DNA of 64,000 bases from Eledone cirrhosa (GCA_964016885.1 OZ024744.1:36332001-36396000), one strand, 5' to 3'. Positions 1-64,000 are shown, counted from the first letter of the stretch. Notes: generated by a model not told the origin, from the sequence alone. Program-made: numbers and translations.

Positions 1-2750
1 TATACGGATGTCTTCCACATTGCTGTAGCTTTTAATGTGTTTATTATCGGGGCTACCTTTTCTACAGATTGCGTTGTTCAGTGTTTTGGCTACATCATGC
101 CTCATAGATAGATAGTACCGCGAAGACATCTTTGGACAGCTTCGATGTTAATTCTGCAGAATCTGCACTTGTTATTACACCTAGGTGTTTTGCCTGCATC
201 TCTATCTCTTTTGTGAATCAGGTATTTCATTTTAATTTCCTGTTCTTGGATCACAAAAGCATATCCTTGAAAGTGGGGAGCCAATATAGCGGTTATTGGT
301 CCAAGATAGCCTACTTTCCTTATCTATATTACTCCCACTCTGCAGCTTCCTGGCAACATACCCATGCATTATTTTTTGCTGATAGGCATGCAGTTTTTCA
401 TCCTTGGATTCACTGCGATACTGCTGAGCGACATCTCTGGGTGTGAGTTTTTGATTATCACACAAGGAATATCTCTCGAGGAGTTCCTTCCCAACTCTCA
501 TGATCTTATCTGTTTCATGCAGATAGACTTGTTCGAGAGACGGGCTCCGACGCTTCAAGGTTCGTAGATGTTGTTGGAGGGATATGATGCGATATTCAAA
601 TGCTGTCTGGACTGATGTTAGGCCTCAGCCTCCCTGCTTACGTTTCAAGTAAAGTCGGTCTATGTCACTGTTGATGTGGAAGTTTCCGGTGTTGTTTAGT
701 ATTTTTCGAGTTCTAACATCAACTGCTCGGATTTCGTCTATCGTCCAATTGAGTATTCCAAAAGTTGGTGTTAGGACAGGCACAGCAAACACATTGTGAG
801 CCACTGTTTTGCTTTTGCGGAGAGAGTGCCGAAGACCAAACCTTTCTTAATCAGGCGTAGTATTCCCTGGTTACGCGTTCCTTATTACAGATACCATTAT
901 AGGTTATTTTCTCATCTATTCCCAGGTATCTGTAGCAATCCTCATCAGATATTGGTGAAACAGTTAGGCCATTGATGACAATATTGCTAGATTGGGTTGT
1001 TGTTTTTCTCCGCTTAACAGTCATGTATGAGCATTTATCTTGGCCAAACTCCATTCCTATATCCTTTGAGAATGTTGTAACCAGGTCAAGATTTTTCTTC
1101 ATCCCATCCATGTTCTTGGCATAGAGTTTCAGATCATCCACAAAGAAATGATGGGTTAGGTTCGTATTTCTGTCCTCCAGTGAGCCAATGATGTATCCCT
1201 CACATTTCTTGAGCAGAAAGGACAAGGGGTTTAATAACAAGATGAATAATATCACTGAGACACTGTCTCCCTGAAAGATACTCCTCCGATATTTTATTTT
1301 ATCAGTGAAAATAGAGTCCTCCCGCTCTGTCTTTAACCATAGGATAGTAGCCCAAGAAGAAGACAGCCTCTCTGAAAATAATGTCTGGGACTTTAGCAAG
1401 TTGGAGGGCCGCTATCTCCAAGAGTGGGGAACACAATCGAAATCTTTCCTTTAGTCCAGCCAGACTAGCCATATGCCTCCTAAGTTGTCGCACCTCCGAC
1501 ATCGCAGTTTTGTTGATTAGGAGTTGTTCAGCACATCCCCAAACCTCTTTCTTTCGAGCTGCTTGTTCATCTGTGATGGTGTTATTATTTTCACAGTGAT
1601 CTTGGAGGAATAGGTTCAAGCAGGCTGTATACATCTTATACATCAGGATCTGGCATGCAATGGGTCGGGAATTATTTGCCAAGTGAGTGTCTTTGTTCTT
1701 GGGGACCAGTAACGTTTGTGCTAATGTCAACCATTCTGGTATAAGTGAATCTCCCTTAGAACTTGTTGGTAGAGGTTAGTAAGATACCTCTGATAGAATA
1801 TCAGTTTTTTGTACCAGTAGTCGACAATCTTGTCTCTTCCTGGTGTTTTCGTATCTTGGAGTTTTCCTATCACAATTTCAAGTGTACCCTCACTTATTTC
1901 GTATGTTTTTGTTGTAATGTAGGAGCAATAGTTCTTTCAGATTTCTTTTAGCCACACTGCATCTTGGTTGAAATTCTTCTTTTCGTCCCATATTTTTCTC
2001 CAAAAGGGATCTATGTCTTTTTGGGATGGGGCCTCGGTGACATTTATTATTTTGCCCTCCATACCTTTATAGATTGATGTTTGGTTTTGTCTGAATCTTT
2101 TATTAAGCAGTTTTCTTTCGTCTACTTTCCTCAGGTATCGGCGTTTTTCGCTAACAGCTCCCAATTCTTGTTTGAGGGTGATCAGCTTATATTGAAGTTT
2201 TCTGGTTCTACTGCAACCAATTTATCTTATTTTTACGTTCAACAAACGTCGCTCGTTTGCGTAATTGTTTCGTTGTGACGTGATTTAGCTCTGGGTGTAT
2301 TTCATACCAGTGTAGCTTCATTCTGTTCATATAACCAATGGAGGGATTGTTTTTTGCCTTTTTATATCAATTAAATCAATCATCATTAAGTTTGCAACTG
2401 CAAGAGAAATGCGATTTATAATTTCGGTTTCTTCTCTAGCTACAACTGAATAAATTTTGTTTACCTTTCTCGTTCTTTTTCTTCGGTACTTCCTTAATGT
2501 TGTTATTGTTGATGTTGTGTTTAGCCATGCTGCTTGTAGCAAATCCTTGTAAAATGAATTATGTATTCAGTCGAATATCTCTACGAATTCGAATAAAAGG
2601 TGTCTTCAGTAGATATAGTTAGAAGAATAACTAGTTAGAAGAATAACTAGTTATTCAACATGACTGGTAGTTGCGGCATTACTCTCGGAGATAGTATTCA
2701 TCTTAAATTTAATGAATAATCACCCACACCAAAATATGCGACTGATCGCA
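1..2750 (-). mobile_element. Decayed R4/Dong-like (RLE-type) non-LTR retrotransposon, family A; 5' end present, runs off window start
   Basis: Fragmented minus ORFs carry RT motifs RPIACQ..YK, IFQGDSVS and HHFFVDDLKLY, then QEQEI, CRFC (CCHC) and RYYL.MRHD. The 5' end abuts (TATG)n at 2751. Many stops and frameshifts. Confidence 0.88.
851..1730 (-). pseudogene. Reverse transcriptase core fragments of family A element
   Basis: ORFs 1302-1730 and 851-1399 with RT motifs (QGDS, FVDD), frameshifted. Confidence 0.85.
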
Positions 2751-2850
2751 TGTATGTATGTATGTATGTATGTATGTATGTATGTATGTATGTATGTATG
2801 TATGTATGAATGTATGTATGTATGTATGTATGTATGTATGTATGTATGTA
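2751..2850. repeat. (TATG)n microsatellite
   Basis: Direct tandem repeat. Confidence 0.97.
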
Positions 2851-3089
2851 CGTATGTGCGTGAGTGTATGTGTTTGTATGTGCTCGTAAGTGCATGTATG
2901 CATACATATATGGACACACAGGCACGGACACAGACTCACACACATATATATATATGTCTATACATACGCATATATATACATATATATATATGCATATTCA
3001 TTTATTATTATGCTGGTTCCAGTCAATGAACTGCGCCCATGTTTGGGCATATGTATAATATACCCTTGCATAAACACATATACACAAGC

Positions 3090-3232
<143 letters not shown>

Positions 3233-3663
3233 TATATATATATATATTTATAGCAATTAATTTGAAAATTTCCTCTGCAACAAATTATTATATTGGTGTG
3301 ACCGGGGTTGGTGTTGGAATGAGGGATTATTTTTAACAAACTTTAGAGATGTATAGAAAAAGAAATGAATATAGAATATTTAACCAAGGACGGTTATTGC
3401 AGTGAATTTGATTAAAACTATGCCAACCATTGAAATAACATTAAACATCAAAGGAAGGAAAAATCGAATCAAGAAATGGAGATTTCGATATATTTCTATT
3501 AGAGCTGTACTTCGTCCATCCAAATGACTTCATTTTTTAGAAATATATCGATCAATATTTTAATATACAACCTTCAGTTACTCTCTCTCTTTGTCTCTTT
3601 CTCTTTGTCTCTCTCTATTTCTCTCTCTCCCCCTTTCTCTCTCTCTCACACACACACATACAG

Positions 3664-3687
<24 letters not shown>

Positions 3688-3701
<14 letters not shown>

Positions 3702-3804
3702 GTTTATATATATGTATATATATATATATGTGTGTTTATAATATATATTTATATAATATATATATATGTATGTATATATGTATGTATATATATGTATATA
3801 TATG

Positions 3805-3875
<71 letters not shown>

Positions 3876-3881
3876 ATATAC

Positions 3882-3923
<42 letters not shown>
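3688..3923. repeat. Imperfect (TA)n microsatellite
   Basis: Direct tandem repeat. Confidence 0.95.
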
Positions 3924-3924
<1 letters not shown>

Positions 3925-3926
<2 letters not shown>

Positions 3927-4040
3927 GAACGCGTAGGACCCCGACGGCTGAGCCCAAGCCGTTTCGACGGCTAATTCTGGAAGTCCAGAATTAGCCGTCT
4001 AAACGGCTTGAGCTCAGCCGTCGGGGTCCTACTCGTTCCT
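3925..4040. repeat. 116-bp near-perfect palindrome, part of a short (TA)n-embedded element
   Basis: Arms aggaacgcgtaggacccc...ctaattctgg and ccagaattag...ggggtcctactcgttcct are reverse complements with 3 mismatches. Confidence 0.92.
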
Positions 4041-4742
<702 letters not shown>

Positions 4743-4752
4743 ATATATATAT

Positions 4753-5297
4753 AGTATAAAAGAGAAAACACAGGTAAGCATTAAGAGAAGGATTTTATCC
4801 AGGTATTTACGACCGTTTCATTGGTAAGTGCATTCCACTCTACCCCTCCCTCCATCTCAGTTTGTCACTTTACTTCCTACCTCTTCCCCCTTCCTCTCTC
4901 TCTATACTATTCCGTCTGTCCCCTCACCTTCTGATTCATCTCTCTCTATACTAGTAAATACAATTCCAAATAAATGTTTTTCTCTATATATTAAGAATTA
5001 TTTCAAGAGTAACTTACTATTTTGAAAATTTGGACTGTGAACAACAATTATAATTGAGTAGCTGCTATTTGCATTATAGCAGTATAAGGTTGCACTTACC
5101 AATGAAACGGTCGTAAATACCTGCATAAAATCCTTCTCTTAATGCTTACCTGTGTTTTCTCTTTTATACTTTATACTCCAAGATTGAACGGATTTCTTAC
5201 AAACTTGTGGAGTTACCCCTAACTATACGTTGAAACCTTCCATGAAACTGGCTTTCTTAACCAAGAACTGGATCACAATAAGAATTTGTTTGCTTCT

Positions 5298-5302
<5 letters not shown>
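4753..5302. mobile_element. Short element with 80-bp inverted repeat (4753-4832 / 5091-5170); Penelope-like terminus or MITE
   Basis: The inverted repeat has one mismatch. The right copy is internal, with ~130 bp more before (TA)n, and contains GAAACGGTCGTA, resembling the 3' half of a hammerhead. Class assignment is inference. Confidence 0.5.
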
Positions 5303-5333
<31 letters not shown>

Positions 5334-5671
5334 TGTAGTGATTTATCTGATTACCTATCTATATATGTTTATATATGGGGGCCCATATAATATTAAATCA
5401 TTGCAAATTATTGCGGTAATTTGTAGACGATATGCCGCGGTTATTGTGTATAATCTAATCTCTTGCGTTCACCCTCCCTTTCTTTCTTTCCTTCTCATAT
5501 TTCTTTCACTTTCTCTGTGTCTCTCACTCACACATACACAAAGATGTATAGATAGTTATGATCATAAACTGAGAGAGGGTGAGGGAGAGGGAGAGAGAGA
5601 GAGAAACGTTAGCTATATACGTATATATATATACACACACGCATATATATAGACACACACACACATATATA

Positions 5672-6835
5672 TCTATATATAACCATTTGTATATATATAT
5701 TATAAAGCTGACGGCTGTATGTATGTAACACACTTTTCGCCAAACACCTGGACCAAACAGCACCAAATTTGCACCATAGATGTAACTTTTCCAAGTAAGA
5801 AAGGGAGAGTATTTTTGTCTTCTAAATTTCGTTAAAAGATTAAAGATATTTTCTCGTTTATTTAAATATTCACTTCTGTGAAATTTTCAAATGTCAACAC
5901 TTCCGGTTATACGACATTCCCCTCTCTTTCTTAGTCTGTATTTTTAGATAGATATATAGCTATAACGTCGCACTATTATAATATCTGTCTGTCTTCACGA
6001 ACCAAAGTATCGTCTTCCTGTTTTCCTTCGGTTGCAACGTTTTTCGAAATATTTACTTCTGCATTCACAGATTGATTTTTTTAGTTTCAGAAGATCCCGT
6101 TAAGGGTGAAAGTAGCGATTCTTTGCTTACACTTTAATCTGTTATTTTAATATATATATAATTATATATTCGTGTACAGATATTTTAGCATACACAAACA
6201 CAAAATATAAACAAACGTATTTATTTCACGAAAGCACAGACGGCTTATCGTCATTGTTACTGCCGAAATGCCACCCAAAAAGTCCCAGCCTGACCGCAAG
6301 ATCAGATTTTCCAGAAGAAAAAATGTTACTAGAGCAACAGAGAGACTAAGCTTCGCGATTACCATCAACAAAGCTCATGGTCAAACCCTAAGTGTAGCTG
6401 GCCTTCATCTTGGAAAACCATGCTTCTCCCGTGGTCAATTGTATGTAGGATGTTCTAGGGTGAGATCGTCAAACAATCTCTTCATCTTTGCTCCTGCGGG
6501 CCGAACAAAAAATATTGTATACTCCGAGGCTCTAACAATGTAATTTATGTATTTTCTCTTACTTAGAATTTCCATTATGGTTGTACAAATTATTGTAAAG
6601 TTTGTTAAAAAATTTGTTCTCTGTTCAGCCTTTATTGTTGTAACTATCAATTTTCTTTAACGTACTGGCTGCTGAACTGGAGAATCCTAAAAACTATTCA
6701 AACCCAACATCAGAGCAGGTTAGCCCTCGCTGACTTGAGAGGGCGTGCGGTATCTTTGCACTGGGGTGGAGGGGGGATTCCTGAAAAGATAAAATGCCGG
6801 TATACATAGCCGGAGCGAGCCGGACGGGTCAGCTA

Positions 6836-6836
<1 letters not shown>
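5672..6836 (+). mobile_element. Non-autonomous (internally deleted) Helitron
   Basis: 5' TC(TA)n-type start (exact start uncertain), PIF1-like helicase C-terminal fragment, GC-rich subterminal segment and CTAG 3' end (6833-6836) followed by T. Confidence 0.8.
6346..6543 (+). pseudogene. C-terminal fragment of Helitron RepHel PIF1-family helicase
   Basis: LSFAITINKAHGQTL..AGLHL..PCFSRGQLYVGCSRV...TKNIVY.EAL matches helicase motifs V-VI. Confidence 0.9.
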
Positions 6837-6923
<87 letters not shown>

Positions 6924-7304
6924 ATATATATATATATATACATGTCTTCTACAGGACTAGGACTGTTTCATTAGTATGAAATTATCAGGAATGCCCACAG
7001 CTCCTACAGCTAACTTTGTAAACGTTATTCTATATATGTATATAATTCTCTAAGTTTTGGCTATCTTTTATTGAGATTTTCCGTACTTCTGTAACACAAC
7101 TTTCTGTTCATATATATATATAAATGTTGTATGTATATTTGTGTGTATGTGTGTGTGTGTGTGTGTGTATGTATTTGTGTTTGTGTGCCTGTGTATGTGT
7201 GTGTGCGTGTGTGTGTGTCTATGTATATATAATATGAATATGGTATTAGGCAAAACTAAGCAAGATTTATTGAAATTCGAAGAAACATTTATTATACAAT
7301 AGGG

Positions 7305-7790
7305 TCTCTAACACGTGTTTCAATGCAGCTGTGCAATCATTTACGAGAGCTGAATTATTATATACTTCATAATCTACTATCTCACACTGCGCATTTTAGA
7401 TCTATATTTTATCAGACAGTTTCGAAGGAAACTTGGATCCTGTGGACGAAGTCACGCTTATATAGTAAATCCAGTATGTACACGGGTAAATACTCAATGT
7501 ACATATAGCCAAATTTGCTAGATAATAAACATGCAAATTTAAATTTAAATAAATAAATAAATATACAAATGTATATGTATGCACACTTTACTGTTTTGTA
7601 CAAGTTAAAGAGTATGTAAACAAACTTTAATATAGGCAATAGAATGTGTTAGTAAATCATTAGTGTAAATGGGAGTGGCAAATCATTCGCAAGAGACTGT
7701 TCCTTTTTAATCACTAGTGGTGTGAATGCACTAAAAGCTAAGCTTAGGAAAAAGGAGGCATTGTAATATATAAAATGTTTTATTTATTTT
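7305..7790. mobile_element. Possible Penelope-like remnant (degenerate hammerhead on minus strand, GIY-YIG-like traces on plus strand)
   Basis: Minus 7350-7305 reads tctcgtaaatgattgcacagctgcattGAAACACGTGTTagaga. Plus ~7615-7785 has CKQ..IG and LRKKEAL.YIKCF-like traces. Heavily decayed. Confidence 0.3.
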
Positions 7791-8184
7791 TCTCTTTATT
7801 TCAACCTGTTGGAATTCTTTCCCTTTTACGCTATTTCCTTATAATCTTTACTTCCTTTGATCTCGTCCAATAAATGTTATATATTACATTGTTTAAAGTC
7901 AGATTTAAGTCAGATTTAATTGTCCAAGCATCCTGTCTTTCGGTTGTATGATAGACACGACAAAAAAAAACGATGGAGTAAATAGAACAAGATGAAAAGA
8001 AAGTGGAGACACAAATGCAAGAATAGTGATCGAGAAAGCCACATAATGCGTGACAAAAGAAACAAATTCCTGATTCGTAAATTAATCAAGGAATAGATTA
8101 GCTTTCTAATTAATAATACAACTGATGTGAAACTCACTGGGGCGTGTGTTTTTATTGACTGTATGATCTTCCCAAAATATACCA

Positions 8185-8376
<192 letters not shown>

Positions 8377-8994
8377 TGTATATATACCTTTTAGATACAT
8401 ACATACAGAGTTATATTGTGTTGTTTATTATATAATTATATAACTCTGTACTATACATAGAGCACTCTTCTTTCCTTTAACTTTTCTACGGAAATACTTT
8501 ACACACACACACCCACACACCCACCCACACACACACCCACACACACACATATATATATATACACACGTAGGCATATATATATATATATATATATATATAA
8601 ATGTGTGTGATTATGAGTACATAAATGTGAGTGTGTATTTTGTGTACTTTTTCACATATATACGCTAGCATTATAGGAAACATGTACAACAAAATAAAAT
8701 TGTATAAAAATGAGAACAAATGCCCAAACACATAACAATGTACGCGCCTATATCCTATCACAAACACTCACATAGACAGATATATTAGCTGAGTCTAACA
8801 TCATTGATTCGAAGTTTCCTTTTTGTCATCGCCATTTTAGGTTTCAGATATATAGAATTTGTATTGAGAATTGTCTTTTCTCTATTTATTGATACACTAT
8901 TGAGGTAAATACAAATTATCCACAATTGAAAAAGATGAAATCAAGTGATAAATTCAAATGTTAATTTGCAAAGTTTCATTATATATATATTATA

Positions 8995-9187
8995 TATGTA
9001 TGTATTTATGTATGTAAAACTGTCTGTGTGTCCATCTGTGAGTCTGTCTGTCTGTATGTATGCATGTATGTAAAACTGTCTGTCAAGTGACTGTGTATGT
9101 TTGTATGTATGTATGTATGTATGTATGTATGTATGTATGTATGTATGTATGTATGTATGTATGTATGTATGTATGTATGTATGTATG
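8995..9187. repeat. Compound satellite: (TATG)n with gtaaaactgtctg... spacers
   Basis: The same spacer units recur at 11130-11620, on the other side of the inserted element. Confidence 0.9.
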
Positions 9188-11063
9188 TTTTCTCTTTCTC
9201 TTAATTTCGAGTATATTTTTTTGACCGGCCACCTTCCTGGTGGGAAGGTTGTAAAAGAAAAGAAATTGTCATCCCTTGAATCGCAAGAATATTTGCAAAT
9301 TTTGAAGGTGCCAGCTATCGCAGCCATTTGTAGACTATGAATTAGGGAGCTGCGCTTTTTGTCCGCAAATCCAAGTTCAGTCATACTTTGGTCCAAGCGG
9401 GTTGGTATATAACCCGTAGCACCAATAATGATGGGTATGAAGCTAAAGGTGTATTTTGGATACTGGATTTGTAAACTCCTCATCAATGGTCCGTAGATAT
9501 CCTCCTTCTCCTGTATTTTTCTGACAACGTTTACACAAGTGGGCAGCTGATCTCCACAACAGAACACGTTTTCAATGTGTGGTCCCAAACTACAATATCA
9601 GGCCGGTTGTGCTTTAATTTGGTGGCAGTTTTTATTTTCAGGTTCCACCAGTATTCCTTAGTGCCATCTGTCTCAATATATTCTTCCTCGTTTGTTGTTA
9701 ATTTTGTTTTCCGAAGTGCGTTCCAGATGGTTCTAGCTATCCCATCGTGTCTCATGGGGAGGTAGTAGCGAGATGACATTCTTTCGCAGCTGGCAACAAT
9801 GTGGCTTACATCCTCGATCTTTGTTTTACATAGCCTACATTTATTGTCAGCTGCTGGCCCTCCTCTTTTGTGCAGCAGATATTTGGTAGGGAGTTCTTGT
9901 TCCTGTATTGCATAGATATATCCCTCAAGGTGTGATATCATAAACTTGTCGGAACTCCATGCCACGCTTTTTGAGTGGTTTATCCCTTCTATGGTCTGTG
10001 TTTTACGCCTCAAGTATCCATGCACAACTTTTTCTGTAAATTGGTCAATTTTTTCATCTTGTTTGAACATTGAATAGGATCTTCCGATTTCTCTGGGTGA
10101 GAGATTTATATCAGGCTTTATTCCATATCTCTCCTCCAGATCAGTCGCTATTCTAATGATATTTCTTTTTTCATGGTCATAAACCTGGGCAAGATGGTTG
10201 CCAACCTTTTTCCTCTGTTGAAGGTGTTGCTTCAGTGTTACTATCCGGGTCTCATATGTTGTTAATATTGATTTTAGACCCCGGCCACCTTCCTTGCGTG
10301 AGAAGTATAGCCTATCCACATCACCATTGATGTTAAAGTTCCCAGTAACACTGAGAAGTTTTCGAGTTCTAACATCCATCTCACTTAGTTTTTGCAATAA
10401 CCAGTTCAGTAGGCCAAATGTTGGCGTTAGAATTGGCACAGCATAAGTATTGTGGGCAATGTATTTGTTGTATGCTGACAGTTCTGATGACCATATTTTC
10501 TTTACTCTTCTGAGGTATTCAGTTCTGGTTCTCTCCTTATTTATGGGTCCATCATATCTGACATTCTCATCCTGTCCAAGATATCTGTAGTTGTCACCTG
10601 ACTGCAGAGGTTGTATTGTCAGGCCGTTCATCTCTAGATTTCTAGAGGAGGGCACAGCACTTCCACGTTTTACTGCCAAATATGCACACTTGGACTCACC
10701 AAATTTCATTTTGATGTCGGTTGAAAATTGTGTAATGAGGTCCAATTGTTTCATGATGTCATTGATATTTGGCCCATTCAACTTCAGGTCATCAACAAAG
10801 AAAAGATGGGAGATACTTCTGGGCCCACTTCTTTGTCCACCTTGTTTCCTGAGTAGGTAAGATAGTGGATTCAGTGAGAGAACGAAGAGTAGCACTGACA
10901 AGCTATCACCCTGAAAGATGCCCTTCTGGTAATGTATCTTATCAGTCTTAACCTGCTCCTTCTCACCTCTAAGGATCAAACTGGTGTACCAGTTCTTGGT
11001 CAGGCGTTCAACAGCAGCTACCAATGGTTGTGGGACTTTAGCTAACTGTAAGGCCTTAACAAT
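9188..11063 (-). mobile_element. R4/Dong-like non-LTR retrotransposon family B, copy 1 (5'-truncated)
   Basis: ORF 9531-11024 has KGIFQGDSLS, HLFFVDDLKL, CRLC..H...C, RHD and RPDIVVWD..E (RLE). (TATG)n on both flanks. Confidence 0.95.
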
Positions 11064-11370
11064 GTATGTATGTATGTATGTATGTATGTATGTATGTATG
11101 TATGTATGTATGTATGTATGTATGTATGTATATTTGTATGTATGTATGTAAAACTGTCTGTCAAGTGACTGTGTCTGTCTGTCTGTCTGTATGTATGTAT
11201 GTAAATCTGTCTGTCAAGTGACTGTGTCTGTCTGTCTGTCTGTCTGTATGTATGTATGTATGTATGTATGTATGTATGTATTTATGTATGTAAAACTGTC
11301 TGTGTGTCCATCTGTGAGTCCATCTGTATGTATGTATGTATGTATGTATGTATGTATGTATGTATGTATG

Positions 11371-11402
<32 letters not shown>

Positions 11403-11486
11403 ACTGTCTGTGTGTCCATCTGTGAGTTCATCTGTATGTATGTATGTATGTATGTATGTATGTATGTATGTATGTATGTATGTATG

Positions 11487-11518
<32 letters not shown>

Positions 11519-11748
11519 ACTGTCTATCAAGTGTCTATGTGTCTGTCTGTATGTATATTTGTTTGTATGTGTATATGTATGTATCTATGTATGTAAAACT
11601 GTCTGTCTATGTGTCTATCTGTGATTCTGTATGCGCGGTTGTTGGCGCATAAAGAAATATATCTGTCTGTCTGTCTGTATGTATGTATGTATGTATGTAT
11701 GTATGTATGTATGTATGTATGTATGTATGTATGTATGCATGTATGTAT
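11064..11748. repeat. Compound (TATG)n/(TCTG)n satellite with repeated gtaaaactgtctg spacers
   Basis: Direct inspection. Confidence 0.92.
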
Positions 11749-11830
11749 GTTTTCTCTTTCTCTTAATTTCGAGTATATTCTTTTGACCGGCCACCTTCCT
11801 GGTGGCAAGGTTGTAAAAGAAAAGAAATTG

Positions 11831-14800
11831 TCATCCCTTGATTCGCAAGAATGTTTTGCAAATTTTGAAGGTGCCAGCTATCGCAGCCATTTGTAGACTA
11901 TGAATTAGGGAGCTGCGCTTTTTGTCCGCAAATCCAAGTTCAGTCATACTTTGGTCCAAGCGGGTAGGTATATAACCCGTAGAACCAATAATGATGGGTA
12001 TGAAGCTAAAGGTGTATCTTGGATACTGGATTTGTAAACTCCTCATCAATGGTCCGTAGTTGTCCTCCTTCTCCTGTATTTTTCTGACAACGTTTACACA
12101 AGTGGGCAGCTGATCTCCACAACAGAACAAGTTTTCAATGTGTGGTCCCAAACTACAATATCAGGCCGGTTGTGCTTTAATTTGGTGGCAGTTTTTATTT
12201 TCAGGTTCCACCAGTATTCCTTAGTGCCATCTGTCTCAATATATTCTTCCTCGTTTGTTGTTAATTTTGTTTTCCGAAGTGCGTTCCAGATGGTTCGAGC
12301 TATCCCATCGTGTCTCATGGGGAGGTAGTAGCGAGATGACATTCTTTCGCAGCTGGCAACAATGTGGCTTACATCCTCGATCTTTGTTTTACATAGCCTA
12401 CATTTATTGTCAGCTGCTGGCCTTCCTCTTTTGTGCAGCAGATATTTGGTAGGGAGTTCTTGTTCCTGTATTGCATAGAGATATCCCTCAAGGTGTGATG
12501 TCATAAACTTGTCGGAACTCCATGCCAGGCTTTTTGAGTGGTTTATCCCCTCTATGGTCTGTGTTTTACGCCTCAAGTATCCATGCACAACTTTTTCTGT
12601 AAATTGGTCAATTTTTTTATCTTGTTTGAACATTGAATAGGATCTTCCGATTTCTCTGGGTGAGAGATTTATATCAGGCTTTATTCCATATCTCTCCTCC
12701 AGATCAGTCGCTATTCTAATGATATTTCTTTTTTCATGGTCATAAACCTGGGCAAGATGGTTGCCAACCTTTTTCCTCTGTTGAAGGTGTTGCTTCAGTG
12801 TTACTATCCGGGTCTCATATGTTGTTAATATTGATCTTAGACCCCGGCCACCTTCCTTGCGTGAGAAGTATAGCCGATCCACATCACCATTGATGTTAAA
12901 GTTCCCAGTAACACTGAGAAGTTTTCGAGTTCTAACATCCATCTCACTTAGTTCTTGCAATGACCAGTTCAGTAGGCCAAATGTTGGCGTTAGAATTGGC
13001 ACAGCATAAGTATTGTGGGCAATGTATTTGTTGTATGCTGACAGTTCTGATGATCATATTTTCTTTACACTTCTGAGGTATTCAGTTCTGGTTCTCTCCT
13101 TATTTATGGGTCCATCATATCTGACATTCTCATCCTGTCCAAGATATCTGTAGTTGTCACCTGACTGCAGAGGTTGTATTGTCAGGCCGTTCATCTCTAG
13201 ATTTCTAGAGGAGGGCACAGCTCTTCCACGTTTTACTGCCAAAAATGCACACTTGGACTCACCAAATTTCATTTTGATGTCGGTTGAAAATTGTGTAATG
13301 AGGTCCAATTGTTTCTTGATGTCATTGATATTTGGCCCATACAACTTCAGGTCATCAACAAAGAAAAGATGGGAGATACTTCTGGGCCCACTTCTTTGTC
13401 CACCTTGTTTCCTGAGTAGGTAAGATAGTGGAATCAGTGAGAGAACGAAGAGTAGCACTGACAAGCTATCACCCTGAAAGATGCCCTTCTGGTAATGTAT
13501 CTTATCAGTCTTAACCTGCTCCTTCTCACCTCTAAGGATCAAACTGGTGTACCAGTTCTTGGTCAGGCGTTCAACAGCAGCTACCAATGGTTGTGGGACT
13601 TTAGCTAACTGTAAAGCCTTAACAATCCACCCATGAGGTACACTATGAAATGCTTTTTGATTGTCCAGCCACACGACAGTCATGTTTCTGCGATTCTTTG
13701 TTGTTTTTTCCTGAATCATTTTGTTAGTTAGTAGGTGATCTATGCAATCCCACACCTCCCTCTTTCCACCAGCTTGCTCAGGTGTTATGATGTTGTTGGT
13801 AGCACAGTGATCCTGTAAGAACAGGTTAATGCACCCAGTATATAATTTATACATGATGTTTTGGCAGGCAATTGGGCGGTAATTTTTAGCAAGGGTGGTT
13901 TGGCTATTTTGGGGAATGAGGAGAGTAGAGGCAGTTGATAACCATCTGGGCAGTTCTTGTGTGCCCTTAATGGTTTCTGTAAACAGCTGTATGAGATCTT
14001 GCCGATAGAAAGTGAAATTCTTCAACCAGTATCCTGTAATGATGTCTGGGCCTGGCGATTTCCTATTCGACATTTTCTGTAGAGCTGTTTCCAGTATTGA
14101 CCCATCTATGTCATATTGTTTTGTCTGGACATGTTGGCAGTAGTCCTGTTCCAGTTCTTTTAGCCAATTAGCTTGTCTGTTGAATCCGTCATCCGTTTCC
14201 CATACAGATCTCCAGTAGCTCTCAACCTGTTCTTTTGAAGGGGTGTCATTTACAGAGATTGAGCTTTTGCCACCGAAGCTGCGATAAACTGATTTAGCAT
14301 CTCTGGCAAACAATCTATTTAGCACTTGTCGTTTATGTGCTGTTGACTTATATTTCAGTCTTTCTGTTGTAGCTGTGAGTTGTTGTTTCAACAGGTGTAA
14401 TTTGGAGTTCAAAGTTTTAAATTTTTTATCTCCAAATCGTCTCTCTAACTTTTTCTTTAGGTCTTCCTGGTGTCGTGTGAAGTTGCTCTCTATGTTGCAT
14501 TTCATAACGACTGCGATGTGTGAGATACTTCGTCTCAGGGACAAAATTTTGGATTTTAAATTTCGCATCCACGCTGGTTCAGGCTTTCTGCTTGTATCTT
14601 GATTGCGTGGTTTTAGATGTGTGTTATATGATAGCAATGTGACAGCTGAAACATATAACAAAACATTAAGCGTTTCAAATGTCGTTTCTACACCTTTAGA
14701 TCGTATAGCCTTCAGATAACTGCAAGCTATTTCGTTCACCGCTTCCAATTCCAATTTAGTGGGTTCTTTACTGACTCTAGTGTTGTATGGTCTGTCACTC

Positions 14801-15339
14801 ACATTAAGGCTGTGTATCTCTTGAAACATATCGTTCCATATCACTTGTAGGGTGCCCACAAGTTTTTGGTGCTCTATTTGTTCAGTAGAGTCATGAATTT
14901 CAGCCTCGTTGTTGATGTGGTGACAATTACTACTAGAGTCAGCTGACCTTTCTCGCTGTTCTTCAGTGGAAGTGGGATGGATTTCAGCAAAATTGTTGAT
15001 GAGCTGTTCACTGTTAGATTTAGCTGGCCATTCTCTTTGTCTGTCAGTGGAGGTGGGGTGGTTGTCTACAAGGGCTGTATTTGTAGTATCACTCAATTCC
15101 GTTAGATGTATCAATTTACATCTAATGATACGTTTTGCCTGTTCATTTAAATGCTTTGGAGAAAAGTCTAATTCTGGGTGTTTGGAGTTCCATAAAGTGT
15201 TTAGCCTTTGCATAAAACCGAACTTTTGGGGTTCAGATTGTTTGTATGCTTCATATAATACTTTGTTAAGCTCGTAGCTCCACTGTGTACTACGGTTGTA
15301 ATTGCGATTTGGTCGAAGGAGACTTGTACTTTTTGCCAT
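11831..15339 (-). pseudogene. RT-CCHC-restriction-like endonuclease polyprotein, disrupted
   Basis: ORF 13054-15339 ends at TGA where copies 1 and 3 have TGG, continues in 12094-13002, then has a 1-nt frameshift at ~12097 into 11831-12151. The AFD motif reads AFH. Confidence 0.92.
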
Positions 15340-15524
15340 GATGAGTTCGTCTATTCACTAATATTTCGTATTTATTTTTCAAAATAGTCGATGATCTTCT
15401 TTAAAAGTTACGACAAAGTTCTGTCAGAATCAAATTTAAAGTTATTCACAGCTTGGGTAATATTTCTTTTCAGTTAGTTTTTAATACTACAACTGTGTTT
15501 TAAACGTTGTTCTTGAATCGTTTG

Positions 15525-15845
15525 AATCGAGAACAAAACGAACCGTTACTTAGTATATTCCTTTATGAATGTAATATAATATAACAACGCTGTATTTATA
15601 TGTTAAAGTTTATGTATCATTCATATAAATAGGTGTTCTACAACCTATTCACAACATATTCACAGTTCAAACACTTATATTTTTGTTTCTGAATCGAACA
15701 CGTTACTTGTATATTTCTTTATAAATGTAATATAACAACGTTGCATTTATATGTTAAAGTGTATGTATCGTTCATATATCATAAGTGTATGTATCGTTTA
15801 TATAAATAGGTGTTTTACAACACACTTACAGTTCAAACACTTATG
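15525..15845. repeat. Two diverged ~160-bp tandem monomers in the family B 5' UTR
   Basis: gaatcga...cgttactt.gtatatt.cttat.aatgtaatataacaacg...tatataaataggtgtt.tacaac...acagttcaaacactta occurs twice. Confidence 0.8.
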
Positions 15846-15936
15846 TAGAATTATTGTATGTAATCTTACCGCGTAATGTAGCTCAACTTTTTCCAATATA
15901 TGGTATGTTGCCTTCATGTAAGCCGTAATTACACAC

Positions 15937-15975
15937 GTCCGATTATCGGACACTGACCACAACGGTCGCCATTTT
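15937..15975 (-). promoter_or_regulatory. Candidate internal promoter: YY1-type AAAATGGCG, TCAGT initiator-like motif and 6-bp hairpin
   Basis: The minus strand begins aaaatggcgaccgttgtggTCAGTgtccgataatcggac. Function is inferred. Confidence 0.4.
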
Positions 15976-16054
15976 ATGTATGTATGTATGTATGTATGTA
16001 TGTATGTATGTATGTATGTATGTATGTATGTATGTATGTATGTATGTATGTATG

Positions 16055-16659
16055 TCAGGTCACCAGTTGGTGCTACTAGTAACATGTATCCCAGTACAAC
16101 CTGTCTCATGGTCGGGTCGTTGGCGACTAAACTGGCAACCCCACCAAGGTTTCTTGGTGAGGAGGGTGACTTTGGACATCCTGCAGGACAAAAAAAAAAT
16201 GTCAAAGGGCAAAGGAGCTCTTAAGAGTCAATGGCCATCCAAAATCACCAGGAGAGATGACCCCTTTGCTTTTGTCAAGGCAGAATTCTAGGAGAAGGAA
16301 AACTCTGATATAACACCTGCAACCTTGATGGTATCCAATGATGTTGACTTGTTCTTCTTTTTGGTAAATATCATCTTGGTTAAGAGAGTGGGACTGGCTT
16401 TGTGCAGTGCCTTTGCTCACTATAAAAGCTTCACGGCACAGGCATTGCTTTATATCTGGAGAACTCTCTACACTTGTCGTCATATGATAACATTAGCCCA
16501 GCACTATGTGTCAATAATTGTCACAAGTGTAGTGTTTGTACCAGAGTTTTCAAGTCGCTAGCTGGACTAAGACGTCACACTCGTTCAGCGTATCGGTAGG
16601 GGTTCTCTTACATGGATATAAAGTAGTGGCCGTACTCGAAAACGAGTTGGCATCCACAA
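16055..16659 (+). mobile_element. Non-autonomous RTE-derived bipartite element, copy a
   Basis: The middle part is homologous to the RTE 5' UTR at ~43795-44028. The 3' part encodes a C2H2 remnant (HKCSVCTRVFKSLAGLRRHTR), followed by a terminal stem-loop actcg-aaaa-cgagt and an (ATGT)n tail. Four copies in window. Confidence 0.85.
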
Positions 16660-16769
16660 TGTATGTATGTATGTATGTATGTATGTATGTATGTATGTAT
16701 GTATGTATGTATGTATGTATGTATGGATGGATGTCTGCCTGTATGTATGTATGTATGTATGTATGTATG

Positions 16770-16800
<31 letters not shown>

Positions 16801-16925
16801 GTGTGTATGTAAGAATGTATGTATGTATGTATGTATGTATGTATGTATGTATGTATGTATGTATGTATGTATGTATGTATGTATGTATGTATGTATGTAT
16901 ACCTGTATGTATATAAGTTTGTATG

Positions 16926-18830
16926 TCATCTCTTTCTCTTAATTTCGAGTATATTCTTTTTGACCGGCCACCTTCCTGGTGGCAAGGTTGTAAAAGAAAG
17001 GAAATTGTCATCCCTTGAATCGCAAGAATGTTTTGCAAATTTTGAAGGTGCCAGCTATCGCACCCATTTGTAAACTATGAATTAGGGAGCTGCGCTTTTT
17101 GTCCGCAAATCCAAGTTCAGTCATACTTTGGTCCAAGCGGGTTGGTATATAACCCGTAGCACCAATAATGATGGGTATGAAGCTAAAGGTGTATCTTGGA
17201 TACTGGATTTGTAAACTCCTCATCAATGGTCCGTAGATGTCCTCCTTGTCCTGTATTTTTCTGACAACGTTTACACAAGTGGGCAGCTGATCTCCACAAC
17301 AGAACACGTTTTCAATGTGTGGTCCCAAACTACAATATCAGGCCGGTTGTGCTTTAATTTGGTGGCAGCTTTTATTTTCAGGTTCCACCAGTACTCCTTA
17401 GTGCCATCTGTCTCAATATATTATTCCTCGTTTGTTGTTAATTTTGTTTTCCGAAGTGCGTTCCAGATGGTTCTAGCTATCCCATCGTGTCTCATGGGGA
17501 GGTAGTAGCGAGATGACATTCTTTCGCAGCTGGCAACAATGTGGCTTACATCCTCGATCTTTGTTTTACATAGCCTACATTTATTGTCAGCTGCTGGCCC
17601 TCTTCTTTTGTGCAGCAGATATTTGGTAGGGAGTTCTTATTCCTGTATTGCACAGAAATATCCCTCAAGGTGTGATGTCATAAACTGTTCGGAACTCCAT
17701 GCTAGGCTTTTTGAGCGGTTTATCCCCTCTGTGGTCTGTGTTTTACGTCTGAAGTATCCATGCACAACTTTTTCTGTAAATTGGACAATTTTTTAAATCT
17801 TGTTTGAACTTTGAATAGGATCTTCCGATTTCTCTGGGTAAGAGATTTATATCAGGCTTTATTCCATATCTCTCCTCCAGATCAGTCGCTATTCTAATGA
17901 TATTTTTTTTTTCATGCTCATAAACCTGAGCAAGATGGTTGCCAACCTTTTTCCTCTGTTGAAGGTGTTGCTTCAGTGTTACTATCCGGATCTCATATGT
18001 TGTTAATATTGATTTTAGACCCCGGCCGCCTTCCTTGCGTGAGATGTATAGCCGATCCACATCACCATTGATGTTAAAGTTCCCAGTAACACTGAGAAGT
18101 TTGCGAGTTCTAACATCCATCTCACTTAGTTCTTGTAATGACCAGTTCAGCAGACCAAATGTTGGCGTTAGAATTGGCACAACATAAGTATTGTGGGCAA
18201 TGTATTTGTTGTACGCTGACAGTTCTGATGACCATATTTTCTTTACTCTTCTGAGGTATTCAGTTCTGGTTCTCTCCTTATTTATGCGTCCATCATATCT
18301 GACATTCTCATCCTGTCCAAGATATCTGTAGTTGTCACCTGACTGTAGAGGTTGTATTGTCAGGCTGTTCATCTCTAGATTTCTAGAGGAGGGCACAGCT
18401 CTTCCACGTTTTACTGCCAAATATGCACACTTGGACTCACCAAATTTCATTTTGATGTCGGTTGAAAATTGTGTAATGAGGTCCAATTGTTTCTTGATGT
18501 CATTGATATTTGGCCCATACAACTTCAGGTCATCAACAAAGAAAAGATGGGAGATACTTCTGGACACACTTCTTTGTCCACCTTGTTTCCTGAGTAGGTA
18601 AGATAGTGGATTCAGTGAGAGAACAAAGAGTAGCACTGACAAGCTATCACCCTGAAAGATGCCCTTCTGGTAATGTATCTTATCAGTTTTAACCTGCTCC
18701 TTCTCACCTCTAAGGATCAAATTGGTGTACCAGTTCTTGGTCAGGCGTTCAACAGCAGCTACCAATGGTTGTGGGACTTTGGCTAACTGTAAAGCCTTAA
18801 TAATCCACCCATGAGGTACACTATCAAATG
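16926..18830 (-). mobile_element. R4/Dong-like family B, copy 3 (5'-truncated)
   Basis: Colinear with copies 1 and 2 (ORFs 17743-18765, 17008-17328). Extra frameshift at ~17795. TATG-type flanks. Confidence 0.95.
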
Positions 18831-18930
18831 TAAGTGTGTATGTATGAGTGTATGTAAGAATGTATGTATGTATGTATGTATGTATGTATGTATGTATGTA
18901 TGTATGTATGTATGTATGTATGTATGTATG

Positions 18931-18961
<31 letters not shown>

Positions 18962-19079
18962 GTGTGTATGTATGAGTGTATGTAAGAATGTATGTATATA
19001 TGTATGTATGTAAGTGTGTATGTATGAGTATGTAAGAATGTATGTATGTATGTATGTATGTATGATTGCCTGTATGTAT

Positions 19080-19675
19080 GTTGGTGCTACTGGTAACATG
19101 TATCCCAGTACAACCTGTCTCATGGTCGGGTCGTTGGCGACTAAACTGGCAACCCCACCAAGGTTTCTTGGTGAGGAGGGTGACTTGGCCGTCCTGCAGG
19201 ACTAAAAACAAAACCTGTCAAAGGGAAAAGGAGCTCTTAAGAGTCAATGGCCATCCAAAATCACCAGGAGAGATTACCCCTAAGCCTTTGTCAAGGCAGA
19301 ATTCTGGGATAAGGAAAACTCTGATATAACACCTACAACCCTGAAGGTATCCAATGATGTTGACATGTTTCTCTTTTTGGTAAATATCATCTTGGTTAAG
19401 AGAGTGGGACTGGCTTTGTGAAGTGCCTTTGCTCACTATAAAAGCTTCACGGCACAGGCATTGTTTTATATCTGGAGATCTCTCTGCACTTGTCATCACA
19501 TGGTACCTTGGGCCCAGCAATATGTGTCAATAATTGTCACAAGTGTAGTGTTTGTACCTGAGTTTTCAAGTCGCTGGCTGGACTAAAAAGTCACACTCGT
19601 TCAGTGCATCGGTAAGGGTTCCCCTACACGGATATAAAGTAGTGGACGTACTCGAAAACGAGTTGGCATCCACAA
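19080..19675 (+). mobile_element. Non-autonomous RTE-derived element, copy b
   Basis: Colinear with copy a; lacks the first ~11 nt. Confidence 0.85.
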
Positions 19676-19872
19676 TGTATGTATGTATGTAAGTGTGTAT
19701 GTATGAGTGTATGTAAGAATGTATGTATGTATGAGTGTATGTAAGAATGTATGTATGTATGAGTGTATGTATGTGTGTGTGGACATTCGTATACATATAC
19801 GTGCGTGGGTATACATACATATGTATAGATATAGATATATGCATGCATATTAATTTATGTACATATGTATAT

Positions 19873-19910
<38 letters not shown>

Positions 19911-19984
19911 TCTGGCATATATTTACATGCATATATATACACACACACACACATACACACGCATATATATATACATACATATAT

Positions 19985-20000
19985 CTATATCTATCTATCC

Positions 20001-20068
<68 letters not shown>
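19985..20068. repeat. (ATCT)n microsatellite
   Basis: Direct tandem repeat, 5' flank of the Tx1 array. Confidence 0.97.
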
Positions 20069-20273
20069 GGGATGGACACACGCGTATAACTTGCTGAGTA
20101 AGTTCTGTTTAAATTTCTATAGAAATTCTTGTCTGATAACTTTAATTTTTGTACCATTTTGTAGAGGGACTGCCAGGTCAAACTTAGATCTGGTCAGTCT
20201 CTCAAAATATTCTACGCCTTTAGTTAAACAAAAAAAAAAAGTTTTTTCTTGTTGAAAAGTCAATATTTTTTAA

Positions 20274-21971
20274 ATGGCCGAAGCTTCTTCACCAAAATTC
20301 GAAGGAGGAAAGGGGAAGATGAACTTACAGCTTCCCCCTGCCACTGTCACAGTAGCAGAGGTCAAGAAGAAAGGTCAGCCAGAGGAAGAATTCTCTCCAC
20401 CTGTTAACCGACAACTTGACGTTGCCATGGCAACAACCCAAAGAACCAGCAGCAACAGCAACAACAACAACAATGCGACGGACGAAAACAACACCAATAA
20501 CAATAACAATAACAACAACAACAAGACCAATAACGGTGACAACAACAACAATGATAACAACAACACCACCAACGACAACAACAACACAAACAAACAAAAT
20601 TTCTCCTTCGCCGAGACGACAAGGAAAACCCTCGACTATCTGCCAGTAGATATAACAAAAGCGAAGGAGCTACTGGCGGATGCGAAAAAATATATAGTGT
20701 ACGGAGAAAATGGTTCATTCACAATCCATTCCCCCCCGGAACTAAAAAGCCAGAGACTCCTAAACACGGTCATGTTTAGGACAATCTCGAACAAAAGTAA
20801 AAAACCAGCTCAACCATCACAGAGCGAGATAGAGCTGGTTTTAAAAGACGTCATGAAGGACATCACCTTCATTCAGAAGGATAGACTCTACGGGAGTCTA
20901 TCCATTCTCATGAAGGACAGGGACACAGCAGTGAAACTGTCCATCAAACCAATCACATCCACCGCATACACCTTCTACCCTACGTACATGGGTAGAAGAA
21001 CAAAAAAAATAAAAATCCACACCATCCTGCCGATTATGGACATATGGTGGGTTTTGACAGGTTTTCTGGACCTGGAGGATGACATGCTGGTGTCCATGGG
21101 AAAGGCATCGGGTGACGCGTTCAGTGGAACGAGCCTCGAACTTGTAGTTCAAATGAGGCCCGAAAGGATCGCCCAGATCCCTGAACGCGTCATACTGGAT
21201 GATCTAACCTTCATCAACATTACCGTTGAGGGTAGACGGCCCTCGTGTTACCTCTGCGGAACCAGAGGTCACCTGAGGGCTGTCTGTCCCCAACTTAATA
21301 AGAAAACCCCAATCCTGCCTACACCACCAACAACTGCACAACCAACACAATCACCACAACTACCACTACAAAAACAACCACCACAGCTCAAACCAAAACA
21401 AAACAATGTCCAACCCATCCCCTCCACTCAAAAAACAAAAACAATTTCCAAAACACCCGTACCGCAAACACAACCCGAAAATATACCCCTCCCCTCCAAC
21501 GCGGAAGATGACCCTAGTTCGTCGTCAGACGAGGAAGAGCACTTCCACACAATCAAAAGAAAAAAAAGAAAACACACCTCAGACACACAAATGAAAACAA
21601 CCCCTCCCCAAAACATAGCACTGACACCAACACAAAAGAGCTCACAACAACAGCAAACAAAAAACACCACACAAAAACAAAAATATGCATACACATACAT
21701 AAACACAAGAAACAAAAAACTGTTAAACATTGTGTACAACAACAATCTAATAAAAACACAAGGGCCTAACTTCTCCCAGGCAGGGGATTTCCCCCACCTC
21801 AAAATGATTAAGGCTCCACAGGACACCTATAAAACTTTAAAAAACAATTTTAAAGAGGACGTGGGTCCCCCCTGCGTCGGGCCCATTAACCGCGTCCTCC
21901 TAAAAAAACTATCCCACTCCCTCCCCAAACACCCACACAACTCCAAGCTCCCCAACCACACAACACACTGA
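20274..21971 (+). CDS. Tx1 ORF1 nucleic-acid-binding protein (Asn-rich N-terminus, CCHC knuckle); the homologous C-terminus MEIVQPDTRDAER* ends at 22068 in another frame
   Basis: EGRRPSCYLCGTRGHLRAVCP; homologous to ORF1 of T2 and T3. Confidence 0.85.
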   Translation: MAEASSPKFEGGKGKMNLQLPPATVTVAEVKKKGQPEEEFSPPVNRQLDVAMATTQRTSSNSNNNNNATDENNTNNNNNNNNNKTNNGDNNNNDNNNTTNDNNNTNKQNFSFAETTRKTLDYLPVDITKAKELLADAKKYIVYGENGSFTIHSPPELKSQRLLNTVMFRTISNKSKKPAQPSQSEIELVLKDVMKDITFIQKDRLYGSLSILMKDRDTAVKLSIKPITSTAYTFYPTYMGRRTKKIKIHTILPIMDIWWVLTGFLDLEDDMLVSMGKASGDAFSGTSLELVVQMRPERIAQIPERVILDDLTFINITVEGRRPSCYLCGTRGHLRAVCPQLNKKTPILPTPPTTAQPTQSPQLPLQKQPPQLKPKQNNVQPIPSTQKTKTISKTPVPQTQPENIPLPSNAEDDPSSSSDEEEHFHTIKRKKRKHTSDTQMKTTPPQNIALTPTQKSSQQQQTKNTTQKQKYAYTYINTRNKKLLNIVYNNNLIKTQGPNFSQAGDFPHLKMIKAPQDTYKTLKNNFKEDVGPPCVGPINRVLLKKLSHSLPKHPHNSKLPNHTTH

Positions 21972-22092
21972 TGCCCCCACACTTCCACAAACCACCACCC
22001 CACCCAACAACCCATCCCCCACCCTAATGGAAATTGTGCAGCCCGATACCCGGGACGCAGAGAGGTAAGTGCCTTTTCTCTTCACCACCAAC

Positions 22093-25000
22093 ATGGCTAT
22101 GCTAAGAGTAGGCTGTTTAAATGCGCGTGGCCTGGGCTCAACTTGGAAGCAAGCAATGCTTCTAAATGACCCCAGGTCACAACGTATAGATGTGATGGTT
22201 ATTTGCGAGGCCCGGATCAGCAACGTGCGACAGCTGGCCCCCACCTTTGATGACTTTGAGATGCACGCATCTCTCTGTCAGCCCGGAGGTGGGGGTGGAG
22301 TTGTCGTTCTGCTGCAAAAACATCTGGGTCTCGCAACAGAGATGGTACATTTGGACCCGGAGGGTCGACTAGTGGTTCTGGACCTTGGCAGTGGTAAAGG
22401 CGGAGCGTTTAGGTTGGTAGCCGCCTACGGCCCTTTCGGGTCAATGCGGCCGGACTTCTTCCATCGTCTGGAGACTTTTCTGGGGACGTCCCGCTCCTTG
22501 CTATTAGTGGGGGACTGGAATGGTATCCTAGATGCACGCTGGGACTACGTAGGGGCCTGCCCCGATAGAGAGGGGTGTAATACCCTCAAAGGGTTAATCG
22601 GTCGATTTGACCTGGCCGATAGATATCGACTAGATTTTCCGACTGCGCCAACCTAGACTTGGGCAAACCGTAGCGGATCATCTAGGTCGTACCTAGATAG
22701 GTTCTTAGTTAGAATTAAGGATAAGGACTTTTTAAGTTGTCCAAAAATGCGCATGGTTGGCTATTCAGACCACAAATTAGTGACCTGCATGGTCAACCTT
22801 GACAGAACTCATAGACAGGGCCCCGGTTACTGGAAGCTCAACTTGTCCTTGCCGGCAAGTAGAGCCTACAGGAATCGGATTAGTACGTTAGTTAAGGAAC
22901 GGTTGACGGGAGCGATCGTCAACAGCAGGTGGTGGGTATCTCTAAAGAGAGAGATTAGAGTAGTCTCGATAGAATTTAGTAAGGTTCTAGCTGCGGATAG
23001 GAATAGGAAGGAAAGGGAGCTAATAGATAGAGTAGAAGAGGCAATTAGAAGCGGCGACGTGGCCAGAGTGCTAGCGTCGAGAACGGCTTTGAGCCAGTTT
23101 TTCGACGCGAAGCACGAAGGCTGCGTTGTCCGAAGTAAAATACGTGCTCTAGGGAACGAGGGGACCAAAGCTGTTGGCTGGACCCGCGTGACAGAGGCCA
23201 ACAGTGGAACTAAATCCACCATCCGGTCTTTGCGAGACCTGGATGGACGGGCGATTCTTGAGCCTAAGCAGATGTGTGAGGCCTTTCAAAGGCACTTTGC
23301 CCGACTGTTCGGGAGGGGCGGGGAGCCGGTTGGGAACGTGGACTTCGGTCCATACCTCGACGGCCTGCCGTGCCTCTCGGACAGGGAGGCGAAGTCCTGC
23401 GAGGAGCCGATTTCGGCCGCTGAGATAGAGGACGTGCTGAGCCAATGCGGCAAACGCAAATCCCCGGGTCTCGATGGTCTTCCTTACGAATTATATCTAG
23501 CTATGCCGAACTTGTTCCCCGATCTCCTCGAGGCGGTCTACTGCAACTGGCAACAGAACGGGAGAATTCCCTGTACTGTGACCAAGGGCGTAGTCACGCT
23601 AGTGAGGAAGGACGAGAACAAGGGGGACGAAATAAGTAACTTCAGGCCCATAACTCTGCTAAATACAGAGTTACAGATTTTGGCCAAGGTGCTAGCAAAG
23701 AGGTTGGCGCTTGTCGTGGGCAACCTGGTGGGAGATGCGCAGACATGCGCTATCCCGTCCAGGTCCATCCATGACAACCTCCACCTCATGCGATACATCA
23801 TAGAGAGGGTTGGGAACGAACCCGGCTTTGGTGGGGCTCTGATCAACTTGGATCAATCTAAGGCGTTCGATAGGGTCGACCATGGTTACCTGGATGCGGT
23901 GCTAGCGGCGGCAGGCTTCGGACCCGTTTTCAGGGGCTGGATCACTGCTATGCACAGCAGCCGCATCTGCTCTAGGGTCAAGGTGAATGGCTACCTCTCG
24001 GAGCCGTTCAAAAACGCGCGGTCCATCCGACAAGGGTGCCCTCTCTCCTCCCTTCTGTATGTGTTGACTCTCGAGCCACTACTGCGGAAGTTGGAGTTGT
24101 TGCAGGGCATCCCTTTGGAACCGGGATTGCGGAAAGCGGTGTCGGCCTACGCCGATGGCGTGACAGTAATGGTGTCGACGGCCTCCGAAATCGAGGCGGT
24201 CGGCACCTTACTGGAGGAGTACGAAAAGTTCACAGGGGCTAAGCTGAACCGGGACAAGTCGATCGGTTTGCAACTCGGCACGTGGAGGGGCAGACCGATG
24301 CCCTCCGATGGCGTCGTCGGACGCTGGACGGAGGGCCCGGTGAAGTTGCTCGGGGTCTGGTTCGGACCGGACCTCCAGGTGGAGAAAAACTGGGCGGAGG
24401 TTACGAACAGGGTGTTTGCACTGACCCAGAAGTGGGCCAGTTGCAAACTATCCCTGAAAGGTCGGGCGGAGGTGGCGAACACCTACATAGCGTCCGTCAT
24501 CTACTACCGCCTGACCGTAGTGCCCTGCCCAAGGGAAACCCTCACCAAGATGGAGCGCGCGCTCTTCCAATTCCTTTGGAAGAGGCGGGCTCCTATGGTG
24601 AGGAGATCCATCTGCTGTCAACACCCTTCGAAAGGAGGGCTGGGGATGCCGTGGCTAATGATGCGTAAACACGCATTACGGCTACGGCACCTCTACGTAT
24701 TCCTCACCGGACAACCGGTGTGGGCCTCGTTTGTGAGACGAACCTTTCCCAGACTCGTCTCACTCACCGAGCTGCAATCCTGGGTCAAGCAAAGACCGAG
24801 AAAACTGGGCGCCTGGCACACTGAGTGTGCCCAGGCGCTCACCGCCCTCTGGCAGGTGGATCCGGTTATCAGTGGAGACTCCACCGCAACATTCTATAGA
24901 GAGCTGGTACGCAGCAGGTGCGACGACGCCCTCGGAGAAGCCCTAGACATGGAGGAGGACGAACTGGCCAGCCTGTTCGGTAGGACATTCAGCCCGGGAC

Positions 25001-25510
25001 CTATGGCCTGGCAGTGCTACCGAGGGGCTTTACCCGTTGGAGAAAGGCTCTACAGACACGGGCGCCCGGGTAGGGACCCCGCCAAAAAGATCTGTCCCAG
25101 ATGCGTGTGCGACGAGGAAACCGTTGCACACGCATTGGTACACTGCTCGGGCGTAGCCGATCTGTGGGGCTATGTCGAGCAAACTGCTGTCAAGGGTGGG
25201 ACCGATCCGGTTGACCACCGAGTCTATTATAATGATCAAGCCTCCTCCCCCCTTCAAAGATGAAGCAGAGGCGGTGTTTCTGTGCGTAATAGCCATGGCG
25301 AAAGAGGTTGTATGGTGGACGCGTCTGAAAGGACTGAGGTCAGGCACCTTTCTCTCTGGCCAACAACTGGTCCGTTTCTTCCGATATCATTTCGGAAGAA
25401 GGATCAGGATGGAGAGAGAGGTGCTGCACCCCAGCCGTTTCTATGAAAGATGGGTGAAAGTGGCGAGAATGGCCCGTGTGAATGGGCCTTCACTCTACAT
25501 CAGACTATAG
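22093..25510 (+). pseudogene. Tx1 ORF2 (APE endonuclease, RT, CCHC), disrupted
   Basis: LNARGL, ICE, GDWN, SYLDR, SDH; KSPGLDG, NFRPITLLN, DQSKAFD, RQGCPLS, YADG (YADD mutated); CPRC..EETVAHALVHC. Stop at 22654-22656, small deletion ~25003, frameshift ~25180. Confidence 0.93.
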
Positions 25511-25773
25511 GTGAGGAAGATGAAAGACCAAGGGAGCACTCCTTCTCTGTGCTCCTGAGGAGAAGGGTTGCACACTTTTTTCGGGGGTGTGTGCGACCCC
25601 CAAGGCGCCTCCTCTCTATTGAGGATTTTGTTATAAATTTTATTTTTTGTTATATCTTATTTTATTTTTATATTTTGTTATTGCCTCCTCCTTATTGAGG
25701 ACGCCTTTTTGTGTAAACTCCCCCCTTTGTACTTGTCCCACTTTTGATGCCCTAGTGGCAAATAAAAGAAACA

Positions 25774-25828
<55 letters not shown>

Positions 25829-25831
<3 letters not shown>

Positions 25832-26090
25832 CTCTCTATATCAGCCTGTAGATTGAGGAAAAGGAGGAGGAGAGGAAAGGAGTACAAGCTCTTCGTACTC
25901 CTGGAGATGAGGGTTGCACATTTTTTTCGGGGGTATGTGTTACCCATATAAACTGTCTCCCTCTATTGGGGAAAATCGACTAACTTTTAAATTCCATCTG
26001 TGATAACATTTTACACGTTTTTATTGTATGTAAACTTCCCCCTTTGTATTTGTCCCCTTCTTTTGTGCCCCTGTGGCTAATAAAGAAATA
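25829..26090 (+). mobile_element. Severely 5'-truncated Tx1 copy (last ORF2 codons plus 3' UTR)
   Basis: Nearly identical to the 3' ends of T2 (30946-31211) and T3 (36878-37140). (ATCT)n on both sides. Confidence 0.92.
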
Positions 26091-26172
<82 letters not shown>

Positions 26173-26398
26173 GCTGTCGTCTGTTCTACAGTGTGGATGT
26201 AATTCACTTCGCGCAGAAGTTTTGTTCAAATTTATTGCAGAAATTTTGTGAGTTCAAATTTAATTTTGATACAATTGTGTAGCTTGACCCCCCGTCTGAA
26301 CTGTCAGGCGGTGGGTCAGCTCATCTTTACCCCTCCTAGAGGTGAAAAACCTGTTTTAAAAAATTTTGTGGCAAAAAAATTTCAATCGACTAACAGAA

Positions 26399-27501
26399 AT
26401 GTTAAACGCAGCGAACGAAAATAGTGGTGGGGGGACAGCGGTAAAGGTTGTAAGCTCGCACGCTTTAGTCCCCCCTTCCTTCCCAACTAACGTCATAGAG
26501 AAGGAAGGAAAAATTAAAATAAAAACAGACGAATGGAGGGGAGAAGGCCATCCTGCCATATCTGTGCAGGCAGAGGGCACCTGAAGGCCGCTTGTCCCCA
26601 ACTCAACAAAAAGAAAACCCTGCTACCAACACCAGCTCCACCACCACCACCACAACAGATAAACAAACAACAAAACTCAGTCCCACCCAACACGTCCCTC
26701 AGTAAAACTACACCACCACCACAACACAAACAGTCACAACACATTACCCCAAAACAAAATACAGGCCCACCCAACCCCTCACTCAATAAAACAACACAAC
26801 CACCGCAGACACAACACACAACACAGTCTAACATAGTGACATCCATCTCCCCCACAAAGAAAACCAACACGGAAACATTACCAGCAAACATACCTCTTCC
26901 CTCCAACACTGAAGATAACCCAACGAATTCGGAGGAAGAAACGGAGTCCTTCAGACAGATTAAAAGGAAAACAAGAAAACATGTGCAAAACACACAAGGC
27001 CAAACAACCCCCACCCAAATCTCAACACAATCCAACAAAACAGAAAACACCCCTCCAGCAACAAACAAAACCAAACCTGCCCCTCCCCTCTTCGAAACAC
27101 TCACACCATCCGAAAAAAAGACATTACACTATACTTACATCAACAGAAACAATAATAAATTAAATGAACTCATATACAATAATCCTTCGGTACAAACCGA
27201 AGGTGTAAACTTTGTTTCCTCAGAAAACTACCCACATTTAAAATTAATAAAGATCCCAATGAACCTCTACCAAAAACTAAAAAAGGATTTTAAGGAGGAC
27301 GTAGGACCACCCTCTGTCAAACCCATAAACCGCGTCCTACCAAAAAGCTTTCCCCCTCCCCTTCCCCTCCCCAACACAACTCCAAACACCCCAACCCCAC
27401 CACACACTGACGACCCCACACCACCACAAGACACCCCTTCACCCAACACCCCCGACCCCATGGAAGTCGTGCAACCCGAACCCCGGGAAGCGGAAAGGTA
27501 G
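26399..27501 (+). pseudogene. T2 ORF1 with central deletion and frameshift
   Basis: The N-terminus MLNAANENSGGGTAVKV resembles T3 MNAASNDNGGGEAVRL, then goes directly to EGRRPSCHICAGRGHLKAACP. Confidence 0.85.
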
Positions 27502-27534
27502 GTCTCTACACTCTCCTTTGGCTCTGCCGCCCAC

Positions 27535-30500
27535 ATGGATGTGTTAAGAGTAGGATGTTTGAATGCACGTGGCCTGGGCTCAACTTGGAAGCAAGCAAAG
27601 CTTCTAAATGACCTCAGGTCATGTAGTATAAATGTAATGGTTATCTGTGAGACTCGAATCAGCGTCGTGCGGCAGCTGGCCCCCACCTTCGATGACTTTG
27701 AGGTGCATGCATCTCTCTGTCAACCTGGAGGTGGGGGTGGGGTTGTCGTACTGCTGCAAAAACACCTGGGTCTTGCCGTACAGGTTGTGCACTCGGACCC
27801 GGAGGGTCGTTTGTTGGTGCTAGACGTTGGCAGTAGTGAAAGTGCGGCCTTGAGACTGGTCGCCGTCTACTTCCCTTTCGGAGCTGAACGGCCCGACTTC
27901 TTCCAGCGTTTGGAGACTTTTCTGGGAACGTCGCGTTCCCTGCTTCTAGCGGAGGATTGGAATGACATCCTAGATGCACGTTGGGACTATGCAAGGAGCA
28001 TGTCCTAATAGAGGGGGTGTAACAGCCTCAAGAGGTTACTCGACCGTTTTAACTTGGTCGATAGATATCGACTAGATTTTCCAACTGTGCCTACCTGGAC
28101 TTGGAGAAACCACAGTGGTCAATCTAGATCGTACTTAGATAGATTCTTAGTTAGAAGTAAGGATAGGGACATATTAAGCTGTCCAGAAATGCGCACGGTT
28201 GGCTACACGGATCACAAATTAGTGACCTGCGTAGTCAATCTCGAGAAAACACATAAACAGGGTCCCGGTTCTGGAAACTTAATTTGTCTTTACCGGCAAA
28301 AGAGACTTACAGAAACCGGATTAGCAGATTAGTTAAGGAGAGGTTGACGGGTGCAATCGTCAACAACCGATGGTGGGCATCTCTCAAAAGAGAGATTAGA
28401 ACAGAATCAATAAGTTATAGCAAGATGTTAGCTGCCGATAGGAATAGAAACGAGAAAGAATTAACAGGTAAATTAGAAGAGGCAATCAAGAGCGAAGATG
28501 TGGCCAGAGTGCTGGCATCGAGGACGGCCTTGAACCAGTTTTTCGATGCAAAGCACGAAGGCTGCGTCATTCGAAGTAAAATACGTGCTCTAGGTAATGA
28601 GGGGGCCAAAGCCGTTGGCTGGGACCGCGTGACAGAAGCTAAGAGTGGAAATCGATCCACCATCCGGTCGTTGCAAGACGAAGATGGATGGGTGATCCGG
28701 GAGCCTAAGCAGATGTGCGAGGCCTTTCAAAGACACTTTGCCCGATTGTTCGGGGGAGGCGAGGGTCCGGGCGGGGGCGTGGATTTCGGTCCATACCTCG
28801 ACGGCCTACCGCGTCTCTCGAGCGAAGAGGCAGAGTCCTGCGAGGGACCAATCTCGGCTGATGAGATCGGAGATGCGCTGAGCCAATGCAGCAGACGCAA
28901 ATCTCCAGGTCTCGATGGTATACCTTACGAACTTTATTTAGCAATGCCGGTCTTCTTCTCCGAACTCCTCGAAGCGGTCTACTGCAATTGGCAGCAGAAC
29001 GGGAGAATTCCCAGTTCTGTAACCGGGGGCGTGGTCACACTAATCAGGAAGGACGAGAATAAGGGGGATGACATAGGCAACTTCCGGCCCATAACTCTGC
29101 TAAACACAGTTACAGATTTTGGCCAAGGTGTTGGCAAAGAGGCTGGCGCTTGTCGTCGAGAACCTGGTGGGAGAAGCGCAGACATGCGCAATCAGGACCA
29201 GGTCCATACACGACAACCTCCACCTCATGCGATACATCATAGAGAGGGTAGGGTGTAAACCCGGCTTCGGTGGGGCCCTGATCAACTTGGATCAGTCTAA
29301 GGCTTTCGATAGGGTTGACCATCGTTACCTGGATGCGGTGCTCGAGGCGGCAGGTTTCGGACCCGTGTTCAGGGGCTGGATTGCTGCAATGCACAACAGC
29401 AACATCTGCTCAAGGGTCAAGGTGAACGGCTACCTCTCGGAGCCGTTCCATATGACGCGATCCATTCGACAGGGATGCCCTCTCTCCTCCCTTCTGTACG
29501 TACTGACTCTCGAGCCACTACTGCGGAAGCTGGAGCTATTGCAGGGCATCCCTCTGGAACCGGGACTGCGGAAAGCGGCGTCGGCCTGCGCCGACGACGT
29601 GACAGTAATGGTGTCGAGCGCCTCGCAAATCGAGGAAGTCGGCACCTTACTAAAGGAATACGAAAGTCTCACAGGAGCGAAGCTGAACCGGGACAAGTCC
29701 ATGGGTTTGCAACTCGGATCGTGGAGAGGCAGACCGATGCTTTCCGACGGCGTCGTCGGACGCTGGACGGAAGGACCGGTAAAGCTGCTCGGGGTCTGGT
29801 TTGGTCCGGACCTCCAGGTGGAGAAGAACTGGAACGAAGTGACGGCCAAGGTGTTTGCACTCATCCAGAAGTGGGCCGAGTGCAAACCATCCTTGAAAGG
29901 TCGAGCGGAGGTTGCGAACACTTTTATAGCGTCCGCCATCTACTACCGCTTAACCGTCGTGCCTTGTCCAGCCAAAACGCTCGCCAAAATGGAGCGCGCG
30001 CTCTTCCGATTCCTTTGGAAGCGGCGGGCTCCTTTGGTGATAAGATCCATCTGCTGCCAACACCCTTCTAACGGAGGGCTGGGGATGCCGTGGTTGACGA
30101 TGCGCAAACACGCGCTCAGGCTGCGGCATCTCTACGTATTCCTCACCGGACAACCGGTGTGGGCCCCGTTCGTGAGGCGAGCCTTCCCACGACTCGTCTC
30201 GCTGACCGAGCTGCAGTCCTGGGTCAAGCAAAGACCGAGGAAAATGGGCGACTGGCACATCGAATGTGCTCAGGCGCTCACAGCCCTCTGGCAGGCGGAC
30301 CCGGCGATCAGTGGAGACTCCACTTCGTCATTCTATAGAGGGTTGGTCCGCAGCAAGTGCGACGACGCGCTCGGTGAAACTCTAGGCGTAAAGGAAGATG
30401 AACTGGCCAGTCTGTTCGGTAGGACCTTCCGCCCGGGACTGATGGACAACTTCCAAAAGCCCCTGGCCTGGCAGTGCTACCGAGGAGCTCTACCAGTTCG

Positions 30501-30969
30501 AGACAAGCTCTACAGACATGGGCGCCCGGGCAGGGACCCCGCAAAAAAGATCTGTCCGAGGTGCGTGCGAGACGAAGAAACCGTCGCGCACGCATTCATA
30601 CACTGCCCGGGTGTCACTGACCTGTGGGGATATGTAGAACGACTATTGTCGCGGGTGGGACGAATCCAGTTGACCACCGAGTCCATTGTCATGATCAAAC
30701 CACCACCCTCCTTCAAAAACGAAGGAGAGGCGGTTTTCCTTTGTGTGATAGCTATAGCGAAAGAGGTTGTATGGTGGACAAGGTTGAAAGGGCTGAGGTC
30801 AGACACCTTTCTCTCCGGCCAACAACTGATTCTTTTTTTCAAATACCACTTTGGAAGAAGAATCAGGATGGAGAGAGAGGTGCTGTACCCCAACAAGTTT
30901 TATGAAAGGTGGGTGAAAGTGGCGAGAATGGCCCGAGTGAATGGGCCTTCTCTCTATATCAGCCTGTAG
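27535..30969 (+). pseudogene. T2 ORF2 (APE-RT-CCHC), frameshifted
   Basis: ORFs 27535-28008, 28054-28332, 28284-29258 and 29119-30969. YADD reads CADD. Confidence 0.93.
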
Positions 30970-31211
30970 GTTGAGGAAAAGGAGGAGGAGAGGAAAGGAG
31001 TACAATATCTTCGTACTCCTGGAGATGAGGGCTGCACATTTTTTTTCGTGGGTATGTGTTACCCATATAAACTGTCTCCCTCTTTTGGGGAAAATCGACT
31101 AACTTTTTAAATTCCATTTGTGATAACATTTTACACGTTTTTATTGTATGTAAACTTCCCCCCTTTGTATTTGTCCCCTTCTTTTGTGCACCTGTGGCTA
31201 ATAAAGAAATA

Positions 31212-31252
<41 letters not shown>

Positions 31253-31476
31253 CTTTATCAGTCGTGTGTCACTTCGCGGAGAAGTTTCCGTTAATTTATG
31301 TAAGGAAAAAACGTGAGTTTTTAGTTCAATTTTATATCATTGTGTAACTTGACCACCCGTCTGGACCTTCAGGTGGTGGTCAACTCATTTTCGCCCCTTC
31401 AGGGGCGGAATATCCATTAAAAAAATTTTTCTCCATCGAATCTTGGAAAAAAATATTGTAAAATTTTGATTACGTT

Positions 31477-33432
31477 ATGAACGCTGCGTCCAACGATAAT
31501 GGTGGTGGAGAGGCGGTAAGACTACAAAGCTCGCAGTCAACAACGTCTTCTTCACTAGATACTATAGAGATGGAAAGACAAAATGAAAATAAAAAAACGA
31601 ATTCACATCCAAACAACACAAATGACACCAAACAGCTCAATGACAACAAAAATAACAGCAAAACCAATAATGATGATAAAAGCAACAATGATAACAACAA
31701 CAAAGAAAAAAATAAAGACAACGCCAATAACACCAGCATCAAAGACAACAACAACACCAAGGAAAATACGGATGATACCAACATCGGTGACAACAAGAAT
31801 AACAACAAGAATAACAACAATAATGATAACACCACCAATACGGATTCCACAAAGAAACCAAAAATCTCCTTTGCGGAGAAAGTTCAAAAGAAAGAACAAT
31901 TGATTTATCTCGACATAACAAATGCTGAACACCTTTTAAAGGACGCTAAGAGATATGTCACCTTCGAAAAAAATGGTGCTTTCAGCATCAATTCTCCGGT
32001 AGAAATTCGCAAGGAAACTGCTCTCAAAACGATAGTTTTTAGGACAGTTTCCAATTCTACCCGAAAACCAGTCCAACTGTCACAGAAAGATATTGAACTG
32101 GTTTTCAAAGATTCAATGAATGATATTGCATTCATTCAAAGAAGCAAACTTTTTGGGAGTATTTCGGTACTGATGAAGGATCAATTGACGGCCCAAAATT
32201 ACTCTGTGTCGCCAATTGTACCCAACCTGTACACCTTTTTCCCTACATACATGGGAAAAAGGACACAAAAGATCAGAATCACAAGTGTCACACCAAAGGT
32301 GAACATATGGTGGATACTGTGCGGCTTCATCAATTTTGATGAAGACAGAATACTGTCAGTAGGCAAGTCCCCCAGAGATGTATTCAATGGGACTAGCATT
32401 GAAGTTCTGGTGCAAATGAGCCCAGAGCGAATAGCTATGATCCCACAGCGTGTACTCCTGGACGGACTCACCTACATAAACCTTTCGGTTGAGGGTAGGC
32501 GGCCTTCATGTTACCATTGCTTTAGCAGGGGTCACCTGAGGGCTTCCTGTCCTAAACTAATGAACCAAAAAAAGGCTCTTCTGCCGACACCCATCAAAAC
32601 AACACAACCACCAACACCACCACAACAACAACAACACCAACACACAAAAATAACCACAACAAACACAGTCCCACCCAACCCCACTCCACCTAAAACCACT
32701 GCAAAATCACATACAGACACGACAGCTCCCCAAGACATACCCCTCCCCAATCACACAGACGATACAACAGATGAGGCTATCTCGCCATCACCCAGTGAAG
32801 ACGAGGGAGAACCCCATCGCTCGAAAAGAAAGAAAAGACATCACAAAAGCAAAAAACCAGCAAACACTACCACAAACATACAACCACCAACACAAACAAC
32901 AAAAATATCACAAACAAAACCCCCACCTCCTGAAAACAAAATACCTACAACAAAACGAAAGCACACACAAGAACTACAGACAAAAGCAAACACAACACAA
33001 GAAAATTACACTTACACTTACATAAACACTGAAAACAAAACACTAATGGAGACCATCACGAACGACCCTTCGGTTTTCACCGAAGGGTCGTTCGTGATGG
33101 TCTCCGTTAGTGTTTTGTTTTCAGTGAAAACTTTCGCCCACTCTATTAAAAATAGCAAAAAACTGAACCTAAAACTGATTAGGGTCCCTATACAAACTTA
33201 TAGGTCCCTAAAAGAAACATTTGAGAAGGATGTGGGGAATTCCTGCGTGAAACCACTCAACCGTGTCCTTCTCAAATGCCTCCCCACCCCAGACACCCTC
33301 ATCCCACCAGACCCCACCCCACCAAACATCTGCGTCCCCACCCCGCCGGAAACCACCACCCATCCAGACAACCCCTCCAACACCCCCATGGAAATCGTGC
33401 GGCCTGGTCCCCAGGAGGCGAAGGGTGAGTGA
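31477..33432 (+). CDS. T3 ORF1 protein, 651 aa (Asn/Asp-rich region, central conserved domain, CCHC knuckle, Pro/Thr-rich linker)
   Basis: Open frame; EGRRPSCYHCFSRGHLRASCP; KRKKR basic patch. Confidence 0.9.
   Translation: MNAASNDNGGGEAVRLQSSQSTTSSSLDTIEMERQNENKKTNSHPNNTNDTKQLNDNKNNSKTNNDDKSNNDNNNKEKNKDNANNTSIKDNNNTKENTDDTNIGDNKNNNKNNNNNDNTTNTDSTKKPKISFAEKVQKKEQLIYLDITNAEHLLKDAKRYVTFEKNGAFSINSPVEIRKETALKTIVFRTVSNSTRKPVQLSQKDIELVFKDSMNDIAFIQRSKLFGSISVLMKDQLTAQNYSVSPIVPNLYTFFPTYMGKRTQKIRITSVTPKVNIWWILCGFINFDEDRILSVGKSPRDVFNGTSIEVLVQMSPERIAMIPQRVLLDGLTYINLSVEGRRPSCYHCFSRGHLRASCPKLMNQKKALLPTPIKTTQPPTPPQQQQHQHTKITTTNTVPPNPTPPKTTAKSHTDTTAPQDIPLPNHTDDTTDEAISPSPSEDEGEPHRSKRKKRHHKSKKPANTTTNIQPPTQTTKISQTKPPPPENKIPTTKRKHTQELQTKANTTQENYTYTYINTENKTLMETITNDPSVFTEGSFVMVSVSVLFSVKTFAHSIKNSKKLNLKLIRVPIQTYRSLKETFEKDVGNSCVKPLNRVLLKCLPTPDTLIPPDPTPPNICVPTPPETTTHPDNPSNTPMEIVRPGPQEAKGE
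33027..33126. repeat. 100-bp palindrome (48-bp arms, 4-nt loop) inside T3 ORF1
   Basis: cactgaaaac...cccttcggt TTTC accgaaggg...gttttcagtg, one mismatch. Confidence 0.95.
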
Positions 33433-33465
33433 TCTCTTTTCCTCTTTTAACTTTTCAGCACCAAC

Positions 33466-36400
33466 ATGGCCAATATAAGAGTTGGATGTGTGAACGTACG
33501 CGGCCTGGGGATGCCCTGGAAACAGGGCAAACTCTTAAACGACCTCAGGTCGCACAGTTTGGATGTGGTAGCCATTTGCGAGTCCAGGATCCACGGCGAG
33601 CGACAGCTGGCCCCCATCTTCGATGACTTTGAGATCTACGCATCTCTCTGTCAACCGGGGGGTGGGGGCGGAGTTGCCGTTTTGCTGCGGAAACACCTGG
33701 GCCTCGTAACACAGACGGTACATCTGGACTCGGAGGGTCGACTGGTGGTCCTAGACGTTGACGGTAGTGAAGGTGGAGCGTTCAGGCTGGTGGCCGCATA
33801 TGCCCCATCCGGGACACCGCGGCCAGACTTCTTCAAACGTCTAGAGACTTTTCTGGGAACGTCCCGCTCCTTGCTTTTAGTGGGGGACTGGAATGGAATC
33901 CTAGATGCACGTATGGACTATGTGGGAGCATGTCCCGATAAAGGGGGGTGTAACAGCCTCAAACAGTTAATCGACCGATTTGACCTGGCCGATAGATATC
34001 GACTAGATTTTCCGACTGCGCCACTGTGGACGTGGAGTAATCGTAGCGGAACATCTAGATCGTACCTAGATAGGGTTCTAGTTAGAAATAAAGATAGGGA
34101 CATGTTAAGCTGTCCACAAATGTTCATGGTTGCCTATTCAGATCACAAACTAGTGACCTGCATGGCCAACCTTGATAGAACCCATAGACAAGGACCCGGC
34201 TACTGGAAGCTGAACTTGTCGTTACCGACAAGCAAAGCCTACAGTAGACGGATTAGCACTTTAGTTAAACAGCACTTGACAGGGGCCATTGTCAACAACA
34301 GATGGTGGTACTCTCTCAAGAGGGCAGTTAGATTAGACTCGATAGCTTTTAGTAAAGAATTAGCGTTAGATAGAAATAGAACCGAGAAGGAACTGGTAGA
34401 TAAAGTAGAAGAGGCAATTAGAAGTGGCAACGTAGCCAGCGTGCTAGCAACGAGAACGGCCTTGGACCAGTTCTTCGACGCAAAGCACGAGGGCTGCGTT
34501 GTCAGAAGCAAAATACGTGCTCTGGGAAACGAGGGAGCCAAAGCTGTTAGCTGGGCCCGAGTGACGGAGGCAAAAAGTGGCAACAAGTCCACGATTCGGT
34601 CTTTGAAGGACCAAAACGGACGCGTGATACGTGAGCCGAAGCAGATGTGTGCGGCTTTTCAGTGGCACTTTGCTCGGCTGTTCGGGGGGAGCGGCGCGCC
34701 GGGAGAGGCTATGGATTTCGGTCCATACCTCGACGGCCTACCGCGACTCTCGGACAGCGAGGCGAAGTTCTGCGAAAAGCCGATTTCAGCCACTGAGATA
34801 GGGGACGCGCTGAGCCAATGCGGCAAACGCAAATCTCCAGGTCTCGACGGTCTACCCTACGAATTTTACGTAGCAATGCCGGACTTATTCTCCGGTCTCC
34901 TGGAAGCGGTCTACTGCAACTGGCAACAGAACGGGAGAATTCCCAGTTCTGTAACCGGGGGCGTGGTCACACTAATCAGGAAGGACGAGAATAAGGGGGA
35001 TGACATAGGCAACTTCCGGCCCATAACTCTGCTAAACACAGTTACAGATTTTAGCCAAGGTGTTGGCAAAGAGGCTGGCGCTTGTCGTCGAGAACCTGGT
35101 GGGAGAAGCGCAGACATGCGCAATCCCGACCAGGTCCATACACGACAACCTCCACCTCATGCGATACATCATAGAGAGGGTAGGGTGTAAACCCGGCTTC
35201 GGTGGGGCCCTGATCAACTTGGATCAGTCTAAGGCTTTTGATAGGGTTGACCATCGTTACCTGGATGCGGTGCTCGAGGCGGCAGGCTTTGGACCCGTGT
35301 TCAGGGGCTGGATTGCTGCAATGCACAACAGCAACATCTGCTCAAGGGTCAAGGTGAACGGTTACCTCTCGGAGCCGTTCCATATTACGCGATCCATTCG
35401 ACAGGGATGCCCTCTCTCCTCCCTTCTGTACGTACTGACTCTCGAGCCACTACTGCGGAAGCTGGAGCTATTGCAGGGCATCCCTCTGGAACCGGGACTG
35501 CGGAAAGCAGCATCGGCCTACGCCGACGACGTGACAGTAATGGTGTCGAGCGCCTCGCAAATCGAGGAAGTCGGCACCTTACTGAAGGAATACGAAAGTC
35601 TCACAGGAGCGAAGCTGAACCGGGACAAGTCCATCGGTTTGCAACTCGGATCGTGGAGAGGCAGACCGATGCCTTCCAATGGTGTCGTCGGACGCTGGAC
35701 GGAAGGACCGGTAAAGCTGCTCGGGGTCTGGTTTGGTCCGGACCTCCAGGTGGAGAAGAATTGGAACGAAGTGACGGCCAAGGTGTTTGCACTCACCCAG
35801 AAGTGGGCCGAGTGCAAACTATCCTTGAAAGGTCGAGCGGAGGTAGCGAACACTTTTATAGCGTCCGCCATCTACTACCGCTTGACCGTCGTGCCTTGTC
35901 CAGCCAAAACGCTCGCCAAAATGGAGCGCGCGCTCTTCCGATTCCTTTGGAAGAGGCGGGCTCCTTTGGTGATAAGATCCATCTGCTGCCAACACCCTTC
36001 TAACGGAGGGCTGGGGATGCCGTGGTTGACGATGCGCAAACACGCGCTCAGGCTGCGGCATCTCTACGTATTCCTCACCGGACAACCGGTGTGGGCCCCG
36101 TTCGTGAGGCGAGCCTTCCCACGACTCGTCTCCATGACCGAGCTGCAGTCCTGGGTCAAGCAGAGACCGAGGAAAATGGGCGACTGGCACATCGAATGTG
36201 CTCAGGCGCTCACAGCCCTCTGGCAGGCGGACCCGGAGATCAGTGGAGACTCCACTTCGTCATTCTATAGAGGGTTGGTCCGCAGCAAGTGCGACGACGC
36301 GCTCGGTGAAACTCTAGGCGTAGAGGAAGATGAACTGGCCAGTCTGTTCGGTAGGACCTTCCGCCCGGGACCGATGGACAACTTCCAAAAGTCCCTGGCC

Positions 36401-36901
36401 TGGCAGTGCTACCGAGGAGCTCTACCAGTTCGAGACAAGCTCTACAGACATGGGCGCCCGGGCAGGGACCCTGCAAAAAAGATCTGTCCGAGGTGCGTGC
36501 GAGACGAAGAAACCGTCGCGCACGCATTCATACACTGCCCGGGCGTCACTGACCTGTGGGGATATGTAGAACGACTATTGTCGCGGGTGGGACCAATCCA
36601 GTTGACCACCGAGTCCATTGTCATGATCAAACCACCACCCTCCTTCAAAAACGAAGGAGAGGCGGTTTTCCTTTGTGTGATAGCTATAGCGAAAGAGGTT
36701 GTATGGTGGACAAGGTTGAAAGGGCTGAGGTCAGACACCTTTCTCTCCGGCCAACAACTGATTCTTTTTTTCAAATACCACTTTGGAAGAAGAATCAGGA
36801 TGGAGAGAGAGGTGCTGTACCCCAACAAGTTTTATGAAAGGTGGGTGAAAGTGGCGAGAATGGCCCAAGTGAATGGGCCTTCTCTCTATATCAGCCTGTA
36901 G
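33466..36901 (+). pseudogene. T3 ORF2 (APE-RT-CCHC) with one frameshift at ~35040
   Basis: ORFs 33466-35190 and 35060-36901; all main catalytic motifs are readable. Confidence 0.94.
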
Positions 36902-37153
36902 GTTGAGGAAAAGGAGGAGGAGAGGAAAGGAGTACAAGCTCTTCGTACTCCTGGAGATGAGGGTTGCACATATTTTTCGGGGGTATGTGTTACCCATATA
37001 AACTGTCTCCCTCTATTGGGGAAAATCGACTAACTTTTAAATTCCATCTGTGATAACATTTTACACGTTTTCATTGTATGTAAACTTCCCCCTTTGTATT
37101 TGTCCCCTTCTTTTGTGCCCCTGTGGCTAATAAAGAAATATATCTATCTATCT

Positions 37154-39625
<2,472 letters not shown>

Positions 39626-39697
39626 TAAACGCGCGTCACTAACCAATAAACGTATTGAAGGCGTAACCATTCATCCCTCTATCATGATAATACTCTC

Positions 39698-39890
39698 GGC
39701 GGTGGATTGGCAGTATCGGTAGAGTGTCGGACGCCATGCTTTGACGCATAGAGTTACGGCCCTTGCCATTCTAAGTTCAAATCCCGCCGAGGTTAACTTT
39801 GCCTCTCATCCTTACGGGGTCGATAAAATAAAGTACCAGTAATGCACTGGGTAATTGCTGGCCTTGTGCCGATAGTAGAAACAATTAATA
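39698..39890 (+). mobile_element. tRNA-derived SINE (Nin/Deu-domain-like core)
   Basis: A-box-like tggcagtatcggtag, B-box gttcaaatcc, core gcct.tcatccttacggggtcgataaaataaagtaccag, (ATT) tail; multiple copies. Confidence 0.85.
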
Positions 39891-40093
39891 TAATACACTC
39901 TGTCTAGCTCTACACCTCGATACTGACGTGAACTTAAATATTGAATGCTCACCCGGGTGAACCTACAGTAATTCCACGTTCTCACCCGTCTATTTTTCAC
40001 TCCCACACTTGTACCTTCAATATTTTTATGTAAAGACATTTTTTCCAATTATATTCCGCCCGTCCCCTCAATCTATCTAATTTCTCATTCTTT

Positions 40094-40127
40094 CTTCTGA
40101 TGAAGGATTACCGTCCGAAACGTTAAG
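40094..40127 (+). ncRNA. Minimal type-I hammerhead ribozyme motif (Penelope-like-element type)
   Basis: ctt-CTGATGA-a-gga-ttaccg-tcc-GAAACGTT-aag: intact core, 3-bp helices I and II, palindromic ACGT helix III. Confidence 0.6.
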
Positions 40128-40207
40128 TCCCACTGCCTGTTATATCAAGCGTTAACCTAACATATCCTTTCCATATACTGTACCGATTGTGTTGTTATTT
40201 CTGTTTC

Positions 40208-40260
<53 letters not shown>

Positions 40261-40265
<5 letters not shown>

Positions 40266-40817
40266 AAATATGGAGAAAAATACTGCAGGTAGCGCATGGA
40301 TAACATGTAATAAAATGAGTCCCTCATCAGTGATTTGCCGAAGATCATAGATATTTCATTGCATTAAAAATCATATACCTCACGTCGGTGCAATAATAAC
40401 CAAAATAAGTTATTAGGACAATTAAAACGCGTAAAGCGAGTGAGACAGGAGAACAACAAAGAGTATAGCTAACCGTAGGGGAAAGAAACAAGCTTCAAAA
40501 ATTATTCTGTTTAGCATAAGCTAGGTGAATATATGAGCGCTTTAGAAAAAAGACCTGACACGAACGAGGGCCATGTGAGAAGAGAGAAAAATATAGCTTT
40601 CGTCGTGTACAGGATGAAGCGAAGAGAGGAGAAACAGTGAGTGAGTGAAAGTGTGAGGAAGAGCTAACTGACATGACAGAGGGGGCGAAAGAAAGTAGGA
40701 GAAACAGAGAGAATGGGGGAACAGTAAGAGAGAGAGAGAAAAACACAGAATCGCAGTTTGGGTAAATATATGTAATAAAATATGGAGAAAAATACTGCAG
40801 GTAGCGCATGGATAACA
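40261..40817. repeat. 45-bp perfect direct repeat (40261-40305 / 40773-40817)
   Basis: taataaaatatggagaaaaatactgcaggtagcgcatggataaca occurs twice. Confidence 0.9.
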
Positions 40818-41569
40818 GAAATTTACTTCGACCACATACCCCCAACGAACTTTACACGGCACACAGACATCCAATGAAATAAACTAAAGCTCAATAAATC
40901 AACTAAACCAATAACTGATTGACCTAATCAAAAATCTATGCTGCTTAACGAATCGATAATCTCGATCACACCAACAGTTAAGCCACAAGCTCAGCCAATA
41001 AATGGCCAAATAAAATGACCAATTGAAACGGAATATAAATTCACATTTAAGAAGATGAAATCACCGGCCATCTTAAGAAACCATAGGAAGAGGCGACATC
41101 ATAACTATAAATATCACTTGAAACCAAAACCAGATCAAAGCAATCCGGAAAATGTTAAAAGAGAAAATTTAAAATGAAGTAAATTCAAATCAGAAACTTA
41201 TTACAATCGAAAGAAGTATAAACATTAACTGAAAGGTTTAAAACATAACACATTAAACGTTATTGAAATATTATTTCACCCGAACTACCTCCTGTGTAAT
41301 TCTGTTCAATGGAGAACCAGAGTGTAAAACAATAGAAACAGCCACCTGAGTCATACACCTGTTTTGGGCGGAAGTGGCTAGGGGCTCTAACTCTGTCTGC
41401 TCCCGTCATCGACAATATGACGCCTACATGAGAAAATTTAGAGTACTCACTTTACAAAATGAAATGAAATATAAATATGGATTTTATATATTCAATTATT
41501 ATTAACATATTGATATGAGCATGAACCTTTACGATATGCAGTATTACCAGTAACGGACCATATAATTTC

Positions 41570-42847
41570 ATATGTATGTATGCATGCATGTGTAGATATG
41601 GATGTTATTGTATGTGTGGATCTGTATGTTTTGAGTTGTATGTGTGCATGTGTATATCCTTTGCTTCTGTACATGTGTATATGCAGTTATTAGATGCAAC
41701 ATTTTTGGAATGTTTTACATATTTTTACTGTTCCATTAATGGATTGTACTTGTAATTTCCTAACTAGTTGTGTTCTTTCTGTTCCTGTGAAGCCTAGCTT
41801 CTCAAGATTTGTATTGAGGCAGTTACTAACATATCACAGTGCCCCACTAATCACAGGCATAAATCTGAAGGTATTGTCAGGGTGGAGTATCTGCAGATTC
41901 CTTATCAGTTCTGCATAAATATTCTCCTTTCCACTAATCTTTGATATTGTATTGGCATCTGCTGGGCAGCTAATTTCCACTACTGTCCATGCTTTCTTCT
42001 CCCTGTCCCATATCATAATATCTGGTCTGTTATGCCTGCATTTTATTGGGGTTTTTACTGGAACATTCCACCAGTACTCTTTCATATTATATATGTGTAT
42101 GTCTTCCACATTGCTGTAGCTTTTAATGTGTTTATTATCGAGGCTATCTTTTTTAAGAACTGCATTGTACAGTGTTTTTGCCACTACATCATGCCTCATA
42201 GGTAGATAGTACCGCGATGATATCTTTGGAGAGCTGCTGATGTCATGGGTGATATCCTCCATGTTAGTTCTGCAGAGTCTGCACTTATTATCACATCTAG
42301 GTGCTTCACCTGCATCCCTATCGCTTTTGTGAATCAGGTATTTCGTGTTAATCTCCTGTTCATGGATTGCAAAAGTGGGAGCCAATATAGCTGTTGTTGG
42401 TCCAAGATAAACTACTTTCCTTATCTATATTACTTTCACTCTGGAGCTTCTTGGCAAAATATCAATGCATGATTTTTTGCTGATAAGCATGAAGTTTTTC
42501 ATCCATGGATTCACTGCGGTACTGCTGAGCGACATACCTGGGTGTGAGTTTTTTTTTATTATCACACGGAATATCTCTCGAGGAGTTCCTTCCCAACTCT
42601 CATGATCTTATCTGTTTCATGCAGACACACTTGCTCGAGAGACGGGCTCCTACGCTTCAAGGTTCGTAGATGTTGTCGGAGGGATATGATGCGATATTCA
42701 AATGTTTTCTGGACTGATGTTAGGCCTCGGCCTCCCTGCTTACGTTTCAAGTAAAGGCGGTCTATGTCACTGTTGATGTGGAAGTTTCCGGTATTGTTCA
42801 GTATTTTTCGAGTTCCAACATCAACTGCTCGGATTTCGTCTATCGTC
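41570..42847 (-). mobile_element. R4/Dong-like family A fragment (thumb, CCHC, RLE, part of 3' UTR)
   Basis: ORF 41834-42385 has CRLC, RHD and NRPDIMIWD..VEISCPAD..KENIY. Homologous to 1-745. The 5' junction abuts (TATG)n. Confidence 0.92.
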
Positions 42848-42950
42848 GTATGTATGTATGTATGTATGTATGTATGTATGTATGTATGTATGTATGTATG
42901 TATGTATGTATGTATGTATGTATGTATGTATGTTTGTATGTATATATATG

Positions 42951-43555
42951 TCAGGTCACCATTTGGTGCTACTGGTAACATGTATCCCAATACAACCTGT
43001 GTCATGGTCGGGTCGTTGGCGACTAAACTGGCAACCCCACCAAGGTTTCTTGGTGAGGAGGGTGACTTTGGACATCCTGCAGGACTAAAAACAAAACCTG
43101 TCAAAGGGTAAAAGAGCTCTTAAGAGTCAATGGCCATCCAAAATCACCGGGAGAGATGACCCCTTAGGTTTTGTCAAGGCAGAATTCTAGGAGAATGAAA
43201 ACTCTGATATAACACCTGCAACCCTGATGGTATCCAATGATGTTGACTTGTTCTTCTTTTTGGTAAATATCATCTTGGTTAAGAGAGTGGGACTGGCTTT
43301 GTGCAGCGCCTTTGCTCACTATAAAAGCTTCACGGCACAGGCATTGCTTTATATCTGGAGATCTCTCTGCACTTGTCGTCACATGGTACCATGGGCCCAG
43401 CACTATGTGTCAGTAATAGTCACAAGTGTAGTGTTTGTACCAGAGTTTTCAAGTCGCTGGCTGGACTAAAAAGTCACACTTGTTCAACGCATTGGTAGGG
43501 GTTCTCCTACATGGATATAAAGTAGTGGCCGTACTCGAAAACGAGTTGGCAGCCA

Positions 43556-43558
<3 letters not shown>
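42951..43558 (+). mobile_element. Non-autonomous RTE-derived element, copy c
   Basis: Colinear with copy a; followed by (TA)n. Confidence 0.85.
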
Positions 43559-43605
<47 letters not shown>

Positions 43606-43749
43606 AAGTGAGTAGCGTGTGTGTGTTTGTTTGTATGTATGAGTGTTGCTGCGCGCGCGCGTATGTATGCGTGTGTGTGCGCGCGTATGTATGCGCGTGT
43701 GTGTATGTCGTACGTAGAAGTGTCAATAAGTGAGTTTTTTTTGTTTTTT

Positions 43750-44083
43750 TTTGCGCGGGGACATAGAAATAATTGGGCTGGATGCCCGATCGCGCAGTTA
43801 AACCACTGGGAGTGAAGAACCCCTAGCCCTTGTCAGGGCATTCTTCTAGGAGAAGGCATCTCAGGAAACTGGGTTAACTCCGACATAAAACCTGCGGCTC
43901 AGTAGTTACCGATGATGTTGATCTTTTCTTCTTTTCGGGTTATAGCTACTGTCGCTCAGAGAGTGGGATTGGCTCAGTGCACAGTCTTTCCTCACTTTAA
44001 AAATATTCGTCACGCACAGGCATTGCACGAGTGCATTAATAATTATTAATAGTGTAATATTATTATTATTATTATTATTATTA
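43750..44083 (+). mobile_element. 5' UTR of the autonomous RTE element, separated from its ORF by a Tx1 insertion
   Basis: Shares ccctagcccttgtca, ttctaggagaagg, gatgatgttga, agagagtggga.tggct and gcacaggcattgc with the short RTE elements. Ends in (ATT)n, which resumes at 47864 just before the RTE ORF. Confidence 0.7.
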
Positions 44084-47000
44084 CCACATCAAGACTTTTA
44101 AAGGGGTTCCCAAAAGAAACCCCACCAACCATGGAGGTCGAACCACCCGACCTTCACAAGACCCGGGAGGTAAGTAAACCTTCCCTCTCTCTCTCTTAGC
44201 TTACCAATATGGCCATATTAAGAGTAGGAAGTTTAAATGTTCGCGGCCTGGGGTCACCCTGGAAGCAGGGTCGCCTGCTCAACGATCTCCGGTCGCTGGA
44301 AATGGATGTGATTGCCGTAAGCGAGACCAGAATTTCCGACACGCGCACACTAGCCCCCATTTTCGACGACTATCAGATCTTCGCATCTGTTAGCAGGCCG
44401 CGAATGGGGGTGGGGGGTGGGGTGGCAGTGCTGTTTAGGAAAGGACTGGATCTAGAGGTAAGGTCGATCTTCCAGGACCCGGACGGTAAGTTGGTGGTCT
44501 TGGATGTGAGCAGTAGCGAAGGTGGTGCCTTTAGACTGCTGGCCGTCTATGCCCCTACAGGGGCCGGACGACCTGACTTCTTTAGGCGTCTGGAGACCTT
44601 TCTGGGTACGTCTCGCCCTTTACTGTTAGCGGGGGCCTGGAATGGCATCTTAGACGCACGCTGGGATTGTGTGGGAGTAGCCGATAGGAGCGGGGGGTGC
44701 AAAAGCCTCAAGCACCTACTCAGCCAGTTCCAACTGTCTGACAGGTATCGACTAGATTTCCCCAATGTGCCAGTATGGACATGGACGAACCGAATGGGGT
44801 CATCTAGATCGTATATAGACAGGATCTTCATTAGGAAAATAGATAGAAATAGTGTGGGCTGTCCACTTTTTAAAACGGTTGCCTATTCAGATCACAAATT
44901 TGTGATCTGTACGGTCGACCTAGATAAAACACGTAGGTTATGACCTGGTTACTGGAAGCTGAAAATGTCATTTCCGGCACGTAAGGCTTACACGGAACGA
45001 GTCAACAATTTAGTTAAGCAAAGGTTGACAGGGGGGATCATCAACAACATATGGTGGGGGGCTCTCAAATGAGAGATTAGAGTAACTTCGATAGAGTTCA
45101 GCAAAGAACTAGCGTTAGTGAAAAATAGAAAGGAGGGGGAGCTGGTAGATAAGTTAGACGAGGCTATTTGTAGTGGCATCGCAACTGACATGCTAGCGGC
45201 GAGAATGGCATTAGACCATTTCTTCAATGCCAAACACGAATGTTGCATTGTCAGAGCTAAGGCGCGTGCGCTGAGAAACGAGGGAACTAAAGCTGTTCGA
45301 TGGGCCCACGTGGCGGAGGCGCAGCGTGGTAATAAAATCACAATTCAGTCTTTGGCGGACCGAGACGGACACGAGATAAGCGATTCCAAGCGGTTGTGTG
45401 AGTCCTTTCGCCAGCAGTTGCTCGGTTGTTCAGGGAGAGTGGCGAGTCAGAGAGAGTAGCGGATTTCAGTCCCTACCATGACGGCTTGCCGCGCATCTCG
45501 ACGGTCGACGCTGAGCGCTGCGAAAGGCCGATTACTTCAGCCGAAATTCAGGACGCCCTTGTCGGCTGCATGAGGCGTAAGTCACCCGGTTTGGATGGCC
45601 TGCCCTACGAGCTTTACGTAAATATGCCAGACTTGTTCTCCGAACTCCTCGAAGCACTTTACTGCAACTGGCAGCAGAATGGGAGTATTCCCAGTTCTGT
45701 GAGCAGGGGAGTGGTGACGCTGATAAGGAAAGACGAGAACAAGAGGGATACATTAGACAACTTCAGGCCCATAACACTGCTCAACACAGAGTTTAAGATG
45801 TTGACCAAGGTGTTAGCAAAGAGATTGGCGCTTGTCGTCGAGGATTTGGTTGGGGAGGCGCAAACTTGCGCAATCCCAGCCAGGTCCATACACGACAATC
45901 TCCACCTCATGCGATACATCATAGAGAGGGTAGGGTCTAAACCTGGCTTCGGTGGAGTACTGATCATTTTAGATCAATCGAAAGCATTCGATAGGGTCGA
46001 CCATCGGTATCTGGAGATTGTCCTCAAAGCAGCTGGCTTCGGCCCTGTCTTTAGAAGCTGGATCATTGCAATGTACAGCGGCACACGCTCGGTGGTCAAG
46101 GTTAATGGCCACCTCTCGGAACCATTTCGGCCCTCCCGATCGGTCCGTCAAGGGTGCCCTCTCTATTCCCTTCTGTACGTATTGACTCTCGAGCCTTTAC
46201 TGCGGAAGCTGGAGCTGTTGCAGGGCATCACCGTGATGGTGTCGAACACCTCAGAAATCGAGGTGGTCGGCACCTTATTGAAGGAATATGAAAGGTTGAC
46301 AGGAGCCAAACTTAACCCGGAAAAGTCGGTGGGATTGCAGCTCGGAACCTGGAGAGGCAGGCACATGCCGTCCAACAGCGTCGTGGGGCGCTGGACGGAC
46401 GGACCGGTAAAGTTGCTCCGGGTTTGGTTCGGACCAGACTTCCAGGTGGAAAAGAATTGGGACGAGGTAACGAGCAGAGTAGCCAGTCTCACCCAAAAAT
46501 GGGCTGGGAGGAAGCTATCACTGAAAGGTCGCGCGGAGTTGGCGAATGCGTACATCGTGTCCGTCATCTACTACCACCTAACCGTCGTGCCTTGCCCCCG
46601 TCCGCGCCTCGTCAAGTTGGAACGGTTCCTCTTCAAATTCTTGTGGAGGGGAAAGTTCCGTTTGTGAGGCGGTCCATCTGCTGCCAGCACCCTCTACGCG
46701 GAGGGCTGGGCATGCCGTGGCTAATGATGCGCAGACATGCGTTGAGGATGCGACATCTCCAGATATTCTGCCTCAATGGTGAACCGGTGTGGTCGCCGTT
46801 TATCAGACAGGTCTTTCCTCAGCTCATTTCTTTGACTGAGCTGCAGTCCTGGGTCAAGAAGAGACCGAGACTGAGTGACTGGCACCTGGAATGTTGCCAG
46901 GCACTCACTGCCCTCTACCAAGCGGGCAATGCGATCAGTGGAACTTCCACTCTCGAGTTCTATAGATGATTAGTGGTGGGCAAGTGCGATGACGCACTCG

Positions 47001-47863
47001 GAGAAGCTTTGGGCCTCGACGAAGTCGAACTGACCAGTCTGTACCGGAGGACTTTTGAGCCGGGGACGATGGACAATTTCCAGAAATCCCTCGTTTGGCA
47101 GTGCTACCGGGGGGCACTGCCGGTTTGGGATAAACTCTACAGGCACGGAAGTGCTGTCAGACGGACCTGCCCAAGATGCGCACAGAACGACGAAACCGTT
47201 CTACACGCACTTGTCCAATGTCCGTGCATTACTGACTTGTGGAGTTATCTCGAACAGCTACTGTCGCGTGTGGAACGAATCCGGCTATCGGCCGAGTCCA
47301 TAGTGAAGATCGAGCCGCCACCTTCCTTAGGTCAGGAAGAGCAGGAAATTTTCCTCTGTCTGGTAGCAGTTGCGAAAGAGATTATATGGAGGACCAGGTT
47401 GAAAGGACTAAAGACAGACACTATTCTCTTCGGCCAATCCCTCATCAACTTCTTCAAGTTTCACCTGGAAAGGAGGGTGAGGGTGGAGAGAGAAGTGCTG
47501 CCCCCCAGTACATTTGCTAAAAGATGGGTGAATGTGGCGAGAATGGCTCGTGTGAATGGGCCTACTCTGACCATACGCCTATAGGCTAGCTAACTTGAAG
47601 AGAGGAGTGCTCTCCCTGGGTGCCCTAGAAGCGCAGGGTGGTTCAGGATTGGTGGGGTACACGAATCACCCCAGGATCGTCCACCCCCTATCGGGGAATT
47701 TATTTTGTTATATTTATGCATAGTTTATTTTATATTTTTCTATTTTCATTGTTAGATTAGTCTTGCCATTGTGCACTTTTACTCGACCTTATTGTAAACC
47801 CCCACTGACCCTGTCTTTGTATTGTGCTCTACATGTCGGCCCTTGTGGCTAATAAATGAAATC
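44084..47863 (+). mobile_element. Tx1 copy T4, (ATT)n-inserted family; 5'-truncated within the end of ORF1
   Basis: ORF2 pieces 44209-47584 are homologous to T1-T3. AATAAA at 47851. (ATT)n on both sides. The YADD region is deleted (LQGI|TVMVS at ~46229). Confidence 0.93.
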
Positions 47864-47922
47864 ATTATTATTATTATTACTATTATTATTACTTTTTTTT
47901 TTTTTTTTTTTTTTGAAATTCA

Positions 47923-50900
47923 ATGATGTTCGAGAACAATATAAAAGAGATAATTGGTAATTTAGGTTCTGGAACAAAAAAGATAATTGGCAATAAGGGC
48001 AGGGGCCCCAGCTTATCACAGCCTGGGCCCGCTCGTCATCGTGCCATTGTAATAGAGCCAAACAAGGCATTTTGTCTTGGCTGCTGGAACGTACGGACGC
48101 TGCTTGACAGGGATTCCTTGGAGCGTCCTGAACGAAGGCCCGCTCTTGTTGCAAAGGAGCTTCGACGTTACGATCTTGACATCATGGCTTTATCTGAGAC
48201 GAGGTTAGCTGGAGATAGTCAACTTACAGAATTTTGTGGAGAATATACATTCTTCTGGAAAGGCAGATATGAAGGAACCAGAAGAGAGGCTGGGGTAGGA
48301 TTTGCTGTTAAGACTGTACTTGTGAATAAATTAGAAGAATTCCCAGTAGGGATTAGTGAGCGTCTTATGTCCATGAGAATTCCGCTGGACAGAGGAAGAT
48401 ATGCGACCCTGGTGAGTGTGTATGCTCCAACTATGAATTCTGTCGATGAAGAAAAAGTGTCCTTTTTACCATGCCTTGAAAGGTGTTTTAAGAAATATCC
48501 CTCAGGCAGACAAAGTTATCGTGCTTGGTGAATTTAATGCTAGGGTGGGTAGGGATTTTAACACATGGAATGTAATCGGAAGGCATGGGGTGGGAAAGTG
48601 TAACAACAATGGTATGCTCCTGCTGCAGATGTGTGAGGAGCTGGATCTGTGTGTTACCAACACCATGTTCCAACAAAAGAACAAATTCAAGACCACATGG
48701 ATGCATCCTGCATCTAAGGAATGGCATATTTTGGACTACGTCCTAGTCAGGATGCGTGACAGACAGGATGTGCAGCGTGTTCGTGCTCTTCGTGGAGCTG
48801 AGTGCTGGACAGACCACTGCCTGGTACGCGCAAAAGTGAAACTAATCACTAAACGTAAAATCCGGGCTCCTGGTGTTGCCCTGCCCAAAAGATTGAATGC
48901 TGCTCGTCTTCAGGATAAAAATGTGAAGTGGACATTGGAAGAGGAAATGCAGGCTGCAGATCTTGGTGAGGATTGGTCGACCCTTAAAAAGTCGGTTTAT
49001 GGTGTAGGCAGGCGTGTTCTGGGATTGATGCAGAGAAAACATCAGGACTGGTTTAATGAGAATGATGTACATATAGAAGACTTGTTGGCTGATAAGAGGC
49101 GTGCTCTGTCACGCTACTTGACGGCAAAACCACAGGAGAGGAATACGTTGCATGAGGAACTCAGGGATGTAAAATCACGTGTTAGGCGGAGTCTTTCTGA
49201 GATGAAGGATCAGTGGTGGAGTGAGAAGGCTGGTGAGATACAAACTGCGTCTGATTCCAATAACACAAAGTTGTTGTACAGTCTCTTGCGTGAGGTTTAT
49301 GGACCGTCTTCTTCTCTGGTGACACCGCTTCGCAGCAAGGATGACAAAGAACTTCTTCGTGACGCACAAGGAATTCTACGAAGGTGGCGAGAGCACTTTG
49401 ATGATCTTTTGAATCAGCCGTCTGTCGTCAGTGAAGATTTCCTCAATCTCATTCCAGAAAGTCCTGTGAAAGTAGCTCTCGCAGAAACCTCCGAGGCTTG
49501 TGGAGGTTGCAGTGGCTATTTCGAAGCTGAACAATGGAAGATCTCCAGGTATGGATGGCATACATGCTGAGCTCCTACAATATGGTGGTGAAAGACTCCT
49601 GCAACATCTTCACTCTTTGTTTGGCATAATATGGGCTAATGAATCCGTACCTGAGGACTGGAGAGATGCACTAATGGTGGACTTGTACAAGGGAAAGGGT
49701 AACAGGAATGATTGTGGGAACTACAGAGGTATATCATTGCTTTCTGTCGTAGGGAAATTTTTATGTAGGGTGCTTCTGGACCGTCTGCTGACACACATTG
49801 CAGATTGTGTTCTTCCTGAAAGTCAATCTGGTTTTCGTGCTGAACGCGGCACTACTGATATGATCTTCTCAGCTGGACAGCTCCAGGAGAAGTGCATGGA
49901 CACAAGGCTTGGATCTGTATCAGGTTTTTGCGATCTGACAAAAGCTTTCGATACTGTTAATAGAGATGCATTATGGAAGGTTCTCGAGAAACCTGGTTGC
50001 CCTGATAAGTTCCTTGCTTTAGTTAGGTCTTTCCATGACGACATGAAGGCTTGGAGGTAACATGTCGGAGCCTATCTCAGTAAAAAATGGAGTGAAACAG
50101 GAGGATATTCCAGCTACGACCCTGTTTGCCATATACTTTGCATTGGTTTTCTGTATTGCATTCAAGAATTGCGAGCATGGTGTTTACATCCGATATCGAA
50201 CCTCAGGCAGCATATTTAACATCAGGCGCCTGCTGCAAAGACAAAAGTATTTACATCAATCATAAGAGACCTCTTGTATGCAGATGATTGCGATCTTGTA
50301 GCGCACACAGAGAGTGATATGCAGCACATTTTGAATGCATTTTCTGACGCTTGCACTGCCCTAGGATTGACTGTCAGTCTCAAGAAAACCGTCGTCATGT
50401 ACCAACCTGCCCCTGGTAAGCAGTACACTGAACCAAACATTTATATGTATGGTAAACGACTTGGAGTGGTTGATCAGTTTGTCTTTACCTGGGAAGCACT
50501 GTCAATCGATACAGCAACCTTGACAGTGAAATCTCACTTAGGATTAGGAAAGCAAGTGATGCTTTAGGAAAGCTAGAAAGGCGACTCTGGGGTCGGCGAA
50601 ACATATGCAGGAGGACAAAGGTAAAGGTGTACAGGGCATGTGTGCTCTCTTGTCTTCTTTATGCCTGCGAGACCTGGATCACATATCGACACCACCTTAA
50701 GCAATTGGAGCGTTTCCATCAGATGTGTCTCAGACGGATCCATGGCGTTCACTGGAGGGACCACATCAGTGATGTCGAGATTTTGGAAAGCTCTATGTGT
50801 GAAAGTATAGAAGCTCTTGTGATTAAGCAACGCATCCGTTGGAGTGGTCACCTTGCCAGGATGAAGGATTCTAGAATACCAAAATAACTCTTTTATGGAG

Positions 50901-51400
50901 AGTTGGTTAAAGGAAAACGACCGCCACATAAACCAAAAGAGATGTATAAGGATTCCTTGAAAGCCTCTCTGAAAGACGTTAACATCTCTGCTGATACATG
51001 GGAAAATATTGCTGCTGATCGTAATAAATGGAGAAAGACTGTATATGAGGGAAAAGTTGCCTTTGAGGCATCTCGAATCGCATACGAGAAAGTAAAGCGG
51101 GATGTGAGGAAGGGCATTGCTGTTGTATTCCAGACGGCGAGGGTCCTCCTATGGTACTGACATGCAGCCTCTGTGCTAGACTCTGCCTAAGCAAAGCTGG
51201 ACTCGAAAGTCATCTTCGCAGTCATAAAGTAAGACCAGTGGTTGATTACCAGGCTGCTGTTGGAGATACTACTCATCATACTTGCCAAACATGTGGTAGA
51301 GAATGTAAATCAGCAGGAGGGCTCAAGCGACATGCAAAAGTACACGAACTCCAACCACAGCCGACTATTCCCAGTGAATGTTTTGGTTGCCGATCTGTGC
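47923..51400 (+). mobile_element. RTE-clade non-LTR retrotransposon ORF (APE-RT-2x C2H2), decayed
   Basis: LGCWNVRTL, ALSETR, GVGFAV, SVYAPT, FNARVG, LDYV, TDH; SPGMDGI, NYRGISLLS, DLTKAFD, LYADD, RWSGHLARM; CSLC..H and CQTC..LKRH..H. Many frameshifts. Confidence 0.93.
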
Positions 51401-51409
51401 AAGACATTT

Positions 51410-51521
51410 TAGATCATAGACACAAGACTCTCTCATTGGAATTGAAACCATAACAACTAGGTAGATATGCATGTCTGCATGTATGTGTGTGCAGGTATGG
51501 ATGTGATAGTATGTGTGGGTA
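51410..51521 (-). mobile_element. 3' UTR fragment of R4/Dong-like family A
   Basis: catagacacaagactctctcattggaatt...caactaggtagatatg matches 52647-52700. Confidence 0.7.
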
Positions 51522-51822
51522 TGTAGGGTATTCGGCTTACAATTGTAAGGTTGTGAGTTCTATACACGAGGCGCGTTGTGTCCTGGTGTAAGTGAATTTA
51601 TTTTACGTTTCTCCACTCCATTCGGCAGGAAAAAGTAATTATACCTGTAATTCGAATGACCAGCCTTCTTACATACTGTGTCACACTGAATCTCCCTGAG
51701 AACTATGTTAAGTGCAAGCTTGTTTGTGGAATGTTCAGACACTTGCACATTAATTTCATGAGCAGGCTATTCTGTTGATTGAATCAACTGAAACACTCGT
51801 CGGCATTACCAACAGAGTGCCT
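51522..51822 (+). mobile_element. Second tRNA-derived SINE family, decayed
   Basis: tRNA-like head agggtattcggcttacaattgtaaggttgtgagttctatac followed by ttgtgtcctgg core; single copy in window. Confidence 0.5.
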
Positions 51823-51957
51823 TATCATCACCATGTATCTATGTATGTGTGTCTGTATCTATGTATTCACATATGTATGTATCCATGTACATATGAATGC
51901 ACATATGTATGTATGAATGTAGGTATGTATGTATGTATGTGTGTATGTATATATATG

Positions 51958-52565
51958 TCAGGTCACCAGTTGGTGCTACTGGTAACATGTATCCCAGTAC
52001 AACCTGTCTCATGGTTGGGTCGTTGGCGACTAAACTGGCAACCCGACCAAGGTTTCTTGGTGAGGAGGGTGACTTTGGACATCCTGCAGGACTAAAAACA
52101 AAACCTGTCAAAGGGCAAAGGAGCTCTTAAGAGTCAATGGCCATCCAAAATCACCGGGAGAGATGACCCCTTAGCCTTTGTCAAGGCAGAATTCTAGGAG
52201 AGGGAAAACTCTGATATAACACCCGCAACTCTGATTGTATCCAATGATGTTGACTTGTTCTTCTTTTTGGTAAATATCATCTTGGTTAAGAGAGTGGGAC
52301 TGGCTTTGTGAAGTGCCTTTGCTCACTATAAAAGCTTCACGGCACAGGCATTGCTTTATATCTGGAGATCTTTCTGCACTTGTTGTCACATGGTACCATG
52401 GGCCCAGCACTATGTGTCAATAATTGTCACAAGTGTAGTGTTTGTACCAGAGTTTTCAAGTCGCTGGCTGGACTAAAAAGTCACACTCGTTCAGCGCATC
52501 GGTAGGGGTTCTCCTACATGGATATAAAGTAGTGGCCGTACTCGAAAACGAGTTGGCAGCCACCA
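51958..52565 (+). mobile_element. Non-autonomous RTE-derived element, copy d
   Basis: Colinear with copy a; the zinc-finger remnant reads CSVCTRVFKSLAGLKSHTRSAHR*. Confidence 0.85.
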
Positions 52566-52584
52566 TGTATGTTTGTATGTATGT

Positions 52585-53851
52585 CTGTTCTTCTGGTTTT
52601 ATAATTTCACAAAGTTTTACCAATAGAGAGAGAGTCGGTTTCTAACATAGACACAAGACTCTCTCATTGGAATTTACACAGCATCAACTAGGTAGATATG
52701 TATGCATATATGTATGCATGATTGTGTAGATATGGAGGTTATTGTATGTGTGGATGTGGATGTTTTGAGTTGTATGTGTGCATGTGTATATGCTTGTATC
52801 TGTACATGCCTATATGCAATTAGATGCAAAATGTTTGGAATAATTTTTACTGTTCCATTAATGGATTGTACTTGTAATTTCCTAACTAGTTGTGTTCTTT
52901 CTATTTTTTTTAAGCTTATCTTCTCAAAATTTGTATTGAGGCAGTTACTAACATATCCCAGTGCCCCAATAATCACAGGCATAAATCTGAAGGCATAATC
53001 AGGGTTTAGTATCTGAAGATTTTCAGTTCTGCATAAATATTCTCCTTTTCGTTAATCTTTGATATCCTATTGGCATCTGCTGGGCAGCTAACTTCCACTA
53101 CTGTGCAGGCCAAACCTCATGATAGTATCTGTTTCATGCAGATAGACTTGCTCGAGAGACGGGCTCCTACGCTTTGAGGTTCGTAGATGTTGTCGAGGGA
53201 TATGATGCGACATTCCAATGCTGTCTGGATTGATGTTAGGCCTCTGCCTCCCTGCTTACGATTCAAGTACAGGCGGTCAATATCACTGTTAATGTGGAAG
53301 TTTCCGGTATTGTTTAGTAGTATTCGAGTTCTAAAATCAACTGCTCAGATTTCGTCTATCGCCCAATTGAGTATTCCAAACGTTGGTGTTAGGACAGGCA
53401 CATCAAACACATTGTGAGCTACTGTTTTGTTTTGCGCAGAGAGTTCCGATGACCAGATCTTCTTTAATCGGGTGTAGTATTCCTGGTTACGCGTTCTTTA
53501 TTACAGATACCATTATAGGATATGTTCTCATCTACCCCCAGGTATCTGTAGCAGTCCTCATCAGATATCGGTGAAACAGTTAGACCATTGATGACAATGT
53601 TGCTAGATTGGGTTGTTGGCTTTTCCCGCTTTACAGTCATATATGAGCATTTATCTTGGCCAAACTCCATTCCTATATCATTTGAGAATGTTGTAACCAG
53701 GTCAACATTTTTCTTCATCCCATCCATGCTCTTGGCATAGAGTTTCAGATCATCCACAAAGAAATTATGGGTTAGGTTCGTATTTCTGTCCTCCTGTGAG
53801 CCAATGAATGATGTATCCTTGAGCAGAAAGGACAAGGGGTGTAATGACAGG
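52585..53851 (-). mobile_element. R4/Dong-like family A, 5'-truncated copy with internal deletion at ~53110
   Basis: FVDDLKLY (53464-53835) and PVIIGALG RLE end (52674-52982). TATG on both flanks. Confidence 0.9.
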
Positions 53852-53867
53852 TATGTATGTATGTATG

Positions 53868-56210
53868 GTCTTCGGCTATTGTTATTTTATACATTTTTGA
53901 GAGCTGGTTTCTAACATACAAACAAGATTCTTTCATTGGAATTTTTACATCAATTAGGTAAATATGTATGTATTTTTTGTGAAAGTATTGATATTATTTC
54001 ATGTGTAGATCTATGTTTTGAGTTATATATGTATCCGTGCATATGTTTTTGTATCTACACATGTGTACATGCAGTTATTACATACTAAATGTTTTCCATA
54101 TTCTTACAATTCCATTACTGGATTGTACTTTCAACTTGTTAACTAGCAGTGCCCTTCCTGGTTCTGTGAAGCCCAGATTCTCAAGATTTTAACTGAGGTA
54201 GTCAATAACTGAGATAGTTAGTAACTTCTCCAAGAAGGTATAGATTCTGCATTAATTCAGCAAAAATGTTCTCCTTTTCACTAATCTTTAGCATCACATT
54301 GACATCTGCTGGGCAGCTGATTTCGTCTACCGTGCATGTCTTCCTTTCTTTGTCCCATATTACTATATCTGGTATCTTATGTTTGCCTTTTATTGGGGTT
54401 ATGTTCTCCACAGTAACTCTTTATATTTTGATTCCAGGGACTATCCTTTCTATGGATTGCATTGAATATTATTTTGGCCACTACATGCCTCATAGAAAGA
54501 TAGTATTATGGTGACATCCTGGATATGCATTCCCCAGTCTGCATCTGTATTTTGCATTCATTCCTATCTCGTTATTGTGCATCCTGCGTTTCGTTGTTAT
54601 TTCTTCTTCTTGGATTTCAAAAGCAATTTTCCTGGGTGTGAGTTTTGGTTATAATGCAGGAATTATTTATCAAGGATCTCCTTCCCAAATCTCATGTTGT
54701 TATCTGTCTTATGTAGAGAAACTTGTTCTCTAGATGGATTTCTAAATTTGGTCGCTCGTTATCGGAGGTATGTGATGCGACATTCCAACGCTGTTTGGGT
54801 TTATATTAAACTTCTTCCTCTCTGTTTAAATTCCAGGTAGAGGCGATGTATGGTACTGTTCACATGGGAATTTCCGGTGCCGGTTTTAACCTTTCGGGTT
54901 TCATGATCATTGGCTCAGATTTCATCTAGAGTCCAGTCAACACATGCGCAGCAACACTTTGGGGGTCATTTATTAATCATGCGCATAGAGTTCCGAAGAC
55001 CATACTTTTCTTATTCGGTTGTTTTAGGATATATTTTCTTCTATCCCTAAATATCTGTAGCAGTCCTCGTCAGATACCGGCGAAACAGACAGACCATTGA
55101 TAAAACATGTAGATTTTCTCTCTTTACAATCATATAGGAATATTTATCCTGGCCAAATTCCATTCCTTTCGAGAACGTCGTAACCAGGTCAATGTTTTAC
55201 CTCATACCATTTATATTCTTGACATAACATTTCAGGTCATCGACAAAGAAGCTGTTAGGTCAATGTTTCTGACCTCCTGTGAAACAGTTACGCGTCCTTC
55301 ATATTTCGTTAGCATAAAGGACAAGGGATTTAATGACAGGATAAATAGTAACACAGAAAGTCTCCTTGAAATGTACCCCTGCGATATTCCATTTTATCAA
55401 TGAAAATAGAGTCCTCCTTCTCTGTATTTAACTTTTGGATAGTAGCCCAGAGTGAAGATAGGTTCTTTAATGGTATCTGAGACTTTAGCAAGTCAAAGGG
55501 CCTCAAACAACTATGAGTGGAGAACGGTATCGAATGCTTTCCTCTAGTCCAGCCAAACTCTATCCAAGTGTCTCCATGTTGCCACACATCTGACATGGTG
55601 GTTTTGTTAATTACGAGTTCCTCGAGTCCACCTCCAAATTCCTTTCTTTCCAACTGTTTGCTAATCAGTAATTATTTCGTTATTGTCACAGTGATCCTGG
55701 AGGAATAGTTTCAGGCAGGCTGTATACATTATATACATTAGGTTCTGGCATGCAATTGGTCGGTAGGCTTTCTCCAAGTGCGTTTCCTTTTTTTTTCTTT
55801 TTTTTTTTGGACCAGTCTTATTTCTAATAATGTCAGGCAGCTTTGGTATATATGTATCTCCCTTGAGAGTGTGCTGGTAGAAGATGATATGATGCATCCG
55901 ATAGAAATTAACTATCTATACCAGTAGCCGACAATAAAGTCTCTTCCTGGTGTTTTCCTAACACAGTTTCAAGTATACCTTCATTGATATTCTATGTATT
56001 GGTGTAATGTAGAGGTAATAACTCGTTTAGATCTCTTTTAACCACACTGCATCTTGGATGAATATCTCCAGAAGGAATCTATATCTTTCTATCATATCTT
56101 TATAGACAACTGTTTGGCTTCGGCAAAATCTTTTATTAATCCTTTTCAGTTCTACCACCCTCTCTTGATACCGGAGTTTGTCACCGAGAGCTCTCAATTC
56201 TTGTTTGATA
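53868..56210 (-). mobile_element. Older, more decayed family A-related copy
   Basis: PDIVIWD..EISCPADVN (54202-54411), FQGD (55330-55653) and YRPIACQNLMY (55661-55897). Confidence 0.85.
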
Positions 56211-56829
56211 ACGAAAAGAACAGGTAATATCTGTGTTGAAATGAAGGCAAATCGCCAAATTAAAGGCTGCGCTATAATACCATGGTAAATATAACTTATT
56301 TTAGAACCTGAGTGAAATACATAAGTGTAATCTGTATGGGGTTAAATGGAATGAAAATTCAAATTGAGATGTTCACTAAACATAAATTGTTGAGATATGC
56401 ATGCCACAGAATGAAATGATTTGATCAAAGACATTGATGAGATATATTGAGAATTACGAACGATAATCAGATATAAAAAATACATAAAAACGCAGTATGT
56501 TATCTTAGATTCGTAAAATATGCGGTTTTATAGAGTTGTTCTATACAAGAGATATTAAGGAAAGTTGATAGAAGCAGGGGGCATATATGTTACACAGCAA
56601 AAGATAGCAATGTCATAAGGCATCCATACATGCTACATAATGAAAGAAAAGTAGAAAAATACAAGAATGGTAACATATTCCTTAGAAAGCACTAATTGAC
56701 GACGATATTCTTCGAATACGTCATGATTGCAGCAAAAGAAACGAACAAAAGACCAAAAAAGTATATATAAAGAAAACATTAATACAAACAACTAAAGTAA
56801 GACACTAACACACAAAAATTAGATAGAAA

Positions 56830-57170
56830 TATAAAGAGAAATTAAGTGCTTATTGCACACAATAGGCTGAATCATAGGATTGGCGGAATGATAGCACTTG
56901 TATTTTTTAGGAAGCCATTGGTAGCGGTACATGAGCGATGGCCTGGAATAGATTCTGGGCGAATACATATTGAGTATTTTATTTATTGAGGACTTTCTTG
57001 TCAAGGATTATAGACAATCTCCAAAAGTCCTTGACTTCGTATTTCTAGAGTGTGGTGGGCATTACATTCTGAATATAAACTCAACATACATAGTATTGGA
57101 GCCATGAGCCCCCGAACCATGTTTACATGCTCACAGGATACCAAAACCACCCGGCACCCATTCGTTTAGC
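56830..57170 (-). pseudogene. Possible Penelope-like RT remnant
   Basis: LPKK.K....NPMIQPIV resembles the PLE motif LPKIHK...P.RPIV; short and decayed. Confidence 0.3.
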
Positions 57171-57710
57171 GTCCATTTATTATTAACTGTTGTGCAGATG
57201 TAAAACAGCTAGTATCGTATGTGGTTCGGCTCCTCCGGTTATTGGCCAAAATCATCTTGAATATCAAACTACGGCCTCCCGTTGTTAAAGAAGAAAGAAA
57301 GAATGAATGAAAGAAAGACAGAAGAAAGAGAAATAAGGCTAGACAAAGAGATAGAAAGAGAGAGAGAGTGTGTGTGGTTGTGGTTGTATGTGTGTGTTTT
57401 AGTGTATGTGAGAGAGAGAGAGAGAGAGAAACGCGCGACAGAGTAGTTTTCAAGTTCATGGTGGCTATGATAAAGCAATTTATATAGTAAACGTGGTTCA
57501 AATATTTGAGGATAAAAGTTTTCCTCTTAAGACAAGCCTTCATCAACTTCATCAAATATTACTTGAGGTAATATATAGTGGGTGAAAGAGGGAAAATAGT
57601 GTGGATTAATGGGTTTATATTAACTTTGCGTTTTCGTTCTTTGTATCGTTTCATTTAACAGCCTTATTTATTAAACAGCATCTCTTTGCTTGATTCTGTT
57701 TATTCTATAG

Positions 57711-57870
57711 GCGGTGAATTATCAGAATCGTTAGAACATCAGATATAATGCTTTATGGTATTCGTTCCGACTCTCTACTCTCTGAGTTCAAATCCCACCG
57801 AGGTCAAATTTGCCGTTCATCCTTTCGGGATTCATAAAAAAAGTACCATTAATGGGGTCGATTTTTTTCT
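57711..57870 (+). mobile_element. tRNA-derived SINE, decayed
   Basis: ggcggtgaatt...ctgagttcaaatcccaccgaggtcaaatttgccgttcatcctttcggg. Confidence 0.8.
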
Positions 57871-58221
57871 CTATATCACTTTCTCATTTCCTCTCTCTCA
57901 CTTTCTATTTTTCTCTGGAAGAAATCTGGTTTACTCAGTCCTGGAGACGGTCAATATGGTGCCCCTATCAGGAGTTACGGGACCATGCATGTTTACTCTA
58001 GGCACACTGGAGTTGCTTTGAATACGTTTGACCTCTATATAGGGAAAGTATATCCCACATTTATCAGCTTCAGAAAGGCCTATGTGTCAGAGTTGGTAGA
58101 GCGTCGGATAAAATGTCATTGTGGTATTTTTTCTGTCTCTTTAGAGTCTGTATTCAAACTGCTCCACCGAAGTTCACTTTGATTTTCATGCTTCCTTTCG
58201 CACAACGGCAAATCTCTAAAA

Positions 58222-58340
58222 CTACATGAAAAAAAGTGCTCCAAAGCGGGGAGAAATGAGGCAAAATGGGGAGATTTTACATAATGGACTATACCCATTT
58301 TAAGACATCTCTCACCCACCCGAGAGTTGACTGGTCTGCT
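58222..58340 (-). mobile_element. MITE/DNA transposon terminal fragment
   Basis: Reverse-complement homolog of 61323-61482. Confidence 0.55.
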
Positions 58341-58480
58341 TTCGAGAGTAAAAAAATAAAACAGCCAATTAATGGAGTTGATTTCATCATCTTTGCCCTT
58401 CTCTCAAATTTGTTGGCATTGTGCTTGTGTTAAAAATCAATATGAAATATTTAATTATAAATTAATATTTAAAGATTAAA

Positions 58481-58650
58481 GGTGGTGTATGGACAGATTT
58501 TGTTAAGCGTCGACTAAAATGCCATTGGGGTATTTATTCTAGTTCCTTATATTCTGAGTTCAAATCCCGCCGGGGGATTTAATCCTTCCGGATTCGATGA
58601 AATAAAGTACCAGTCAAGTACATGGGTATATTTAATTAACCTCGCCCTTC
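58481..58650 (+). mobile_element. tRNA-derived SINE, decayed
   Basis: ttctgagttcaaatcccgccg...atccttccggattcgatgaaataaagtaccag. Confidence 0.75.
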
Positions 58651-60565
58651 TCCAAAGTTCTTATAGGATTGTTTCTGAGGTTGGTATCTAAACCTAATGC
58701 AATTATCTAAATTTAAAATATTCGTTTTCTCATAAGTATCTTTAGAACATTATTCAAATCTTATACATATTTCAATATCACAGCTGAATTCATGCACCGT
58801 TTTAGAACACACGTTGTTTCATGGAAATAACTTTGGAAATATCTGTCGTTTTTTATTTGAGAATTAATATTATTTTCTTTTTCTGGGAGGCGAGCGTCAA
58901 GCCTGAGGGAGGAGCCCAGTGAGGTGAAATGGTTAGTGCAAAAACATCGCAGGCTGCTCTCTGCGGTAATTCATTCACTATCTTGTCTGTGTATAGCCAA
59001 CAGTGTAGAGTTTGTACCATCGCAACCCTCTTTTCTGTTTTCTTATTTTTTCACTTTCTTTTTTGTCAATCTTGTAATCAATTGTCATGATTCCAACATT
59101 ATTAACCACTCATTGAATGTTGAAGACTTTGTAAATTCAGGGAACTTTCTAATTGCTAATGTTCTTTATTGTATTAAATAAGTTTTCCCTCTAGTTACGC
59201 TTCAGTATGTATAGATTCTCACTTTTCTTTTTACATTGCGTTCTATTTTTTAGACACATAATTTCTCCCAGTATGTTTGGAGTTGTATGGATGTTTGTAC
59301 ATCTTGTAGCTTTTTTAATGCATTTCCTTACTTATGCATCGGTAGAATTATTCAATATTTGTTTCAAATAACTTATTTCGCGAAAGAGGCATTCGGATTT
59401 TTCGTAACGTCTAATGCATTTTTTTTTTTTTTGTGAAGAATTGTTGTTTTAGTTATTTGTTATTTTACTTCTCGGGTATATTTATTTCGTTCTTTTTTAT
59501 GTTGTATTTCTTGATATTGCACCATTCTTTCTCTCATTCATATTAGACTTCCTTCTTTACATTTCTCCGATTAATGATAGTCTTCTTTTTTTATTAAATT
59601 TTACATTTTCTTTTAGATGTTTTAGTTTTTTTTTTTCTTTATATGTTTGGCTGAGGAAGGCATAACTTTATTAAGATTCAATCTTATTTCTTTTGATACT
59701 TCCAAAACTACTGAATAGATTTAATTCATTTAGCCTGCCGATGCTTCCTTTTGTTTCTGTGGATGGAATTTCTTGGAAGGCCTTGTTGTATTTGGGTATT
59801 ATTTCTTGGAAATATTGTTCATTCATAATCTGAACAGGTGTTTCCATTGATCCGTGTTTATTGGTTTTGTTATGATCGATCTCTTCTTATTGTTGCTGAT
59901 GGATTTTCTTGTTGCCTGAAATTGTGGTATGTGTTTTTATTATGTTCATTTTTAAACATGAGTGTGGTGGTGAAAGTGTTGTCTTTTATGGCTGGGAATT
60001 TGATTAACATTTTCCATTGGGACGTGAGTAATCTTCATTCTCGGTTTAGGCGTTTTATGTTTTCTTTGAGTATATTTTTATTTAAATAAGATGCCTTGTA
60101 CTTTCCGAGTTTATTCGAAGTCTCGTATCATATATCTGTGGTTGTTAGCTACTATTGTATTATTTTCTTCCTGATTTTTTTTATGAACCTTGTGTTTGGT
60201 GGGTTCTTTTGCACATATTTCATTGGTTTGTGAAAGCTTATCATTTTTGTCTGTGCGATATTTCTTTCCGTTTCTTCTTTTGTGTATTATTTGTATGAAG
60301 CCATGTTTTATTCGTTATGTTGATTATTTTTTCATATATTATAAATTTTCCTTATATCAATTCGCTAATGTGTTTCAGTTTAGTTTTTGTCTTATGTCTT
60401 AATTTTTCTTTTCCATGGTTCCTATATTCCTTTTATTGTGCTCCTCAGTACATTATAGAACAACTATGTGGTATGTGTGTAACACTTCATGGTATAGTTT
60501 TGGTCGTCGCTCATTTCTAGTTTGATTATTTTATCGCTTGTAAAACCTTATTAGAGTGTGAGTTT

Positions 60566-60770
60566 GGCGGTATGATTAGAGCCTCACACAAAATACTTTG
60601 CGGTATTTAGTTATGACGTTCTGAGTTCAAATCCCGCCGAGGTCAACTTTACCTTTCATTCTTACGGAGATCGATAAAATCAAGTACCGGTTAAGTACTT
60701 GGGTCAATATAATCGACTTTCTCCTTCCCTCAAGTTCCTGGCTCTATGCCAGTGTTAGAAACTATTAATC
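60566..60770 (+). mobile_element. tRNA-derived SINE
   Basis: gttctgagttcaaatcccgccgaggtcaactttacctttcatt...agtaccgg...tagaaactatta. Confidence 0.8.
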
Positions 60771-61322
60771 TTATTATATTTTTTTATTTTGTGTCTAGGA
60801 AAAATATTCATAAACATTCCAGAGTTAACGCGTGCAGCATGAGGATTTCCCAACTATATTAGGATGGTAGGATTAGTTTAGAATGTGCTAGTGTTTATTT
60901 CTAAACGTAGTCTTTTATTATCTTTATAGAGGCGAATATGTACCACTCTCTTTGCATCAAATACAAATGGGATGATAGACATATTCCATAACTGTCATAA
61001 TCTAGTAGCTAAGTTGCCGTCAGGGTAATTCCTTAGATATCAAGCTGTTTTGTACACAAAATTATAGTAATTTTCATTGATATGCCGAAACGTAGTACGC
61101 TATTGTTATCTTGTCATGGATAATGATGTCAATGCTAATATGTGCCAAAGCTCTATAGTAATTTCGCATAGTGAATTCCGTAAGGAATAAAATTGCGTGA
61201 CTTGACAAATGTAGAACATCTAAACTAGATTATTGTGCTTGCATGTATATTTGGCGGGAATTAGTATCGACTACTTTGATAGAATGTGTTGCATTATTTC
61301 AGAAAATTCTCGACACGGGTAG

Positions 61323-61482
61323 ACAGACCTGTCAAGTCTCCCTGTCGGGCGGGGAGATCTCCCACCCACTTTGCGTTGAGTGAGAGATGTCTTCTAATGA
61401 GAAAACGGGTAAAGCTTTCATTATGTAAAATCCCTCTATTTTGCCTCATTTCTGCACTGTTTGGGGCACTTTTTTCATGGTA
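61323..61482 (+). mobile_element. MITE/DNA transposon terminal fragment (CAGACCTGTCAA end, hAT-like)
   Basis: Second copy inverted at 58222-58340. Superfamily call is inference from the terminus. Confidence 0.55.
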
Positions 61483-61583
61483 CTCCCCGTTTGGATTTTT
61501 TGAGGTCTGGGTAGGCTTACTTATCTGTATTATATGAATTATAAATTTCCTACATTATTTGACGAGTGATGATAATCTGCTCA

Positions 61584-61765
61584 CGGTGGATAGGTAGTAT
61601 CGGTAGAGGGTTGGACGCCATGCTTTCCAGCATAGTTACGTCCCTTTACGATCTGAGTTCAAATCCCGCCGAGGTTGACTTTGCCTTTCATCCTTACGGG
61701 GTCGATAAAATAAAGTACCAGTAATGCACTGGGTAATTGCTGGCCTTGTGCCTAAAGTAGAAACA
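61584..61765 (+). mobile_element. tRNA-derived SINE with 30-bp target-site duplication
   Basis: attatttgacgagtgatgataatctgctca at 61554-61583 and 61766-61795. Confidence 0.92.
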
Positions 61766-62584
61766 ATTATTTGACGAGTGATGATAATCTGCTCATGTAT
61801 AGCGAATGTTGTTGTTTTGGTTGCTTAATTCAAATTATAATAAATTGTAATGTATATATGGGCCACTAAGTTTTCTGGGATATTTCCCATGCAAATATTA
61901 AATCAGATGAGACTTAGAATTGAATATTGCTCTCACATTTGAACGGTACTGTAGCTACAAATACGGAAATATCAAACTCCATTTTTATGTTATTAGTAAT
62001 AACCTATTACTAAATATTCTCACGGAGCTGACAAGTGTCTCTAGGTCTTTCTCATTATTGCCATATAACTCCAGGTCATCGAAGAATTGAAAATGGTTTA
62101 CTATTTTTCCTTCTTTCTTAAACTATATTCAGCATTTATTTTGCCAGGAAAATCTCAGTGATTTAATACGTTTCAACCAGTCTGGGTGCTTTCCAATTTG
62201 GTAATTTTGCAGCGTATTTCACAATAAGCTTCTGAGTAATTATTACATCAACCTACTGTTTTAATTATCTTACTTCCTTTTGTATTTTAGTTATTCACTC
62301 CGCCACGTTTCTATGGCTAACATTGTTGCCTCATATATCACTCTAAAACCCTTTGTTTCTCTTTGCATGAGAAGAGGTATCTCTAATTAATATCTGTAAT
62401 TAGCCCACTTCACGTCTCAGCCTCATTATGCTATTATTTATTCGTCTGTCCATTCTCCTTGTAACAAACATCTTTGGCTATTACATCTGCTTGCATTTTG
62501 TACAGATTAATAGTATATATCCTATTAAATGGCGGAACAATATTGCTTCTATTTTGTTTATTTTTTGTTATTATTATTATTATT

Positions 62585-62781
62585 GTGGATTGGCAGTATT
62601 GGGAGAGGGTCGGACGCCATGCTTTGACGTATAGAGTTACGGCCCTTGCCATTCTGAGTTCAAATCCTGCCGAGGTTAACTTTGCCTTTCATCCTTACGG
62701 GGTCGATAAAATAAAGTACCAGTAATGCACTGGGTAATTGCTGGCCTTGTGCCTAACGTAGAAACAATTATTATTATTATT
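62585..62781 (+). mobile_element. tRNA-derived SINE in (ATT)n
   Basis: Close match to the 39698 copy; (ATT)n on both sides. Confidence 0.88.
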
Positions 62782-64000
62782 GATCTGTTCGGACGTCCTT
62801 TTTGCTCGCTCCCAGCAAGTCACTTTATTTGCCTGTTAAAATTATTTGTTGTTAAATATTTCTTGTTGTGTAGGTGATATAAGCCCTTAGACTTTGCCCT
62901 GTGAAGGTGAAAGTAAAATATTTGGGCCTTTTGACCCAAATATTTGAACATTTTACTTTAAAAAAAAAAATTGTTTAAAAAAAAAACATGGCTGAGTCAC
63001 GCCCCCCCCCCCCCCCAGCAATATGTCTGATGTCGTCTGACAACGGCGTAAAAGTTGAGAGGAGGGTTACAAAAATTGTTACAACAGACACCACCACAAA
63101 CAACGTGAACAAAGACAACACTGAGAACACTAATTTCGAAAAGATTACCACACCAGCTACATCAATAACAGCGTCAACCAAAATACAGACAACAGAAAAA
63201 AATGACAACAAATGCAACAACGATATTAACACCACTAACAAGAAAATAAACAACGACAACACCAACAGCAACAATACAAATTGCACCGAAAACAACAGCA
63301 ACGGTGGCACCAAAAACACAACAAACTACAACATTGATAATAGCAACAACACCAACAACACCGTTCGTAGCAACAGCAACAACACCAACAACACCGTTCG
63401 TAGCAACAGCAACAACACCAACAAAAAGACCAGTAGCGACAGCAATAATGGTATCGCTAAAAAAGGGGCCACTTCTTTAGCAGATGTGGCCCGAAATATA
63501 GAAACAGTGCTAGCCATGAAAGGGATGGCAGTCGCAGGAGCCATGGTGTCGAGAAACGACAACATAGTTTCCCTGAAACCTCCACCCGATTTCTTCAAAG
63601 ACTGCGCACGGTGACTTACCGCACCGTAAGCAAAATGTCGCATCGGGTGGAGAGAGCCATGGAGGTTCAAATCCAAACGGCCTTGGGGCGCGTCTGGGCG
63701 CGGAAAACACACATCACCCGAGGCAAAAAGTACGGCACAATAGACGTACTTTTCGCCACCCACCAAGAGGCGAAGTCTCACTCTTTGGAAACCCTAAAGA
63801 GTGAGGAGATAGTCTTGGTGCCCTCCTACTGCGGGCAGAAAATTGTGAAGATCAAAGTAACCTAGGTCCCAACCGACGTGCCCATACATTGGCTGGCCGC
63901 GTCTGTACTGGCTGGAATCGAGGAGAAGACCACCATACGGCAAATACAGAGAATGGGAAGAGAGAACTGGTCAGGAATAGGCATGCAAATGCTAATACAG
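62782..64000 (+). mobile_element. 5' end of a further Tx1-clade element (5' UTR plus disrupted ORF1) inserted in (ATT)n; runs off window
   Basis: ORF 62988-63614 is Asn/Thr-rich with SLADVA and LKPPP. 63611-63865 has YRTVS..KYGTIDVL..PSYCGQKIVKIKV, aligning to T1 FRTIS..LYGSLSIL..PTYMGRRTKKIKI. Confidence 0.8.

Follow-up and report, generated by a model that had tools for sequence, protein, structure and literature searches.

Four diverged LINE copies in a 64,000-nucleotide stretch of the Eledone cirrhosa genome (GCA_964016885.1, OZ024744.1:36332001-36396000; hereafter the window) carry what looks like a 5' splice site at the very end of ORF1, in or next to the stop codon. Is this motif a functional splice donor, a signal of another kind, or an accident of descent around a stop codon? 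The relevant features are listed below, numbered from the first letter of the window (slash, donor border).

20069..25839, + strand: T1, full-length-type copy; ORF1 from 20274, ORF2 from 22093, then 3' UTR
near 21971, + strand: break in the ORF1 frame of T1
22063..22070, + strand: T1 motif AGGTAAGT, AG/GTAAGT; G+1 at 22065, homologous ORF1 stop TAA at 22066-68
25774-25839, + strand: (TATC)n tail of T1
25831..26172, + strand: 5'-truncated T3-like 3' UTR fragment of ~260 nt, inside the T1 (TATC)n tail and followed by its own (TATC)n
26173..31252, + strand: T2 copy; ORF1 26533-27501, ORF2 from 27535 in three frame pieces
27496..27503, + strand: T2 motif AGGTAGGT, AG/GTAGGT; G+1 at 27498, TAG 27499-501 being the real end of ORF 26533..27501
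31212-31252, + strand: (TATC)n tail of T2
31253..37155, + strand: T3 copy; ORF1 31477-33432, ORF2 33466-36901
31477-33432, + strand: T3 ORF1, 651 aa, with CCHC knuckle
33423-30, + strand: T3 motif GGGTGAGT, GG/GTGAGT; G+1 at 33425 (33423..33432 when the real stop TGA 33430-32 is included)
33425..33458, + strand: T3 candidate 34-nt GT..AG segment; acceptor CAG 33456-58, contains TTTTAAC and TTTTCAG
33466-36901, + strand: T3 ORF2 (APE, RT, zf-RVT) with one frame break near 35036-40
after T3 ORF2, + strand: T3 3' UTR with AATAAA and a short (TATC)n
44086..47569, + strand: T4, 5'-truncated copy starting after (ATT)n; last ORF1 codons, ORF2 from 44209 in three frame pieces
44168-75, + strand: T4 motif AGGTAAGT, AG/GTAAGT; G+1 at 44170
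44170-44199, + strand: T4 30-nt GT..AG segment; acceptor TAG 44197-99 (44168..44199 together with the motif)

The element is an abundant L1/Tx1-like retrotransposon of this genome, the Tx1 label being that of the preliminary description. The ORF2 of T3 contains the Pfam domains Exo_endo_phos (4.6e-12), RVT_1 (1.3e-17) and zf-RVT (9.5e-07). This order of an N-terminal APE, an RT and a C-terminal zinc-binding domain is that of an L1-superfamily LINE, and tblastn with a 1155-aa homologue covered residues 3-1142. The best database matches to ORF2 are unnamed proteins with 36-39% identity. ORF1 contains the CCHC zinc knuckle of the same superfamily (CYHCFSRGHLRASC in T3, CYLCGTRGHLRAVC in T1); a Pfam profile search with ORF1 returned no family at E<=0.01, and a protein search with the whole of ORF1 gave no match, the query words probably having come from the low-complexity N-terminus. 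No ORF1 is joined upstream of ORF2 in five of the longest ORF2 protein matches (1552-1704 aa), and a search of metagenome and viral contigs with the ORF2 N-terminus recovered no relatives. The youngest and most uniform subfamily is that of T3, with 301 exact copies in the genome and identity among all 40 of 40 scored copies; the 3' half of T2 is nearly identical to T3.

All four donor-like motifs lie where the preliminary description had placed them, each followed by a spacer of 74-77% pyrimidine and then the ORF2 ATG (22093 in T1, 27535 in T2, 33466 in T3 and 44209 in T4). Its claim that the stops of T1 and T2 occupy positions +2 to +4 of the donor also holds: TAG ends the actual reading frame in T2, and TAA in T1 is the homologous stop as judged by the frame of the conserved Met-Glu-Ile-Val close to the end of ORF1, although ORF1 itself breaks earlier. 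In T3 the TGA within the donor is, as described, one base out of register, and the real stop occupies +6 to +8; relatives of T3 contain one extra A, which reads AAG AGG TGA and restores the register. T4 is truncated at ~44086, which leaves only ~26 ORF1 codons, and in its subfamily the putative acceptor TAG is also the in-frame ORF1 stop. Depending on the lineage, the stop lies at +2 or at +6, with T4 having it at +28; it is always within the motif or directly after it.

The motif is real and more widespread than first reported. Copies sampled solely by their ORF2 start codons (4786 matches, control 0; 181 matches with a second pattern) have AG/GT-R-R-GT at the ORF1 end in every lineage sampled. 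Among 76 loci picked by ORF2, a count that leaves out 30 identical T3 copies, 61 carry AGGTRRGT and 6 GTRRGT only; the 9 with neither are all single mutated, truncated or rearranged copies. An alignment of 12 lineage representatives contains one invariant block between -20 and +18, namely AG/GT..GT (-2, -1, +1, +2, +5 and +6), and no invariant column in the flanks from -20 to -3 and from +7 to +18, in lineages whose divergence within the first 900 nt of ORF2 reaches 37%. The two variable positions of the motif take exactly TAA, TAG and TGA, and the stop codon alone explains them. The preliminary description had named conservation beyond the stop as a test, and -2, -1, +1, +5 and +6 are indeed kept in all sampled lineages, including those that read the motif in other frames (GGT GAG TGA in T3; GGT AAG TAA in the T4 relatives L035, L048 and L067). 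Its surroundings resemble those of an exon end: in all 16 representatives, purines make up 67-92% of the 12 nt before it and pyrimidines 69-79% of the spacer, while the sequence and length of the spacer (19-41 nt) vary.

Could these bases be common by descent and unchanged by chance, with no function beyond that of the stop codon? A single GTRAGT would mean little, since 2.3 are expected per 5.7-kb element. What exceeds the background by far is its constancy at one homologous site in different lineages: among 10 lineage representatives, only 2 of 798 eight-column coding windows in ORF2 are as conserved, and 18 of 126 four-fold sites (0.14) are invariant. From this rate the chance that the three sites free of protein and stop constraint (G+1, G+5 and T+6) all stay unchanged is ~0.003. 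Dead copies do mutate here, as 14 T1-type copies have a base other than G at +1 against 1488 with G; the corresponding search in family A (the L031 group), for the exon end with a base other than G behind it, gave 0 matches, a count without a denominator. Accident is favoured by the small number of informative positions (three to four free of coding or stop constraint), by the origin of every lineage from one genome, by the conservation of neighbouring bases within the T1, T3 and T4 groups, and by the post hoc nature of the test, which followed the discovery of the motif. Nevertheless, the lack of any invariant flanking column across the 12 lineages and the exact agreement of the five extra bases with the splice consensus make chance a quite improbable explanation.

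If the motif is selected, one function would be that of a genuine splice donor, used with the AG nearby (a micro-intron of 28-37 nt in the T3 and T4 groups, with fusion of ORF1 to ORF2 in some subfamilies) or with distant acceptors, as a switch from an ORF1-only product to others. The motif is close to consensus, follows a purine-rich stretch and precedes a pyrimidine tract. In the T3 group TTTTAAC and TTTTCAG, and in the T4 subfamily CTCTCTTAG, stand directly before the ORF2 leader. Removal of the segment would fuse ORF1 to ORF2 in frame in L052, L054, L062, L069 and T4, and the spacer is AG-free in the remaining lineages. The individual acceptors were also correctly described: CAG closes a 34-nt segment in T3 and TAG a 30-nt segment in T4, T1 reads CAC at the corresponding position, and the spacers of T1 (22071-22092) and T2 (27504-27534) contain no AG. 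Loss of the T4 segment would keep the frame into ORF2 as predicted, although this copy is truncated and its TAG is the subfamily stop. Against these points, GT..AG borders are not shared by all lineages. Only the T3 group, T4, L071, L066, L067, L079 and L104 have an AG ahead of the ATG; there is none in T1, L042, L046, T2, family A, L055, L035, L060, L076, L086, L093, L101 or L102. The candidate segments of sampled copies with such an AG measure 28-37 nt (24-28 nt in a few T4-type variants), which lies below known metazoan intron sizes and seems too short for spliceosome assembly. Moreover, removal would break the frame in T3, the youngest subfamily, and in L067.

Intron-less retrocopies would be one sign of splicing. 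Cis-preference, as is known for L1, would make such copies the main progeny if ORF2 protein came from spliced RNA. The preliminary description had suggested looking for genomic copies that precisely lack the segment, and none came to light: a junction-pattern search of the genome copies gave 0 matches, the segment is retained in 100 of 100 T4-type copies among the matches listed (of 169), and copies with a non-G at +1 differ by point or one-base changes only (3/3 in T3, 14/14 in the T1 type). Likewise, the joint of 33424 to 33459 was not found in the contigs of five runs, which are of DNA-like type with a 5'-to-3' depth gradient. We therefore regard a genuine donor as unlikely. Of the splicing- or U1-based expression switch originally proposed, the micro-intron fusion part is not supported: an AG is present in two groups only, the T3 frame would break and no segment-less copy was found. 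Its U1-based part agrees with the data. A more elaborate version, in which the 28-37-nt segment of the T3-related and T4 subfamilies would be a real but inefficiently spliced micro-intron that turns the bicistronic RNA into one for a gag-pol-like ORF1-ORF2 fusion, and in which the donor elsewhere would represent an older, U1-dependent signal that gave rise to it, appears very improbable.

Two other acceptors were considered. On paper the first AG inside ORF2 (TAAG at codons 4-5, in the donor's phase) suits the lineages with a +2 stop, but as a general acceptor it fails in T3 and in the L078/L086/L089 lineage; since it had been searched for specifically, it was rejected as evidence. A CAG at the ORF2 end would yield an ORF1-only RNA, and the copies with a non-G at +1 include no junction of this kind. 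Precedents for introns or sites that regulate gag/pol-type expression exist in Ogre LTR elements, in retroviral env splicing and in the splice sites of zebrafish ZfL2-1, and a splice-regulated ratio of two products is the idea first put forward for this locus. Unlike those introns, which are of normal size and backed by RNA evidence, the segment here is 28-37 nt long and its acceptor is not conserved. A close LINE parallel is human L1, for which Larson et al. 2018 (PMC5860796) describe, in connection with SpIREs, conserved and functional-looking sense-strand donors in the 5' UTR and at the ORF1 start, where splicing is harmful and leaves spliced genomic copies as a searchable fossil record. 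The Eledone element shares the conserved sense-strand donor; its motif differs from those described there in overlapping the ORF1 stop and in having no spliced copy among those examined.

A translational role offers another way to account for the position of the motif. The context of ORF1 termination (AGG, stop, GU), the AUG-free pyrimidine spacer, possibly a hairpin, and the strong-context ACCAACATGG could together promote reinitiation at ORF2, the likeness to a splice site being coincidental. Termination and reinitiation is the accepted route to human L1 ORF2. The constant association of motif and stop fits this proposal, as do the position of the ORF2 ATG 24-46 nt past the stop in a conserved CCA(A/G)CATGG context and a hairpin, predicted in most representatives, that places the stop in its loop. 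This hairpin is indistinguishable from the effect of a purine-rich followed by a pyrimidine-rich composition (z-scores between +1.2 and -1.5 in 11 of 13 representatives), and we discarded it as a conserved structure. The motif is unchanged whether the stop is at +2, +6 or +28, and a fixed stop context does not readily account for this. Furthermore, the chance that five positions constrained by an unrelated function spell the splice consensus is ~0.001, and we know of no reinitiation signal of this sequence. A reinitiation signal thus seems possible but doubtful. Readthrough of the stop into a gag-pol type fusion would call for one frame and a single stop in all lineages. Counted in frames set by the conserved ORF1-terminal ATG, the distance from stop to ATG is divisible by 3 in T1, L042, T2, family A, T3 and T4 and not in L046, L055, L052, L054, L062, L035, L048 and L067, and T3 has a second in-frame TAA. 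Since the relation of the two frames is not conserved, we rejected readthrough.

We tentatively favour, with rather less than even confidence, a selected U1-binding signal that overlaps the ORF1 stop and acts without productive splicing. The U1 snRNA gene of this genome starts with ATACTTACCTG, so that AGGTAAGT can pair with U1 over 8 contiguous bases. Of the 9 positions of CAGGTAAGT, 6-8 are matched in each of the 16 representatives, the weaker matches being GTAGGT (T2, family A, L055 and L076) and GGGTGAGT (T3). What is observed is conservation of AGGTRRGT at the nucleotide level over the last ORF1 codon and the stop in all sampled lineages. On this basis U1 snRNP would bind the motif on unspliced element RNA to the benefit of the element, possibly by guarding its long transcript, which has no intron, against premature cleavage and polyadenylation or by setting the amount of RNA exported from the nucleus. 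The same bicistronic RNA, left unspliced, would also serve for ORF2, whose translation would start at the strong-context ATG that follows the stop by 24-46 nt. A local hairpin of the purine-rich ORF1 end with the pyrimidine tract, as modelled, could occlude the U1 site.

U1 telescripting, in which U1 at 5'ss-like sites suppresses premature cleavage and polyadenylation, would explain a selected U1 site in a 5.8-kb intronless Pol II transcript, with no need for an acceptor. Unlike typical cases, this site stands alone and has few PAS hexamers nearby (5 in T3, 3 in T1); protection from premature polyadenylation may be the benefit, although it lacks specific support. A cost also weighs against the U1 reading: according to Lee et al. 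2015 (PMC4380460), intronless mRNAs are depleted of the consensus 5'SS motif, which inhibits export and, when left unspliced, retains mRNA in the nucleus. That the element keeps the motif despite this cost suggests that it has a use. The resemblance to this retention and decay element lies in the same consensus within an RNA that has no usable intron, for which U1-dependent effects without splicing are to be expected; the difference is that the motif is maintained here, by selection, in an intronless element. Evasion of HUSH by intron mimicry is disfavoured by the reported findings that protection is independent of the 5' splice site and that a small artificial intron gives none (PMC8770142, in part).

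It is only partly understood how LINE RNAs, as long intronless Pol II transcripts, escape nuclear surveillance and premature 3'-end formation. Intronless mRNAs are normally cleared of consensus 5' splice-site motifs; here such a motif appears to be maintained by selection where ORF1 stops in a recently active-looking family, and this provides a concrete, mutable cis-element with which to test U1-dependent control of a retrotransposon. It also shows that a gene's stop codon can form part of a second signal at the nucleotide level. The weight of the finding is moderate because it comes from sequence analysis of one genome.

In the Tx1-related passages and listings consulted, no motif resembling a donor is mentioned for the end of ORF1. 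In other respects the element resembles the target-specific Tx1-clade LINEs covered there (Kojima 2015, PMC4494074), with APE and RT, a CCHC-bearing ORF1, location at microsatellites and head-to-tail arrays. The reported targets are (TC)n for Kibi, (TTC)n for Koshi and (TTCC)n/(TTTC)n for crocodilian Tx1, whereas here (TATC)n flanks T1, T2, T3 and the 5'-truncated L044. As the element itself ends in a (TATC)n tail, target choice and tail homology are indistinguishable. The frame break near 35036-40 of ORF2 is common to T2 and T3; a programmed frameshift was rejected as its cause, since this place has 2 additional nt in most other copies. Copies of the element are arranged in arrays with a spacing of ~5.8 kb.

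The window holds four copies (T1–T4) of one LINE superfamily, arranged head-to-tail and all on the + strand. ORF2 contains APE endonuclease, reverse transcriptase and zf-RVT domains, and its alignment covers residues 3–1142 of a 1155-aa database homologue. ORF1, 651 aa long in T3, combines a low-complexity N-terminus with a CX2CX4HX4C knuckle and a proline-rich tail. This N-terminus (window 31477–31900 and 20274–20650) spans ~120 residues rich in Asn, Asp, Lys and Thr and contains CAA-type repeats. On the + strand, ORF1 has a strong excess of A and little G, and ORF2 has 53% GC. Judged from the CCHC-bearing ORF1 and the microsatellite association, membership in the Tx1 clade is plausible.

At the end of ORF1 these elements carry a 5′ splice-site-like motif, AGGTRRGT (+1 is the first base after AG). 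On re-reading, all coordinates that the preliminary description had assigned to motifs, stops, ATGs and AGs proved correct. We then turned to other genomic copies, picked by ORF2 codons alone, with the motif no part of the selection. A first sample of 30 loci and 12 extra ones fetched for rarer variants, together with T1–T4 and one identical T3 copy, formed 13 clusters at 6% divergence. A second pattern, requiring another Gly codon, contributed 30 further loci and with them deeper lineages (L077/L093/L103, L101, L087/L102, L078/L086/L089, L076 and L105). Lineages differ from each other by 10–37% across the first 900 nt of ORF2. Among 76 loci, 61 contain AGGTRRGT, 6 only GTRRGT and 9 neither; each of these nine is an isolated copy with mutations, a truncation or a rearrangement. 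When 12 lineage representatives are anchored on the motif, the only invariant columns from −20 to +18 are A−2, G−1, G+1, T+2, G+5 and T+6, and +3 and +4 vary between A and G only. Since these positions show exactly TAA, TAG and TGA, the stop alone explains +3 and +4. By comparison, 18 of 126 4-fold sites in ORF2 are invariant among 10 representatives, which gives ~0.003 for the joint fixation of G+1 (the third base of AGG), G+5 and T+6; smaller sets gave 0.008 with 14 representatives and ~0.03 with 6. Among 798 eight-column windows in the ORF2 coding sequence, just 2 have columns 1–4 and 7–8 invariant. Position +1 does change in dead copies: in the T1 type, 14 copies have a non-G there, against 1488 with G. 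The proposal that conservation extends beyond the stop codon therefore holds in the lineages sampled from this one genome, and the motif thus appears to be under selection, as tested after it had been noticed.

T3 relatives read AAG AGG TGA, with the stop at +2 to +4, and the one-base shift in T3 is a lineage change. Three T4 relatives (L035, L048, L067) have the ORF1 frame GGT AAG TAA, with the stop at +6 to +8. ORF1 of the T4 subfamily proper (169 copies) continues past the motif and ends at the very TAG that had been taken for a splice acceptor. The ORF1 stop and ORF2 ATG of T1, T2, T3 and T4 share one frame and are 27, 36, 36 and 12 nt apart; this common frame is not kept across lineages. 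A CCATGGA block, which reads Met-Glu in frame with ORF1, lies ~40 nt upstream of the ORF1 stop (window 33380–33395 and homologous places). It is invariant in the 15 representatives of the first sample and provides an in-frame ATG in good context.

The five positions that seem to be selected beyond the stop spell the 5′ splice consensus. The U1 genes of this genome start with ATACTTACCTG, so that AGGTAAGT pairs over eight bases. The 12 nt upstream of the motif are 67–92% purine and the downstream spacer is 69–79% pyrimidine, conserved in composition and not in sequence or length. A purine-rich stretch, a donor motif and a pyrimidine-rich spacer in this arrangement are typical of exon ends. Because of this consensus, complementarity and setting, we tentatively favor the motif as a putative U1 snRNP binding site acting on unspliced RNA. 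U1 would bind the unspliced element RNA at the ORF1 stop. This binding might keep the intronless transcript of 5.8 kb from being cleaved and polyadenylated prematurely, or it might control nuclear residence, a known effect of 5′ splice-site motifs that is normally a cost (PMC4380460). Intron mimicry as a way to escape HUSH-type surveillance was also considered and is disfavored by section 7 of PMC8770142. Tandem arrays of U1 snRNA genes, repeating every 2674 nt, are located at G000 C2:180973544–180995099 and C1128:1476–49773.

A genuine splice donor is an unlikely alternative, although the exon-end-like setting would suit it. The preliminary description had paired the motif with an AG before the ORF2 ATG to form a micro-intron. 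The sequences argue against this pairing, at least as a general feature: the AG is limited to two groups, removal would break the frame in T3, and genomic fossils are absent. Between motif and ATG, an AG is restricted to the T3 group (TTTTAACTTTTCAG) and some members of the T4 group (CTCTTAG); there is none in T1, L042, L046, T2, family A (the L031 group), L055, L035, L060 or any deeper lineage. The AG looks derived, since T1 and L055 carry CAC where T3 has CAG. The GT..AG segment measures 28–37 nt in sampled copies with an AG before the ATG, and 24–28 nt in a few T4-type variants. Its removal would fuse ORF1 in frame to ORF2 in T4, as proposed, and also in L052, L054, L062 and L069; it would fail to do so in L067 and in T3, the young subfamily that has been most successful. 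Copies precisely lacking the segment, which had been suggested as a check, were not found: a genome search for the segment-less T3-group junction gave 0 matches, the T4-type segment is kept in 100 of 100 listed copies (169 in total), and no contig from five DNA-like runs contains the 33424-to-33459 joint. Where +1 is not G (3 T3-type and 14 T1-type copies), the cause is always a point or one-base change. Cis-preference is known for L1; if spliced RNA were the source of ORF2 protein, segment-less copies would be the main progeny, and none were seen. One T4-like copy (L084, G000 C1:126459661–126462692) lacks ~56 nt from ORF1 tail to ORF2 leader, including the motif. Three other bases replace this stretch, such that ORF1 extends across the ORF2 ATG in another frame. 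The deletion is not bordered by GT..AG, and further downstream this copy is rearranged as well.

A context for termination and reinitiation, with a weakly supported hairpin, is a possible if doubtful explanation. Conservation by chance, to which a post hoc test leaves some room, is quite improbable in view of the invariant columns. What probability remains falls to an unrecognized function. That a 5′ splice-site motif can signal RNA fate is already known, as are splice signals in LINEs, for example human L1 donors and SpIREs (PMC5860796). In the accessible portions of the open-access literature, including PMC4494074, we found no account of a Tx1/L1-type element whose ORF1 stop is overlapped by a selected consensus donor.

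The ORF2 start pattern has 4786 matches in the ~3.0 Gb genome, often ~5.8 kb apart, versus 0 for the reversed control. With 100% identity of the junction region in 40 of 40 scored copies and 301 occurrences of an exact 24-mer, the T3 subfamily must be very young. Contigs from sequencing run X4, of a second organism (B), are 0–1 base off T3 per 148–277 nt, so a very close relative shares this subfamily. T2 and T3 have a single ORF2 frame break in common (window 29104–29108 and 35036–35040). Their 3′ halves are near-identical (2 differences in 180 nt), and their ORF1 ends and ORF2 starts come from lineages ~24% apart. Either sequence was apparently exchanged between neighboring copies, or T2 is a recombinant. 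A programmed frameshift at the break was rejected, because at this place most of the other genomic copies have 2 extra nt.

Each element ends in ...GGCTAATAAAGAAATA. A (TATC)n tail comes after the 3′ UTR, which contains AATAAA, and right behind this repeat the next element begins. The (TATC)n tracts at these elements in the window are:
19988–20068, (TATC)n
25774–25839, (TATC)n
26091–26172, (TATC)n
31212–31252, (TATC)n
37142–37155, (TATC)n

The T1 tail holds a 5′-truncated 3′ fragment of 260 nt, and T4 is itself 5′-truncated at ~44086; another 5′-truncated copy (L044) directly adjoins (TATC)n. Head-to-tail arrays in (TATC)n with ~5.8 kb spacing occur genome-wide (for example, G000 C1:4238331–4255762). 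This may be a Tx1-type family that targets (TATC)n or is driven by tail homology; the available text of PMC4494074 names (TC)n, (TTC)n, (TTCC)n and (TTTC)n as microsatellite targets. Repeats of (ATGT)n, (TATC)n and (AT)n are dense over the whole region, and a 1.5 kb (AT)n tract (window 38071–39623) is located between T3 and T4.
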